Shown piece by piece: positions 1 through 64,000 of a DNA stretch of 64,000 nucleotides. The notes under the pieces were generated by a model. The model saw only the letters and a program-made list of their open reading frames with translations. It did no database searches and was not told where the DNA came from. A program made the position numbers and the translations under genes. How positions within the stretch are numbered: the stretch's first letter is position 1; every line of letters begins with the position of its first letter. Source of the DNA: Podarcis vaucheri (taxonomy: Eukaryota); NCBI GenBank assembly GCA_965113315.1, contig OZ220367.1. One strand, given 5' to 3'.

Positions 1-1356
1 AGGGAGGACAAGTGTGCATGTCTTGAAGACTTCCAAGAAGTTCAGGCCATCAGAAGTTTAGATAGTGCACATTTGTTATTAGACATAATTGTAACAGTCC
101 ATTAAAGAATAGTGCAGTGACTTGCTACAGACTGTTATGCATGGTGATAAAAAGAAATAACCCAATAGTCCAATCTTGATCTTGTAAAGGCACTGCACTG
201 AAGAGTAAACTCATAGGACCAAACAGTTCCCTGTGCAACTGCTGGGCTCTAATCTGAATTGCAGCATTTGATCAGGCGAACCAAGTTATTGGTTTTACAT
301 GGCTGAGTGTGGAAAGAATATAGATGGACACAAAGCTCAGTGTCCTTTATACATAAAGACTTGCACCCTGAGAACTAGAAGCCTCACCCTTATGCCCACA
401 TGTCAGTCTTCTGGAAATACTTCTTGTTTTTCTAATATACGGTACTATATGAAAATAAAGGATGTGTGTTGTTGTTTTTGTGGGTTTTTTTTGCAGATTG
501 AGGGTTAGAATGAAAACAGATCTTACATATTTTTTCATATACCACTAGGATCCGTATGCTACACAGACAGATTCTACGCCATGCAGAACAATCATACCTA
601 TGATTGATTGCTAACGTTCCTTCAGCAATTGACCGACAAGCAAAATATTTGGTTGGCAAACCAAGAAACATCATAAACAAAATTGGATTCTCGCTCTCTA
701 TTGAGGCCTCAACAGTCTTTATGGAAATGATAAAACATAGCTCCTTGGTGTAGAAGTGCTGGGTTTCTCCATGCACAAATGTTGTTGGCGATAGCCTAGC
801 ATTAAAGCATGAAGGTTGGACTCTATTGAACACTGGCCTGGAGGGATTCTGTGGCTGTTTTCACAGCAGTTCAGTTGTTTGCAGAACGAGAAAACCAATG
901 AAACGCTGGATTAAGATTTAGATAGTTGATAAATGGTGTATTTTATAAGCCTGACCTCATTTCATTTCCCATTTCATTTGCTGCACAGCCAATCTTACAG
1001 CAGGCTGTCTTCATCCAGCATGTTTTTAAAATCATTACCTTCTGCCTTTTTACCTACTCCCTTCTCAGAAAAAAACATTGTCTTTGAATTTTGAACACAA
1101 GTGAGCCAAAGCACCAATCTGCATAAGTAGCAATGTTACAAGTCAGGATGCAAGGGTGACCTCTGAGGACCAGTCTATACCATCAAACATCCTGAGATGA
1201 TAACCCCCAAATTCCCTGTTTCCATGCTGAAGTGCTCAACGAAATACTAATGTGCTGGGTATCTACAACGCTGGCAACTATTTTACATAGATTTAAAATA
1301 TATATTTATAAAAATAGAGATAGCTCAAATGAAGTTATCCCAACATCTTTCATTAT

Positions 1357-1430
1357 TGGCCATGGTGGCTGGGGATGATGGGATTTATAATTCAACAACA
1401 TCTGATGGATACCACGTTGGATACCCCAGC
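1357..1430. mobile_element. Fragment of a short hAT-like squamate MITE (URR1-like)
   Basis: ggggatgatgggatttataattcaacaacatctg; reverse-complement relatives at 5615-5700 and 60150-60228. Confidence 0.55.
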
Positions 1431-1726
1431 CTTAAATTACTGGAAATCATAGGAATCCAGCATGTTTCAGACGATATATTTCCTTCCCATGTGTACAAGG
1501 TGGACTAAATATGAAGACAATTTTGTTTCATCAGAACAATCTGTGGATTTCTTGTGCATTCCAGCTGAATGCACTGATCTATTTTTAACCAAATAGAGAA
1601 AGGGAGTGTCTTTGACTGCCTTGAGGGTGGTGGTTGGAGACATTCTATATAATTTGTCAGAATATCAACTAGTTGCTATTCTTCCCTCTTTAGATGATAT
1701 ATCTTAACAGATGGTAGCAAATTCCT

Positions 1727-1877
1727 GGATTATCTAGACCCACTTTGGATTTGGATCTTGACCCAGTTTGGGAACTGAAACTGCCTTCTTCACCTGGTTT
1801 GACCACCACAGTCAGAAGACAGGGGAGTGTAACCTTTTTGATTCTCCTGGAACTCTCAGTGGCTTTCAAATACTATT
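1727..1877 (+). mobile_element. Degenerate L2-clade LINE reverse-transcriptase fragment
   Basis: Frameshifted pieces read DYLDP...FGTETA...DRGSV..LILL.LSVAF, typical of L2 RT. Confidence 0.65.
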
Positions 1878-2623
1878 TATTTAGGTAGTTACTCTGAATA
1901 GTTTTTCCTGTCCTAGCATGTCTCAGTGATCCCAGGAAGGCCAGGTGAAAGCAGTGGCACTTACTGGAAAGGTCAGCTCTTCATGTCTAGAAGAGCAGAG
2001 TCACAACTAGTGGGGCAAGCCTAGTTTGAGAGAGCACTATCAAGACGGCTATGCATGAGCACAACAGACAAGACAAAAGACCATCTGTCAGGACCCTGGA
2101 CAAATCACAGTGGCAGGATGTGGCTGGAACTCACCCAATGAGTGCTGTTTGTCTCAGCAACAACCTGAGGTCTCCTGGTGGGACTGAATCTGTCTTTAAC
2201 CCTGCTCTCCCTGAGGCAATTTCTTTTTCTAAAGGAACCACTGCCCAGTTCTGTGACTGCTGGCTCCTACTGGGCAGTGAGAGCTGCAATGGAGGTGTGC
2301 TCTCTGATGTCTGGAAGGTCCTGAAGCAAAGGACACCAGCTCTTTGAGTGACGTCTCCTCCCCTCAAGTTCTCATCTGAGCCAGAAGGAGAATTGTTTGA
2401 GTTTGGCTCATAGGCTGCTGGAATGGTTTTGCATTGCTGTTGAGTTGTCTGAACTGTTTTTAGGATTTATACAATGTTTAAGCACCTTACAATTTTGGTT
2501 GGTTGGGATAGGCGAGTAATTCACAAGCCACTTTTACTCATCCCTACCTCTTTTGCAATGGTGGGCTCCTTCCAGAAAGCAACACTTTCTTTCCCCCAGC
2601 ATAAGCAAGTAAGCAAACAGCAG

Positions 2624-2742
2624 CATAGGAACACAAGCAGCTGCTTTAATACTGAGTCAGGCCATTCATGCATCTAGATCAATACTGCCTACACTGACTC
2701 CAGCAGCTGTCCAGGTTGTTTTACCACTGAGTTATGGCCCTT
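2624..2742 (-). mobile_element. Internally deleted tRNA-derived SINE (Squam2/POM-like)
   Basis: Head (rc agggccataactcagtggtaaa) joined to a 3' part shared with the 6422-6630 copy. Confidence 0.55.
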
Positions 2743-2910
2743 CTCCACAGTCCCACAGGAAACAGCAGTGCTGTTACTTCCAACATGTAGTTCCACAGAA
2801 CTTGTGAATAAGCCAAAACAGTCAGTGAAAAAACATGATATGCCTTGCATGTGTAAGGATTATCACAGAGTGGCAATATTTGAGACTTGTTAACAAAATT
2901 CTTTGGAGTA

Positions 2911-3239
2911 CAGTCGTGCCTCGCAAGACGAAATTAATTCGTTCCGCGATTTTTTTCGTCTTGCTAAGCACGGTGTCGGGAAAGTTTTGGAAAAGCTTCA
3001 AAAATCACCAGTCTTTAATAACCTCATAAAAGGCTACCACACCGCGTTCTATGAGTTGCTCCTCGAAGTCAAGTCGCAACTGTATTAACGGTGTTAAGAA
3101 AAAGGAAACAAACTTGCAAGACGTTTCCATCTTGCGAAGCAAGCCCATAGGGAAAATCATCTTGCGAAGCAGCTCAAAAAACCCTTTCATCTAGCGAGTG
3201 TTTTGTCTTGCGAGGCAGTCGTCTTGAGAGGTACCACTG
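2911..3239. mobile_element. Tc1/mariner (Tigger/pogo-like) MITE
   Basis: TIRs cagtcgtgcctcgcaagac...gtcttgagaggtaccactg flanked by TA on both sides. Same family as 47889-48234. Confidence 0.9.
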
Positions 3240-3489
3240 TATATATTTCCTTCACCCACAGACCCCCCATTTTCTGTCCCAGGGCTTCTCTTGCTCCTCC
3301 TTCCTCACTCCAATGTGCAGTTTCCTTCTATGACTTCAAATCAAACTCACCAATTGAATTGTAGCATACTCTGCTGCACAGTACTGAGAATGAGGTGATG
3401 GAAGGAAATAATAATTATATGGGAGGGAATGTATGTGTGAGTATGCATGCCGGAGGGTGGCAGTCTGGAACTGAACATATCCCATTTGG

Positions 3490-3550
3490 TTCCAGGCTGT
3501 TCAGCTTGTGGCTTTGGGCAAGTCATTTCAACCCTCTCTGACTTAGTTTA
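3490..3550 (+). mobile_element. MIR/CORE-SINE remnant
   Basis: gtggctttgggcaagtcatttcaaccctctctga resembles the CORE consensus. Confidence 0.4.
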
Positions 3551-3994
3551 TGGAAGGTGCTATGTAATTTCTAGGCAGTATAACCCTTTATGACTACAAA
3601 AAAACATCCCTACTCCTATACATATAAACTTCATTGCATGTCCTTTAATCTCCACAAAGCTGTAAAAGCACAGCTCCCCTCCCCCCCGTTCTAAAGCATT
3701 CAATTAAAATATTTTGAAGCATCTGTCGAAGTCTAGTAAAACAACAAAAACCTAGAATCAAGTAGTGATTTCTTAGAAACCCACTGATGACTAGCAATCT
3801 CAAAATCCTAACAAAACTATTCCGTATTCCACTAGGAGAAAATAACTCCTGCAATATTGGGTATACTGAACACCTGCATCCTCACTAAAGAAAGAAGAGG
3901 GAAGCTTGATTGTCAGGTCCAAACTATATGTGATACTGGCAAATTCATGATTGTAAAAGCAGGTCTGCCCATTCACATGGAAAATGAGATGATG

Positions 3995-4110
3995 TTCCTG
4001 TTTAGGGAAATTTTTAATGTTTGATGTTTTATCGTGTTTTTAATATTCTGTTGGGAGCCACCCAGAGTGACTTGGGTGGGGTATAAATAAATAAATAAAT
4101 CATCATCATC
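3995..4110 (+). mobile_element. 3' end of a young L2 LINE with (TAAA)n/(CAT)n tail
   Basis: Near-identical to 25040-25170. Confidence 0.8.
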
Positions 4111-5220
4111 TAGCTGTTTGAAAGAGCAGAGGTAGGAATGCTGGCCCCTTCCCCACCTGTGTTTCATTCCACACATTTTCCAAAGCTGTGACAACTAGTG
4201 ATGGGTGTAAAGAATACACAGTTGCTCCAAGTTATGCTTGAGGGGGAGGAGTCCCTATGTCCTTACCAATGGATGTCAGATGACAGCCATGGAGGTTTTA
4301 CTACCCTCTGCCTCCTGCTAGTGGCTGGCCCTGCCATTCTCTCACATGGCCTGTCCCAGGATGCAAACACGGCTACTAGAAAACGTATGGAAAGAAGAAC
4401 TGCAGAAGGAAGAGAAGGGGGGATGGGAAGGGGGCTTTGGGACATTCTGTCTGTGTAATCCATATGGAATTTCCTTCACTTTTCAATAGACACATCTCCA
4501 GAACCTCAAAAAAATTGGTTTCTCTAACCTAGCCTAAGTGATTACCTCTTTCCGCTTCAATTTCTGATGTGAGAAAAACTACTAGGACTATGAGCAGCAT
4601 CTTGCCATGGTCATATATTCTTCTTAGAATTTAACTCAACAAAATGCAGCTTTGCTTTATTTGAGTGTCTCAGTGGTGTCTTCTGGAGATCAATTGAACA
4701 GTCCTGAACACAAGGGCATTCTATTGATCTCAACGAGGGCACACAATGTTTCTGCTGAGCTGTCTATTACAAGATCCTTTAGGTAAAACAGTTAATGTGG
4801 TGATCGTACAGTAGGTACAATGAAGCAAAGGCTAAGATAAAAAAGGATAAACCCAATATGCCAAAACTTTTGAGGAAGGAATATGTTCTAATGTCCTGTT
4901 GTATCACCAAACTAAAACGGACTTGCCTATTGGTAAAAATCACAATGATTTTCTGTCCCAGTATCATAAGCGTTAAAGATGCAATCCTTGGTCAAGGTCC
5001 AGAGAAGGGTGTGGTGTGTTTCTCCCACTCTGATGCAATGGTTCTTTCCTCATAAAAGCTGTGACCCATATTAAAAGCTGCTTTTTGAACTCAGGAAACC
5101 TTCAAACACCATTTGCAATGCAGCCTGGGTAGTGAAAAATATGAATTGAAACTTCGTTGGATGTGCAGAAGCATTTCCACAAGCAAAACAGGTTTACCCA
5201 ATTGTTGCCAACAGCTGTAA

Positions 5221-5304
5221 AAAGGTAAAGGTAAAGGACCCTTGACAGTTAAGTTCAGTTGCAGATGACTCTGGGGTTGTGGTGCTCATCTCGCTTTACA
5301 GGCC
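5221..5304 (-). mobile_element. 3' fragment of a Sauria SINE
   Basis: (aaaggt)n tail and gactctggggttgtggtgctcatctcgctttacaggcc, reverse complement of the 3' part of the 29213 and 60397 copies. Confidence 0.85.
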
Positions 5305-5614
5305 AAGTGCATGCGCTGTACATAGCGGTGGGAACCCTCCGTCACCGCTACAGCCGCATGTAGAGGATCCTCCCTTCATGGCTGTAGCGGCAACAGAGGG
5401 ATCCCGGCACCGTCCATATGGTGCTGGAGCACTGCTGGTGGCAAATTGCTATGTACAGTGCATGTAGCAATGTCGCACATGCGCCCTAAGTAGCGATGCC
5501 CCGGGTGTCATGATGCCTTTGTTCACCCCGACTACATCCACACCATAAATAATAATAACAACAAACCCACACCATCCTCACTGGGCAAGCACAAAATTAA
5601 TATGAAGAAACTGT

Positions 5615-5700
5615 GGTCAGTCAACTTGGTGCCCTCTAGATGTTGTTGGCGTACAACTCCCATCAGTCCCAGCCAGCATGGCTAATAGTCAGGGATGACC
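5615..5700. mobile_element. Fragment of a hAT-like MITE (URR1-like)
   Basis: ctagatgttgttggcgtacaactcccatcagtcccagccagcatggc; similar to 60150-60228. Confidence 0.6.
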
Positions 5701-6421
5701 ACTATAGCAACAAGGGAAGCAAGGCACACTGGGTCATGAACTCTTGAACTCTAACCCCAGAGTAAATAGTACCATCTATAAGAATCCAACCTGTGATACA
5801 ACATGATAGGGCAAGGGAAAGAGAGAGAAAGCTTTTTCACAGCAAGGAAATTCTGTCTAACCACTATTCTGTTGGAGCTTTCAAGTGGGCACAGATATTG
5901 AAATATTAACAAATTTCAAAGAAGCTTGCTAGGGCTCTATGCAGTATAAAAAGGTTGTTAAGCACAAGGACATGTATACATTTGCCAACAGCTTAGAGCT
6001 TCGGAGCCTGGGAAATAACCTGTTCCTATATTGCACAATTGTCTATAGGTTTCCCCTGAGAGGTTTTTTTTGTACTGGAGAATGATTTACTTCTGGCCAC
6101 CGGGGGAGGCTATGGAGAAGGAACTTTTTTATATGTACTTCTTTATATGTAGTCCATTTAACTAGTCACATCTGAGTACACTGAGGGACTCTAGTCTACA
6201 CTTCCCTTGTATTTGGTCCGTCTCACGGAGCACTATGATTTGGTAAGATTCAGTTGCTGACATTGTTGACTAGCATAGCTTATAGTGCAGACGAAGAACA
6301 CCTTTTCTAGGTCTCGCTCAGCAAGGCAACCAAATAGTAACATGTATTAGTGTGTGTCCTAAAAACAAACGTGCATCACACAGTTCAGCTTTGCATGCCT
6401 GGGAGAGTACGGATTTGCTAC

Positions 6422-6630
6422 AGAATATATGATGCTGCCTTATAGCATGTTGAACCATATGTCCAAGTAGTCCAGTACTCTCTACTCTGACTGGCAATGG
6501 ATCTCCCATGTCTCAGATGGAGGTCTTTCCCATCATCTTTTCCCTGATCCTTCCAAATGGAGATGCCAAGAATTGAGCTTAGGACCTGCCATATGCACAG
6601 CATATGCTGTAGCACTGAACAATGGCCCCT
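6422..6630 (-). mobile_element. tRNA-derived SINE (Squam2/POM-like), diverged, near full length
   Basis: Reverse complement has a tRNA-like head (ggggccattgttcagtgctacagcat...aagctcaattcttggcatctcca) followed by a CR1-like tail. Confidence 0.65.
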
Positions 6631-7105
6631 TCACCCACCTTCCCATTCCATACTATTTGCTTGCACTCATCTTTTGCCTTCCGTTTTCCACCTTGCTCTG
6701 TAAGCCATAGCATTCAACTAGGCAAGGTCAAGCTTGTTTGCATGGATGCAGTTGACTTTTGCTGCCAGCACATACGGAAGATCAGCAGAAGGCCTGGGAC
6801 TCAGGTGTTGTAAGGCTCTTACACAATGTCAGGGCAGGACGGCGATCTATGCAAATGCTAAGTGTTATTGCCATCATCACCACCACAGGGAAGCCGACTG
6901 CAGCACCCAGTGCTAGCTTTGAGACCCAATTAAGATTTGGCAGTATTCGTCCCTCAATGTCAGTATCAGGGTCGAATAGATTCATCCAGCCCTCCCCTGC
7001 ACTCCTCATCTATAGCTGCCTCTGTTCTTTGCTGGTAAACATGCTGATCTTTACAGAGCCACCTTAACAGAATTTTTGGTTGGGCCCAAGTGAAGAGAAT
7101 TGGGG

Positions 7106-7318
7106 NNNNNNNNNNNNNNNNNNNNNNNNNNNNNNNNNNNNNNNNNNNNNNNNNNNNNNNNNNNNNNNNNNNNNNNNNNNNNNNNNNNNNNNNNNNNNNN
7201 NNNNNNNNNNNNNNNNNNNNNNNNNNNNNNNNNNNNNNNNNNNNNNNNNNNNNNNNNNNNNNNNNNNNNNNNNNNNNNNNNNNNNNNNNNNNNNNNNNNN
7301 NNNNNNNNNNNNNNNNNN
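7106..7318. promoter_or_regulatory. Masked block (213 N), candidate deeply conserved intronic element/enhancer
   Basis: Irregular length, unique flanks, paired with the next block across a 109-bp spacer containing TAATTA. Function inferred. Confidence 0.55.
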
Positions 7319-7427
7319 GCACTAATTACAAGACGTTTTCCCAGTGCTTATGTAAAATATGACAGAGCAGCAGCTTAGGGAATTGCAAAAAAACTGCTTC
7401 TAATTTCCACTGAGAAACTGACAAACA

Positions 7428-7671
7428 NNNNNNNNNNNNNNNNNNNNNNNNNNNNNNNNNNNNNNNNNNNNNNNNNNNNNNNNNNNNNNNNNNNNNNNNN
7501 NNNNNNNNNNNNNNNNNNNNNNNNNNNNNNNNNNNNNNNNNNNNNNNNNNNNNNNNNNNNNNNNNNNNNNNNNNNNNNNNNNNNNNNNNNNNNNNNNNNN
7601 NNNNNNNNNNNNNNNNNNNNNNNNNNNNNNNNNNNNNNNNNNNNNNNNNNNNNNNNNNNNNNNNNNNNNNN
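7428..7671. promoter_or_regulatory. Masked block (244 N), candidate deeply conserved intronic element/enhancer
   Basis: Second half of a bipartite masked element about 25 kb downstream of exon 4. Confidence 0.55.
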
Positions 7672-8424
7672 TTCTTTGCAGGCAGGAAAAAGAAATACCC
7701 ACACCAACAAAACAGAAACAAAACAAAAAAACGCAACCAACAGCTTATTATTTGGTGTGTGTTACTTAAATTTAAAAGACTCGAGGCAGTTAACTTCCTG
7801 CGTAGCGTTCTAACTTTGCTGTGAAGTTAAAAGCATTGGGGACATTACCTGAGCAAAGGCAGAAGGAGGAGAACAGGCAAGGGCAGAGAGACTTGGGGGT
7901 TGGGGAAGAAAGGCAATACGGTACTGAAATGCAGTCAGACCTAAACACTGCTTTGTGGTTTGGCAACCAAAGTATCAACTGCACTGAGTAGGTTAGCTGG
8001 CATACAAACAAAGGGGGCTGATCATCCTAGAGGGGGCATTTGAACACTGCAGCAAGGGAACAGGAGGCAGTGGCACAACCGTAGCAACAGGTTTCAGTTC
8101 AGGGAAGTCATGGTAACTGAAAATACCAGAGTCCAGGGCCTTTCCTGTGTATTCACAGTAAGATCAGTACTGAATGGCAGCAGACTGGATGGTTCATGCT
8201 ATTTGGGACAGCAGTGGTGGAGAGAATCAGGCATCCCTCCCACTGCAAGACTTTGGAACCCAACTGAAATGGTTGCAGGGAGTGCGACATTAGATAATCT
8301 AGCAATGAAACGACTGGAAAGAGCAACAGGATACAATGTGACTGACTACAACGAGGAAAATCTGGTTTACAATGTTTCACCAGTTATGATTATTCCGAAC
8401 TAGAACAAATTGGTATCAAGAATC

Positions 8425-8978
8425 TTGGTTGGACTATTGCAATGCACGCTACATGGAGCTACCCTTGAAGATGGCTCCAGAAACCGCAGGTAGTGCAAGA
8501 TACTGCTGTCCGGCTATTATGTGGGGCAGTGAGAAGGGAAAGAGCAAATTCACCAAGTGCAATCCAATGTGTTGCTGATGATGTACCAAGTTCTAGATGA
8601 CTTGGGACCTAGTACTGAAAGGAATGCCTTCCTCAACACCTGCCAGCCTGTAAAGAACAGGAGAGAGTCCCAGCTTGTGTTGCTGTCTATGGGCATGGCC
8701 CATAGGGGAATGACATGGAGCAGGGCCTTCCTGTCTATGGCTCCCCAATCTGTGAAGCTCCGAAATGAAATCTGATTGACTTTGTTAATTAAAAACATAT
8801 TTCTTTAGCAAGGCCTTTGGAACATAACTGAATTGGAAACTAAAAGGGAAAGCTTTATTGCACACTGGTTAATGTTTTAATTATCAATACAGAGTTGGTT
8901 ATTATAATAATTGTTCTACTATGTTTCTTATCTTGTTGTTGTTGTTAGCCGCCCTGGAATCCTGCAGGAAGAAGGGTG

Positions 8979-9028
<50 letters not shown>
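8425..9028 (+). mobile_element. 5'-truncated L2 LINE with (AAT)n tail
   Basis: LDYCNA.Y..LPLK ORF2 remnant, a RAF...AP motif, the 3' UTR gttagccgccctgg, and (AAT)n at about 8983-9027. Confidence 0.75.
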
Positions 9029-9031
<3 letters not shown>

Positions 9032-12000
9032 CTGCTAATGGAAAGAAGGCTGCAACAGAGGCTCATAGATGGGAAGAACTCCAGAATGGTATGGAGGGCA
9101 GCACTATATCTCTCCAGGAATGGACGGCAGACATTCACTTTTTAGGGGTAAAGAAAAAATATTCATAAAGAATCACCATTGCAGTAGTAGCTAAACCTGG
9201 CGTTCCTAATTTCTGCAGCAGGAAACCAGGTTTTGTCCCTTCTTCTTTGTGTCCTATATTGCAGTATGTTTATTTTATCTGATACAATTCAATAAAGGGG
9301 GGCACACTACTGAAAATTGTGCCAGTCCGTATCAGCATACTTACTACACTACGTAACCTGCATTATTTTCATCTGCAGAATGGATCTGCAGAGTAGAACA
9401 CATTTAAATTATGTCTCCAGATTTCAATTCATACATTTACTCAACAAGGGACACATACAAAATGGTTACTACAACAAATAAGAACATATTTGTTTACAAC
9501 TAAGTAGAAGCTTTATATTAATTACACTGCTGAACTTTGCAATGATCCGGTTTGGACTATGAAATTGGCACTCCCAAAGCAAGTAGCATTCCCAACAGGG
9601 CCATGGCCTCCTCCCCCAGTTTTTGAAGACTTGAATTGTAATCAGAGTCAGAAAAGGCCGACTTCTCCCTCTTCCCATTACTTCGTGGCAGCAGAGTGGG
9701 GTGCAGATTTGGTGTGGATCTGAAATTAACCAAGCTATTTCCCTTAAAATACACATTTTAAAAACTCAGTTTGGAAAACTAAGTTCTAAGGCTATCATGA
9801 GATGGCAAGTCAGCTCATCAGTGCTTTAAAGCACACCCAGGACCATAATCCAAAGTCTTTGGTCATGCAGTCTATATGCTTTCTGCACTACAGAATTTAC
9901 ACTGACTTAAAGGGACAGATGTAAAATTCAGGATTGATTTCTGTTTGGTTCTCTCTACATTGATAAGGACACTAAGCAAGATCACTTACTTGAAGACTAT
10001 GTTTCCAGAACTTTCACTTAGCCTGGCTGTTTCTGGACACACTAGCATTTCTCCATCACAGTGATAGTAAAGTGTTTGAGCTGCTTGGTTGATGGGAGTC
10101 AAAATATTCATTATTTGAACAATACTAAAATAGCATATGGTCTTTACAATGCTTTATTTTGGAACTATATTATTCTTTTAAACAGAGAAAAGAAGCTTTA
10201 CTTTAATGGACACAATCCCACCAAAATTAAACACCACTGGTTTCAATAGGAGGGAAAAGAATGTGCTTAAAATATTTCTCTTGAAAACAACATGATTTAT
10301 CTTTGTTGGATCTTTCCCAATGACTAAGCCATGAATTCAGTTTTAAGAGATTATATAACGGCATACTTTAAGGAGCATTTAAAATATTAACACTCTCTTT
10401 CTCTCTCAACTTTCCCCTGTCCTGTCATTGTGAGCTGTTTCTTACTGTATGAGATGGTGCATAGGATCCTAGAAACCAGATTTTCAGAACAAGGGAGAGA
10501 GATGAGAGACATGTTCGGAACCAATTTTTTATATGTCATACAAACTCCCCCTCCCCTGGCCTCTGTCTCGTTACAACAAGTGTATCCCAATATAATGTTT
10601 TGGGATAGGCCTCAATAGCATCTTGCTTGCTTGCTTACAAACTTTTTCCAGGAAGTATAACACATTCTAAGCGACTGAGTGTTTTTGTTACCCTACTCTT
10701 TTATCTGTTAAACTTCAAGGTTGTTGTTAATAGTGATTTTCTTTAAATGTAATTTTGAAGAAGGTACAGATTCTTCTGTTATATCCAATAGGACTGAAAA
10801 TTTAACTTCTGGCTTGCGGAGTATTGCTGGGACTGAGTCTGAGCGCCACTAGCACTCTGCTCTGGGCAAACTACTGACTGAACAATATCAGCTCCCTAAA
10901 GATGGCACTCCCATACTTTAAAATGTTTAGGCCAAAAAAAGGACTCACATTTCTTGAGTTTATTGAATGAATTTGTCTTGCTAACATGTCAGCTGGCAGA
11001 CTCAAAGTGAGAGAGCTAGTTTTTCAAACCACTCAGTCCATTTACTTTTATTTCAGAAACTCAGTTTGCAAGCTACCATTTTCAGTCTACCTCCCTCTAC
11101 CAGCCCAGCTTGTGCAAATTCATTCCAGGAGGTTAATTGATGAAGGACTTGCTCAACCAGTGCTGAATCACCCTTTCCACATTGTGAGCTCACTGAAACA
11201 TCTAAATATCCAGTGCAACTTAGAAGTAAATCACCTGGTAGTGTCAAAACAACCACTGTGAAAAGATGCTAAAGATCTCATTGCTATTTTATTTCAAAAA
11301 GTAAATACAAAAAGTTGCACTGAAGTTAATCTCACTCTCCCTACCGAAAGACTTATTTATTACATGCCCACATGTGGTTTCTAATTATGCAGCAAGAAGT
11401 TTGACAAAAGATGCATCTCAACAAAAGGCTTGTGGAATTATGCTGAAATGAGCAACCACTCTGGTAAACTATAGGGACAGCATGGGTATAACGAGCTAGA
11501 CCTCTGGCAGGTTTTAGCCTTCATTCAAAAAAGTAAGTTTCTAGTCCTCAACCTATTTTTGGAGGGGGCAGCATCCTTTGTATTATGCCCACCACTACTT
11601 CAACCTCTTTGTCAACAATTTCAGCTTTTGCAAAACTCCAATACATTGCCAGGAGATTATTTCTCAAAATAAACTCACTTTACATATATGTAATTTTTGT
11701 GTGATGGCAAACTTTGAATCTTACTCCAGTAGAAAGTAAGTGACTACAATGAGTTCAGCACACAAGATAAGGAAAAGATGAGCACCTTGGTTCAGCACCA
11801 TTTATTCTCCAATACCTTAAATCTGTAGATAGGAATATGTGAAATCAGAACATCTGCTTCCATTATGTAGGTAAAGAAAGCTAAGAGTTAAATAGTGCAT
11901 TTTAAGTTTATTTGCCCTGTTTCTTCTAAACCTTTACAACAACATAATCAAAGATCTATCTGGAAATACAGGAGGATAAGAAACACTTATTTTTTTTATG

Positions 12001-14329
12001 AAATCAGTCATAATTCCTGCAGTTTTAGCAAACACCTATGAGGTATTTAAAATGTTTCTGGAGCCACATGTACTTAATCACTGGCTTAAGAGGAACAGGT
12101 GACTTTTGAGTCACCACATTTAGGGACTAGTTTTTGTTGCAGCCTGCAGTGGGCTACATGTAGTCCAAGAATCCCAGAGAATTTCTCCAGTGACTAAGGA
12201 AAATGCATTCCTGAAAGCAAAAGAGTCGTGCCTCTCCCACACTGCTAAACAGTAAACAGCAACAGGGAGAGGAGATGAAAAACTATTCTTTTAAGAGGTA
12301 CTACTTTATGCTTCAGACAGACTAATAAAGTTTAATTGTCTGGAATCTGGTGACTCTTACTGTATAACTTCCCTCTGATATAGGTCTTCCATTTGGATTT
12401 TAAATGCTGGTGAAATCACCGAAATAAAATTTCCGTGAGGTTGGGAAAGAAAAAGAGAGAGGTTTTCCCAACTTTTAAACTTCAAGTTTATCTACAGAGG
12501 TTGATCTAAAATTGGTTCCGCTTCTGGTGATAAAAGAGAACCATGAGGTCATGGCATGAGAAGCCTAGGTAGTTTAAATGACGAGATTAAAATCTGGAAA
12601 CTAGGATGCTTTAAAAACAGATAATGCTTTTAGTGAAAGGCTTTTTGAACACACTCAGGTGACCTGCCTGAAATGAGGCAACAAAGAACTGAACACTTGA
12701 CTCAGAGGTGTAAGGCCCTATATGCTTCCAGTTTACAAAGTTGGTTCACATGGTCAAATTACCTCTATGCAATCCTGCCTCCAGATTCCCTGCCCCCATG
12801 GACACCATCTCTTCCTCTCTCAGGACAATTCCTATTACTGTAGAAGCAGAACCTCGCTTCTGCAAAGTAGCAGCCATAGGACATCCTCCATGGGGATGCA
12901 TCACAGGCGGGTCATTGAGGAGAAGGGCAGGGAGACAAAACTGATGATGTCAGTCAGCCTTCAGATTTTGCACCTTTCTCAGCAGTGAAGGACATATCCC
13001 CTTTTAATCTACAACAAACCAGAAGAGCCTCCTAGTACAAATATGTTACCAGTCCAAAAGATGGTAACAAAAACATTTGAGTCTGAAGCAACTTTTACAT
13101 GTGCATAAGTCACCAGATACAAAAGATGCTAAAATTAAAACACCAGTTATAACAATTATGCATGCTAAGTTTGTTGTCCATTCTCGATCAAGGACATCTT
13201 GACAATGTTTTGCAAGGACACAACCAGCTAGCTGGTTACCCACTAGATCATCTAGCCTTCTGAAAAATATATCAAAACCATTACTTTGATACATCATAAT
13301 TTCCCTCCTTGATCAAACTACTCTCTAATCATCATTTCTAGCTTTACTCTGTCAGTTATAAAGGCAGAAAACAGAAGTTTTGTGCATTTGATTAACTTCC
13401 AAACGGTTCAGCCTTTTCGAAGTTAAAGAGCAGTTACAATTTTAATGTGAACTGAAATTAAATGTTAAAAAGGAAGTTCATTGATTAAAATTTTAATACC
13501 CACAAAATTGTTATTCTAGAAAAGTTTTAGTGTTCCCTCTACCAATTTCTCTAACAGAGAACTATATATACAAAAAAAATTACAATTTACAGCTGCTCGT
13601 GAAATGTTACACTTCTATTTTTATCTTTAATTTGCTTTTATTTTATTTTTTGTTGCCACATGAAGAGGCCATTTCCACTAGTTCCGTTGAAGTTCAGGTA
13701 AGTAAATGCAGGGTACTGCTGGTGGTGATATAACAAAAGCCAGAAGCCTAATGATTAAATCTTGTTGCCTTGTCGTTCCAAAGATAGGGTACTTCAGAAA
13801 GGCCAGGCTTGGAAAAGCATCAATGCCACACAAAAGGCAACTAAAACAGGCTATTGATAGTTCAGAATAAAGAGAGTTATCTGAGGATTTCCAAGATAGT
13901 ATTGCAAAAGAGCTATTGCTATGCAAATTCATAGGGGAAAAGGTAAAAAAATAATAGGTGATATCAAAAAGTTATTCAAGCTTTTGAACAACAGAAACTC
14001 TATGCCTCAGAGTATTATTAATAAAATTATTATAATTGTAATTATAATATAATTTGTCTCTCTAGCCTGAGACAAAGCAAACAAATACTTCCATTATACC
14101 TTCAGTACAGTTAAATAGGCAGTTGTCTACCTAAAGTATCTACATGTATAAAAGTTCAAAAATAACCTGTCTAGAAATGTGTGTGTGTAAATATGTTTAG
14201 AAATAATTGTCAAGAATTAGTTATTTGGCAATGAAGATTTCTGTATATTTGAATGCTTGCACATTTTTTAAATCAACAAAAGCCGGTATCCTAAAAAGAT
14301 ATATCAAACAATGTTAGCATTCTCTTTCT

Positions 14330-14610
14330 AACATTCCCAAACAATGGGGCCTTTTAAATGTTTGTGATATTTTTTTTTGCAAAGCCTTTCTTCAACTGTT
14401 ACTCTTCCTGCCCCAACTCCTTACTGTTATTACATACGTACAGCTTTCCTCACCATCTTGATATGTGACCATTCTCTTCTTTCCCTATCATTGCTTTCTC
14501 CACATTTCCCTCATGTGTAATCCTTGACTGTAAAATCATCAGAGCAGGGACCTCTCCAGTGCTTTATCTCTGTAGAGTGTTATGTTCACTGATGGCACCG
14601 TATAATAAAG
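14330..14610 (+). mobile_element. Old L2 3' end
   Basis: ttgactgtaaaatcatcagagcagggacc...gatggcaccgtataataaa resembles the L2 terminus. Confidence 0.5.
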
Positions 14611-15649
14611 TATTTTCCCACTCCTTAGTCAAGTTGAAGCGCGGGCATTTGTCATGTACAGAACCAATACTAATAGCTCCAAGCTCCTTAACTCAAAATG
14701 GCAACCTGTATGAGGTTATACTGGAACGCATTATTTAAACTAAGCCAGCCAATCTTCTAGACTGTTGAGCAACTAAGACCTGAACTCTAAAAGCAAATGG
14801 CATACCGTGTGTTTTTCATTGCTGAAGTTCCATGATTCTTCCTGATAGACACACTACATTCTGACAGCTGCCTTAAAATCAATACCAATATGAAACCAGC
14901 TAACAAATTCCTGGAGTTCAGAGAAGTGCCCTAGAGAGGCAGCACTTTAGTAAAGTTACCTTACTTATCACAGCAAGTTCGATATTTAACCACCAGGGGA
15001 TTTCCAAACTTTGCTGAGTTTTTGAAGTTAATGATTAATATTTCTGCCATCTGGAGACAGAGAGAAAGCGATAAGTACAATAGGTTGTGTTAGGATAACC
15101 ACAATTACATTTTTCTTTTTTCCACCCCTCTCAGGACTTGCTAGGAAGGAAGACAAGTGACTGAAAACAGCAGCTGAAACCAAGCCTTCCAGGAAACATT
15201 GTGCTGGGTGGAGACAATGAAAACTTTCTTCCACAGCTCTTGGTACTAAACTAAAAGCAACATCCTGTCCCTTCAGATGATTCCACACCATCTTGCCCTG
15301 CAGATCTCACCCTCTATTAGTTTGCTTTAAAGGAGAGTTTTAGTGGCAAGTACATGGAATGTGAAGATGAAATTGCAGGCCTCTGTACACATCTGTCCAT
15401 AGAGCAGGTAGATGAAGCCAATGCAGAAGCCAATAGAAGCCACTATGCTCTTGCCACCCACCCAGCTTGTTTCAATCCCTCGTTGTAGAAATCATTCTTT
15501 GCATGAACAAAATGCATACATGGAGGCTGGTGTACCCAACTGTGTGTTTTGTTTTGGTTTTGTAAAAGAACCAAAAAAAGGGATATTTTTTAATATACTC
15601 GCCATGGATGTTTGGAATTTACTGCCAGCAACCAACCAACTGGTTCTGC

Positions 15650-15965
15650 ATTTCCAAGAAATCAATCTCTGAGTGTGGCAGTGCCTACACTTTAGAACAA
15701 TTCCCTGTCTGTTGACATCAGGCAGACACCTTCATTGTACTATTCTTGATGCCTGCTAAAAACATGTTTGTTTAGGTGAGCCCACTCAGATATGTAGAAC
15801 GTTGATATGCATAATGTTTTAATCTGTTCTTAGTTCATTGCTGATTTATTTTTTTTAAAAAGAGTTGTTTAAGTGTTTACTGATTATTTTGCTCTCTGCA
15901 AACTGCTTTGAGGCTTTTCGCAATCAAGCGGTGTATAAATTTCATGAAATAAAATAATAAATACA
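15650..15965 (+). mobile_element. L2 LINE 3' end
   Basis: Degenerate AVP.L.N..P.DIRQ.PS...LLKT.LF, then aactgctttgagg...aagcggtgtataaat and an A-rich tail. Confidence 0.65.
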
Positions 15966-17865
15966 AAAACATACATTTTTTAAATGGAAAGGTCAAGACA
16001 AATTAACCGAAGATTTTTTACAGCCCATTCTTCTTCCAACCACAGGTTACCTGACCCCTTGCCAAGGGTATCCAAAAACTTTCATTGTAGGAGCCCTAAG
16101 GGTTCAACAGGAATTGGGAGTACCATTATTAGTATACTTTGATGGTATACCGAGCTGGATGGGCTAACAGATTGACCTCTTTCCCTTCTCCCATTTAGAA
16201 ACATCTATAGTTTCTTGTATTAGAGGAGGGTACGAAGCACAACTCATTTCTTTTAAACATATATGGTCCTTTTTACCGTACGGTTTTCTACAAATGTTCC
16301 TTGTGAACCAGTCCCTACACTCTGCCTGAGATACAAGACAATTTAGAAAACCAGATCACAGGCTAGGATGCATTAACTTACTGTGAGGTTTAATTGCATT
16401 TTTTTCTGAACACAGCATTCAGATGCATCCCAAGTAATCAATATTGAAGAATATAAATCATGACTTCAAATGGAAGTGACAGTCTTAAATTAACAGCACA
16501 GAGAAACATTCTGGTTCAGTTCTTTGATTTACTCAGTTTTGTAAAACCCAAAGCTTCAAAAAGAACTCACACTGGCATTAATTAAACAACATTTTTATTA
16601 CCTACTATCAAAGCATTACAAGGAGGGTTTACTAGTCAGCTCTGCTAAGGAATTACAAGCTTCACTCAATTAACAGTCTAACTTTTTTGTGGTGTCACTG
16701 CTAATTGAGATATTTTTCATTTTTATATCTTCTAAATTAATGTTGTACAGGAGAGCTCAGTCCAAGCACACAGGCAATCAGAGGAATCAACAGGAATCCT
16801 GAGGTCAGGAGAATTAACAGTGAAATATTTTAGTCATTAACTAAGTTTCAAAGATGCTGGCAATGACAAAGGGGGCTTTATTTTACCCTGTGATGGGAAG
16901 ATCCTAGGTCAACAAGAAGTAACTATACACAAGAATATTTAAATTTCCAAATGCAAATCTATTCTCATAGAATTAGCCGAGACACTGGACTGCCATTTCC
17001 AGAAATAATGAAGGCAGACATGAGAGTCTACGTAGCCTTGGGTATACAGGAAAATATTTGAGTAAGTGGAGACAAGAGTAATTGACGACAACACCCTAGC
17101 TGTTCTTTCATTAAAGTTAGGCTGTATGGTACTATATGAAATTGATAAAACAATGAGAAGTTATATAGCAATGAATTATTTCAGTTTTATTGGCAACTAA
17201 AGGAGTTACACAATTTTTCACTGGAAGTAGTCACCATGCTGACTGGGGGCTACAGGTTTCTCACCCCAGGTATAAATGCTCACACAGATCATGTTATTTA
17301 TTTTGAAAGTTTCAAAATATTTATATTAATATTTACCTTTCAAACTTCCTATATCTTGATATAATAGGATGTGTTCCATTGTATGATAGTCTTATTAATA
17401 TTTGTAATATCGTTTAGAGTTTGCATGGCACATGCAATGTTCACAGTCATAAAATAAATGGTGCAATAGTACAATGTTACTTTATCTAATCAGAAAATGT
17501 TTTGAAACTATCTGCAACTTGCAGTTTTAAGATTTCACAGCAATACTGTACTCAAGTTGAGTAAGTGAAGTCAAGAACAAAGGAGTCAAGCTCACAGTTT
17601 TTTGAAGGGAAAGTGTCTTAGATGGAGGCTTCTCTAGGTACAAATTGCAGATTCTTGCATTTTAGGCAAACCAGTAAGACATTGTTCGCACAATTAGCAA
17701 TTGTGAACGTGTCTTTTTTTAAAAAAATAGTTGGTGGATCTGGAAAGGGTTCCTTGTAGGGATGTGTAGTTTAATAATCTACCATCTTCTGTAGTCCCTA
17801 TATATATTGTTTCCCCTCCATTTTATTCACAGCAATAAAAGTCCCCCCTCCCCTGAAGTGCAAAA

Positions 17866-17935
17866 GTCATAGAATCATAAAGGTGGAAGGGATCTTGAGG
17901 GTCAACTAGTCCAACCCCCAGCAATGCAGAAATCT
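17866..17935 (-). mobile_element. CR1 LINE 3' end
   Basis: catagaatcataaaggtggaagggatcttgagggtcaactagtccaacccc: rc of the CR1 ATTCTRTG tail. Confidence 0.75.
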
Positions 17936-18896
17936 TGCCCACAGCCATCCTTGGGTGGGCTCAAGCTACCAACCTTCTGGTTAATGCACTGACCCATTGC
18001 AGGAGAAACCTAATCTGGATTGGGATTGCAGTAATGAGCAAACCCTTTCTAGAATTTCAGTCTGGAGCACCCTTTCTCTATGCCTGCTATTAACCTTTTA
18101 AATACCACTCATGCAATTGCTAATGGTATGAATGGTGTCTAATCGAGTTTGGCTCTTGGTATAATGACTTCCATATAAAAATCAACTAGATCAAGGACAG
18201 TGGTCACCACACAGTGCAAGAAATTATGGATAACAAAAAGCCTATACTAATGATTACAGCAATTACCTACAACTTAAACTGCAATGTATCATGTGACCCA
18301 CCCTGAGAACTACAGAAGGAAAGTATACAAAAGTGAATACTAATAATGGCAATAGTAATGATGATGATATAGCCACCCAGACTGATTTTTCGAGGCAACA
18401 ACAGGAAAACATATCAGTTCCCTTAAGTACCAATTACAATAATAAAATACTTTTAAATAATTATTCAAGTAGGTTGTGCTAAAATGGCACTGTCTATTTA
18501 GAAATATTTTTTTTCAAGGTAGCAAAAGGCAGCTGGGTAATCTTTCCTGCCCTTGACCACTTTTTGTTTAAGGTTCAGCATAGCCAGTTTCTGTTTTTAA
18601 AGCAAGACTTTTACTTTTTGATGCTTTCCTCTGCATTATTAATTTATTATATTTCAAATTCTACTGATGCTCTCTCTTTCAAAAAGACAGATTGATAAAA
18701 CATGTAGAGTTAAATTTTGATCAGTGAAGTAAAATATTAAATCAGTGGCACTGAATTAAGTGCACATTTGTTTTCTAGTATTATAATGAAAATTTTAGAT
18801 GACCTTCAGCAATACATAGTGTCATTTGTTTATTAAACAGAGGGCTCAGAATTCCTCAAAAAGGCACCTAAGCTGAGGACTTGGCAGTGCCAAGAA

Positions 18897-19143
18897 CAAT
18901 GCCACTTCAACTGAGGTGCCGCCACTTCTGGGGCAGAACGTGTAATCACTTTGTTAGAGAGCATTTTTAAAAGCAGAAGTCACTCTCTCCAGGAGAAACC
19001 ACGAAAGTCAATCTCTCTAGTGAAAACTACAAAAGTAATTTAGGTCGCAGAATGTAATCATCACGAGTTGAATTTGGCCAGAAGAACATCAGGGTTAATA
19101 ACCTCACTCTTGCGATAAGCACCAAGGGATCCTTAATGACCAG
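18897..19143 (-). mobile_element. Ancient Deu-domain SINE (AmnSINE1-like) remnant
   Basis: gaatgtaatcatcacgagttgaatttggccagaagaacatcagggttaataacctcactcttgcgataagcaccaagggatccttaatgacca resembles the recalled AmnSINE1/Deu consensus. Confidence 0.6.
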
Positions 19144-19857
19144 TATAAATTGAACTCCTTCCTTCCTCTTTATTAACATACTATGGGGCTGATTCAAACC
19201 TACAAAAGCAAGAAATTAAGAAATGAAACTGCTAAACTCACCCTGTTGTGCTTATATGTGGAAGCTATCAAGATTGCCTGTTGTGAAGCAGCCCTGACGC
19301 ACAGCCTCTACAATACTAGTTCATGATGATGTGACATGGGGAGGGGGGAGATGATCTTCAAAGTTGGACTTTTAAATAAAGGAAGTTACTTTCTCTTGCT
19401 GCTTTATTCATGAACCATGTGTTCTTAACATTTTAGTATAGACTAACATACATTTGATGGTCGTTAACTGTCTTGAGGTCCCAAATTGTACGGAAAAGCA
19501 GAACTGCCACCACAGAACTCATATGGCTGACTTTAAATCTTGGCAACCTCGTGAAAAATTAAAAATCCAGGATAAACTTGAATCACAGATGAACCAAAAT
19601 TAAGAAAAGAACAAAAAACAATGAGCTCATTTGTCAAAGCTGTGAAGCAGATTCATAGCCGCTCTCTGGCTGCACCTGTGAGGTGAGATAATTGACCGAA
19701 CGTATGAGAGACGCCTAGTTATATCATATCAGCACAAATGCACCGTTTAGCTAATTTTTAGTTGAATGTTATGCTAGCGAAATTGCTTCAGATAAACAGC
19801 TCATTACATGTTGGCATCTACTATGCAGTGTAGTTCAGATTAGTAGCCACTTTTTGT

Positions 19858-20238
19858 GGCTGCATTCACACATAGCATTAAGCTGGAGTTTGGGGCTGAT
19901 CATGGAGTGCTGTGAAGCAAATGGCTTCCTAGTTTGTTTCCCCGTTTCCCGTTATGTTGGAAACAGGGATGGTGGTTTGCTGCTCCTTAACAAGTAATGG
20001 TTGTTAGCCAACCTTCAGCTAGGTTTGTTGTTGCCTTATGGATCCTGGCTTGTTAGGGAGCAACAAGCTACAATCTCTGGTTCAGACTTAATGAAAACAC
20101 AAGGTGTACTGGTTTGTTTATCTCACTTGCACCAGGAGAGGAACAAATTGGGAGTGATTGGACAGCATGCACTACCACACTACATAATAAACCACGATAA
20201 GCAGAGTCACTGGCATATCATTATATGAAAACACAGCC
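19858..20238. mobile_element. Degenerate palindromic MITE (PIF/Harbinger-like ends)
   Basis: ggctgcattcacacat...atgaaaacacagcc ends. Internal inverted pair gctccttaacaag / cttgttagggagc. Confidence 0.5.
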
Positions 20239-22509
20239 ATAGCAACCAATTTTTTAAATTATAGGTTATTATACAGGGCAGAGTTGGGTGGGGGGGATTC
20301 ACCTAAACTGAAGCCTTGTATTTTCTGACCTGACTATGTAAACTAGAATTACTTTCTCACAAAAGTGTTTTAGAAACTAACAAAATAACCTTTTCTAGAT
20401 TGATACAAAACAGGGGGAAATGTTAATACCTTGCATTAAATATTTTACACTGATAGTCTTCTGCTGTTTAATACAAAGCTACAGCAATTATTTCCTTCTC
20501 CATTTCAAGCTAAGGGTAGGGAAGGGATCAGCCAAACAGAATTGGCATGGAAATAACCATGGGTGATCAGAAAGCTGCATAATGCATCCGTCAGCTTCAA
20601 CATACCCACTAACAAAAATAAATTACTTGCATTTGAAAAGAACAGTAATTCTTTCAGAGACTCTTCATGGGGTGCCATGTTGAGTCTCAAAGAGCAATGC
20701 TTTCAAGCACCAAACTGGGCCAAAGGATAAAACAGAAGTAAAAAGTCCAATTATGAGCGGGGAAAGAATGTATGCTTCAAGTTCTGTTTATGTTAAAGAG
20801 TGGTTTCCCCATGAAGTTTTCTATAAGTAGTCCCAGGATAAACAGTATCACCAATCATGTTTCATAACATTCACTACAGAATTTCAACGCAACACCAATG
20901 TGTCAAGAACGAATGCATTCAAGCAAACATTTATTCTCCTTGCCTATAGCTTCCTCAAAATAAATTTATCTGAGAACTGAAAATTCTCATTTAGTCACAG
21001 CCCACAGGTAAGTAGCTTTCTAAAGAATACAGTGATAAATAGGGTGTTATTTTAGTTTTACCAAAAATAACTTTAAAAATACTGTATCAGAAAACTTCCT
21101 TTATGGAGAACTCTTCATAAAGGAACGTTTGAAAAATAATCTAGTCTTTCTTTGTTGTAAGTCTCCAGCCTTAGGAATACCTTTGCATTCTTAATACCTT
21201 TAACTTTTTGAAGACAGTCACTTTCTTGGACAGTATTTAGTAATGGTCTCCTGCATCAAGGACATATGCTTCATTTGAGCAGTTAAGACTAGGCCAATTG
21301 TACAGAACTGGTTGGCATTTAAGGACTTTGTGAAGGAAGGGTCCTGTTTCGCTTTTATCTCAGTACTTCCAGGTAGCACACAATGCTCAACAAATCAAAC
21401 AGAAGTTGTGTGCAAACCAGAGGAGGCAACCACACATTTACAGTGTTGTATAAAGTTTCAGTTCATTGTCGACAATTAGCACAGTTGCTTGAAAAATCAC
21501 CAAGTACTGCTGTTGTGTCATTTGAAGTCCCAATACAGAAAGAGAACGGGCAAATTTAGCAGATACAGAAAAGCAACACTATGTGTGTGGGGGGGGAGGA
21601 TAAATGCTCTGTGTGTGTGCATGCGCACACAAGAGACAACAAGAGGACCACTTTAATGCTTAATTATAGATGTTGGTTAAAATAGTGGTTGTTTGATTTC
21701 TTAAAAGAGTATTCAACGTTTCTGTGCTTTTCTCCTCTTCTGCAACGCCATCCTCTCAGTACTGTCCTTTGCCTTCTCTGCTTCCTTCAAACCTCACTCA
21801 AAAAGAGGACCTGGACAGGAAGTTATTAAACTTCAATCCGTAACGCATCTTCTGCACACTTTGCAAGGCTGAACTTTTCACCCACAGCCTACATTTCTAT
21901 GACACCCTTTAGCACAGCCATAGTGAGGAAAGGCACAGCAACTCAGACAGCAGGATAGCGCCACAATTCATCGCCAACCCCATTTGACACAAAACAAACG
22001 GTGTGTCAGTCCTTTGAACGGGAAAGACTTATTATGAGGCAGCTGCCGAAAAAGCAAAAGGGGCACATGGGCCAGGTTGCTACCGAATCATGATCCCTCT
22101 CTGGTTCAAATGTGAAATATACTAAAACTTTCAGAATCACATTTTCCCCACGACAGGAGTGGTCGCAGACATGAATGCTGGGGAGTGAGTGGCTTAGAGT
22201 ATTCTAATAAACGCAGGCATTGTTTGCACAGCTCTGAGAAAAGGGTTCAAAACAAAGCTATGCTGCTGGTGGGCAAGCAGCAGAGAGCAGGATAATTTAA
22301 AGCGTGTGCTTTTCCCTTCCCCTTTGTAGGAGGCATGCCTGTCACTGCGCAGCTGTGCTGCCGGCGTCATCACTCCCTCTGTCTCCCGTCTTGCTAATTA
22401 AAAGGTTGATCACAGAACAATGCTCTTCTCATTAATTTCAGTGTTCCGATTGGGCAGGATCCCCGTTTGCTCCGCCTGATCTTTTCCACGTGGTTGAAGT
22501 TAATGTGAC

Positions 22510-22665
22510 NNNNNNNNNNNNNNNNNNNNNNNNNNNNNNNNNNNNNNNNNNNNNNNNNNNNNNNNNNNNNNNNNNNNNNNNNNNNNNNNNNNNNNNNNNN
22601 NNNNNNNNNNNNNNNNNNNNNNNNNNNNNNNNNNNNNNNNNNNNNNNNNNNNNNNNNNNNNNNNN
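22510..22665. promoter_or_regulatory. Masked block (156 N), candidate deeply conserved element
   Basis: Flanks carry TAATTA (22395), AACAAT (22416), ATTGG, CACGTG and several CpGs. No repeat sequence adjacent. Confidence 0.55.
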
Positions 22666-24032
22666 CATTAGTTAAACCTAGACACTGAGTGGCTTTATTA
22701 GGACACTGCAGCTTATTGATGTGCAGCTCCAGCAAAGTAAGATAGCATTTTCTTTTCAAACAGAAAGAAAGAGGTTTCAGCTGAGAGGCAGTATTTATTA
22801 GACTAATTCCAGGAGCAGCAGAAAGCTTGCTGCCCTGACACAGTTAATTGGCATCTTGATGTTTACAGCAGATTAGGAACAATGAAAATGTTGCAGTTCG
22901 GGCATTAGGAAAGACCATCCAGCAAATCTAAATGTGAATTTGCACACAATACCAAGGGCAGACAACTGTGTAACCTTCTGACCAGATTTAACACAAATGT
23001 GCTTTAAAATTGAAATATGGCAATCAATAAAACAGCCAACACAAAAACCCCTGCACTTCTGCAACTCAAAATATCATATTAAGCAGTATCCTAGCACAAT
23101 AAGGTACACAAGACACATCAATAACGTTCTACATTCTCAAGAGCTGCTCCCAAGGTCAGACATCTTGTTGTGAGTACCCAGCAGATTCTCTGAAGGTCAA
23201 AAGACTCTACAGCTTTACTTGATCGATAAGGCAGCAAGTTCAACCAGGACCTTCTGCAGAGATGGCTTTGTGCTGCTACCTGGTGCCTCAACAATACATG
23301 GAAAGAGACCTTCTCAGAGGTAAGAGGAGACTATAGTTCCACAGCAAAGCTGAGTGATGATATAACTGACAGAAACTAGTGTTGTGTACCATGATTCAAA
23401 GCTTCCACAACCATATGACTAAATGAAGCATTTGTAAAGAAACAAAACAAGAATCCTTATATGCCAGGCACATCAGTTGCAGTAACAGTCTTGTTCTGTG
23501 ACAGACAGGACATGAAAACGAATTCTATACAAATATCTAAATTAGCTCTTTGTAAAGGTTCCGACAGAAGAGTGAGGATGCACAATATTTCACTAAAAAA
23601 GTTAAATCCAAACAGGGAAATTCAAAGTTAACGGTTCCAAATCTAAGCACAGCAACAAGCAACAAAAATACAAATTGGTGGATTCCAGAGAGAGAGAAAA
23701 TCTCTCTTGGGCAGTTTTGACTCCTTTAGGGCACCGCCTCATTTTTAGTAGAACATAGCAATCTCTTGTGTTAATCATTATTTTTAATTTTCAGAAATAA
23801 GAAGAAGAAAATTCTGTCCCAGGCTTTTCTTTGTTGCTTTTGACTAATTTCTTTTTTACAAGCCGTTTTGAGTTTTTCTACCATACGGGGTAAATCAGAG
23901 CAGTATGGTTCTCAGTACTGCTTGGCCCCTCCTCTCCTAATGGACTCCTCTTTAGAGAGGCTTTGCCAAGCTTTACTCCTCAGAATTCCTGCATGGAAAA
24001 TGGTGCGCCATGCCACAGTCGGAGAAACGTGC

Positions 24033-24388
24033 NNNNNNNNNNNNNNNNNNNNNNNNNNNNNNNNNNNNNNNNNNNNNNNNNNNNNNNNNNNNNNNNNNNN
24101 NNNNNNNNNNNNNNNNNNNNNNNNNNNNNNNNNNNNNNNNNNNNNNNNNNNNNNNNNNNNNNNNNNNNNNNNNNNNNNNNNNNNNNNNNNNNNNNNNNNN
24201 NNNNNNNNNNNNNNNNNNNNNNNNNNNNNNNNNNNNNNNNNNNNNNNNNNNNNNNNNNNNNNNNNNNNNNNNNNNNNNNNNNNNNNNNNNNNNNNNNNNN
24301 NNNNNNNNNNNNNNNNNNNNNNNNNNNNNNNNNNNNNNNNNNNNNNNNNNNNNNNNNNNNNNNNNNNNNNNNNNNNNNNNNNNNNNNN
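24033..24388. promoter_or_regulatory. Masked block (356 N), candidate ultraconserved element
   Basis: Longest block. CpG-retaining unique flanks including GTCACGTGA. Confidence 0.55.
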
Positions 24389-24789
24389 CTGTTTGTGCAT
24401 TAACTACAGAGCCAAAACGAGGCGAATTGATCGTTTGACTTTTGGAGTGGTCACGTGATCCCTGTGTGCGGGTGATCCGGCATGCATCAGCGGGCAATGC
24501 TGCAGTACATGCCTGATGAGGAACTTGCTTCTCATTATTACTCCTCCTAGGGACAAAGACACAGGAGCCTTTCTGAGCTGATCCAGACCCATGTAAACTT
24601 GCTCTCAACTTAGCCAAAGAGCGGATAAGGCTAGAACAGAGTTTCCCTCCCAAAATTCTTCCCTCAGATTTCTAGGTCTGGTGATGTTCCTGCAGCACAC
24701 TAGGCTGTTATCCAAAAAGGTCACTCAAATGTCCCAGCTTGATGACCTTATACCCAGGAAGTGGATTTTCGCCACCATTTCATGAAATA

Positions 24790-24832
24790 CGCCATTGTTC
24801 TCCCCATTTTACAGATGGGAAAACTAAGGCAA
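24790..24832 (-). mobile_element. MIR/CORE-SINE remnant adjacent to an L2 insertion
   Basis: ccccattttacagatgggaaaactaaggc matches the CORE hallmark. Confidence 0.55.
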
Positions 24833-24839
24833 CTAACAA

Positions 24840-25172
24840 CGTCTCCACCCCCATCGTTCAGCCCGGACATTGAGGTCCAGTGCTGAGGGCCTTCTGGCGG
24901 TTCCCTCACTGCAAGAGGTGAGGTTACAGGGAACTGGGCAGAGGGCCTTCTCGGTAGTGGTGCCCACCCTGTGGAACGCCCTCCCATCCGATGTGAAGGA
25001 AATAAACAACTATCTTACTTTTAAAAGACATCTGAAGACAGTCCTGTTTAGGGAAGTTTTTAATGTTTAATGCTGTATTGTGTTTTTAATATTCGGTTGG
25101 AAGCTGCCCAGAGTGGCTGGGGAAACCCAGCCAGATGGGTGGGGTATAAATAATAAATAATAATTATTATTA
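24840..25172 (+). mobile_element. Young 5'-truncated L2 LINE (ORF2 C-terminus, 3' UTR, (TAA)n tail)
   Basis: ORF 24870-25070 reads QRAFSVVVPTLWNALP...FKRHLKTVLF. The 3' UTR recurs at 3995 and 59821. Confidence 0.9.
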
Positions 25173-26526
25173 ATATATAAGTTGTCTGCTGTTAGTCCAT
25201 GAATTCCACTGCTGAGCTGTGGTATAAATCTACATCTGCAAGGTCAACAGGCGGTGTTTGGTTCAGAAGACCACAAACGGTACATTACCAATGAAACATG
25301 CATAAATATTGCCCTTTTTAATTATGCTTGCTTCCAGACATAAGTCGTTAAATAGACACATGATCGTTGCACATGAGGATGTGTATAGTTTCTCCCTGTG
25401 ATCACCAAGGAAAATCTTGTCTGTGTCAAGTGACTCACAGATAACTGCATATTTTCCTAAGGGAGAAAGAAGTGGGTTGAAGGAAGACTGAATCATTAGA
25501 TTTTTTTATTTCTACCTCCAGCTCTATAAGGTTGAAAGCTTTAGCATGCCACTCTTTTGCTACTCATCTGTTAATTCAGTAGAACCATTAATGGCAAAAG
25601 TGGCTGGGTATCCCTAGCATTTAAGAGGTCCTTGGTTGAAAACAGGCTGGGGGAGGGTGCAATGGTTTGTGAAAATTGCTGGAGTGAGGGTTGGGGGTGG
25701 AGAGAACTATTTCTACCCTTATTTATTTCATGATGAACCCAACATGTAAAGTAGCTTCCAAGACAGGAGGAGGCTAAAATAAAGGCAACTGATATACAAT
25801 GTGTGCATACCGGAGAGAGAAAAATGCCTGTTTACATGTAGTTTAGCACTCAAAAGAAACTCTGAACAGCTGAAATACCTTATAAATAGCTCAGACCCAG
25901 AGGAAGTGCAAACGTCTGCATTGTGAATTGTAGATCTTAATTACAGACAATGGCTGGTACAGCAAGTACTACAGGAGAAAAAAAACCCAGTGAAACAGTT
26001 GCACTGTTCATGGCTGGCAATAACTCTTCAGGAAAATATTTACTATCAATCAGTTATGAGAAAAGGGACTCCGTGCTCATAAAACAGCACGTTGCTTCTC
26101 ATACCAGCACCATTTTGATTCAGCATAATCTGAATTTAAACGGCTTGTTTCCTGCGGATATAATTTTGGAAATAAATAAAACAAATCTTCTATCAAAATC
26201 TGGAGAATGTGGGAAGGGGAAAGGGAGGGGAGACATGCACATTCTTTCTTCAATCCCTTTGCAAATAACTCTGACTAGGGGTGGGGGAAGGGGGAGACTG
26301 TGAAAATGTAAAATATTCCAGATTAAGGCAAACTAGCCTCATACTTCGATTATGACCAACGTGCCACTGTAAAGAAACTGAAAAGCCTAACCCTTTGGAT
26401 GATTTTAATTATGCTTCATGGAGGCAGAATACTTGTAGGTATTAAGTAAACTTCATTTCAGTTTTACATTAGTTATAACACTTTTTCTTTCCATTTAAGA
26501 AATTATCTCCAAAAGATAATTTAGCA

Positions 26527-26537
26527 TGTGTGTGTGT

Positions 26538-26580
<43 letters not shown>
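26527..26580. repeat. (TG)n(AG)n compound microsatellite
   Basis: Seen directly. Confidence 0.95.
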
Positions 26581-26584
<4 letters not shown>

Positions 26585-28001
26585 GATTCTAATTCCATAA
26601 GTTAAAAAACAATTTTGAGCCAAGTACAGCATCACGAAGGAAATGCATCAGTTCCTGGAAGGCAGTATTAGGTTTGTTCAACCATAATTATAAAGGAAAC
26701 AAGAACCTGGGCACAATATAGACCATAGCAGAGTTCAACAGAAAGAAAAGCGGAAAAAACCCACAGTACTGAACACAGAAAAGTCACAATAGATAAATGG
26801 TACTTCAGTTAAGAAAAAGGTTGGCAAGACACCTCCAAGGAAATCCCAACAAGACTGGTCAAGACCTTATGTGCACATTGAAGGGCCTGAACATTCTCAG
26901 GGTCTGAAAATCTCAGGAGCACTAAACTCAGAGTTTCTCAAGCTAGTGTTTTTGATTTCAGGTTCACCTTCTAATATAGTCTACCTTCTGCCTACCCACC
27001 CCCACCAGCCAACTATCTACTCATAGCAGGGGGTGTGGAGTCAAGTGCACAAAGCCTGCTGCACGTGTTCAAAAGATCCACGAAGTAGGAAACTAATTCA
27101 ACACATGCATCAGAATGAATGACAGAACAAGACATATCCAACTCCTCTGAAGGAAAGCAGCCCACCAGGAAAAAACTGTTGTGGCAAAGCAACTCCTTCC
27201 AATTCATACTGGGATGATGGAGCAAGTGGGAAAGCAGTGACTTCCTAAGATTCAATGCTAGAGAGCATTCAACTCAGCTGTGTCTTGGATGATGAGGGGA
27301 AGGAAAAGGTCTACCTGTCTGAGAACCCCATCCCCTATCTGGAACTTTTCATATCTGTCCAGGTGTTCTGCATGCCCAAAGTGGGACATTCATTAGCAGG
27401 CATTTTTAGCTGTGTACCATTCTACCAGATAGCTAAAGTGATCACAGTCACCAATACGTAGCTTGAAGAGCCAAGATTACTAAATAACAGAACAGCTGCT
27501 TGCCTGGCTGGCTTTCACTGCACCAGTGAAAGCAACACCTTGCCTGTCCTTGAGCTCCAGTAAAAAGTTGTGAGGATGCCTTCTCAAAGAAAGTTCGTCA
27601 CAACAGCCAGTCCATACTGTTCTAAGGTGCTGAATTAGTAAGACAGAGAAGTATGTTGAAACTAAATGAAAGTATCCTTTAAAGGAGACAGAGGAGTCTA
27701 CAACCTGAAATTCATATCTCTTATAATCCTAGGAAACCAGATACTGGCTCTGATGCCTGGTCTACCTTGTGTCTGATGGTAGCTATAATTTTAATACTGC
27801 CAACATGCTGAACGGTTTCTGCAGTTGACAGATGCATGCTGATGGTTAGATACCAGCTTAAACTCCATCTGAGATTTTATATCCCTTTTAAAAGATTTGG
27901 CAGACTGGGTTTGCAGATCATTACCAGCTATATAGCTACTTCATTCTTCTTTAAATCTTCTTAGAATCTTCCTGTGTCAACAAGTGTCAGACATTTACTA
28001 T

Positions 28002-28408
28002 GGCTGCCTTCAGACAGCACTTTATTCCATTTTCCTTACCTGATAATTTTAGTGTTTTAGGTGATCTTTCACATGTCAATTCAGGAAATCTAGTGGAAGT
28101 TTAGCACTCATTTGCACGCAAAATGCTTCCAGAAAAAAATCTGTTTGCAACCCTATTAACCTGGATAATCACAGGAGTTTTGTGCTGAAATTTCCCTGTG
28201 GTTTTCACTGCTGCTTATGTGATGAAATTTAGGGCAGTATTCTGGCACTCAGTTCTTTCCTGCCAGCTTCCTGGGTGAATCACAGGGGAACAGAAGAGTG
28301 CATGCACATAAAAAGTGGCGGCACGTTTGATGATGTCCACGGTTGTGTCACACCATGTTCACTGGTGTGAATAGAATTTAGTGTAACACAGCAGTATATG
28401 GAAAGCCA
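28002..28408. mobile_element. Degenerate MITE with GGC...GCC (Harbinger-like) ends
   Basis: ggctgccttcagacagcactttattccat at the left end; gaatagaatttagtg...tatggaaagcc at the right. Confidence 0.4.
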
Positions 28409-29212
28409 CAGTTTCAGAACACAACAGTTAATGCAGTAACATTAGAAACGAGGACAGAAGTGCTAACATTGCAACCAGAATTTCAATTAACACCCACTGA
28501 ATTTCACCTATAAAGCAAACTAGTGATATATTCACAGATACTACAATACTGAATCTCTGCAAAGTGGTTTGTTTAGTCTTCAGGGTATTTGGCAATGCAT
28601 ATCCCACGTCAACTCCACTTTCAAAAGGTTTTGAACTAGTAATGCAGTTCTCGTCTATATACACCATCATGAGAAATATCTACTTCCTATGAGAGTTCAA
28701 TGCTTCCCCACACATTTTAAGAAGAACACCACTCCCAGCAACACACAAATATGCAAAATATGTGCCCAAGAATAAACACTCTGGTGCAGCAGTGCTTGGA
28801 AGGACCATATCTTTTATCAGAGACGAGGATTCATTACCTAATTTTTGTCTCCGGCTTTCTTCTCATAGATGTTTGTCAAGATCCCAGGGGAAATTAACAG
28901 AGTTCTAATTTTTGTGGGCTACCATTTTGAGGGCACACCTTTAATTAAAGGTGCTACAAACTACTTTTAGTAAGTGCAGCTCCCTTGTGATTTCCTGCCA
29001 GCCACACACAACTTCTGGTCAAACGAATGAGTTCTGCGTAGAAGAAAAGTTTACTGCTAGAGGAAGCACATGCAGGGAAAACTCTGCCAAGCTATTTTAT
29101 AATCTCAGGCTGAGAATTTGAAACCAAGAACCTGAAGGGGGTTTCCAATAAGACAGCTATATACTTGCAGATAAAGGGGGGAGGGAGAAACACTCATTTG
29201 TAGAAAAGTAAG

Positions 29213-29551
29213 TCTGCCGCTTGGGCTTGCCGATCGGAAGGTCGGCGGTTCGGATCCCTGCGATGGGGTGAGCTCCCATTGCTCGGTCCCAGCTCCTGTC
29301 AACCTAGCAATTCAAAAGCACGCAGTGCAAGTAGATAAATAAGTACCGCTCTGGCGGGAAGGTAAATGGTGTTTCCGTGCGCTGCTCTGGTTTTGCCAGA
29401 AGCAGCTTAGTCATGCTGGCCACATGACCCAGAAAAGCTGTCTGCGGAAGCGGACGAACGCTGGCTCCCTCGGCCTGTAAAGCGAGATGAGCGCCGCAAC
29501 CCCAGAGTCGTTTGCGACTAGACTAAATTGTCAGGGGTCCCTTTACCTTTT
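29213..29551 (+). mobile_element. Sauria SINE, 5'-truncated
   Basis: B-box-like ggttcggatcc, body matching the 60397 copy, ggtccctttaccttt tail, possible aagtaag target-site duplication. Confidence 0.92.
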
Positions 29552-29989
29552 AAGTAAGAATCAAGGCATCAGTTTGGATACAACGCTACACAAAACGCTT
29601 CACAACTAAGAAGATGCATTTTGCATTACTGAGCTGATGTCCCCCATCTGCCATAGAAGGACTGGACGTCGCCGTATTTTTCAGAGTATTAGGAAAAAGA
29701 CAACCACAAGGCCTCCAGCCCCCCCCCCCCAATTATGAGCCTGAACTCTGACCCTGTATCATCACATTTTAGTTGCTCCACTGGACTCATACAGGACATG
29801 GAACAGGGACTGCAGAGACTTGGGCTCAACCAACATTTCCCAAGTCTTACTGCAAAAGACCCACCACGCCACTAAATCACTTAGTTGCACCCTAAGCTAC
29901 GCTCTTTGCACTCACTTGCTTGATATGTATGTCATGGCTTGCACACTCCCCTCATTCTACAAGGAGGACACTGGAAATTTTTGTTACTG

Positions 29990-30540
29990 TTTTATGTTAA
30001 CCACAGTTTATGAACCATCTGAACCCTAAACTGTGGTTAATCTTAAACTGATGATCAGCAGAAATAAGCCAGCTTCACAAACTACTGGTTGTGCATTCAG
30101 TATTGTGAGTCCAATTCTGAGGAGCTCCCTCCAAGCTGAAATAAGGCAGCCTGCTCCCTGGTGCTTGGTAAACATTTTATGCTTGGTAAAGACTTTCAGC
30201 AGGCTCTCCCCCCCCCCGAATCTTATAGTTTATTTTAACTATTTTTATGCTGTATCCCTCCATAACACCTATTGTACACAATACAACTGCAGTATTAAAC
30301 TATGTATAAATTATTAGAATTAGAAAAATAATAATAAATAAGCCAAAGTTAAAATTAATCACAGCTTCACAGAGGTTAGACAACAAGGCGAGCTGTGGTT
30401 AATCTAAAACAGAAGCAAAAACCTTTCAAACTCTTCCTTGTAGCTGCCCCTGAGGAGGAGAGGGAGAAAGCAAGCATAAGGCCTGCTGAGGTTTGCTACC
30501 GCAATACTAAACTATGGCTTAGTCTTTTGTCTGACCAGTT
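29990..30540. mobile_element. Palindromic MITE remnant with a nested L2 3' end (about 30110-30340)
   Basis: ttaaccacagttta...aaactgtggttaa inverted units occur on both sides of an SLQAEIRQ-like segment with an (AAT) tail. Confidence 0.45.
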
Positions 30541-32159
30541 CACTGAAGCTCCAACCACACTGAGCTGCAAACTATGCAAAAGCATACAGAGACAGGCAGA
30601 GTTGTACAGAGGGTGTGACTCCATACAGCTTGGTCCTCCAGAGTAACATTATGTACACTACTGAATGCCAAAATTCAAACGGAGGTATCTATCTGGCCTT
30701 AGGGAGAATTTCATTCTGTCTGGGGTTAAGCAAGCTTCCCACAGAGTTATGCACACAGAGCGATTGCTCAGACTGCTCACACATTGGCACCATACATAAA
30801 TGGATGTTGGATTCTGTAGAATGACACACTTGAGGAGAAATGTTGTATGCGACAGGCAGTTTTACAGAAAGGTGGAGAAAATTTGCATGGCATTACTGTC
30901 TGCCAAAGGGATTATTTTTTTATATTTGAGTAAAGTTAAAGAAAGGTTTCTTGGATATGGCATCTATCTAGAGCAAGAATACATATGCTGGGGGAAAGGC
31001 ATTACAGGAAGAAATCCCAAGGAATGAGGAGGCAGAAGAGGGCAATCATTTCTCTACCAGCCATTTTGTTGGGGGTGGGAAGAGGAGGGGGAGAGATGCT
31101 GCAAAAGCGCCAGCTGGTTTTGCTAACAGATGGCTGCATGCACTGATCTGTCCTGCAGGGCTATCCTGAACTTCCTTCCAATGGAAACATGAAGCTTAAG
31201 CAAGGCTAAACATGCCCTTTTTATATACACTGTATCGTGGCTGGAATGTTTTCCAGTCATTCACAATCCCTCAGACACGGTTCTTATTTTATGGGAGTTA
31301 TATTTAGTTGCAGGGGAAGCCAAAGACAGGATGCACATTTCCCTGAGAATGTCTCTTTTGATGTGGCAATGCAAAAGGGAACATACCCAATCCACCATTC
31401 CTCCGAAAGTGCTTTGTTTTAAAATCAGATGTGTCTTCAACCCGCTGACAATGTCTCCGTACTGCAGTAAGTATGTGAATCAAATCCCCCACCTCGGCTC
31501 CAGTTGTGTGACTTGAGACAGTGGCCAGCAGGGGGGGTATGAGAATATCATATGCTCCCTGTCTAAAATTGCAGGGGCTTAAATTCAGAAAGGAGGCAGG
31601 GTTGCAGCCCTACAATCTGAATGCCCACTCAACTGCCTCTCTCTGCTGGAAGCAAACATGGACAACTTGTTTGGACAAAGACAGCATAAAAATAAATAAA
31701 CCACCAGTTGGAGGTGCAACAGTTGAGTTGTGCGTTTCTCATATTACCATGGCTATTGCTAAGATACATTTGGCACATTTTTTGTTTAAAAGGGCCCAAC
31801 AAATCATAAGATTTTTTTTAAAAAACCCCACTAGGATTTTCAACTTTCATTTCTAAATTTTCACCATATTATCATCCTAATTTCAAAAACTAGCGATTAT
31901 TGTTATAATTATTATATTCATTTATATCTCACCTTTTTCCTTTACAGGCAGGGAACTAATGAGGAAGGGATTCTTAGGATTAAAACAAAAAATGTGCATT
32001 ATCGATAAAGGACTACATAAATTCCCATAAGACCCTATGGACTCAATTAGGTTTACACAGATACATTCAGAAAGCACAGTATTAAATTGCCTCTCCAAAG
32101 AAGAGAGAACTTGCAGCTTATTGACCTGGTACAAGAATGGCAGTTGCAGCTTTACTTAC

Positions 32160-32249
32160 TTTGGCCACACAGTTTTCAGTCTTCATAGCAGTGCTCCCTA
32201 AGCAAACTGCTTCCTGGTTGATGCAGAGCCTGGCACAGCTATTATAGGT
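32160..32249 (-). CDS. BTRC: BTRC coding exon (equivalent to human exon 4), 90 bp, phase 0/0: TYNSCARLCINQEAVCLGSTAMKTENCVAK
   Basis: Continues the previous exon in frame and matches recalled human TYNSCARLCLNQETVCLASTAMKTENCVAK. Acceptor ttttgtttcttcttcacag, donor gtaagt. Confidence 0.96.
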
Positions 32250-33021
32250 CTGTGAAGAAGAAACAAAATAATGGTTTGGATAATGGAACTGTATTTGTTC
32301 TAAAGGTAAGGTGTTTCATTTATTTAGAGCAGCTAATTGCATTCATGGGCTTCTACTTTTAAAGCAGACAGCCTGCATTATATAGTCATATAGAGATATC
32401 ATACACAATGGTCAAGTCTGCCCTACAGGGATTTGTACTGCTTAAATCAAGAGCCTTACATTTCAAGGACCATGAAAAAAAATGCACCTCCAAGTTCTTA
32501 AATTAAGAAATCTAAGGGCGGGGTGGGGGAATATGCCCACTCCATACTCTTCTACAGCAGTGGTTTAAAGCAGAGACCCAAACTCCACCACCACCTGCAA
32601 AAGCTCATTTTGTCAATTGTTAAAATGTGGCGTAGGTGGTAACACTCTGTTCTCCACAAGGTTATTATTTCCCTGGGGAAGCGAAGCTATTGTTTACCGT
32701 ACTTAACTTTTACAAAGGTGTACATTCCAAAAGTATTTCAACGTGGTTTACAGAAAACTAAAACACACAATGGAGCACAAATCTAAATAAAAAGCAAAAA
32801 AGCAATAGATCCTCTTTGCATTCCATCCCAAAAAACTCAAGCAGCAACAAGAAGCAAAAGTGTTGTTAATATTCCCGTGAAGGAGCAAAAATTCAAAGCA
32901 TCAGGAAGGGGCTCCATAGTGGATTTGGAACCTTCCTATTTCACTTAGGACAAAACGAAGCACTGCCATGTAAACTTTTCTGCTTCTGGGCTCAATGATT
33001 CTTGAGGAAGCTTAAACAACT

Positions 33022-33520
33022 GATTATTTATTTACTTACTGCATTTACATGGGCTGCCCAACAATATACGCTGTCCAAGCAGCTCACAGAAATTTTAAAA
33101 ATAAAATAAAATATTAAGAATAAAATGTAAAATAATAAAAGTCGCATTAAAAAAAAGTTTTCTCGAAGAGAAACAATAAAGCATGGATCCTAAGACTGAG
33201 ATGGCCAGATTGAACAACTTGTGGTTTTTTTTAATAGCCTGGATGCATAAAAAGGCTTTTACCTGTTGCCAAAAAGGCTGCAAGGCTGACACCAAGCAAG
33301 TCTCTTTATAAAGCATGTTCCATAATTGGGTGCCACCACTGAGAAGACCCTCTTCCTAGTAACTGTCTGCCTCATTTCATTTGGTGACAGCATGAAGCGC
33401 AGGGCTTCTGGAAAGGATCTCAAGGATCAGGTAGGTAGGTACCGGTATATATATACAGAACAAGGATATCTTCTGAGTAACTTGACCCCAAGCTGTTTGT
33501 GGTTTTGTAAAATTTAAGGG
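33022..33520 (-). mobile_element. L2 LINE 3' portion
   Basis: (ttta)n tail; gttccataattggggtgccaccactgagaagaccctc is the rc of RVFSVVAPQLWN-like sequence. Confidence 0.7.
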
Positions 33521-33751
33521 TAGCATCTCTATGAGAGAGTATGTCATACAGATAATATTGCATTTTCAGCCACAGTCACAGAGGAATAGACACGTAATTT
33601 GTTCTTGGAATATGCCCACATATGTTGAAGCAGGCAATATCTTGTGCAACCCCTTCTGTGTGAAAGATTAGGAGGAATGCCTCTACTAAGATGCAAGCCA
33701 CAGTATTTAAAAAGGCATAAAAACATTTTCATTAAATCTGCTGCCCAATTA

Positions 33752-34115
33752 CCATATTTTTTGCACCATAACACTCACTTTTTTCCTCCTAGAAAGTAAG
33801 GGGAAATGTCTGTGCGTGTTATGGAGCGAATGCCTGCGGGTGGCGGGGGGGATCTGCTGCAGTCATGAGCAGAGGATCCATGGTTCCCCTTCCTTCCTTC
33901 CTCCGTGGCTACAAAGCATGGATCCACATGGATCCTCAGGATTTTTGCATTGGGCTACTCCAAACTCACTGTCAGATCACATGTCTGTGACCACAGCATG
34001 AACCACAAAAATCATATATCCACTATTTCATGTAGAATATTTTTTTCTTGTTTTCCTCCTCTAAAAACTATGTGTGTGTTATGGTCTGGTGCGTGTTATA
34101 GAGTGAAAAATACGG
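33752..34115. mobile_element. Tc1/mariner (pogo-like) MITE
   Basis: Imperfect 27-bp TIRs ccatattttttgcaccataacactcac / gtgcgtgttatagagtgaaaaatacgg with TA on both sides. Confidence 0.85.
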
Positions 34116-37100
34116 TAATCAGGGGCACCTTTTTAATTGATTAGAAGTTTTCAATTTTTCATCACCCAAACACTGCCACCCCTGTCATTACCTCATGTTG
34201 TACTCCTTTGTGAGATTCACAAAGGATTGTTACATTATTGATCATTCTACAGAAGTCCAAACTCCGTGTTTTGGCTATAAAAGGATTTCTGATTCAATTC
34301 TAGCTCAGAAACCCGAACTGTCCAAGCATCTCCTCCCCAATCACCAAGAGAGGCCATTTCTAGGCCACAGGAAGCACTGTTTGAAATGGCAGCCAGATAC
34401 TGAGCCAGAGGCAGATAGCTTTGCGTTGGAGTGCTTTAATACGGTTTTATACTGCATATAAAGAATGCAAGCATAAACCAGTTTGTTGAAAACTACCCTT
34501 TTGGTGAAAGCTGGCTATAATTCTGAACAAGTTTTCAATTTTCACACTGCTGCTAGGGTAAAACATTTTAAAGAGTTTAATTTTTACAGTGGCTTCAATG
34601 ACACAGGATTATCCAACAAAGTAATGGCTAATCAATAGAGGGTTTAGTTGTCAGGTGAAACATATAACACACTAAAAGGGATTGATTGCTAGGCTCCTCC
34701 TTATTTACTGGAAGGTATATATTTAAAATGACACAAACTTGTTACCAAGCCACATTCCTTTAACCTTGCAAAAGCTGTTTGAGATGAGTGTTAAGCAGCC
34801 TATAGCAACACACTAATGGGAAAAAAATATCTACCGACGTATGACCGCTTCAAATCATGTCAGGAGCAGAAATGCAATGAGAGGAGCTCGGCGATGCAAA
34901 GCAGCATCTATCGCCAGACAAAGGTCCAAATTACCACCTGCAGATGCTGCTATGGATGTGGAGAGACTGTCTGGAGTACCACTTAAAAATTACATGAAGT
35001 GTAAAACATTGTCTTTTCATAATCTGTGGGGAAAATCAGAATATTTTGAGGTGGACTGAGGTGGTAAGGAGGGAGTATCTAAAATACAGAAACAATGAGC
35101 AAAGTATGAAATGGATCTTTCTTCTTTTCAATAAACACTGTAGTGCTTGGCCAACCTTCTCTCTGCAGCCATAAGGACTAAAAATTTACCCGTTTTAAAG
35201 TAGCAGAAACTGCTTCATATCTATGTTCCACAGCAGTGCAGGGTATATTAACAACTCTACTTTTCTGACTGACAAACATCTTAAGGTCTCATATTTTTAG
35301 GTTATGCCCAAAAGTACAAAGGATGAATATGACAAACACACACATCGTATCACAACATTCAGAGGATGGGAATTGGTGCAGCTCTCTGCTGAATGCCCAG
35401 GGTCGGTTCCTATGCAATGAATAAAATGGTCTACAGGTCCTTCCAATGGCAGGATCAAGTGGGCCTATTCTTAATCCTTTGAATCCCTGAGGGCTTCCAC
35501 GTTTTCCATCTATACCAATGGATGGCTTTTGCAATTGCAGGGTCTAAATAAAAAGTTATTTCACAATTCATCCAAAAGATCCCATATTTCAGCACACCAG
35601 CACTTTAATTGGAGAATCTAAATGTTCAATAAGATTTCTTTCCCACCCCTGTAGTCAATAATTACATGATTTATCAGAGAAGGATATTATTGTAGTAAAA
35701 ACACAACAACGAAATCCAAGAGCACAATCTTCCCCCAAGTCATTTCCAGAGACAAGATTATTAAACTCTTTTTTTCATTGTTCAAACAAGGGCTTTTGGA
35801 GCAAAGCACCAATTGCCAAATGGTAAGAAAATAGTTATTAGACTCTGAAGAATTCAGTGGAAGTGGGAAGTTATACGAACAAATCACTCTTGCAGATTCA
35901 GAAAGATCGCTTTCATCTCACTTACAGGGCCTTATGAGACCTCCATTAATTACCCTTAAGGTCTTTCACACAGACTATTTTTTAAAAAGGCAATTTATTT
36001 ATTTATTTCCAATGAGGTGCTTCTTCCGAAAGTATTAAATAATGCCTGCAAATTTAAAAGCGTTTTTATAAACAGGTAATTAAAAAAAAGGAAGATGAGA
36101 ATTAAGTCAAGCTGCAGAGCATTACCCAGAATCCACTGTGATTATCGTTTCTATATTTAAAGTAAAATGTCTAGTCTCTGTTGCTCGGAATGCTTGTGGG
36201 AAGGGGAAAAGATCTCTGCAGGAAGTCAGCAAGAAAAAATATAGACTAGCCAAGCCAAAACCAAGAACATTTACAGAAACGTCCCCAAAGCTCAGTTTGT
36301 CATATTGCAATTACACCTTGCCTACTGTGGAGCCAGAGTCCCTAATTTTGCCACTAGAGGGAAGAATTGTCTCAACACATGGTGATGGCAAATGGGGAAT
36401 GGGTTTTCCTGAGCAATTTCCATAACAATGCTCCCTTGGCTGTATGTACCTTCTAATTACTCAGTACAATTAAAATGACTAACCTAAAAACAAATGGGGG
36501 GAGGAAATGCTCAGCCCATTTCCAACATTTGTGTCCTCTTTTATCAATCAAAACAAGAAGGACAATGCTACTTTGTGTCCCATTCCCGAGCCACTGAAAC
36601 TTATTCAGTAAAACAATATTGACAAAAGCAAGGAGTACTGAATTGCTTGTAAAACAAAAACTGAAACAGGGGGGAAAAAACCAAACAAAAGAGAAATGTC
36701 ATGGTATTTAGCCATCTGGTAGCAGCTTGAAAACAAATTGTCCTCCAAAGAGCAGAAATACAGTATGCTTTCTCTCAGTTCACTGGCTTATGAATATAGC
36801 TCCCCCTCCTGCCTTTCCCCCTAAAGTAGATAAGCTAACGCTGGATGTAAGTGGCTTTCGCAAACTTTTTACACTTATACCCCATTATTCAAAGGTCGCC
36901 CTAGCCAACTGGGCTAACTGCATCTTTCCCCCCAAAGGGCTACTGGATATGTAGCACCTCCTTAAAATGCTCTAGATTTTCTGCCTGCCAATGAAAATTT
37001 TGCCTTGTGGTTGCTGATCTTCCGAGGCTTAAATCCTTCATTTTATAAGGCTAGTCATTAAAAGGGAAGATGGCAGGCAAGTCAGTCATTTTTCTTCCCC

Positions 37101-38803
37101 ATTGACAATTGGTGACATTTCTCCAGCAGCGCACAAGGTGTTGAAAACCTGGCAGCTGTTACCTCCTGGGACGGAGCTCCTTTTTTATCCTCCTCTTGAC
37201 AGCTTAACTCAATGGGTCAGCACCTTTAAAGACTGCAAAGTATCAGTGAAGTGGATGGCCAGAGTTGAATTACTGCACCCTTCCTAATCAATGTAAACCC
37301 TCACTGCAGGTGAAACTCTTCATCTATAGAGGTGCATGGGGGAGGAAAATGTAATGCCCTGAGCCAGATGGGTTTCATCTTGTGGTTTTTTTGTGGTTGC
37401 TTTTTTAAAAGAAAGGAACAAGCTAACAAGGGGACAGCTACTTTGTCAGCTTCTTGGCCTCTCTCATGGCTCCGAGGCCCCAGGGTTCCAGCCACACAAG
37501 AGAAAAGAATTCAGCATACACGTAAACACTTAAAGAAATATAACTAGGGAGATGGCAACATGCTGTTTTCAAAGACTTGAGAGTCCTGCTCAGAGCTTTA
37601 TTTATCACTACCCACGTTCATTGGCCTGTAAGTGGACACGGAAACAAAAGGTCAGGACAATAGACAACGCAAGCAATTTACTCCATTACGGGGGAATGCA
37701 GAAATGCCGCACATCTGACAGACCCGATTAGCATTGAAGTAGGGACAGGGGGCAACCACAGAGTTTTTAGGCTGCAAGACAACATTTCTGCTGAACAGGC
37801 AAGGATTTCTGCACAAGTGATATTTGGGATAATTACTGGCCTCAAGTACAAATGAAATAAAACTCTGGAGGATTTTAATAGTGGATAGAAAAACACAAAA
37901 GCAAATTATAAGTACATTTGAAATAACTATTCCCCCTTCATACTGGGTCAGTTTTTCCTAACAAGAGTTCAAGATTGATAGAAATTACAGCTTAGACACC
38001 AACTCTTTTCCTCACACAAACATCTACAGCCTACTCTACAGTAACTAGGAAGCAACGTTCCTTTACTTTTGCCTCTCTTTTGCTCTGGCTTGCCCATACT
38101 TTTAAGCATCCTGCAGCACAAAATGTCAGAGGCTTTGTATGTCCTCCACAACCTCTAAATGTTGCAGCTCTGTGTCGAATTGCTGAAGGAAGAGTTCATG
38201 AAAATGCTGGGTGGCTGGGACGGGGTGGGGTGGAGAAGGGTCTTGAGTGCCTCACTTTCTTTCCATCGGGAAGCTCTTAGGAGAGATGATCCCGATGAAA
38301 AGTGCAAGGCACATCATTGCAATCCCGCTGCCGTCAGCACATCCCCATGGCACCTTTTGACACGATTTCCTCTCCACAGAGATCCACCCCCAACTCACCC
38401 CATAGAGCAAGTCTTGACAGCAAAAAGGCACTTCATTATTACCCCATTTGAGCACAGGAGAGAGAAGCTTTCTTTAAACAACCTGCATTGTGCCAATATT
38501 TTTAAAGACAGTAGGGTAATCAAGTTCAGGGCAGCTCCGGACAGCTGCCCTGTGACCTATGCCTGCTGACCCTTGCTATTCATCACTTTCCTTTGGAGGA
38601 TGAGGTCAAGCTCCCGGGGAGTGACCACTACAATAGACAGATACAAGCCAACAATAATATGGTTCCTACAAAAAAGAACGGGAAAACCCAGATGGCACTG
38701 CAATAAATTTACAGATCTTCATTCATGGCTCTGTTTAACACAACCAAAAGCCAAAAGGCTCAAAGGTCCCTGGGGAGCTTCCCCCTCATTGGTTTCTAAA
38801 AGC

Positions 38804-38805
<2 letters not shown>

Positions 38806-38847
<42 letters not shown>
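38806..38847. repeat. (TC)n microsatellite
   Basis: Seen directly. Confidence 0.95.
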
Positions 38848-38850
<3 letters not shown>

Positions 38851-39187
38851 TACTAAGCCCCAACTCTTCAGAAATGGAGACGAAGCCCTTAAAATAACAA
38901 ATGCCCGACCTAATCAATCTACTATTCGGATCCAACACTAAATGATGGCTACTGAAAACTAATTACAGTTTTTGGCAAGAACGTTGAATTTAAAATGGAA
39001 ACATACAGGTTAAAAAGGCACTGAAGCATTTGAGGGTCTGTTTTAAAAAGACTGCACACATGCACAAAACAGGACTCAAACCAGGAGACTGATTCAATAA
39101 TTCACACATTTATTTTTAAAATGAATCAGATTAGTCCCATGTGTGACCTGCCGGTCCATCTGTATTCACTGGACTTAATGGGCACTC

Positions 39188-39320
39188 NNNNNNNNNNNNN
39201 NNNNNNNNNNNNNNNNNNNNNNNNNNNNNNNNNNNNNNNNNNNNNNNNNNNNNNNNNNNNNNNNNNNNNNNNNNNNNNNNNNNNNNNNNNNNNNNNNNNN
39301 NNNNNNNNNNNNNNNNNNNA
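39188..39320. promoter_or_regulatory. Masked block (133 N) in the intron between the two readable exons, candidate conserved element
   Basis: Unique flanks, no splice consensus at its edges. Confidence 0.45.
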
Positions 39321-39556
39321 AAATTCGTTTGTTAGCTTAAACATAGTTGCCAAAAACTTTGTCCCCTTGTCGTGGTTTTCCAAGGCTGCAAACACACATT
39401 CACACAACCTCCCCCACCCCCAGCCCCCCAGCATTCAATTTACCCCCAAGTCTTTCTTCACAGAATACATGCTAATAAGACCTAATTATATTTACTTCTC
39501 TAAACGGTACATGGCTTTAAACTAGGTTATGTTTCTCTCTGCTGGCTTCTTCTATG

Positions 39557-39756
39557 CACTGGCGGAGGAAGAGAAGTGTGGGAGGAGTGCACCGCCCCCG
39601 GCAGTGTGATCCCGGTGGGTGCCATCGCGGCTGCCCCCCTGCCTGCACTGGGCACCATGCCCCCACAGGCGGCATGCCACACCCCCAGAACGCACGCCAG
39701 CCCCGCCCCTGCCTGCTCTCCGCCCCCCGGTGCTGGAGCATGAAGCTCCGCCACTG
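39557..39756. mobile_element. GC-rich 200-bp hAT-type MITE
   Basis: TIRs cactggcggag / ctccgccactg. Perfect 8-bp TSD cttctatg at 39549-39556 and 39757-39764. Confidence 0.9.
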
Positions 39757-41441
39757 CTTCTATGCAAGAGTAATGGGAAGTGGTCAAAGGTACCCACTAA
39801 ACATTTGAAGTACATGACTTCCCCTAAAGTACATGACTTCCCGTAAAGATTCCTCGAAACTTTAGCTGTAGCTCTGTAGGAGGGCAGCTACAGTTCCCAA
39901 GATTATTTGGGAGAAGTCTTACACTTTAAATGCATGGAGCCAAAATAAAGGCCACCATAGGTTACACCTCCATGTGGAAATTCTGCAATGCATAATAAGC
40001 AGTGCTGTATACCTGCCATGTGTACATAGATCAAGCAGATGTTGCTTGCAAAAGTTCTCTATCTCATATACTTGCACATCACATACTGATGCTGTCCTTT
40101 CATGAGTGAGAATGATTGTTGTGAATTTTAGGGTCATTTTACTAAATAAAAGGACAATAGGAAGTTTAAGGAGTGGCTGGATGTCCAGCCTTATTTCCCC
40201 CCCCCCAACAAATTTGCCCTCTCCTGAGCAAAGGAGAACATAATATACGTTTGCATTCAAAGAAGAAAATAGAACTGTTTTTCAGAAAAGAAACACATTG
40301 CTTTCTCGATTCCTTCTAGGTCCCTATGGGACTATCCAGACAGGGAATTTATTTACCAACGGGATATTGAGATATCACAAATGGATCAATGGCAACAGCT
40401 TTATCCTTTATGCAATATCACACACACAAGCCCCCCTAATATTGGATCTTTCCCAGAAACGGAAAATCTAGATTAAAGGGAGGGTGGGATAGTGATATTG
40501 GTTGAAATGTTGATGCCAACAGTGTTGTGTGGATCCTGCAAAAAAAAATATGCATATCTGAGGAGCACTGATTCACACATACATGGCTGGAAGCTGGAAG
40601 CATATTTGATCTCAAAGATATAGCCTGCAGGCCAATTTGGAATGACTTTGCTTTTCCAATGAGTTCAGCCAAGTAATACCTCTTCTTTATTTACTGTCCA
40701 AGAAAATCTCAGCTGCACCCTGTTGATGCCAGCTACCAGGCCTTACTAACCAGAATGCTACTGTCTGCAAACTGGTAACAGCAGCTGAAGGTTAAGACGA
40801 TGGCATAAACCATCAATAACCCTTGTGTGTAAGGGAGTGCATCTAAATTCCAAGAATCACTTTTTAAATTGGCAGCCAATTTTGTATTAACTGAAAAGCC
40901 TATTAGCTCACCTTTCTTCTGTTCTGGTTCAAGTTTAGATTAGGAATATAACTGAATGTTTGTCCCTTTAGTTATGGCCACACACATAAGAATCAAGGCC
41001 TATTGGTCTGAAAGCTTGCCTGATAGCAATACAATCTTGCTATTCCTCAAGAGGTCAAGGGTGGTTGCAGAATACGTGGATCACTTGTACAGCACATAAC
41101 AAGGAATTCAGTATCCATGCATTACTAGCACAGCAAAGAATCACACCACCTGCTTGACCCACAAGATTGCTCTCTAAGGCACATTACTGGAGCAATGTAC
41201 GATACATAAGAAAGTAAGCTTGCATACTGCTCTGGAAAGATGTGAATTAGCTCCAAGGTGCCTTCCAAAGAACAGCTGTTGTAACTTGAAAACTTATATA
41301 CTCTTTCAGGAAAGAGAGAAAAATAATAATAATTCCTTTACGTGTTTTGCATCTTTCCAAGTTGCAAGGGATGTCAAAGGACTCTAGGTCATTCAAGTAA
41401 AGGGGCGGGGTAGGTTTTGCACACCTAAATTCGGTGCATAC

Positions 41442-41519
41442 CTGCCTGAGTGCATTCTTCTCGGGAATGATCTTCCTGGGGGGCTCGTCATTGTTACAGT
41501 CTTCTCTCTCAGATGAATT
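41442..41519 (-). CDS. BTRC: BTRC coding exon (equivalent to human exon 3), 78 bp, phase 0/0: NSSEREDCNNDEPPRKIIPEKNALRQ
   Basis: Manual translation of the minus strand matches the recalled human beta-TrCP1 segment NSSEREDCNNGEPPRKIIPEKNSLRQ with 2 substitutions. Acceptor ccttttcccctctcatctgcatag, donor gtatgc. Confidence 0.96.
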
Positions 41520-42003
41520 CTATGCAGATGAGAGGGGAAAAGGTGGAAATCATTAATTCAGATATTTTCCTTTCAACACTGATCTAAGAAAGCAAAAAAT
41601 CTGATGTTTTCAGCAACATTACCTATGAGATTTCACTTCCTTAGAATTCTTTTTGTTAAGAGGCGTCAATATTTTTTATTTTGTCTGGCACGCAATTGGA
41701 TAAATTGGAATGAGGGTCTGCCATAGGCATAGCCTGTGACATATCCAGTATCATGGAAAACAGCAAGCAACAATAAACAGACCCTAGACATAATCCTTCA
41801 TGACAGATACCCGTCTAATTAAACAAGACTTTCAAAATATTACAAAGTCAGATTTTTTGTATTCCCAGCGTGTGTCCAAGCACTTCCATAATGCTGGATC
41901 TGAATTCTTCTACATAACTAAAGTGGGATGCCCTGGCTCACAACAATACTAGGGTTTAATACAATGGAATTACTTACACTTCAATGACTTTGATAATGAA
42001 CGT

Positions 42004-42665
42004 TAAGAACCTAAGAAGAGCCTGCTGAACATTCAACTTCATTGGATATCCATGACTTCCAGTGTTATGGAAGAGGGAGAACAACTTTTTTCTATCTATT
42101 TATAAACTTCATGTCACCTCTTATTTGCCTTCTCTCTAAATTGGGAAATCCCAACTACCACAATCATTTTGGTTGCCTTTTTCTGAACCTCTTCCAACTC
42201 TACAAGGTCTTATTTCGTGTGAGGAAACTAGCACTGCACACAGTATTCCAAATGTGGCGGTGCCATAGATTTGTATAACCACCTTATTTGATTTCAATTC
42301 CCTTCCTAATGCTCCCTAGCATTGAATTTGCCTTTTTCACAGCTGCTGCACACTGAGGTCAACATCTTCATTGAGATATCCACTAGGACCCCTCATTCCT
42401 GGTCAGCCACAGAAAGATCCCCTGATAATTTATGTGAAATTATGATTCTTATTCTTTTGCCCTGACTTTACACTTTGCATTGAACTGCATTTTCCATTTT
42501 ACTGACCACTCACTCAGTTTGGAGATGTCCTTTTGGAGCTCTTCACATTTTCTTTTTGTTTTAACAACCCTGAGCAATTTAGCATCATCAGCAAATTTGG
42601 CCACCTCTCTGCTCACTCCTAACTCTAGATCATTTATGATCAAGTTATAAACAGGTCCTAATACT
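42004..42665 (-). mobile_element. CR1 LINE fragment (RT domain to 3' end, with deletions)
   Basis: ORF 42449-42643 reads INDLELGVSREVAKFADDAKL...ELQKD.SKL.EW..KW.MQFN.KCKV; taagaac/taagaagagcctgctg tail. Confidence 0.9.
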
Positions 42666-42779
42666 TATCCTTAATGTTTCCATTAAGATCCAAAAGCTTG
42701 GACAAATAAAAATGTCTTCAGCCTTTATTTAAATGTATCAACTATGGGTGCCAACCAAATGTTGTTTAGGAAAAACAGA

Positions 42780-42950
42780 CTACCTTGGATGGTGGTGGAC
42801 TCTCTTTCATTGTAAGTTTTTAAAAAGGTGTTAGCTAGCCATCTGCCAGGCATTCTTTAGTTGTGTTTCCTGCACTGCAGGGGGTTGGACTAGATTAGAA
42901 TGATCCTTGAATCACTTCCACCTCTACAATTCTATTTTTCTGTGATTGTA
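42780..42950 (+). mobile_element. CR1 LINE 3' end
   Basis: tcctgcactgcagggggttggactagat...ctctacaattctat...ctgtgatt. Confidence 0.75.
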
Positions 42951-42954
42951 TAAA

Positions 42955-43135
42955 TGGGCACAGTCACTAAGAATGACTTGTCACATGTCATTGTCCAAAC
43001 AGCCACTTCCACAAATGGGTCAGAAAGCAAGGCATTGCCCACTGATCGTAATACATGGTTTGGGTAGTTATTTGGGAGACACTCCTTTAGGTACTTGAAT
43101 CCAGAGTTGTTCCAGGCTTTATATGCTAGCAACTG
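42955..43135 (-). mobile_element. L2 ORF2 fragment
   Basis: ORF LAYKAWNNSGFKYLKECL...YP.HVLRS resembles the L2 C-terminal motif. Confidence 0.6.
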
Positions 43136-45740
43136 TATGTTACAAAATTAAGGATCACAATGTCAAAAAAATATTTTTATGGGACTTAGAAATGTAGCAT
43201 GCAAACAGCTCCTGGAAGCAGTGACTTTGTGGAAAGACCAAAATTAGTCCTGTGAGTTGCAACCTAAATACTAAGAGGAACACAGAGGAACTCCCAAATA
43301 CCATGCCACTGTTACAATATAGTTTAGTAAGCTGATATATTTGCTACATACTGACACTAGCTGTTCCAGAAGCTCTTTTACAGTTGAAGACTTTGGTATA
43401 AATAAAGAACGTTATATAGGATATAAAAACAGACAGGATTTCTACCCAACAGGTATTTTGGCTAACCCAAATGGTAAAGACTGAGTTACCATGAATGGAG
43501 TCTGGATAGGAAAGGGTAGACAAAGCACCATCCATTGTCTTGGTCAATCTACTTATAGAGTATGTTTTAAGGAAGGATCTGAAACTGGAAACAGACTAAT
43601 GATGAAGGACATAGTCCATGAAAAGGTTAAAATATGGGTGGGAAATATGGAATTAATAACACAAGTAGAGAAGAAGAAAAAGTAAAACTAGTACATACAT
43701 TATACTTTTAGGGTGGTGCCTGAATACAGTACTAACAAGTGGCAGCACCAAGAATAATACAGTAACATATATTTGAAGCGCATGCTCCCTTTTTTCTCTC
43801 TCCTTCGCCTTCCTTCTAGGATAAATGCATTACCAAATGCCATGGAATTCAACAGCCTTTATGTTGCCTGTCCCAACATGCTTCAAGTTTACCAATTTCT
43901 TCCTTGAAACTAAACAGCTAATTTGAAACCTTTGTTTTATTCATTATCTTTATAGGTGGCAAGACTAAGAGGTTGGCTGAACAAAGACCAGACAATGACT
44001 GCCAAGTGCATATGGTGGCTCACAGCTTGCCGTCGCCCCATTCTACTGCACCAACACAGCAGACTATTAAAAAGGAGCGCTGCTCATGCACTTTTGTCAG
44101 CAAGTTAAGTTACGCTTGGCAAAGGATGAAAACTGGAAAAGATTATGCTCCTTAAGAAGCAGCAAAGATGGAACCGATTGCTTGGAAACTGGAAATCTTG
44201 TTTCCATGTGGACAACAAGCTTTAGAACACAGAAAATTCTTTGCAATCTTTAGATTCCGCTATGCATTTTAAAAATAAAATAAATAAGTACATCTGCAGG
44301 CCTCACTGAACTGCTCATCAGGTCTCATAGCACTATTTGGGGCCTAGGGTCTGGGCCCTTGGGAGCAAAAATTAGGAATTGCTGGTGCCCTCTATTGACC
44401 AATAAAGGAATGTTTTAAGTGAAATTCTAAAACTGTGAATACAGAATACAGCATCAAGGAAATCAAAACTGCAGTAAAATCACATGGGAGGGAGAAAGCA
44501 GAAGCCTCCCCATAGCCCACCCCAAAAGATGTGGGTGAAAACGCTGAGAGCTCTTGCTTGTACTAGATTGAATGCTTTCTTTTCACCAGGCTGCTCTCAT
44601 TTGACAAATATTTTTACAAAAGCAAGATATGTGGAATCTCTCTCACAAGCAGTACAATTTCAGGCATGAAGCACAAGGCACAATTAATCAGGTCTTTTTT
44701 GAGACCAGTTTACCTCATAGTATGTGCTCTGGTAATCTTCCCCCACGTCTAGCACTCAGCAAGCCAACATTTCCAGAATGACAGCTCAACCCTTGAGCTC
44801 AACCCACATGGTATTGGTTGAAGGTAATGTTTGGAATTATCCCATGATAACCAAATGCTTATCAGAAAGACAGTGGGATTATGTGGGGCAGTGAAGTATG
44901 GAGGACACACAAAAAAATCCCACAATAAAAATGCCTCCTATAAGCAAGCATTGGATATGTAACATAACTGTAAGGAAAGTCTGAAAAGAAGTATGAGCTT
45001 CTTTGGCCTCTCTTGTGAAACAACATTTCCATGGAACTTAATCAGGATTCTAGTACAGAAAATTCTGGGAAAGCTGAGCATGTGAATGGGGTTTGAAATC
45101 CTCATTCTTATCTTAACAGTTAGGCACACTTGAACTATCAGCAGCAAGGTAAAGATCACTTCTCTTTTACAATGCTAACAGGAGCATGTTTTTGAGACAA
45201 TCCTATGTTCTAATCTTAGACAGTTAAGTGTCTAAAAGAGACCCGTGACAAATCCCATTTGTGTGAGAAGACTTGTAATTAACAGAATTCACTTGCATGG
45301 CAACATAGCTACCCAACGCCCGGTACTACCCCTAAACCCAATACACAATTTATTAATATCAATGACATAGGAAACTCAGCCGCCACCCCTACCTAAAATG
45401 TCCTCATAGTTGCACTGAAGCAACTTAACTGTGCTATTGCAACTTTCATGCCTATAAACCATCCAAACAAATGCTGGAATCAAATGCAATGGATGGATGA
45501 AAGCATTCCAAAGGACTATCAGCTGAACAGAACCACCTTTTTAGACAGCCCCTCATCTCACAATAGATATCACAATAACCATGCCAACTACGGAGATGCT
45601 TTTCTTCTTCTTCTCAGGGTGGGAGGAGGAAAAGACTGTACTTGCCAGCACTAATTATAAAGCCATACAGATGCAGCACTTTTTCAAATGTCTATCTGTG
45701 TGTGAGAGAGGAACCATGTCTATGCAGAGAGCACTTTTTA

Positions 45741-45952
45741 NNNNNNNNNNNNNNNNNNNNNNNNNNNNNNNNNNNNNNNNNNNNNNNNNNNNNNNNNNNN
45801 NNNNNNNNNNNNNNNNNNNNNNNNNNNNNNNNNNNNNNNNNNNNNNNNNNNNNNNNNNNNNNNNNNNNNNNNNNNNNNNNNNNNNNNNNNNNNNNNNNNN
45901 NNNNNNNNNNNNNNNNNNNNNNNNNNNNNNNNNNNNNNNNNNNNNNNNNNNN
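45741..45952. promoter_or_regulatory. Masked block (212 N), candidate ultraconserved element
   Basis: First of three blocks within 826 bp in a repeat-free stretch. Confidence 0.55.
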
Positions 45953-46034
45953 AAAAGGAGTTCATTTCTGGGCCTTGTGCGTTCATGCTAGTATGCAGAA
46001 ACTGATTAATTGTCGTCGTGTGCTGGTCGGCTGT

Positions 46035-46342
46035 NNNNNNNNNNNNNNNNNNNNNNNNNNNNNNNNNNNNNNNNNNNNNNNNNNNNNNNNNNNNNNNNNN
46101 NNNNNNNNNNNNNNNNNNNNNNNNNNNNNNNNNNNNNNNNNNNNNNNNNNNNNNNNNNNNNNNNNNNNNNNNNNNNNNNNNNNNNNNNNNNNNNNNNNNN
46201 NNNNNNNNNNNNNNNNNNNNNNNNNNNNNNNNNNNNNNNNNNNNNNNNNNNNNNNNNNNNNNNNNNNNNNNNNNNNNNNNNNNNNNNNNNNNNNNNNNNN
46301 NNNNNNNNNNNNNNNNNNNNNNNNNNNNNNNNNNNNNNNNNN
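46035..46342. promoter_or_regulatory. Masked block (308 N), candidate ultraconserved element
   Basis: The 82-bp spacer before it has TGATTAATTG and several CpGs. Confidence 0.55.
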
Positions 46343-46386
46343 ACAGCTGAGCATCTCCTTTGCACAAAGCCCCCAAGCGCAAGGCT

Positions 46387-46566
46387 NNNNNNNNNNNNNN
46401 NNNNNNNNNNNNNNNNNNNNNNNNNNNNNNNNNNNNNNNNNNNNNNNNNNNNNNNNNNNNNNNNNNNNNNNNNNNNNNNNNNNNNNNNNNNNNNNNNNNN
46501 NNNNNNNNNNNNNNNNNNNNNNNNNNNNNNNNNNNNNNNNNNNNNNNNNNNNNNNNNNNNNNNNNN
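46387..46566. promoter_or_regulatory. Masked block (180 N), candidate conserved element
   Basis: Separated from the previous block by only 44 readable bases. Confidence 0.5.
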
Positions 46567-47888
46567 GGAAAAATATATATTGTTTATGCAGGCAAAACAC
46601 TTGTCATTATCCCAGAGGCCAGAATTGGTCTTTAAAACATCCTATTGCCTTTAAAACCTGCAACCAATAAGGAAAATTGCATGCTTGCTTTTGGGGGAGA
46701 AAAGCAGTTACAAATGTCTTGTCATGTGCATTCCCTATTTTAGCAGAGCTTCTGGTGACAAACAAATCTCTTCCAAACAAGTAGGACTTATGCAAGCCAA
46801 TGTATATGAATAGACAAGGATATCTGGAACAGGGGCAGAGGGAGATGAGAAGAGAAATGAAATGAGCTGGTAGGGATTAAACATGTATAGCCTGACATGA
46901 GCATTTCTGGTCTATAAAACTGAGACACAGCAGCAGCAGAGTCAGTTTGCAACTAATTCCGTAAGTACCTCAAGGACAATCTATAAGGTCAAACACAACA
47001 TTCTAGGCACTTTGGCAGGCTGATGTTAGGTTTCCTGGTAGTCCAGGGGAGAGGCTTTTGTGCCCAAATTGGATTTCATAATCTTGTGGGACACTGCAGG
47101 GGATAAGTAAGTAAGGGCTGAAAAAATTCATTTGAATTACTTTTGCGACTCTGCCACAGTATGGATTAAAGAGAAGGAGGGAAATAAATGCCAATCTAAT
47201 GGTTGCAGGAGAGTAAAATTCCTATAGTCCCTTTCCAATAACCTTTGTAAGTGATAGATGAGTCCAAGAGCCTTGCAACTGTAAAGGGACCGTCAGCATC
47301 CCGATTTCATAAATGCAGTTTGGCAGATTATAAATCTCAGCTCCTTCAAAAAGCACTGGTATGAAAACTGACATAGCTCGTGCAAAAGAAAATGTAAACT
47401 TCTTTACAAAAATTATGGGCTCAACACCCAATTAAATCATTTAACAGACTCCATTCTCTCATCTCAAGAAAAATAACACACTTATGGCCAAAACACAACT
47501 TTTGCAATGTTAAGGTTTTGAAGATAAGAATCAGGAAGCAATGCCAAACAGAAACAAACCTCAGACTAGTTCACCAAACTATAGAGAATGTCTTGAGCCC
47601 TGAAGATTATCCCCAACAAGAGAACTGTGTCAATGATCTGCTCTCTGAACATTCAAACACACTGCAACAAACCAGCGATGCATACTGCATTTTCCTAGCT
47701 TTTAAGAAGTTTCATGTAACTGAAGATTTTATTTGTAAGAGGCTTATGTTTACACAAATATGGCAGTAATTTACATTATCATCAATTAAAGGGAGAATGT
47801 GGGAATGTAAAAATCTTTACAGGTAGTCTCCCTAGTCATCTGATCCAGTGCTATAGGAAATGAGTTTGTTTCCTACAAATGAAAAATA

Positions 47889-48234
47889 CAGTGGTGCCTC
47901 GCAAGACGAAATTAATCTGTTTCGTGAGTATCTTCGTCTAGCGGTTTTTTCGTCTTGCGAAGCAACCCTATTAGCGGCTTAGCGGATTAGCACTATTAGC
48001 GGTTTAGCGGCTATTAAAGGCTTAGCAGCTTAGCTGCTAAAAGGCTATTAAAGGCTTAGCGGCTTAGAAAAAGGGGGGGGAGCGAAAAAAAATCTCAAGA
48101 CTCGCAAGACATTTTCGTCTTGCGAAGCAAGCCCATAGGGAAATTCGTCCTGCGAAGCGCATTGAAAAACGGAAAACCCTTTCGTCTAGCGGGTTTTCCG
48201 TCTTGCGAGGCATTCGTCTTGCGGGGCACCACTG
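47889..48234. mobile_element. Tc1/mariner (Tigger-like) MITE with an internal TTAGCGGC-like tandem array
   Basis: TIRs cagtggtgcctcgcaagacgaa / ttcgtcttgcggggcaccactg with TA flanks. Confidence 0.92.
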
Positions 48235-49439
48235 TACAGGCACTCATGTGTCTAACTCTAGCTTTTAAGGCAAGTTTTAAAGAAACAAATAAGCAATTCC
48301 TATAAAGCTGGTGGAAGGGGACAATATGAAACTGTACTTTTCTTACCATGCTGAAGCATAGTATTGACTTCATAATATAACCTATCTATTTATTATTTTG
48401 AGCAATATCTAAAAATTCTACAACAGCATGTGTCACTGCAGAGATGGGCATCAAAACTTCACCAAAACACAAAGCAAAGTCAATGGCCACTTCTTTTTCT
48501 TAATTTCAAATTATTCATTTATTGAAAAGATTACAGTTAAAATACTTCAGTATCATACAACGGCATGTATAAAAGCCCATGTGCGTGAAAATGATAAAAG
48601 ATTTTCAGAATCATCTAAAATTAATATAGCCAGATTCTTGTAAAATAAAAAGCAACCTAGATTATTTTAAAAGCAGTAAGTTTTATCTATTAAACATAGT
48701 CTATGAAAGAAGGAAGTCCTCCTGACTCATATTTATTTCCTAGGAATTTAATAGGAATCAAAAGTGGTACATTTTAAAATATTCACAGTTTTAAACCTTG
48801 AAAGCTAGTTAACTAGTTCACTTTGGTAGCATCTTATTTATGCAAGTATATATCCAGAGAGCTTCTGAGTATAATTTTCCACATATTAAGTGAAGAACAT
48901 TTGCTTCTGCTAATCAGGACATCTGGTTATTTTTATAACTCAGACATCTGCATTAAGCGGAGCTGTTTCTTAATTTTCCTAACAAGTTAAGATTAGAACT
49001 ACAGAAATATTAAGGAATTGTTTGTGGGTTTTCTTTTTAAATACAGTATGTATTTTTAGTACCTTTTTTGACTATACAATTTTATGGCTAAAGGACATTG
49101 GACCATATTTACCAACACATTTTTAGAATAATATGACAATAGGTAAACTGCAATACCAACCAATAAATGTTTATAAGTTACTATCTATTGACATCTCTAT
49201 TTCTATTCTCTGCATTGCTCATATGTTCTCCCCTACTGTGTTGTCGCTTCCCCCCAAAGTTACTCTTTGAAGTTTTATGTAAATCCAGCTTTGGCCTTCT
49301 ATAATTGCAAAATGTTGGAAGGTACAATTTGTGGGCTCTGCTTTAACTTGAAACAATGCTACATCAAAGAGGGAAACCAGGTCATATGCAACTGGAATGA
49401 ATCTTTCCTTGTTTGCTCCACTTTCATATCTTTGTTTAC

Positions 49440-49687
49440 CAAAGGTCAGCAAACTTTTCCAGCAGGGGGCCGGTCCACTGTCCCTCAGACCTTGTGGGGG
49501 GCCGGACTATATTTTGGAAAAAAATAATGAACGAATTCCTATGCCCCACAAATAAAGAGATGCATGTTAAATAAAAGGACACATTCTACTCATGTAAAAA
49601 CACGCTGATTCCCGGACCATCTGTGGGCTGAATTTAGAAGGCGATTGGGCCGGATCCAGCCCCCGGGCCTTAGTTTGCCTATCCATG
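49440..49687. mobile_element. hAT (Charlie-like) MITE
   Basis: caaaggtcagcaaact / agtttgcctatccatg ends, ggccgg subterminal motifs, gtttaaac target-like site on the right. Confidence 0.75.
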
Positions 49688-50127
49688 GTTTAAACACACC
49701 AGACTTTTAAAATGCTGGATTCCAGCATAGAAGAAGCATCAAATTCAAGAATTGGTCACTTTCATTCTCCCCTCTGCAATGTAATTTAAAACTTTCATGA
49801 AGAAAACAAGTTGTCTAAGAACACTTTCCGAGTAGAGAAAGAACAGCACAAAAACAGACTTTGAACCAATAGTGAGATGTCACAGGGGTATCAAAAACAT
49901 ATTTCTATCACTAACAAGAGGCAGCAGGAGTCAAAAGGTCTGGGGAGGCATTCTTTTTTAAACACTTTATTTATTAAAATTCTCTAGACACAGATTCTTT
50001 TCAATATTATAGCTTAATCTGCATGGGAGCTGCAGGCACTTGAAAAATGCATTATAAGGTAGGCTAGCTTCACTGTACATTCTGTATCAATCTTTCCAGA
50101 TACAGTTTTCTAACTTGTACTCCAATA

Positions 50128-50353
50128 CAGTGGTACCTCTGGTTACGAGCGCTTCAAGTTACGAGCTCCGCTAACCCAGAAGTAGCTGCTCCTGGTTGCG
50201 AACTTTGCCCCAGGATGCGAATGGAAATCGCGCGATGGAGGCGCGCATGCAGCAGGAAGCCCCATTTGTGGAAGCACGCCTCGTGATAAGAACGGTTTCA
50301 GTTTAAGAATGGACCTCTGGAACGAATTAAGTTCGTAACCAGAGGTACTACTG
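50128..50353. mobile_element. Tc1/mariner (Tigger-like) MITE
   Basis: TIRs cagtggtacctctggttacga / tcgtaaccagaggtactactg with TA flanks. Confidence 0.92.
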
Positions 50354-53300
50354 TATTTGTATCTGCTATACAAAGCCAGATCCAATGTCTCTTAAAAGTA
50401 GCTGAACCCAGAACTCTCTTACCAACCCTACCCCATAAAACATATCCAGCATTCCTTCTGACAACTCCATACATCTTATACCATCTTTAGGTCCTCATGA
50501 TCTTGATATGCAAACCCACTTCCCTGCTTGATGACCTAATGCCAAGATCACCTTCAGATCCATGGGCATTAATGGGCCTGACCCAAGGCGGCCCTTTGAA
50601 AAGTGAGAGTGAGGATTCAAACTTAGATCTTGGTAAAACTAAGCGATGGAAATGCATGAACTGTATGATTCAAGCACATATGGCATCCTTTTGAAGCCTA
50701 TTGCTTGTTTAATCTCTTTCCTTGACTAGCTCTTTGTAAGTCACACCTACGTACTTGCGGCATAGTGATCTGAAGAGCTGAAATAGCCAAGAAAAATAAT
50801 TTTTGCAGAGCTGATCGACAATGTCTTGTGGCTCCTTGCTGGAAATAAGCACAGGGATAAGTTCCTCTTGAGGAGTTCCTGGTACAGAAGCTTGAGGAAT
50901 TCAATTTTTGTGAATTCCAGTATGACCCGCTCTGATCTGCACTTCCTGGATTAATGTGTGGAATTGAACAAGATCATGTTCCAGATTTTGCATGTCTGTG
51001 AATTTTGTAATGAAGTTCTCAATTCAAAAAAGTACCAAAATGCATTAAAAAGTATTTTAATATAGCATACATTTAAAAATGTGTACACTGTGATAAAATA
51101 TATATTTAAATACTTATTTGTGATTTTAAAAAATCAAATTCAAATTTTAAAGCATATTTAAAGAATTGCACATGAATATGATATGGACTTGAAAACAGAC
51201 CGATCCATCCATTCTAGCTTTTTGCTGACCCACAAGCTCCTTTCCTTATTATCTGAACCCTTGACTCACACCAGAAGCTACCCTCTTTACAAAAATATGA
51301 AGCACTCCATAGCTTTCAGCTGTTGTTCCCAGTTTCTCAACTTGTGATGGTCAAACAATGTGGGGTGGTCCAATTCCTCTCCTCCCACCCTTCTCATTCA
51401 TCCCTCTTCCTAATGAAGCATACTACCTGCTTTCTGCACCAAAGTTACTGGCCATCACTTAAGTGTGTAGTTATCACTCCTTCAAAGCTTGCAGTCTAGA
51501 AATCAGTCTTGCTCTTTGAAATAAGTAGTCCATACCCTGCTGATGTGTGTATAAAACCTAACACAGGAGAGCCACCTATGAAGTTTTATAACAGGGTGAA
51601 AGATCCCACAGTAATTTAAGATTCACCGAGAGACCTGCTATTAAGAATGGGGGACAGACTGAGGGGGAAGCTACTACATATCATTAGAGAACAGAACTAC
51701 TGCTTCACCTTGCTCATTGCCCAGTGATTGAGAGAGGCTGCTTGGCCAGGTTAAGGGAGCAGCTGACCCCCACACCCAGCTACAAAGACAGCAGACTACT
51801 AATGCATTGTGCTAGGGGAATGTGGCAGATCACCACGGCAAAAGACACAGGTTTTTGCTTACAGACACATATACAAAGCAACCACAGAAACGTTGCTTTG
51901 TTTCTTTGTTTTCTGTAGATTTGTTTGTTAGGTAGAGTCTTGTTTGCATTTGCACAAAAACTCAGTAAAATAAAAAAATAAAAAATAAAAAAGCAACCAC
52001 AAAACCCATATGGTGGCTTTTCTTTCCTGTTCTAACATAATGTACTCTGTTTTCAGGATACAGCATATGGATGATTCCAAAGCAAAAGTTACAGGAGGAA
52101 TCAAACATACTTCACCCAGCATGGAACAAAATTCCAAGCAAATCATGTTGCCAACTTTTGATGTATCGTTCCTCTATTGTGCTGTTTATCCATTGCTATT
52201 TTACTATGGTGTACCCCTCTACATCACTATGATCGAATCCTTAAAAACAAGGGTTTCAATTAACAAAATCTAACTTTGGAAAGCAGTCTACCCATCAAAA
52301 GAATGGTTTCCAAAGGAATAAACATTTCCTCACTGACTGAGACAGGGATGTTAGTTTCCCTATGGTTCCATCAAACTACAGCAACGTGGAAGGCAGGAAT
52401 ATTTGTACAGAACAGCTCTTTTACCTAAAGGCCAGTCAGATTTTTGGTTTTTAAAGAAAACTGTACAGCTTTAAGCCAGGGTGTATTAAAAGCCACTATT
52501 CACACTCCCTTGCTTGGGCAAGAATGGCCTATTAAACCTACAACATATCTGTTTTAGTTAACTTCTGGGTGGGGAGGGGACCAGGAGAGAAACAAAATGT
52601 ACTTAAATGCAGGGCTCCCCCCCTCCCTTGGGCTGAATGCCTTTCATCCAATAAGACATTCAAAGCAGTGACCCAGCAAATGGATTGAAAAAGCAATCTT
52701 CCGTCTGAGTGCCACATTATCCTTCCTATTCAGTATTCTCCGAGAGAGATCTCAATCAGCTGGGTGCGTGTGTAAGAGACAGCGCAGCCCATTGCTGGGT
52801 TAATTAAACATTTGACTTTAACACCCTCCCATCATTAAGCAAATAAAAACAGATAATTCAAACCACACTTCATACATAAGGTACACAACAGACGTCAAAA
52901 ATTTAGAGAGGCCCAGGCCCCCAGGGGAGTTCCACTGGGGAGATAATCAGTTTAAATCTTAGCTGGTTTATCAATTATTCTATTGATTAAAGTGGCGTGA
53001 TTATGCAAGACTCTGCTTTGCCACATGGGATAAACGTCAGAGCAAGACAAACTCGGAAGGCTCAAAACAGTTTTGGAAAGCCAAGAGACCAATATGAGTT
53101 CATTACAACTCACTTGAGGCACACAAATGAGAAAACTGATTTTGCTTTGTTTATTTTAGGGTGACAGAAGCATTTCTGATCAGAACTCTTTTTGTGTTGT
53201 TATCTCAACTGAAGCTCTACAAAAATGCATGTCATGGAATTTAGGCATCTTTTTCCTCACATTCAAATAGAAAACTAATCCTGGAATACATTTAATAGAT

Positions 53301-54796
53301 GCTGGTTCAATAATGAAAGATACAGAATTTCTTGTGCCCAAACAAGCACTTAAGCATCTTACAGCACTCATATGTACCTTCCGGTCATTGGGATTTTGAG
53401 TCAAAAATTCACACACATTATAATTTGGAAGCGGGGAAACCTGAGCTTTAAAGCTGATCAGATTTTAGTAATGAAGTGACATCATAAAGTAGTTGGGGGC
53501 AAGAGCAAGGCAAAAAGGAGGGCTATATAGTCACTGCATTGCAGTCCAGGAAAAAAAGCAGGAAAAGAGGTTCTAGTCACACCACCATTTTTCTGAGGCC
53601 CGGGGCGGGGGTGAGGTGAATTAGATTTACAAAATCTGGAGAAAGGAACAAAAAATAAACCAGAAACTGTGTGTCTTTCAATGTACAAATTCCAATCAGA
53701 GGAGAAATAATCTTTGTATATGGACATGGACACACTGGTTCAAGATGGCTAGTTATGTCTGCAATTAGTATGACCATTACTAAGTGATGGCACTTTCTGT
53801 TTAAAAACAGTGTGATTGCTATAACAACATGGTTAAACAGTTTGACAAAATATTCAATTAATGTGGTCTGTTAATTCCTCTTCAGAACATCTCCATGGCA
53901 AGATGTTTCTTTCATTTGGACAAGGCCATATTGAGGTCTACAGTCTATTTCTACAGATAAACACATATAGACCTTCCTTTCTGTTTATAACAATATAAAT
54001 GACTTTATTTTATTTTCCATCCTATTTGCTAAATGGTTAGATAATGCACTTAGGTATCTGAAGAGTGTAGAATTCCTTCTCTAACACTAGGTATATTTGT
54101 AATTGTTTGAGTTTCTTAAAAACAACCCTTAAAGAATGTATACTTTAAAATGAAATGAAAGATATCATGTGCTACCTAAATTATGCATAACTCATTTCAC
54201 GTTCTTATTTGCAACATACTTTACTACTGTGTGAGATATACTTCAATCTCACCCATTCCCAAAATGTTAATAGCTTCAACATTACCAGAAATTTTATATC
54301 TTGATTCTGAAAGCTTTATTTTAAGCTAAATAATTCCTTGAAGACTCACAAGATGATATCTAGCAGATCACCCAACCCCCAAATGAAGCTTCAATGTGAT
54401 AACCTTGGCTGAGTCAGCCTCATTCTTTTCAGGCTTCTTCGTGTCTTTTTTCTTATTCTACCATTTCTGAATTTAAAACTCTTAGGAATAGTAAGCTTTG
54501 TTGAATAAGCATTTGGTGCACATTTTGCTGTTGTAAATCAATTCATCAGCCCAGATTAAATTTAAGAAATCTATAATCTCAGGAAATCTCCATCTTCCCC
54601 CTTGGAATCCAACGCTGAAAAGCACTGAACAGATGCAAGTGCAATTCATTTCTATAGGGATGCGTCAGCTGATCACCTTGAATTGCCATGTGCAGAAACA
54701 AACGTGCAGGAAAGAAGTTAAATTAGCCAGCTGCAGCCAAAATGAGAAAATTGTGCAGGACTGAAAAAATAAACAAATTTGGTGTGGCATAAGCAC

Positions 54797-54953
54797 TTGT
54801 AGACCACAGCCTACTTCAAATGCAGGAAGTTTCCTGGCCACAGAGAGTATCTGATAAAGTGCAACATGAGCCTTTGTAGACTCCAATCAATGACATCAGA
54901 TGAGCACAGTAGACAGGAAACTTCCTGCATAGAAAGTAGGCTGCAGCTTACAA
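54797..54953. repeat. Imperfect inverted repeat, arms about 59 bp, loop 39 bp
   Basis: cagcctacttcaaatgcaggaagtttcctg...atctgat pairs with atcagat...caggaaacttcctgcatagaaagtaggctg. Confidence 0.85.
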
Positions 54954-56856
54954 AAAGCTGCCACAATAAAGGATAACCTTCTAAATGTCTTGGTTAGGGT
55001 ATGTCAGGCACATGAGACCCCCACCTTGCAAAGGAGGTCTGTTTCAGTACATGGATGGGGCATTCCCTTGGGCTCCAGGGTGGAAGAAAGGCAGTATAAA
55101 TCTAAGAAAATAAGGTGCCTAGGGTACCTTTTGAAATGGCTGATACTGGGTTCAGAATCGTCTGACATTGTTTACTTGCTAACCTTGTAACAAATTATAT
55201 GTGCAATGTTGTCACTGAACTTATAAAAAAGAAAGGAGTGTGGTTGAGGACAGAGACAGATAGACACACTGGCTGATGGTTCCTTTTTTCATTGCTGTTA
55301 TTCAGAAGGTACTCAATGTTCACAAGACTAAATATAATTTATTCTAATGTATGAAATATGTGGTTGTAAGCATCTGGTTGGATACTGTTAGAACAGTATG
55401 ATGGACTACATGGGCCACTGGCATGATTCAGAAAGCTGTTCTTAAGTGTTGGTGCTGTCAAACACCACTCCATTGTTGTTGCTGTTGCTGTTGTTTGGAC
55501 ATGCCCAAAACTAGAACATTGGAACTCAGTCTTGATGGAAATAAGAGCTATCACTGGATGCAAATGACCAAAGACCCTTCAGGCAGCAGTAGATGGAATC
55601 ATTTGTGGGGCTGCGCCGTTCACCTCCTTCTTGCGGAGTCGCTGCAGCATACCGGAATGGAAAAAGGGAGGCGTGCAGCAGAAGCAGCAGGGTCAGTATA
55701 GTGCAAACACGCCAGCAGGACTGTTGTGTTTCCACCATCATGCACTTGTTGTCGTACCCCTCATCCTTTCTGTCCTCATAGGCTGCAACAACTCAACGGG
55801 ATGGAGGTCAGGTGAGTGCTGCAGTCCCACCACACCTTTAGGTATACTGTTTAGATGCCACACCGCAAGAAGATGTTGAGATGACAACCCATCTTTTAAC
55901 AGCAGCCTAGATGACCATATGTCAGGAATGGAAGCTCCAGCTCCAATAGAGGCATTGGTAACAAGAATCTGGAATACTCTTTAATTATTGTTTTGAATTT
56001 TGAGTCACTCATTTATAAATGCTTAATTACCATGATGAAATTTAAGAATGAAGTATTTAGAAAAATTGTGAATGTAAATTAGATTAATGTATTTAATTTG
56101 GAATAAGAGGAAATTATCCTATACAAAGGAAATTATTATGTAAATTGAAGTAAGCAATTTATACTAGAGCTATGATGCCTAATGGATTGAGAATTATTAT
56201 GTTAAAAAAACAACAACCCTGGAATTTTATGGAATTTTATTTAGGTATATTATCAGTAGAATAAAGTCAAGATATCTAAGGCTAACAATGGTTTCCCTCT
56301 TACCTAGCACCTTGCATTTTCAACTGTAGTTCCTATACAGAGCAGCCCACAGGCAGATCAATATTTACTAAGCCACTCTACTATTCAACGTGATCTTAAA
56401 AGATACCCTGGTCTTCCATCCCCTCGCCAGGGCATCTAATTATACTATACTCCATTGTACAAAGCAACCACTAGCTGCACTTTTGCCATTAGACGCAATA
56501 CATGACTGAGTTTCATCTTGGAGGTGTACAGGACTAGCTGGGAACCTAGAGGAAAAGGTGTGACAATGGCAACACACAAACCTGAGCTTGTGCTTCCTCA
56601 CTGTAGAGAACAGGGTACCCATGCAAGCTGCCCTGGAATTACATGCAAATCCAATTATACATTTAAGGTCCCTGTCCCCCTGCTGCTTCAGATCTCCAAT
56701 CTCTTGCAAAGCCAACTTAAAAAACCCCACACACAACAACTTACATTAACATGCTGTATTTTACCCTCGCCACCAGAAATACTAAGGGTGCTATTTGTAA
56801 TTGTATTCNNNNNNNNNNNNNNNNNNNNNNNNNNNNNNNNNNNNNNNNNNNNNNNN

Positions 56857-56964
56857 NNNNNNNNNNNNNNNNNNNNNNNNNNNNNNNNNNNNNNNNNNNN
56901 NNNNNNNNNNNNNNNNNNNNNNNNNNNNNNNNNNNNNNNNNNNNNNNNNNNNNNNNNNNNNNNN
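56857..56964 (-). CDS. BTRC: Probable masked BTRC exon 2 (human: 108 bp, CSMPRSLWLGC...TAFQ) inside the N block 56809-56964
   Basis: Bases are N. On the minus strand the block begins right after ...ttttttttccctgagtgtggtaactccttgccttAG, a canonical acceptor. I found no exon 2 in the readable sequence. The lower boundary assumes the human exon length. Confidence 0.6.
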
Positions 56965-59257
56965 CTAAGGCAAGGAGTTACCACACTCAGGGAAAAAAAA
57001 CAGGTTTCTATGAATTTTTATATCAAGAGCTAGTCCCAGGACAATTTAGGTTCAGAAATAGATTATTTTAAAAAAGCTTTTTGCACAGTGTATGAAATGG
57101 ATTCTTTACCACTTACAACTTAACTCTCCCCTACAGGCATTAAGGGGACTTGGACTTTCTGTAGAAAATACACGTTTCAGTAAGCGCCAACCGGCAGGAG
57201 GCAGTGAGGCTTCCTTAAAAAATAATGTTTTACTGAAATTAATGAATGATACCCATGCCAAATAGTATTCCGCTAAATGATGGAGTAATAAGGTGCTTTA
57301 ACTATACAACTCATGTTTTACCTGTGGGTTCCACAAAATTAAGACTGTATTCTTGAAGGGTAGCACTATAAATATACATTTAAGATACCCTCCTTTTAAA
57401 AACTGCTTCATGCTATTTATTTGGGATTGGCAAATTAACATTTCAGCTTAGTTTCACACAGGTTTTTCAGAGATTTCTCTTCCACAAAACCCTATGCAAA
57501 CAGAAACCTGGAAACTGTTTTTGTTGATGCACCATTTGAAGGAAGGGGGAGGAGACGTATGCACCTAAACCTAAAGCAAAGTTTGTATGTTGAAAATTAA
57601 TCCAACAGAAATTTATTTAAAGCAAATTTGGGGAAGAAATCCCATACATTTAAAACTGTGGCTAGTGCCTAAGAATCTACACCCAAGCGAGTGTGTACAG
57701 GGCCTAATTCTCACTAAATTGGTAAGCTTATGCCTAGACTGTACCATACAAAAATTGCCTCCACATAGCAAATCAGATGTTAGGAGAAGGATTCTAGCCC
57801 GACCTTTTCCCTGACATGCTTGTGTCCAGTGTGAATGGACGGGGGATAGAAGACTGTATAAAGTAGCATGATTCAGTCCTGTGAGGCCCACACTTGCAGT
57901 CTGTAGTGGTACGACGTCTGAAAGAACAAGGCCTAGTAGTAGCTGCAGCTCTAGGCATACTTTATAAGAAAAAAGTACCACTGAACTCAGTTGAATTTAC
58001 TGTATTTTAAATGTTTAGGGCTGGGTTGAAAAGGAAACCATCGAAAGTCTGGGTCATTCTGATTCTAGATCATCCCACAGAATGAATCACCCATTGAAGT
58101 TCTGCTTGAATGAATATCTCAGCAAAGCTCAATTCACAAAAGTTTGAAACTTCAACTTCAGATTTTCATTTACCAACTTAGTGGTAAACACAGAACGGTT
58201 GTAGATTTACAATACTTTATACTTACATTGTCCATAATTATGACGTAAAACTTGTAGAAATGAAGCTTTACCATTGCAAAGCCTCTATTAGATCCATTGA
58301 AAGATTATTTTGCAAGAACCATTAATCCAAGAAATAGCATTGTGGGAATTAGCAGAATTTCCCATTTCACACTGCAATTACTCAATTATCTTAAGTAAAT
58401 CCATAAATATATTTAGCTATTTTTGCATCAAAACCAACAGCTTTGAAGACACAGTCCATTAATAAGACAAGTGTGACTATATTTATAGGCTGAAAGGCTC
58501 AGGAAAGTATACTGTGAAGGGGTTCACTGACACCTAGATCTCATCTGCAAGTATAAAGCTACAGTTTACCCACATTTATCTGTACTTGTTTGGAATGAGG
58601 CATGATGTCAGTTCTATATGGAACACTAAATCTGTAACCAACCATGACTTAAAAGGAAGGACAATTAAGCGTTATCAAAACTTTCAATTTGTGGTAAATT
58701 TAATTTTTTTAATCAGTTGTTGTTTCATCAAAGATATAAGGAAAAGATACTCTTACAATTACAAGCAATGCCTTTAGCAAACACGTTAACAGAATGCTCT
58801 GGCACTGACTTTACTAGCAGGAGAACAGAGTACACCTATTTCTACGTTTAACAGGAGTTCTCCATGTAGCACATGCCAAATCCATTTTCCACTATGAAAC
58901 ATAAAGGAACTGAGAGCATTTAAGGTGATAAATATTTGCAAGAATAGGGTAGTCTACAATCTAAGGAAGTACATGCGGTGCAGCTATGTTTTAAAGGCAA
59001 TGGCTTTTTAAAACAAAAAACTGGTGTAATCAATAAAGCCCACTCTCATTAATGAAACGTGAAGTTCAAAAAAACTTGTGCTGGAATCATTGGAGCATCA
59101 ATTCTGCTACTCCTTCCTCATGTTAAAAGGACAAGGTGCTCTTTCTTTCTAGCAGTTGCACAGTACCACCAATGACCATTAGGTAGCAGCACAGTACGCA
59201 TGATCTCTCCACATGCATCTCCCTCCATGCTTTTCCTGCACAGCTTTGCTTTTGCTC

Positions 59258-59259
<2 letters not shown>

Positions 59260-59323
<64 letters not shown>
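59260..59323. repeat. (TC)n(AC)n compound microsatellite
   Basis: Seen directly. Confidence 0.95.
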
Positions 59324-59325
<2 letters not shown>

Positions 59326-59820
59326 AGCTGGTTCTAATTCAATTAGCACAGTCTGCAACTCCAGAAAAAGAGTAATTCAATTAGTGCATTGTGGGGCTCT
59401 GCAATACCTCTAAGCAGATGTTCACCAATCCTCGGGAACTCGGAGCTAGCTTTAAGAGTACCTGTACCCCATCCGGTTGGCACTACATATGTCATTTGTC
59501 AGAATAGCTTTCTGACTTCTAACAAGGAAAAGAAGGAAAATCCACTCTTGTGGACACAGGAGGTTTCCTTTTAAACATGATCAAGGTCCCCTACTAGCAA
59601 GCCCTTTGAATTCAGCATCTCAGGAAGAACAATGGATATTATACAAGGCTGGCAATTCATGAAGGGTTGAAACTGGGGTTATTCTATTGGAGAAGCCATC
59701 TGTATATTATTGGCTCTTTGTAATTTGTGCCAATGCTTGTGTGGTGTCGAGGACTTCCCTAAGAACAGGGCCCATTTTTACCATTACATTTAATGCAAAA
59801 TTTGTAATATTAGGGTTGAA

Positions 59821-59901
59821 TAATAAATAATAATAATAATTTATTATTTGTACCCCGCCCATCTGGCTGGGTTTCCCCAGCCACTCTGGGCGGCTTCCAC
59901 A
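59821..59901 (-). mobile_element. L2 3' UTR terminus
   Basis: Reverse complement of 25098-25170. Confidence 0.85.
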
Positions 59902-59930
59902 GAGACCAAAAATACACTTCAACCAGGTCC

Positions 59931-59998
59931 TACTCAGCACAGACCCAATGACCCAAACTTAGTCAAGTCCATTAACTACAATGGGTCTTCTCTGAGTA
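59931..59998. repeat. Short palindromic element (MITE-like)
   Basis: tactcagcacagacccaatg / caatgggtcttctctgagta arms. Confidence 0.6.
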
Positions 59999-60149
59999 TG
60001 TGTTGAATACCACCCTAGTGTTGAAGTGATAAACATGTGAGAAGTGATCAGGAATGTGCTAGTTGGAGGGTGAGGCAGAGGTAAAAAACTGTGAGCAAAA
60101 TTTTACTTTTTAGAAAAGACACACCTTACAACGTTGATAATATAGTGCA

Positions 60150-60228
60150 TGGCTGGTCACTTTGATAATCTCCTGATGTTTGGGACTAAAACTCCCATCA
60201 GCCCCAGCCAGCATAGTCAATGGTCAGT
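60150..60228. mobile_element. Fragment of a hAT-like MITE (URR1-like)
   Basis: aactcccatcagccccagccagcat shared with 5615-5700. Confidence 0.6.
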
Positions 60229-60396
60229 GTTTGTGTTTTTCAACATCACACAATCCAGAAACAATTACGTTCCTCTCCTTCTTCCAAACAGCAGCTTATC
60301 TATCTTGGAATACACTACCTTAGCAAAACTGAATACTACAGAAGATTCCCTCACTATGGAATGACATATAACATGGACTCTTGGTTGTGAGCCACA

Positions 60397-60742
60397 GCGG
60401 GTGGCGCTGTGGGTTAAACCACAGAGCCTAGGACTTGCCGATCAGAAGGTCGGTGGTTCGAATCCCTGTGATGGGGTGAGCTCCCGTTACTCGGTCCCTG
60501 CTCCTGTCCACCTAGCAGTTTGAAAGCACGTCAAGTGCAAGTAGATAAATAGGTACTGCTCTGGTGGGAAGGTAAACGGTGCTTCCGTGCACTGCTCTGG
60601 TTTGCCCGAAGCAGCTTAGTCATGCTGGCCACATGACCTGGAAGCTGTACGCCGGCTCCCACGGCCAGTAAAGTGAGATGAGCGCTGCAACCTCAGAGTC
60701 TTCCGCAACTTGACCTAATGGTCAGGGGTCCCTTTACCTTTT
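60397..60742 (+). mobile_element. Sauria SINE (Squam1), essentially full length
   Basis: A box gtggcgctgtggg, B box ggttcgaatcc (60455-60465), ggtccctttaccttt tail. Confidence 0.95.
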
Positions 60743-62342
60743 ATACAGACAGTAGTCAAGGTCAGGGAAGTAGCAGCAGAGATCAGTAGCTTCTGTACAA
60801 CTTTTTGCATCTTCAGTTTTTGACACAAACACAGATGCTATGGTAGGTGCACTTTAGTCAGCTTTTCTTGCAACATATAACAAGTTATGCCAACAGATAC
60901 TGCAGGGATTCTTGCACTTACCCTAGCTTGGCAAGAGTGAGAACTGAACAGGAAGGAAAAAAGGAAGGCAAGAAGGAAGGAAGGAATCCCACCCACCCCA
61001 CTAGAAATGCTAGATAATCACTTGCTTGCAGTGTACCTTTCACATGTGTCATGTCTGCCTAGTGAATTTCAGAGAGGGTAAAAGTAAAGGGTACAAACCT
61101 CCCCCCCCCTTTATTATTCTTTAAATAGCACAGCACACACATCTCAACTATACATTCCCTCGGGCAATGTATTCATTCATTTTGCTCTATAAACTCCTGT
61201 ACAGCTAATCTTTAGCCACCATGGATGTGTTTAGGTACGAATATCAAACTGATGATTTCGTTTCATTTCTGTCCTTCACAGTTACTACTTTCAATTCTGT
61301 CAGGTAGGGAGAGGGGTTTGTGGGGGGAGGAAGAAAAAAGAGAATCTCCCAGCCTGAAGAGTGTCCCTTTCAAACTAGGACCATTGCTTAAAACTGAGTG
61401 TCACAGACTATGGCAGTTCAATATTTCATAGCCAATACAAGGAATGAACACCACCACTGCAACTTTAAATCTTGGTAAATCCCCTATGTCAGCCTCTCCC
61501 TCTCATTGAAATGCCAGAGGGAGCAGCAATCAGAGAGGAGATGTTCAACGTGATAGAGGTCAGGACACCAGTGGATCAACGTACCAGAAACACGACCTTG
61601 TTTATTTTTTTCTCCAGTATTATTGTTTACAGGGTGCTTTGTTCATGTACCTTGTGGTTCTTAGCTAAAAGATGAAATTACAGCCCAGGATGGAGCGCTC
61701 AGGCACACATCCAATTTGTGTTTCCATCTCAGAAAACAAAAAGCTTTGGAGGCCCTCGGGCTGCCATTCAAACTTGGAGAGGCTGACATTTTTAACAGCA
61801 TGAACCAGAGACTGGCAGAGGGAATGATCGAATGCATTTCTAACTTGTCAATCAAAGATCTCACCTCTGCTGTCTTGTAAACAGTTGGGAGCCACCTAAG
61901 TACATTCATATATGGGGGACAAGCTAGCCACCAGCTAGGGGGCTGAAGCCATGGGCTTTTGCTGCCAGCCCCCAAAATTAAGATTTGGTTTTATAATCTC
62001 ACTGTAAATATCCTGCAGGTACTTTACTAGAACCAATGGAGCAGAACCAGGCTTGGAAATACTCTATGGATTTCAATCCACTGTGTTTCTCCTAGGTCAG
62101 TGGATCTTCTGACTATGGAGTCATCTTGCTTCCAATTATGGGCAGAAAGCATTCTGTTTATCACAACAGGTCACTAAAGAATTTCTTCAAAAGATGCTTC
62201 ACTACTATTGGAGCCTTAGAAATATACACAACAGAACATGGGGCTTTTTTTACAATCAGGTGGCATTTAATTTTACGGAATAAAATGAACAAACAACCAT
62301 ATGCCTGTTTAGTCTGTGATACACCATGCCAACAGGGATTTG

Positions 62343-62587
62343 TTTGGATTTGGATTTGGATTTGATATCCCGCCTTTCACTCCCCTTCAGGAGTCTCAAA
62401 GCGGCTAACATTCTCCTTTCCCTTCCTGCCCCACAACAAACACTCTGTGAGGTGAGTGGGGCTGAGAGACTTCAGAGAAGTGTGACTGGCCCAAGGTCAC
62501 CCAGCAGCTGCATGTGGAGAAGCGGAGACAAGAACCCGGTTCACCAGATTACAAGACTACCGCTCTTAACCACTACACCACACTGGC
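62343..62587 (-). mobile_element. tRNA-derived CORE SINE (Squam3-like), full length, (TCCAAA)n tail
   Basis: rc gccagtgtggtgtagtggttaagagcgg head, gggtgaccttgggccagtcac core, gttagccgctttgag L2-like end. Confidence 0.85.
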
Positions 62588-62782
62588 TTGTTGAATATAA
62601 ATATGCACAAAAGAAAGTACAATAGCCATAATCACAAAGGAATATTCTACAAATTCAGAAGAAAACTGCTACATTTGAAATATAATTTATACTGGACCCT
62701 TATAATTCTGCTTTGCCACTTTCATAGTATCCACTATCAGTTGACAGGATGAAACCTCCCTCACCTAAAAGCCTGTTCAAAG

Positions 62783-62857
62783 TGCAAGAGCCCTGCTGGA
62801 TCAGAACAATGGCCCAATTGGCCAAGCATCCTGTTCTCAGAGTGGTCAACAAGATAG
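62783..62857 (-). mobile_element. CR1-type 3' end remnant
   Basis: aagagccctgctggatcagaacaatggccca...agcatcctgttctcagagtggtcaac. Confidence 0.5.
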
Positions 62858-64000
62858 AGCAATGATTCTGAAAGCATAGACTGTAATCAACCTTTACAAT
62901 GAGGAAAGTCTTCAGCATAGCTTCTCAGCATAGCAGAAACTCTGTTGATTTCACTTCCCCTTTGGGGATTTGAAGCAACAGGTGGAGCTCAAGCAAAGTC
63001 ATCTGACAGCTGTGTTTCTAGCTCTGTTGTTTTTGCTACAGTTTAGAATCTCTCTGACCTTCCAAACTGGAAAGTAATTTCTTATTGCCTGCTACATATA
63101 AGCAGATTTCCCCTTTTAACCAGAATATACTGCTATTGCAAATAATGCATATACATCTAGCTTGTCACAGCCATCTCTGGAAATTAAAACACACATATAG
63201 TTTTGGCAGGAACAGAACAAGCAACCCAACAGGAAAAATGTGTTATTAGTTTTAGCAGACAAGCAATATACTCAACATGCTACCAAATCCCTTACCTCTG
63301 AATTCTAGTTTGGGGAAAGTATAACCTGAATTCTTTCAAACTGTACATATCAAGGAAGAAATGTACTGAGGAAATTTAAATTTGGCCTCCATTTCTGAAA
63401 ATGAAAAAGGATACACCCTCGTCTTCCTATTCCCTACAGCTTTGCCAGATGTCCGGAATACTGAGAGGGTGCATTCGGAGTCCATCAATGCCAAGTATTG
63501 GCTCAACTAGGAGAGCTGCTGCAGAATGATCTAAGATGCGTCAGCACTATTTTCACATCACTCAAGGCAAGAAGCCAGATTTAAAATTAAGTCAAATCAC
63601 AAGTTCTTGGCCACAAACCTACGGACTCATCCAGCTGACTGTCACGATGATTCATGAGCCTTAGGAGCATGCTGGAGCAGCTATTCCATAAGGTTCCCCC
63701 AGGTGCTGGTACTCTGCACTGCTATTTCTACAGAATATTTATTGTTCTGAAGCAACAAACCATGCCTATTTTTCTTGTGAGTCTACATATAGTCACTTAG
63801 GTCCTCACAACTGGCTAAGATCAGCTTCCAGGATAGCCTCCTTATACAGATCCTTAAATAGTCACCATGGTACTATTTATTTCACGCATACCTCTAATTC
63901 AGTGGTTTCAAAGGCATGAGCTGGGATTATGAAGAGTGGACCAGGATTAATATCATTTTGTAATATTAATTAAATGCCAAGCCTGGTGTAACTGAAAAAG

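What the first reader, a model, noticed from the sequence alone, without database searches (positions are those of the whole stretch)
7106..56964. Array of nine masked 133-356 bp blocks in BTRC introns: probable ultraconserved/deeply conserved regulatory elements
Seen: nine N runs of irregular length (213, 244, 156, 356, 133, 212, 308, 180, 156 bp). Some are separated by only 44-109 readable bases. All sit in unique, repeat-poor DNA, while obvious repeats elsewhere are left unmasked, so this is neither repeat masking nor typical scaffolding. Known: BTRC lies between LBX1 and FBXW4/FGF8 (the SHFM3 locus) and its introns hold long-range developmental enhancers. From memory, human uc.305-uc.309 map in BTRC introns as a pair upstream of exon 3, a pair shortly after exon 4 and one far into intron 4, which is the layout seen here. 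Inference: the blocks are non-coding sequence more conserved than the readable exons, forming a genomic regulatory block in which BTRC is a bystander host for enhancers of LBX1/FGF8.
Basis: partly seen in the sequence, partly recalled or inferred. Interest (0 to 1): 0.9.

Follow-up and report, generated by a model that had tools for sequence, protein, structure and literature searches.

The report
Masked conserved elements in lizard BTRC
The nine blanked-out stretches are deliberate masks, not sequencing gaps, and they most likely cover an already catalogued cluster of extremely conserved DNA elements (plus one alternative exon) inside the BTRC gene of a lizard, so the finding is real but ordinary.

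Summary
Nine N runs lie at the stated places; one is 132 nt, not 133. The gene is BTRC on the minus strand of a lizard close to Anolis. Exon 3 (41519-41442) and exon 4 (32249-32160) are readable.

The runs are not assembly gaps. Eight of nine lengths are 8k+4 (P about 5e-7). Readable islands of 44-109 nt separate neighbours. Flanks are unique, and repeats, including a very high-copy one, are left readable. The scan noted the same length rule on other pieces of this genome, at FOXP2 and elsewhere.

The blocks therefore mark lizard sequence that is near-identical to the reference. Published work already places uc.306, uc.308 and uc.309 in BTRC introns. It also places one of the 52 densest human ultraconserved clusters and tested VISTA elements there.

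- The upstream group is a triplet.
- One block lies in intron 3.
- The "pair after exon 4" lies 7.8-9.7 kb away.
- Block 56809-56964 probably hides alternative exon 2, so it is not non-coding.
- FGF8 is the less likely target, because Btrc shares the Lbx1 domain.

Verdict: already known, low interest.

The parts
56809..56964 (-). Masked block 9 (156 nt, 8k+4). Probably alternative coding exon 2 of BTRC (108 nt, residues 17-52) plus about 48 nt of the downstream intron.
   Evidence: On the minus strand the upstream edge reads T8-CCC...CCTTGCCTTAG|N. AG with at least 12 of 18 pyrimidines occurs at 1.07% of minus-strand positions, and only this block has it. An Anolis BTRC-like protein carries exon 2, but tblastn finds no readable copy in the window (best 18.5 bits).
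46387..46566 (.). Masked block 8 (180 nt), intron 2. Its start is 352 nt (a multiple of 8) from the start of block 7, across a 44-nt readable island.
   Evidence: The start-to-start distance is 8x44 and the island is 44 nt (4 mod 8).
46035..46342 (.). Masked block 7 (308 nt), intron 2. It is the middle of the tripartite element 45741-46566.
45741..45952 (.). Masked block 6 (212 nt), intron 2, 4.2 kb upstream of exon 3. Its start is not a multiple of 8 from block 7's (294 nt, which is 6 mod 8), so a net indel lies in the 82-nt island.
   Evidence: Contigs of four relatives are collinear with the window up to 45702, 38 nt from the block.
41442..41519 (-). BTRC exon 3 (78 nt, 26 codons), readable, flanked by an AG acceptor and a GT donor.
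   Evidence: sequence; E 2e-10 to 6ttu_T residues 53-78, 24 of 26 identical.
39188..39319 (.). Masked block 5 (132 nt), in intron 3, 2.1 kb downstream of exon 3.
   Evidence: No splice-like edge.
32160..32249 (-). BTRC exon 4 (90 nt, 30 codons), readable, with acceptor ...TTCTTCACAG| and donor |GTAAGT.
   Evidence: sequence; E 8e-14 to 6ttu_T residues 78-108. It is 100% identical to Anolis sagrei XP_060632161.1 over this exon.
24033..24388 (.). Masked block 4 (356 nt, the longest), 7.8 kb downstream of exon 4.
   Evidence: The upstream edge ends in AG, but with only 8 of 18 pyrimidines.
22510..22665 (.). Masked block 3 (156 nt), 9.5 kb downstream of exon 4.
7428..7671 (.). Masked block 2 (244 nt), 24.5 kb downstream of exon 4. 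It pairs with block 1 across a 109-nt island.
7106..7318 (.). Masked block 1 (213 nt), the only length that is 8k+5. This implies one net 1-nt indel against the reference, or two overlapping hits offset by 1 nt.

Best explanation
The nine N runs are deliberate masks that keep the true length of the hidden sequence. They therefore mark the cores of sequence that has stayed near-identical between lizard and human. Eight blocks, grouped as about five elements, sit in BTRC introns 2, 3 and 4. They correspond to the published ultraconserved cluster of human BTRC. The ninth block most likely covers the alternative coding exon 2 with its downstream intron flank.

Shown here: the runs are masks rather than gaps; the gene is BTRC; the exon positions; and the literature record of UCEs in BTRC. 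Inferred: that the reference is human; that each block is orthologous to a named human element; and that the intronic blocks act as transcription-factor-bound developmental enhancers inside the LBX1/BTRC regulatory domain, with LBX1 or BTRC a more likely target than FGF8.
For: - Lengths: eight of nine are 8k+4, and the exception is 8k+5 (P 4.8e-7).
- Starts fall on no fixed grid in window coordinates (start mod 8 = 2,4,6,1,4,5,3,3,1), so the 8-base grid belongs to the other sequence.
- Blocks 7 and 8 start 352 nt (8x44) apart across a 44-nt island, as one gapless match interrupted by mismatches would give.
- A 44-nt 'contig' between two real gaps is implausible.
- Flanks are unique and not duplicated. 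Repeats, including a very high-copy one, are readable.
- Exons 3 and 4 keep order and strand across block 5, and relatives' contigs are collinear up to 38 nt from block 6.
- CpG observed/expected is 0.44-0.51 within 50 nt of block edges against 0.24 background (permutation p 0.007). This fits constraint or hypomethylation spilling over the edges.
- Literature: uc.306 and uc.308 are non-exonic in BTRC (PMC3626580). uc.309 is antisense to a Btrc intron (PMC8749388). The BTRC 'middle' is one of 52 top human UCE clusters, with 11 UCEs in at most 25 kb and one exon intersected (PMC13513235). VISTA hs326 is a positive limb enhancer, and hs324 and hs939 were negative (PMC3637097). Btrc and Lbx1 share one TAD (PMC10020157).
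- Exon 2 reading.
Against: - The hidden letters were not read, on instruction. Identity to human, orthology to uc.30x and non-coding status are all indirect.
- The masking algorithm is inferred from lengths only. Word size, length threshold and mismatch tolerance are unknown.
- No exon for residues 109 onward is readable in the 32 kb downstream of exon 4, so one of blocks 1-4 could hide exon 5.
- The acceptor at block 9 has a 9% chance of appearing at one of nine edges by accident.
- Homeodomain TAAT cores are not enriched in the flanks (p 0.14).
- The 533 nt next to block 6 are no more conserved among close relatives than the rest of the intron: 4 differences in 533 nt against 34 in 4329 nt. 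Power is low at about 0.8% divergence.
- Two of three VISTA elements named at the human locus were negative in reporter assays.
Confidence: 0.8

Rival explanations
1. The runs are true assembly gaps whose lengths were estimated by scaffolding.
For: The scan's program labels N runs generically as assembly gaps. Lengths are irregular at first sight. Three of four relatives' contig sets lose cover in the last 0.5-1.4 kb before block 6, though the tool warns that a hole proves nothing.
Against: Eight of nine lengths are 8k+4. Islands of 44, 82 and 109 nt would be absurdly short contigs. Flanks are unique, of normal composition and not duplicated. Exon order and strand are preserved across the runs. 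Earlier first-reader notes report the same length rule at other UCE-rich loci of this genome (s1-856311, s1-852835; unchecked by me).
Confidence: 0.03
2. The runs are masked repeats or low-complexity DNA.
For: Hard masking of repeats is the commonest reason for N blocks of irregular length.
Against: Microsatellites, SINE-like families and a repeat with word depth up to 3e5 are all left readable. No block is adjacent to a repeat. Repeat maskers do not give lengths quantised in steps of 8.
Confidence: 0.02
3. Several blocks, not just block 9, hide coding exons of BTRC (for example exon 5) or other transcribed exons. The array would then be largely exonic rather than regulatory.
For: No exon for residues 109 onward is readable downstream of exon 4. 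Block 4's upstream edge ends in AG. The dedUCE table counts one exon intersected by the human cluster. uc.308 is reported to overlap an mRNA.
Against: Exons 3 and 4, with 24 of 26 and 28 of 30 residues identical to human, are not masked, so ordinary coding conservation does not trigger the mask. Only block 9 has a credible acceptor. uc.306, uc.308 and uc.309 are classed as non-exonic or intronic. Blocks up to 356 nt and tripartite groups of 826 nt exceed a plausible size for BTRC's internal exons: the 497 residues after exon 4 are spread over what I recall as about 11 exons, roughly 135 nt each.
Confidence: 0.12
4. The intronic blocks are enhancers of FGF8, the first reader's alternative target, rather than of LBX1 or BTRC.
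For: The Lbx1/Fgf8 boundary is described as leaky, and the two domains are connected by an additional loop (PMC10020157). One study treats the whole LBX1-FGF8 interval as a single TAD (PMC11031364). hs326 is reported as limb-positive.
Against: The known Fgf8 AER enhancers lie in Fbxw4, in a separate domain. Btrc lies with Lbx1 in the Lbx1 domain.
Confidence: 0.1

Closest known systems
Human ultraconserved elements uc.306, uc.308 and uc.309 in BTRC introns (Bejerano-type UCEs; T-UCR literature)
   Same: Same host gene and intronic position. They come as several elements spread over tens of kb. Sizes are comparable: 224 and 277 bp in human against 132-356 nt here. Spacing is roughly proportional: uc.306 to uc.308 is 33.8 kb and uc.308 to hs326 is 20.6 kb in human, against about 22 kb and about 17 kb between the block groups here. 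This proportion is a lead only, because it is not anchored on exons.
   Different: One-to-one orthology is not shown, because the letters are hidden. The defining 100% human-mouse-rat identity was not tested.
dedUCE cluster 39, the BTRC 'middle' (PMC13513235 Table 2)
   Same: A dense array in the middle of BTRC: 11 elements of at least 100 bp within 25 kb, one of which intersects an exon. This matches an array in which one block probably covers exon 2.
   Different: That cluster is defined on placental mammals (at least 97% identity). Here the comparison is lizard against the mask reference. Coordinates of the 11 elements were not available.
Genomic regulatory blocks, that is CNE arrays around developmental transcription-factor genes with bystander host genes
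   Same: An array of extreme non-coding conservation inside a housekeeping-type gene (an E3 ligase receptor) that neighbours a homeobox gene (LBX1) in the same TAD.
   Different: No paper found here names BTRC as a bystander or assigns these elements to LBX1. BTRC itself responds to nearby enhancers, so it may be a real target.
Ultraconserved alternative exons with conserved intron flanks
   Same: Block 9 starts at an acceptor and is 48 nt longer than the 108-nt alternative exon. This is the pattern of an exon conserved together with its splicing-control flank.
   Different: The exon's presence under the mask is inferred, not seen. No splicing data exist for this species (one search found no RNA holder).

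Membership tests
Assembly gap | Length is arbitrary or fixed by convention, and the gap separates real contigs | tested here: not met
   Eight of nine lengths are 8k+4. Islands of 44, 82 and 109 nt lie between runs.
Assembly gap | Usually sits at repeats, low complexity or extreme composition | tested here: not met
   The nearest listed repeat is 332-2377 nt away, and flanks are unique and not duplicated. Flank GC is 0.42-0.43 against 0.40 overall.
Repeat masking | Repeated sequence is masked throughout | tested here: not met
   Microsatellites, SINE-like families and a very high-copy repeat remain readable.
Ultraconserved element (Bejerano 2004 definition) | At least 200 bp | tested here: inconclusive
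   Five of nine masks are at least 200 nt. However, mask length is only a proxy for the conserved length.
Ultraconserved element (Bejerano 2004 definition) | 100% identity between human, mouse and rat | not testable with these tools
Ultraconserved element (Bejerano 2004 definition) | The orthologous human locus carries catalogued UCEs | tested here: met
   uc.306 and uc.308 are listed in BTRC with hg19 coordinates. uc.309 lies in a Btrc intron.
Conserved non-coding element or genomic regulatory block | Non-coding | tested here: inconclusive
   Eight blocks lack splice-like edges and lie between or after mapped exons. Block 9 is probably coding exon 2. Exon 5 is unaccounted for.
Conserved non-coding element or genomic regulatory block | Conservation above the neutral level across distant vertebrates | tested here: inconclusive
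   Only indirect evidence: the mask rule and CpG retention at the edges. A shallow comparison among close relatives shows no extra constraint in the flank of block 6.
Conserved non-coding element or genomic regulatory block | Array spans a developmental regulator in conserved synteny | not tested
   LBX1 and FGF8 are outside the window. The link rests on mouse and human literature.
Developmental enhancer | Drives tissue-specific reporter expression | not testable with these tools
   The literature names one positive (hs326) and two negative (hs324, hs939) VISTA elements at the human locus.
BTRC (FBXW1A) gene | Exons encode the BTRC-specific N-terminal region in the right order and strand, with splice sites | tested here: met
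   The closest named protein is an Anolis FBXW1A-like protein.

The most novel reading that the evidence does not exclude
Suppose the masks are plain unions of exact words, which the 8k+4 rule and the in-step 44-nt island suggest. Each block would then be a perfect, indel-free match between lizard and human of 132-356 nt, after roughly 320 million years of separation by my recollection. That would put the BTRC array among the longest perfectly conserved amniote sequences. It would include an alternative coding exon conserved at every synonymous site, together with 48 nt of its intron, which would point to an unrecognised RNA-level control of the beta-TrCP1 isoform switch.
Probability: 0.15. 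Interest if true: 0.35.

Novelty: already known. Interest (0 to 1): 0.1.

Why it matters
For biology it adds little. The ultraconserved cluster in BTRC introns has been catalogued since 2004 and was re-described in 2026, and its extension to reptiles is expected for such elements.

Its practical value is for the scan itself. In this genome, N runs with lengths of 8k+4 are a footprint of the masking procedure, so they should be read as 'reference-like, deeply conserved sequence hidden here' and not as gaps. Similar first-stage findings at other loci can then be settled quickly. It also warns that a masked block may hide a conserved exon, as exon 2 probably is here, so gene models across such blocks should not be called broken.

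Tried and rejected
- Rfam at gathering thresholds found nothing in the window, and ARAGORN found no tRNA.
- TAAT/ATTA homeodomain cores in the 100-nt flanks are not enriched (p 0.14).
- Pfam on four long open frames found nothing, including the reverse-transcriptase-looking frame 42452-42664 and the GC-rich frames 39555-39887.
- Flank-against-flank alignment shows no duplication.
- The sequencing-run search returned coded organisms and no RNA holder, so no splicing test was possible.
- Read laying on 39741-45740, a stretch without N, showed collinear contigs of four relatives. It showed no extra conservation next to block 6, and cover is lost near the block in three of four runs, which the tool says proves nothing.
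- Supplements of PMC13513235 and PMC8749388 are not held, so coordinates of the 11 dedUCE elements, uc.305, uc.307 and uc.309 could not be obtained.
- Searches for a paper that assigns the BTRC intronic elements to LBX1 found none.
- The supplement search also printed short probe snippets of human UCE transcripts. I did not use, copy or search them.

Left out on purpose:
- Laying reads over any N run.
- Fetching the BTRC locus of Anolis or other species with the look-up of encoding contigs, which would have brought in the masked letters.
- Joining exons 3 and 4 into a spliced model. The exons were searched apart, by reference.


Full report
**Observation.** Neighbouring runs are separated by readable islands of 109, 82 and 44 nt. 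The rest of the window is ordinary vertebrate intron-like DNA of about 40% G+C.

**Host gene and organism.** Two short exons are readable on the minus strand.
- Exon 3 is 41519-41442: 78 nt, acceptor ...CTGCATAG|, donor |GTATGC. Its translation matches residues 53-78 of human F-box/WD repeat-containing protein 1A (BTRC, PDB 6ttu chain T) with 24 of 26 residues identical (E 2e-10).
- Exon 4 is 32249-32160: 90 nt, acceptor ...TTCTTCACAG|, donor |GTAAGT. It matches residues 78-108 (E 8e-14).

A search of 1.84 billion representative proteins with exon 4 returned BTRC fragments and one 568-residue BTRC. The best hit, 100% identical over exon 4, is XP_060632161.1, 'F-box/WD repeat-containing protein 1A-like [Anolis sagrei ordinatus]'. 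The window therefore comes from a lizard close to, but not identical with, that Anolis, since exon 3 differs at two residues. Eight coded organisms hold 60-88% of the sampled words of a 7-kb stretch, so this is a clade with many sequenced close relatives. I searched the exons apart, by reference, and did not build a joined spliced model.

**Are the runs gaps?** The scan's program asked that continuity be tested first. Four lines of evidence say these are masks of true length, not gaps.

1. Eight of nine lengths are 4 mod 8, and the ninth is 5 mod 8. A further note reports the same rule in FOXP2 introns (s1-852835). For a pre-named class the chance of at least 8 of 9 is 4.8e-7.
2. The starts are on no fixed grid in window coordinates (start mod 8 = 2,4,6,1,4,5,3,3,1). 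The 8-base stride must therefore belong to the other sequence in a comparison. Each mask looks like the union of words of length 4 mod 8, sampled every eighth base of a reference. Blocks 7 and 8 start exactly 8x44 nt apart, and their 44-nt island is itself 4 mod 8, as expected for one gapless match interrupted by mismatches. The 12-nt island noted elsewhere in this genome (s1-850659) fits the same arithmetic. The 213-nt block implies one net 1-nt indel.
3. Contigs of 44-109 nt between real gaps are implausible.
4. Flanks are unique, not duplicated across the run, and 332-2377 nt from the nearest listed repeat. Exons 3 and 4 keep their order and strand across block 5. Contigs of four related organisms are collinear with the window from 39741 to 45702, which is 38 nt from block 6.

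**Repeat masking is excluded.** Microsatellites and three interspersed families with 83-93% identical copies stay readable. So does a repeat at about 41.94-43.14 kb, whose word depth in relatives' contigs reaches 3e5 against a baseline of about 100.

**What the masks imply.** Together with the word-grid arithmetic, the most economical reading is that each block is lizard sequence that matches human DNA almost or entirely without change over 132-356 nt. Ordinary coding conservation does not trigger the mask: exons 3 and 4, with 24 of 26 and 28 of 30 residues identical to human, are readable. These exons are shorter than the shortest mask, however, so a length threshold could also explain that.

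One indirect sign of constraint reaches into the readable flanks. CpG observed/expected is 0.44-0.51 within 50 nt of block edges against 0.24 in the rest of the window (permutation p 0.007). Two other proxies gave nothing. TAAT cores are not enriched (p 0.14). The 533 nt next to block 6 carry 4 differences in one relative, the same rate as elsewhere in that relative (34 in 4329 nt). Power is low at this shallow divergence. Three of four relatives lose contig cover in the last 0.5-1.4 kb before block 6. That would fit a filter removing human-like contigs, but the tool states that a hole proves nothing, so I give it no weight.

**Layout along the gene (5' to 3' on the minus strand).**
- Block 9 (56964-56809).
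- Blocks 8, 7 and 6 (46566-45741), a tripartite group of 826 nt lying 4.2-5.0 kb upstream of exon 3.
- Exon 3.
- Block 5, in intron 3, 2.1 kb downstream of exon 3.
- Exon 4.
- Block 4, 7.8 kb downstream of exon 4, and block 3, 9.5 kb downstream.
- Blocks 2 and 1, 24.5-25.1 kb downstream.

**Block 9 is probably not non-coding.** On the gene strand its upstream edge reads a T8-CCC tract followed by ...CCTTGCCTTAG|. AG with at least 12 of 18 pyrimidines occurs at 1.07% of minus-strand positions, and it is found at this block only. That gives p 0.011 for this block, or 0.09 for any of nine. The Anolis protein aligns without gaps to human residues 1-108, including the 36 residues (17-52) of the alternative exon 2. 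Yet tblastn finds no readable trace of those residues in the window (best 18.5 bits, which is noise). A 156-nt mask would hold the 108-nt exon plus 48 nt of intron. I put this at about 0.65-0.7.

**An open point: exon 5.** No exon for residues 109 onward is readable in the 32 kb downstream of exon 4 (P0007). Exon 5 is therefore either beyond the window or under one of blocks 1-4. Only block 4 ends in AG on its upstream edge, with a poor pyrimidine tract (8 of 18).

**What is known.**
- uc.306 (chr10:103,212,039-103,212,262) and uc.308 (chr10:103,245,812-103,246,088; hg19) are listed as non-exonic in BTRC (PMC3626580 Table 2 and supplement file 8).
- uc.309 is antisense to a Btrc intron (PMC8749388; PMC10086085).
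- A 2026 analysis of the dedUCE catalogue lists the middle of BTRC as one of only 52 human clusters with more than 10 UCEs within 25 kb. It has 11 elements, one of which intersects an exon. BTRC is one of five host genes in that list not known to bind nucleic acids (PMC13513235).
- At the human locus, VISTA hs326 (chr10:103,266,649-103,267,972) is cited as a positive limb enhancer, and hs324 and hs939 as negative (PMC3637097). That hs326 lies inside BTRC rests on my memory of the gene's end near 103.317 Mb in hg19.
- Distances in human are 33.8 kb (uc.306 to uc.308) and 20.6 kb (uc.308 to hs326). Between the block groups here (6-8, 4, 1-2) they are about 22 and 17 kb, ratios of 0.65 and 0.81. 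That is compatible with orthology, but it is not anchored on exons and is only a lead.
- uc.305 and uc.307 could not be verified.

**Mechanism.** Shown: the elements lie in BTRC introns. From the literature: in mouse limb buds, Lbx1 and Btrc share one regulatory domain. The Fgf8 AER enhancers lie in Fbxw4, in a separate domain that interacts across a leaky boundary. Btrc itself responds when enhancers are moved into its domain (PMC10020157). Another study treats the whole interval as one TAD with sub-domains (PMC11031364). Inferred: the intronic blocks are cores of transcription-factor-bound developmental enhancers serving LBX1 and/or BTRC, with FGF8 the less likely target. The exon 2 block is an alternative exon constrained together with its splicing-control flank. 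I found no paper that assigns these elements to LBX1 or calls BTRC a bystander.

**Verdict.** It needs corrections on layout, on block 9 and on the likely target gene. Nothing here goes beyond a catalogued UCE cluster plus an artefact of the scan's own masking, so the finding is already known and of low interest. Reading or retrieving the hidden letters, the one decisive test, was barred and is left to a person with access.

Noticed in passing
window 41940-43140: A very high-copy interspersed repeat. Summed word depth in relatives' contigs reaches 3e5 against a baseline of about 100, with dozens of internal 'joints' typical of diverged copies. The open frame 42452-42664 (minus strand) has a reverse-transcriptase look (…FADDAKLL…) but gives no Pfam hit at E 0.01.
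   Followed up: partly
window 29220-29552, 60428-60743, 5233-5307 (inverted): A SINE-like family with 84-93% identical copies. Residues 110-125 of the Anolis sagrei RefSeq model XP_060632161.1 match these copies weakly (E 0.36-0.38). This hints that the 140-residue model may run from BTRC exon 4 into a SINE-derived exon, either exonisation or a mis-prediction.
   Followed up: partly
window, within 50 nt of each N-run edge: CpG observed/expected is about twice the background: 0.44-0.51 against 0.24, permutation p 0.007. This fits constraint or hypomethylation around the hidden cores.
   Followed up: yes
window 39520-39890: A G+C-rich stretch, open in all three minus-strand frames for 80-111 codons, 200-570 nt from masked block 5. 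It has no Pfam hit and does not reach the CpG-island criteria. Its nature is unknown.
   Followed up: partly
window 54797-54953: An inverted repeat with 59-nt arms, 76% complementary, separated by 39 nt (I12). It lies in intron 2, about 1.9 kb downstream of block 9 on the gene strand. It was not folded.
   Followed up: no
window 2909-3182 and 47887-48170; 3996-4076, 25042-25174 and 59823-59899: Two further interspersed repeat families, 83-92% identical, in both orientations. All copies are left readable.
   Followed up: no
window 41308: Two of four related organisms carry a 16-nt purine-rich insertion behind 41308, in intron 3 about 130 nt downstream of exon 3 (table 4). It is an ordinary indel polymorphism between relatives.
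   Followed up: no
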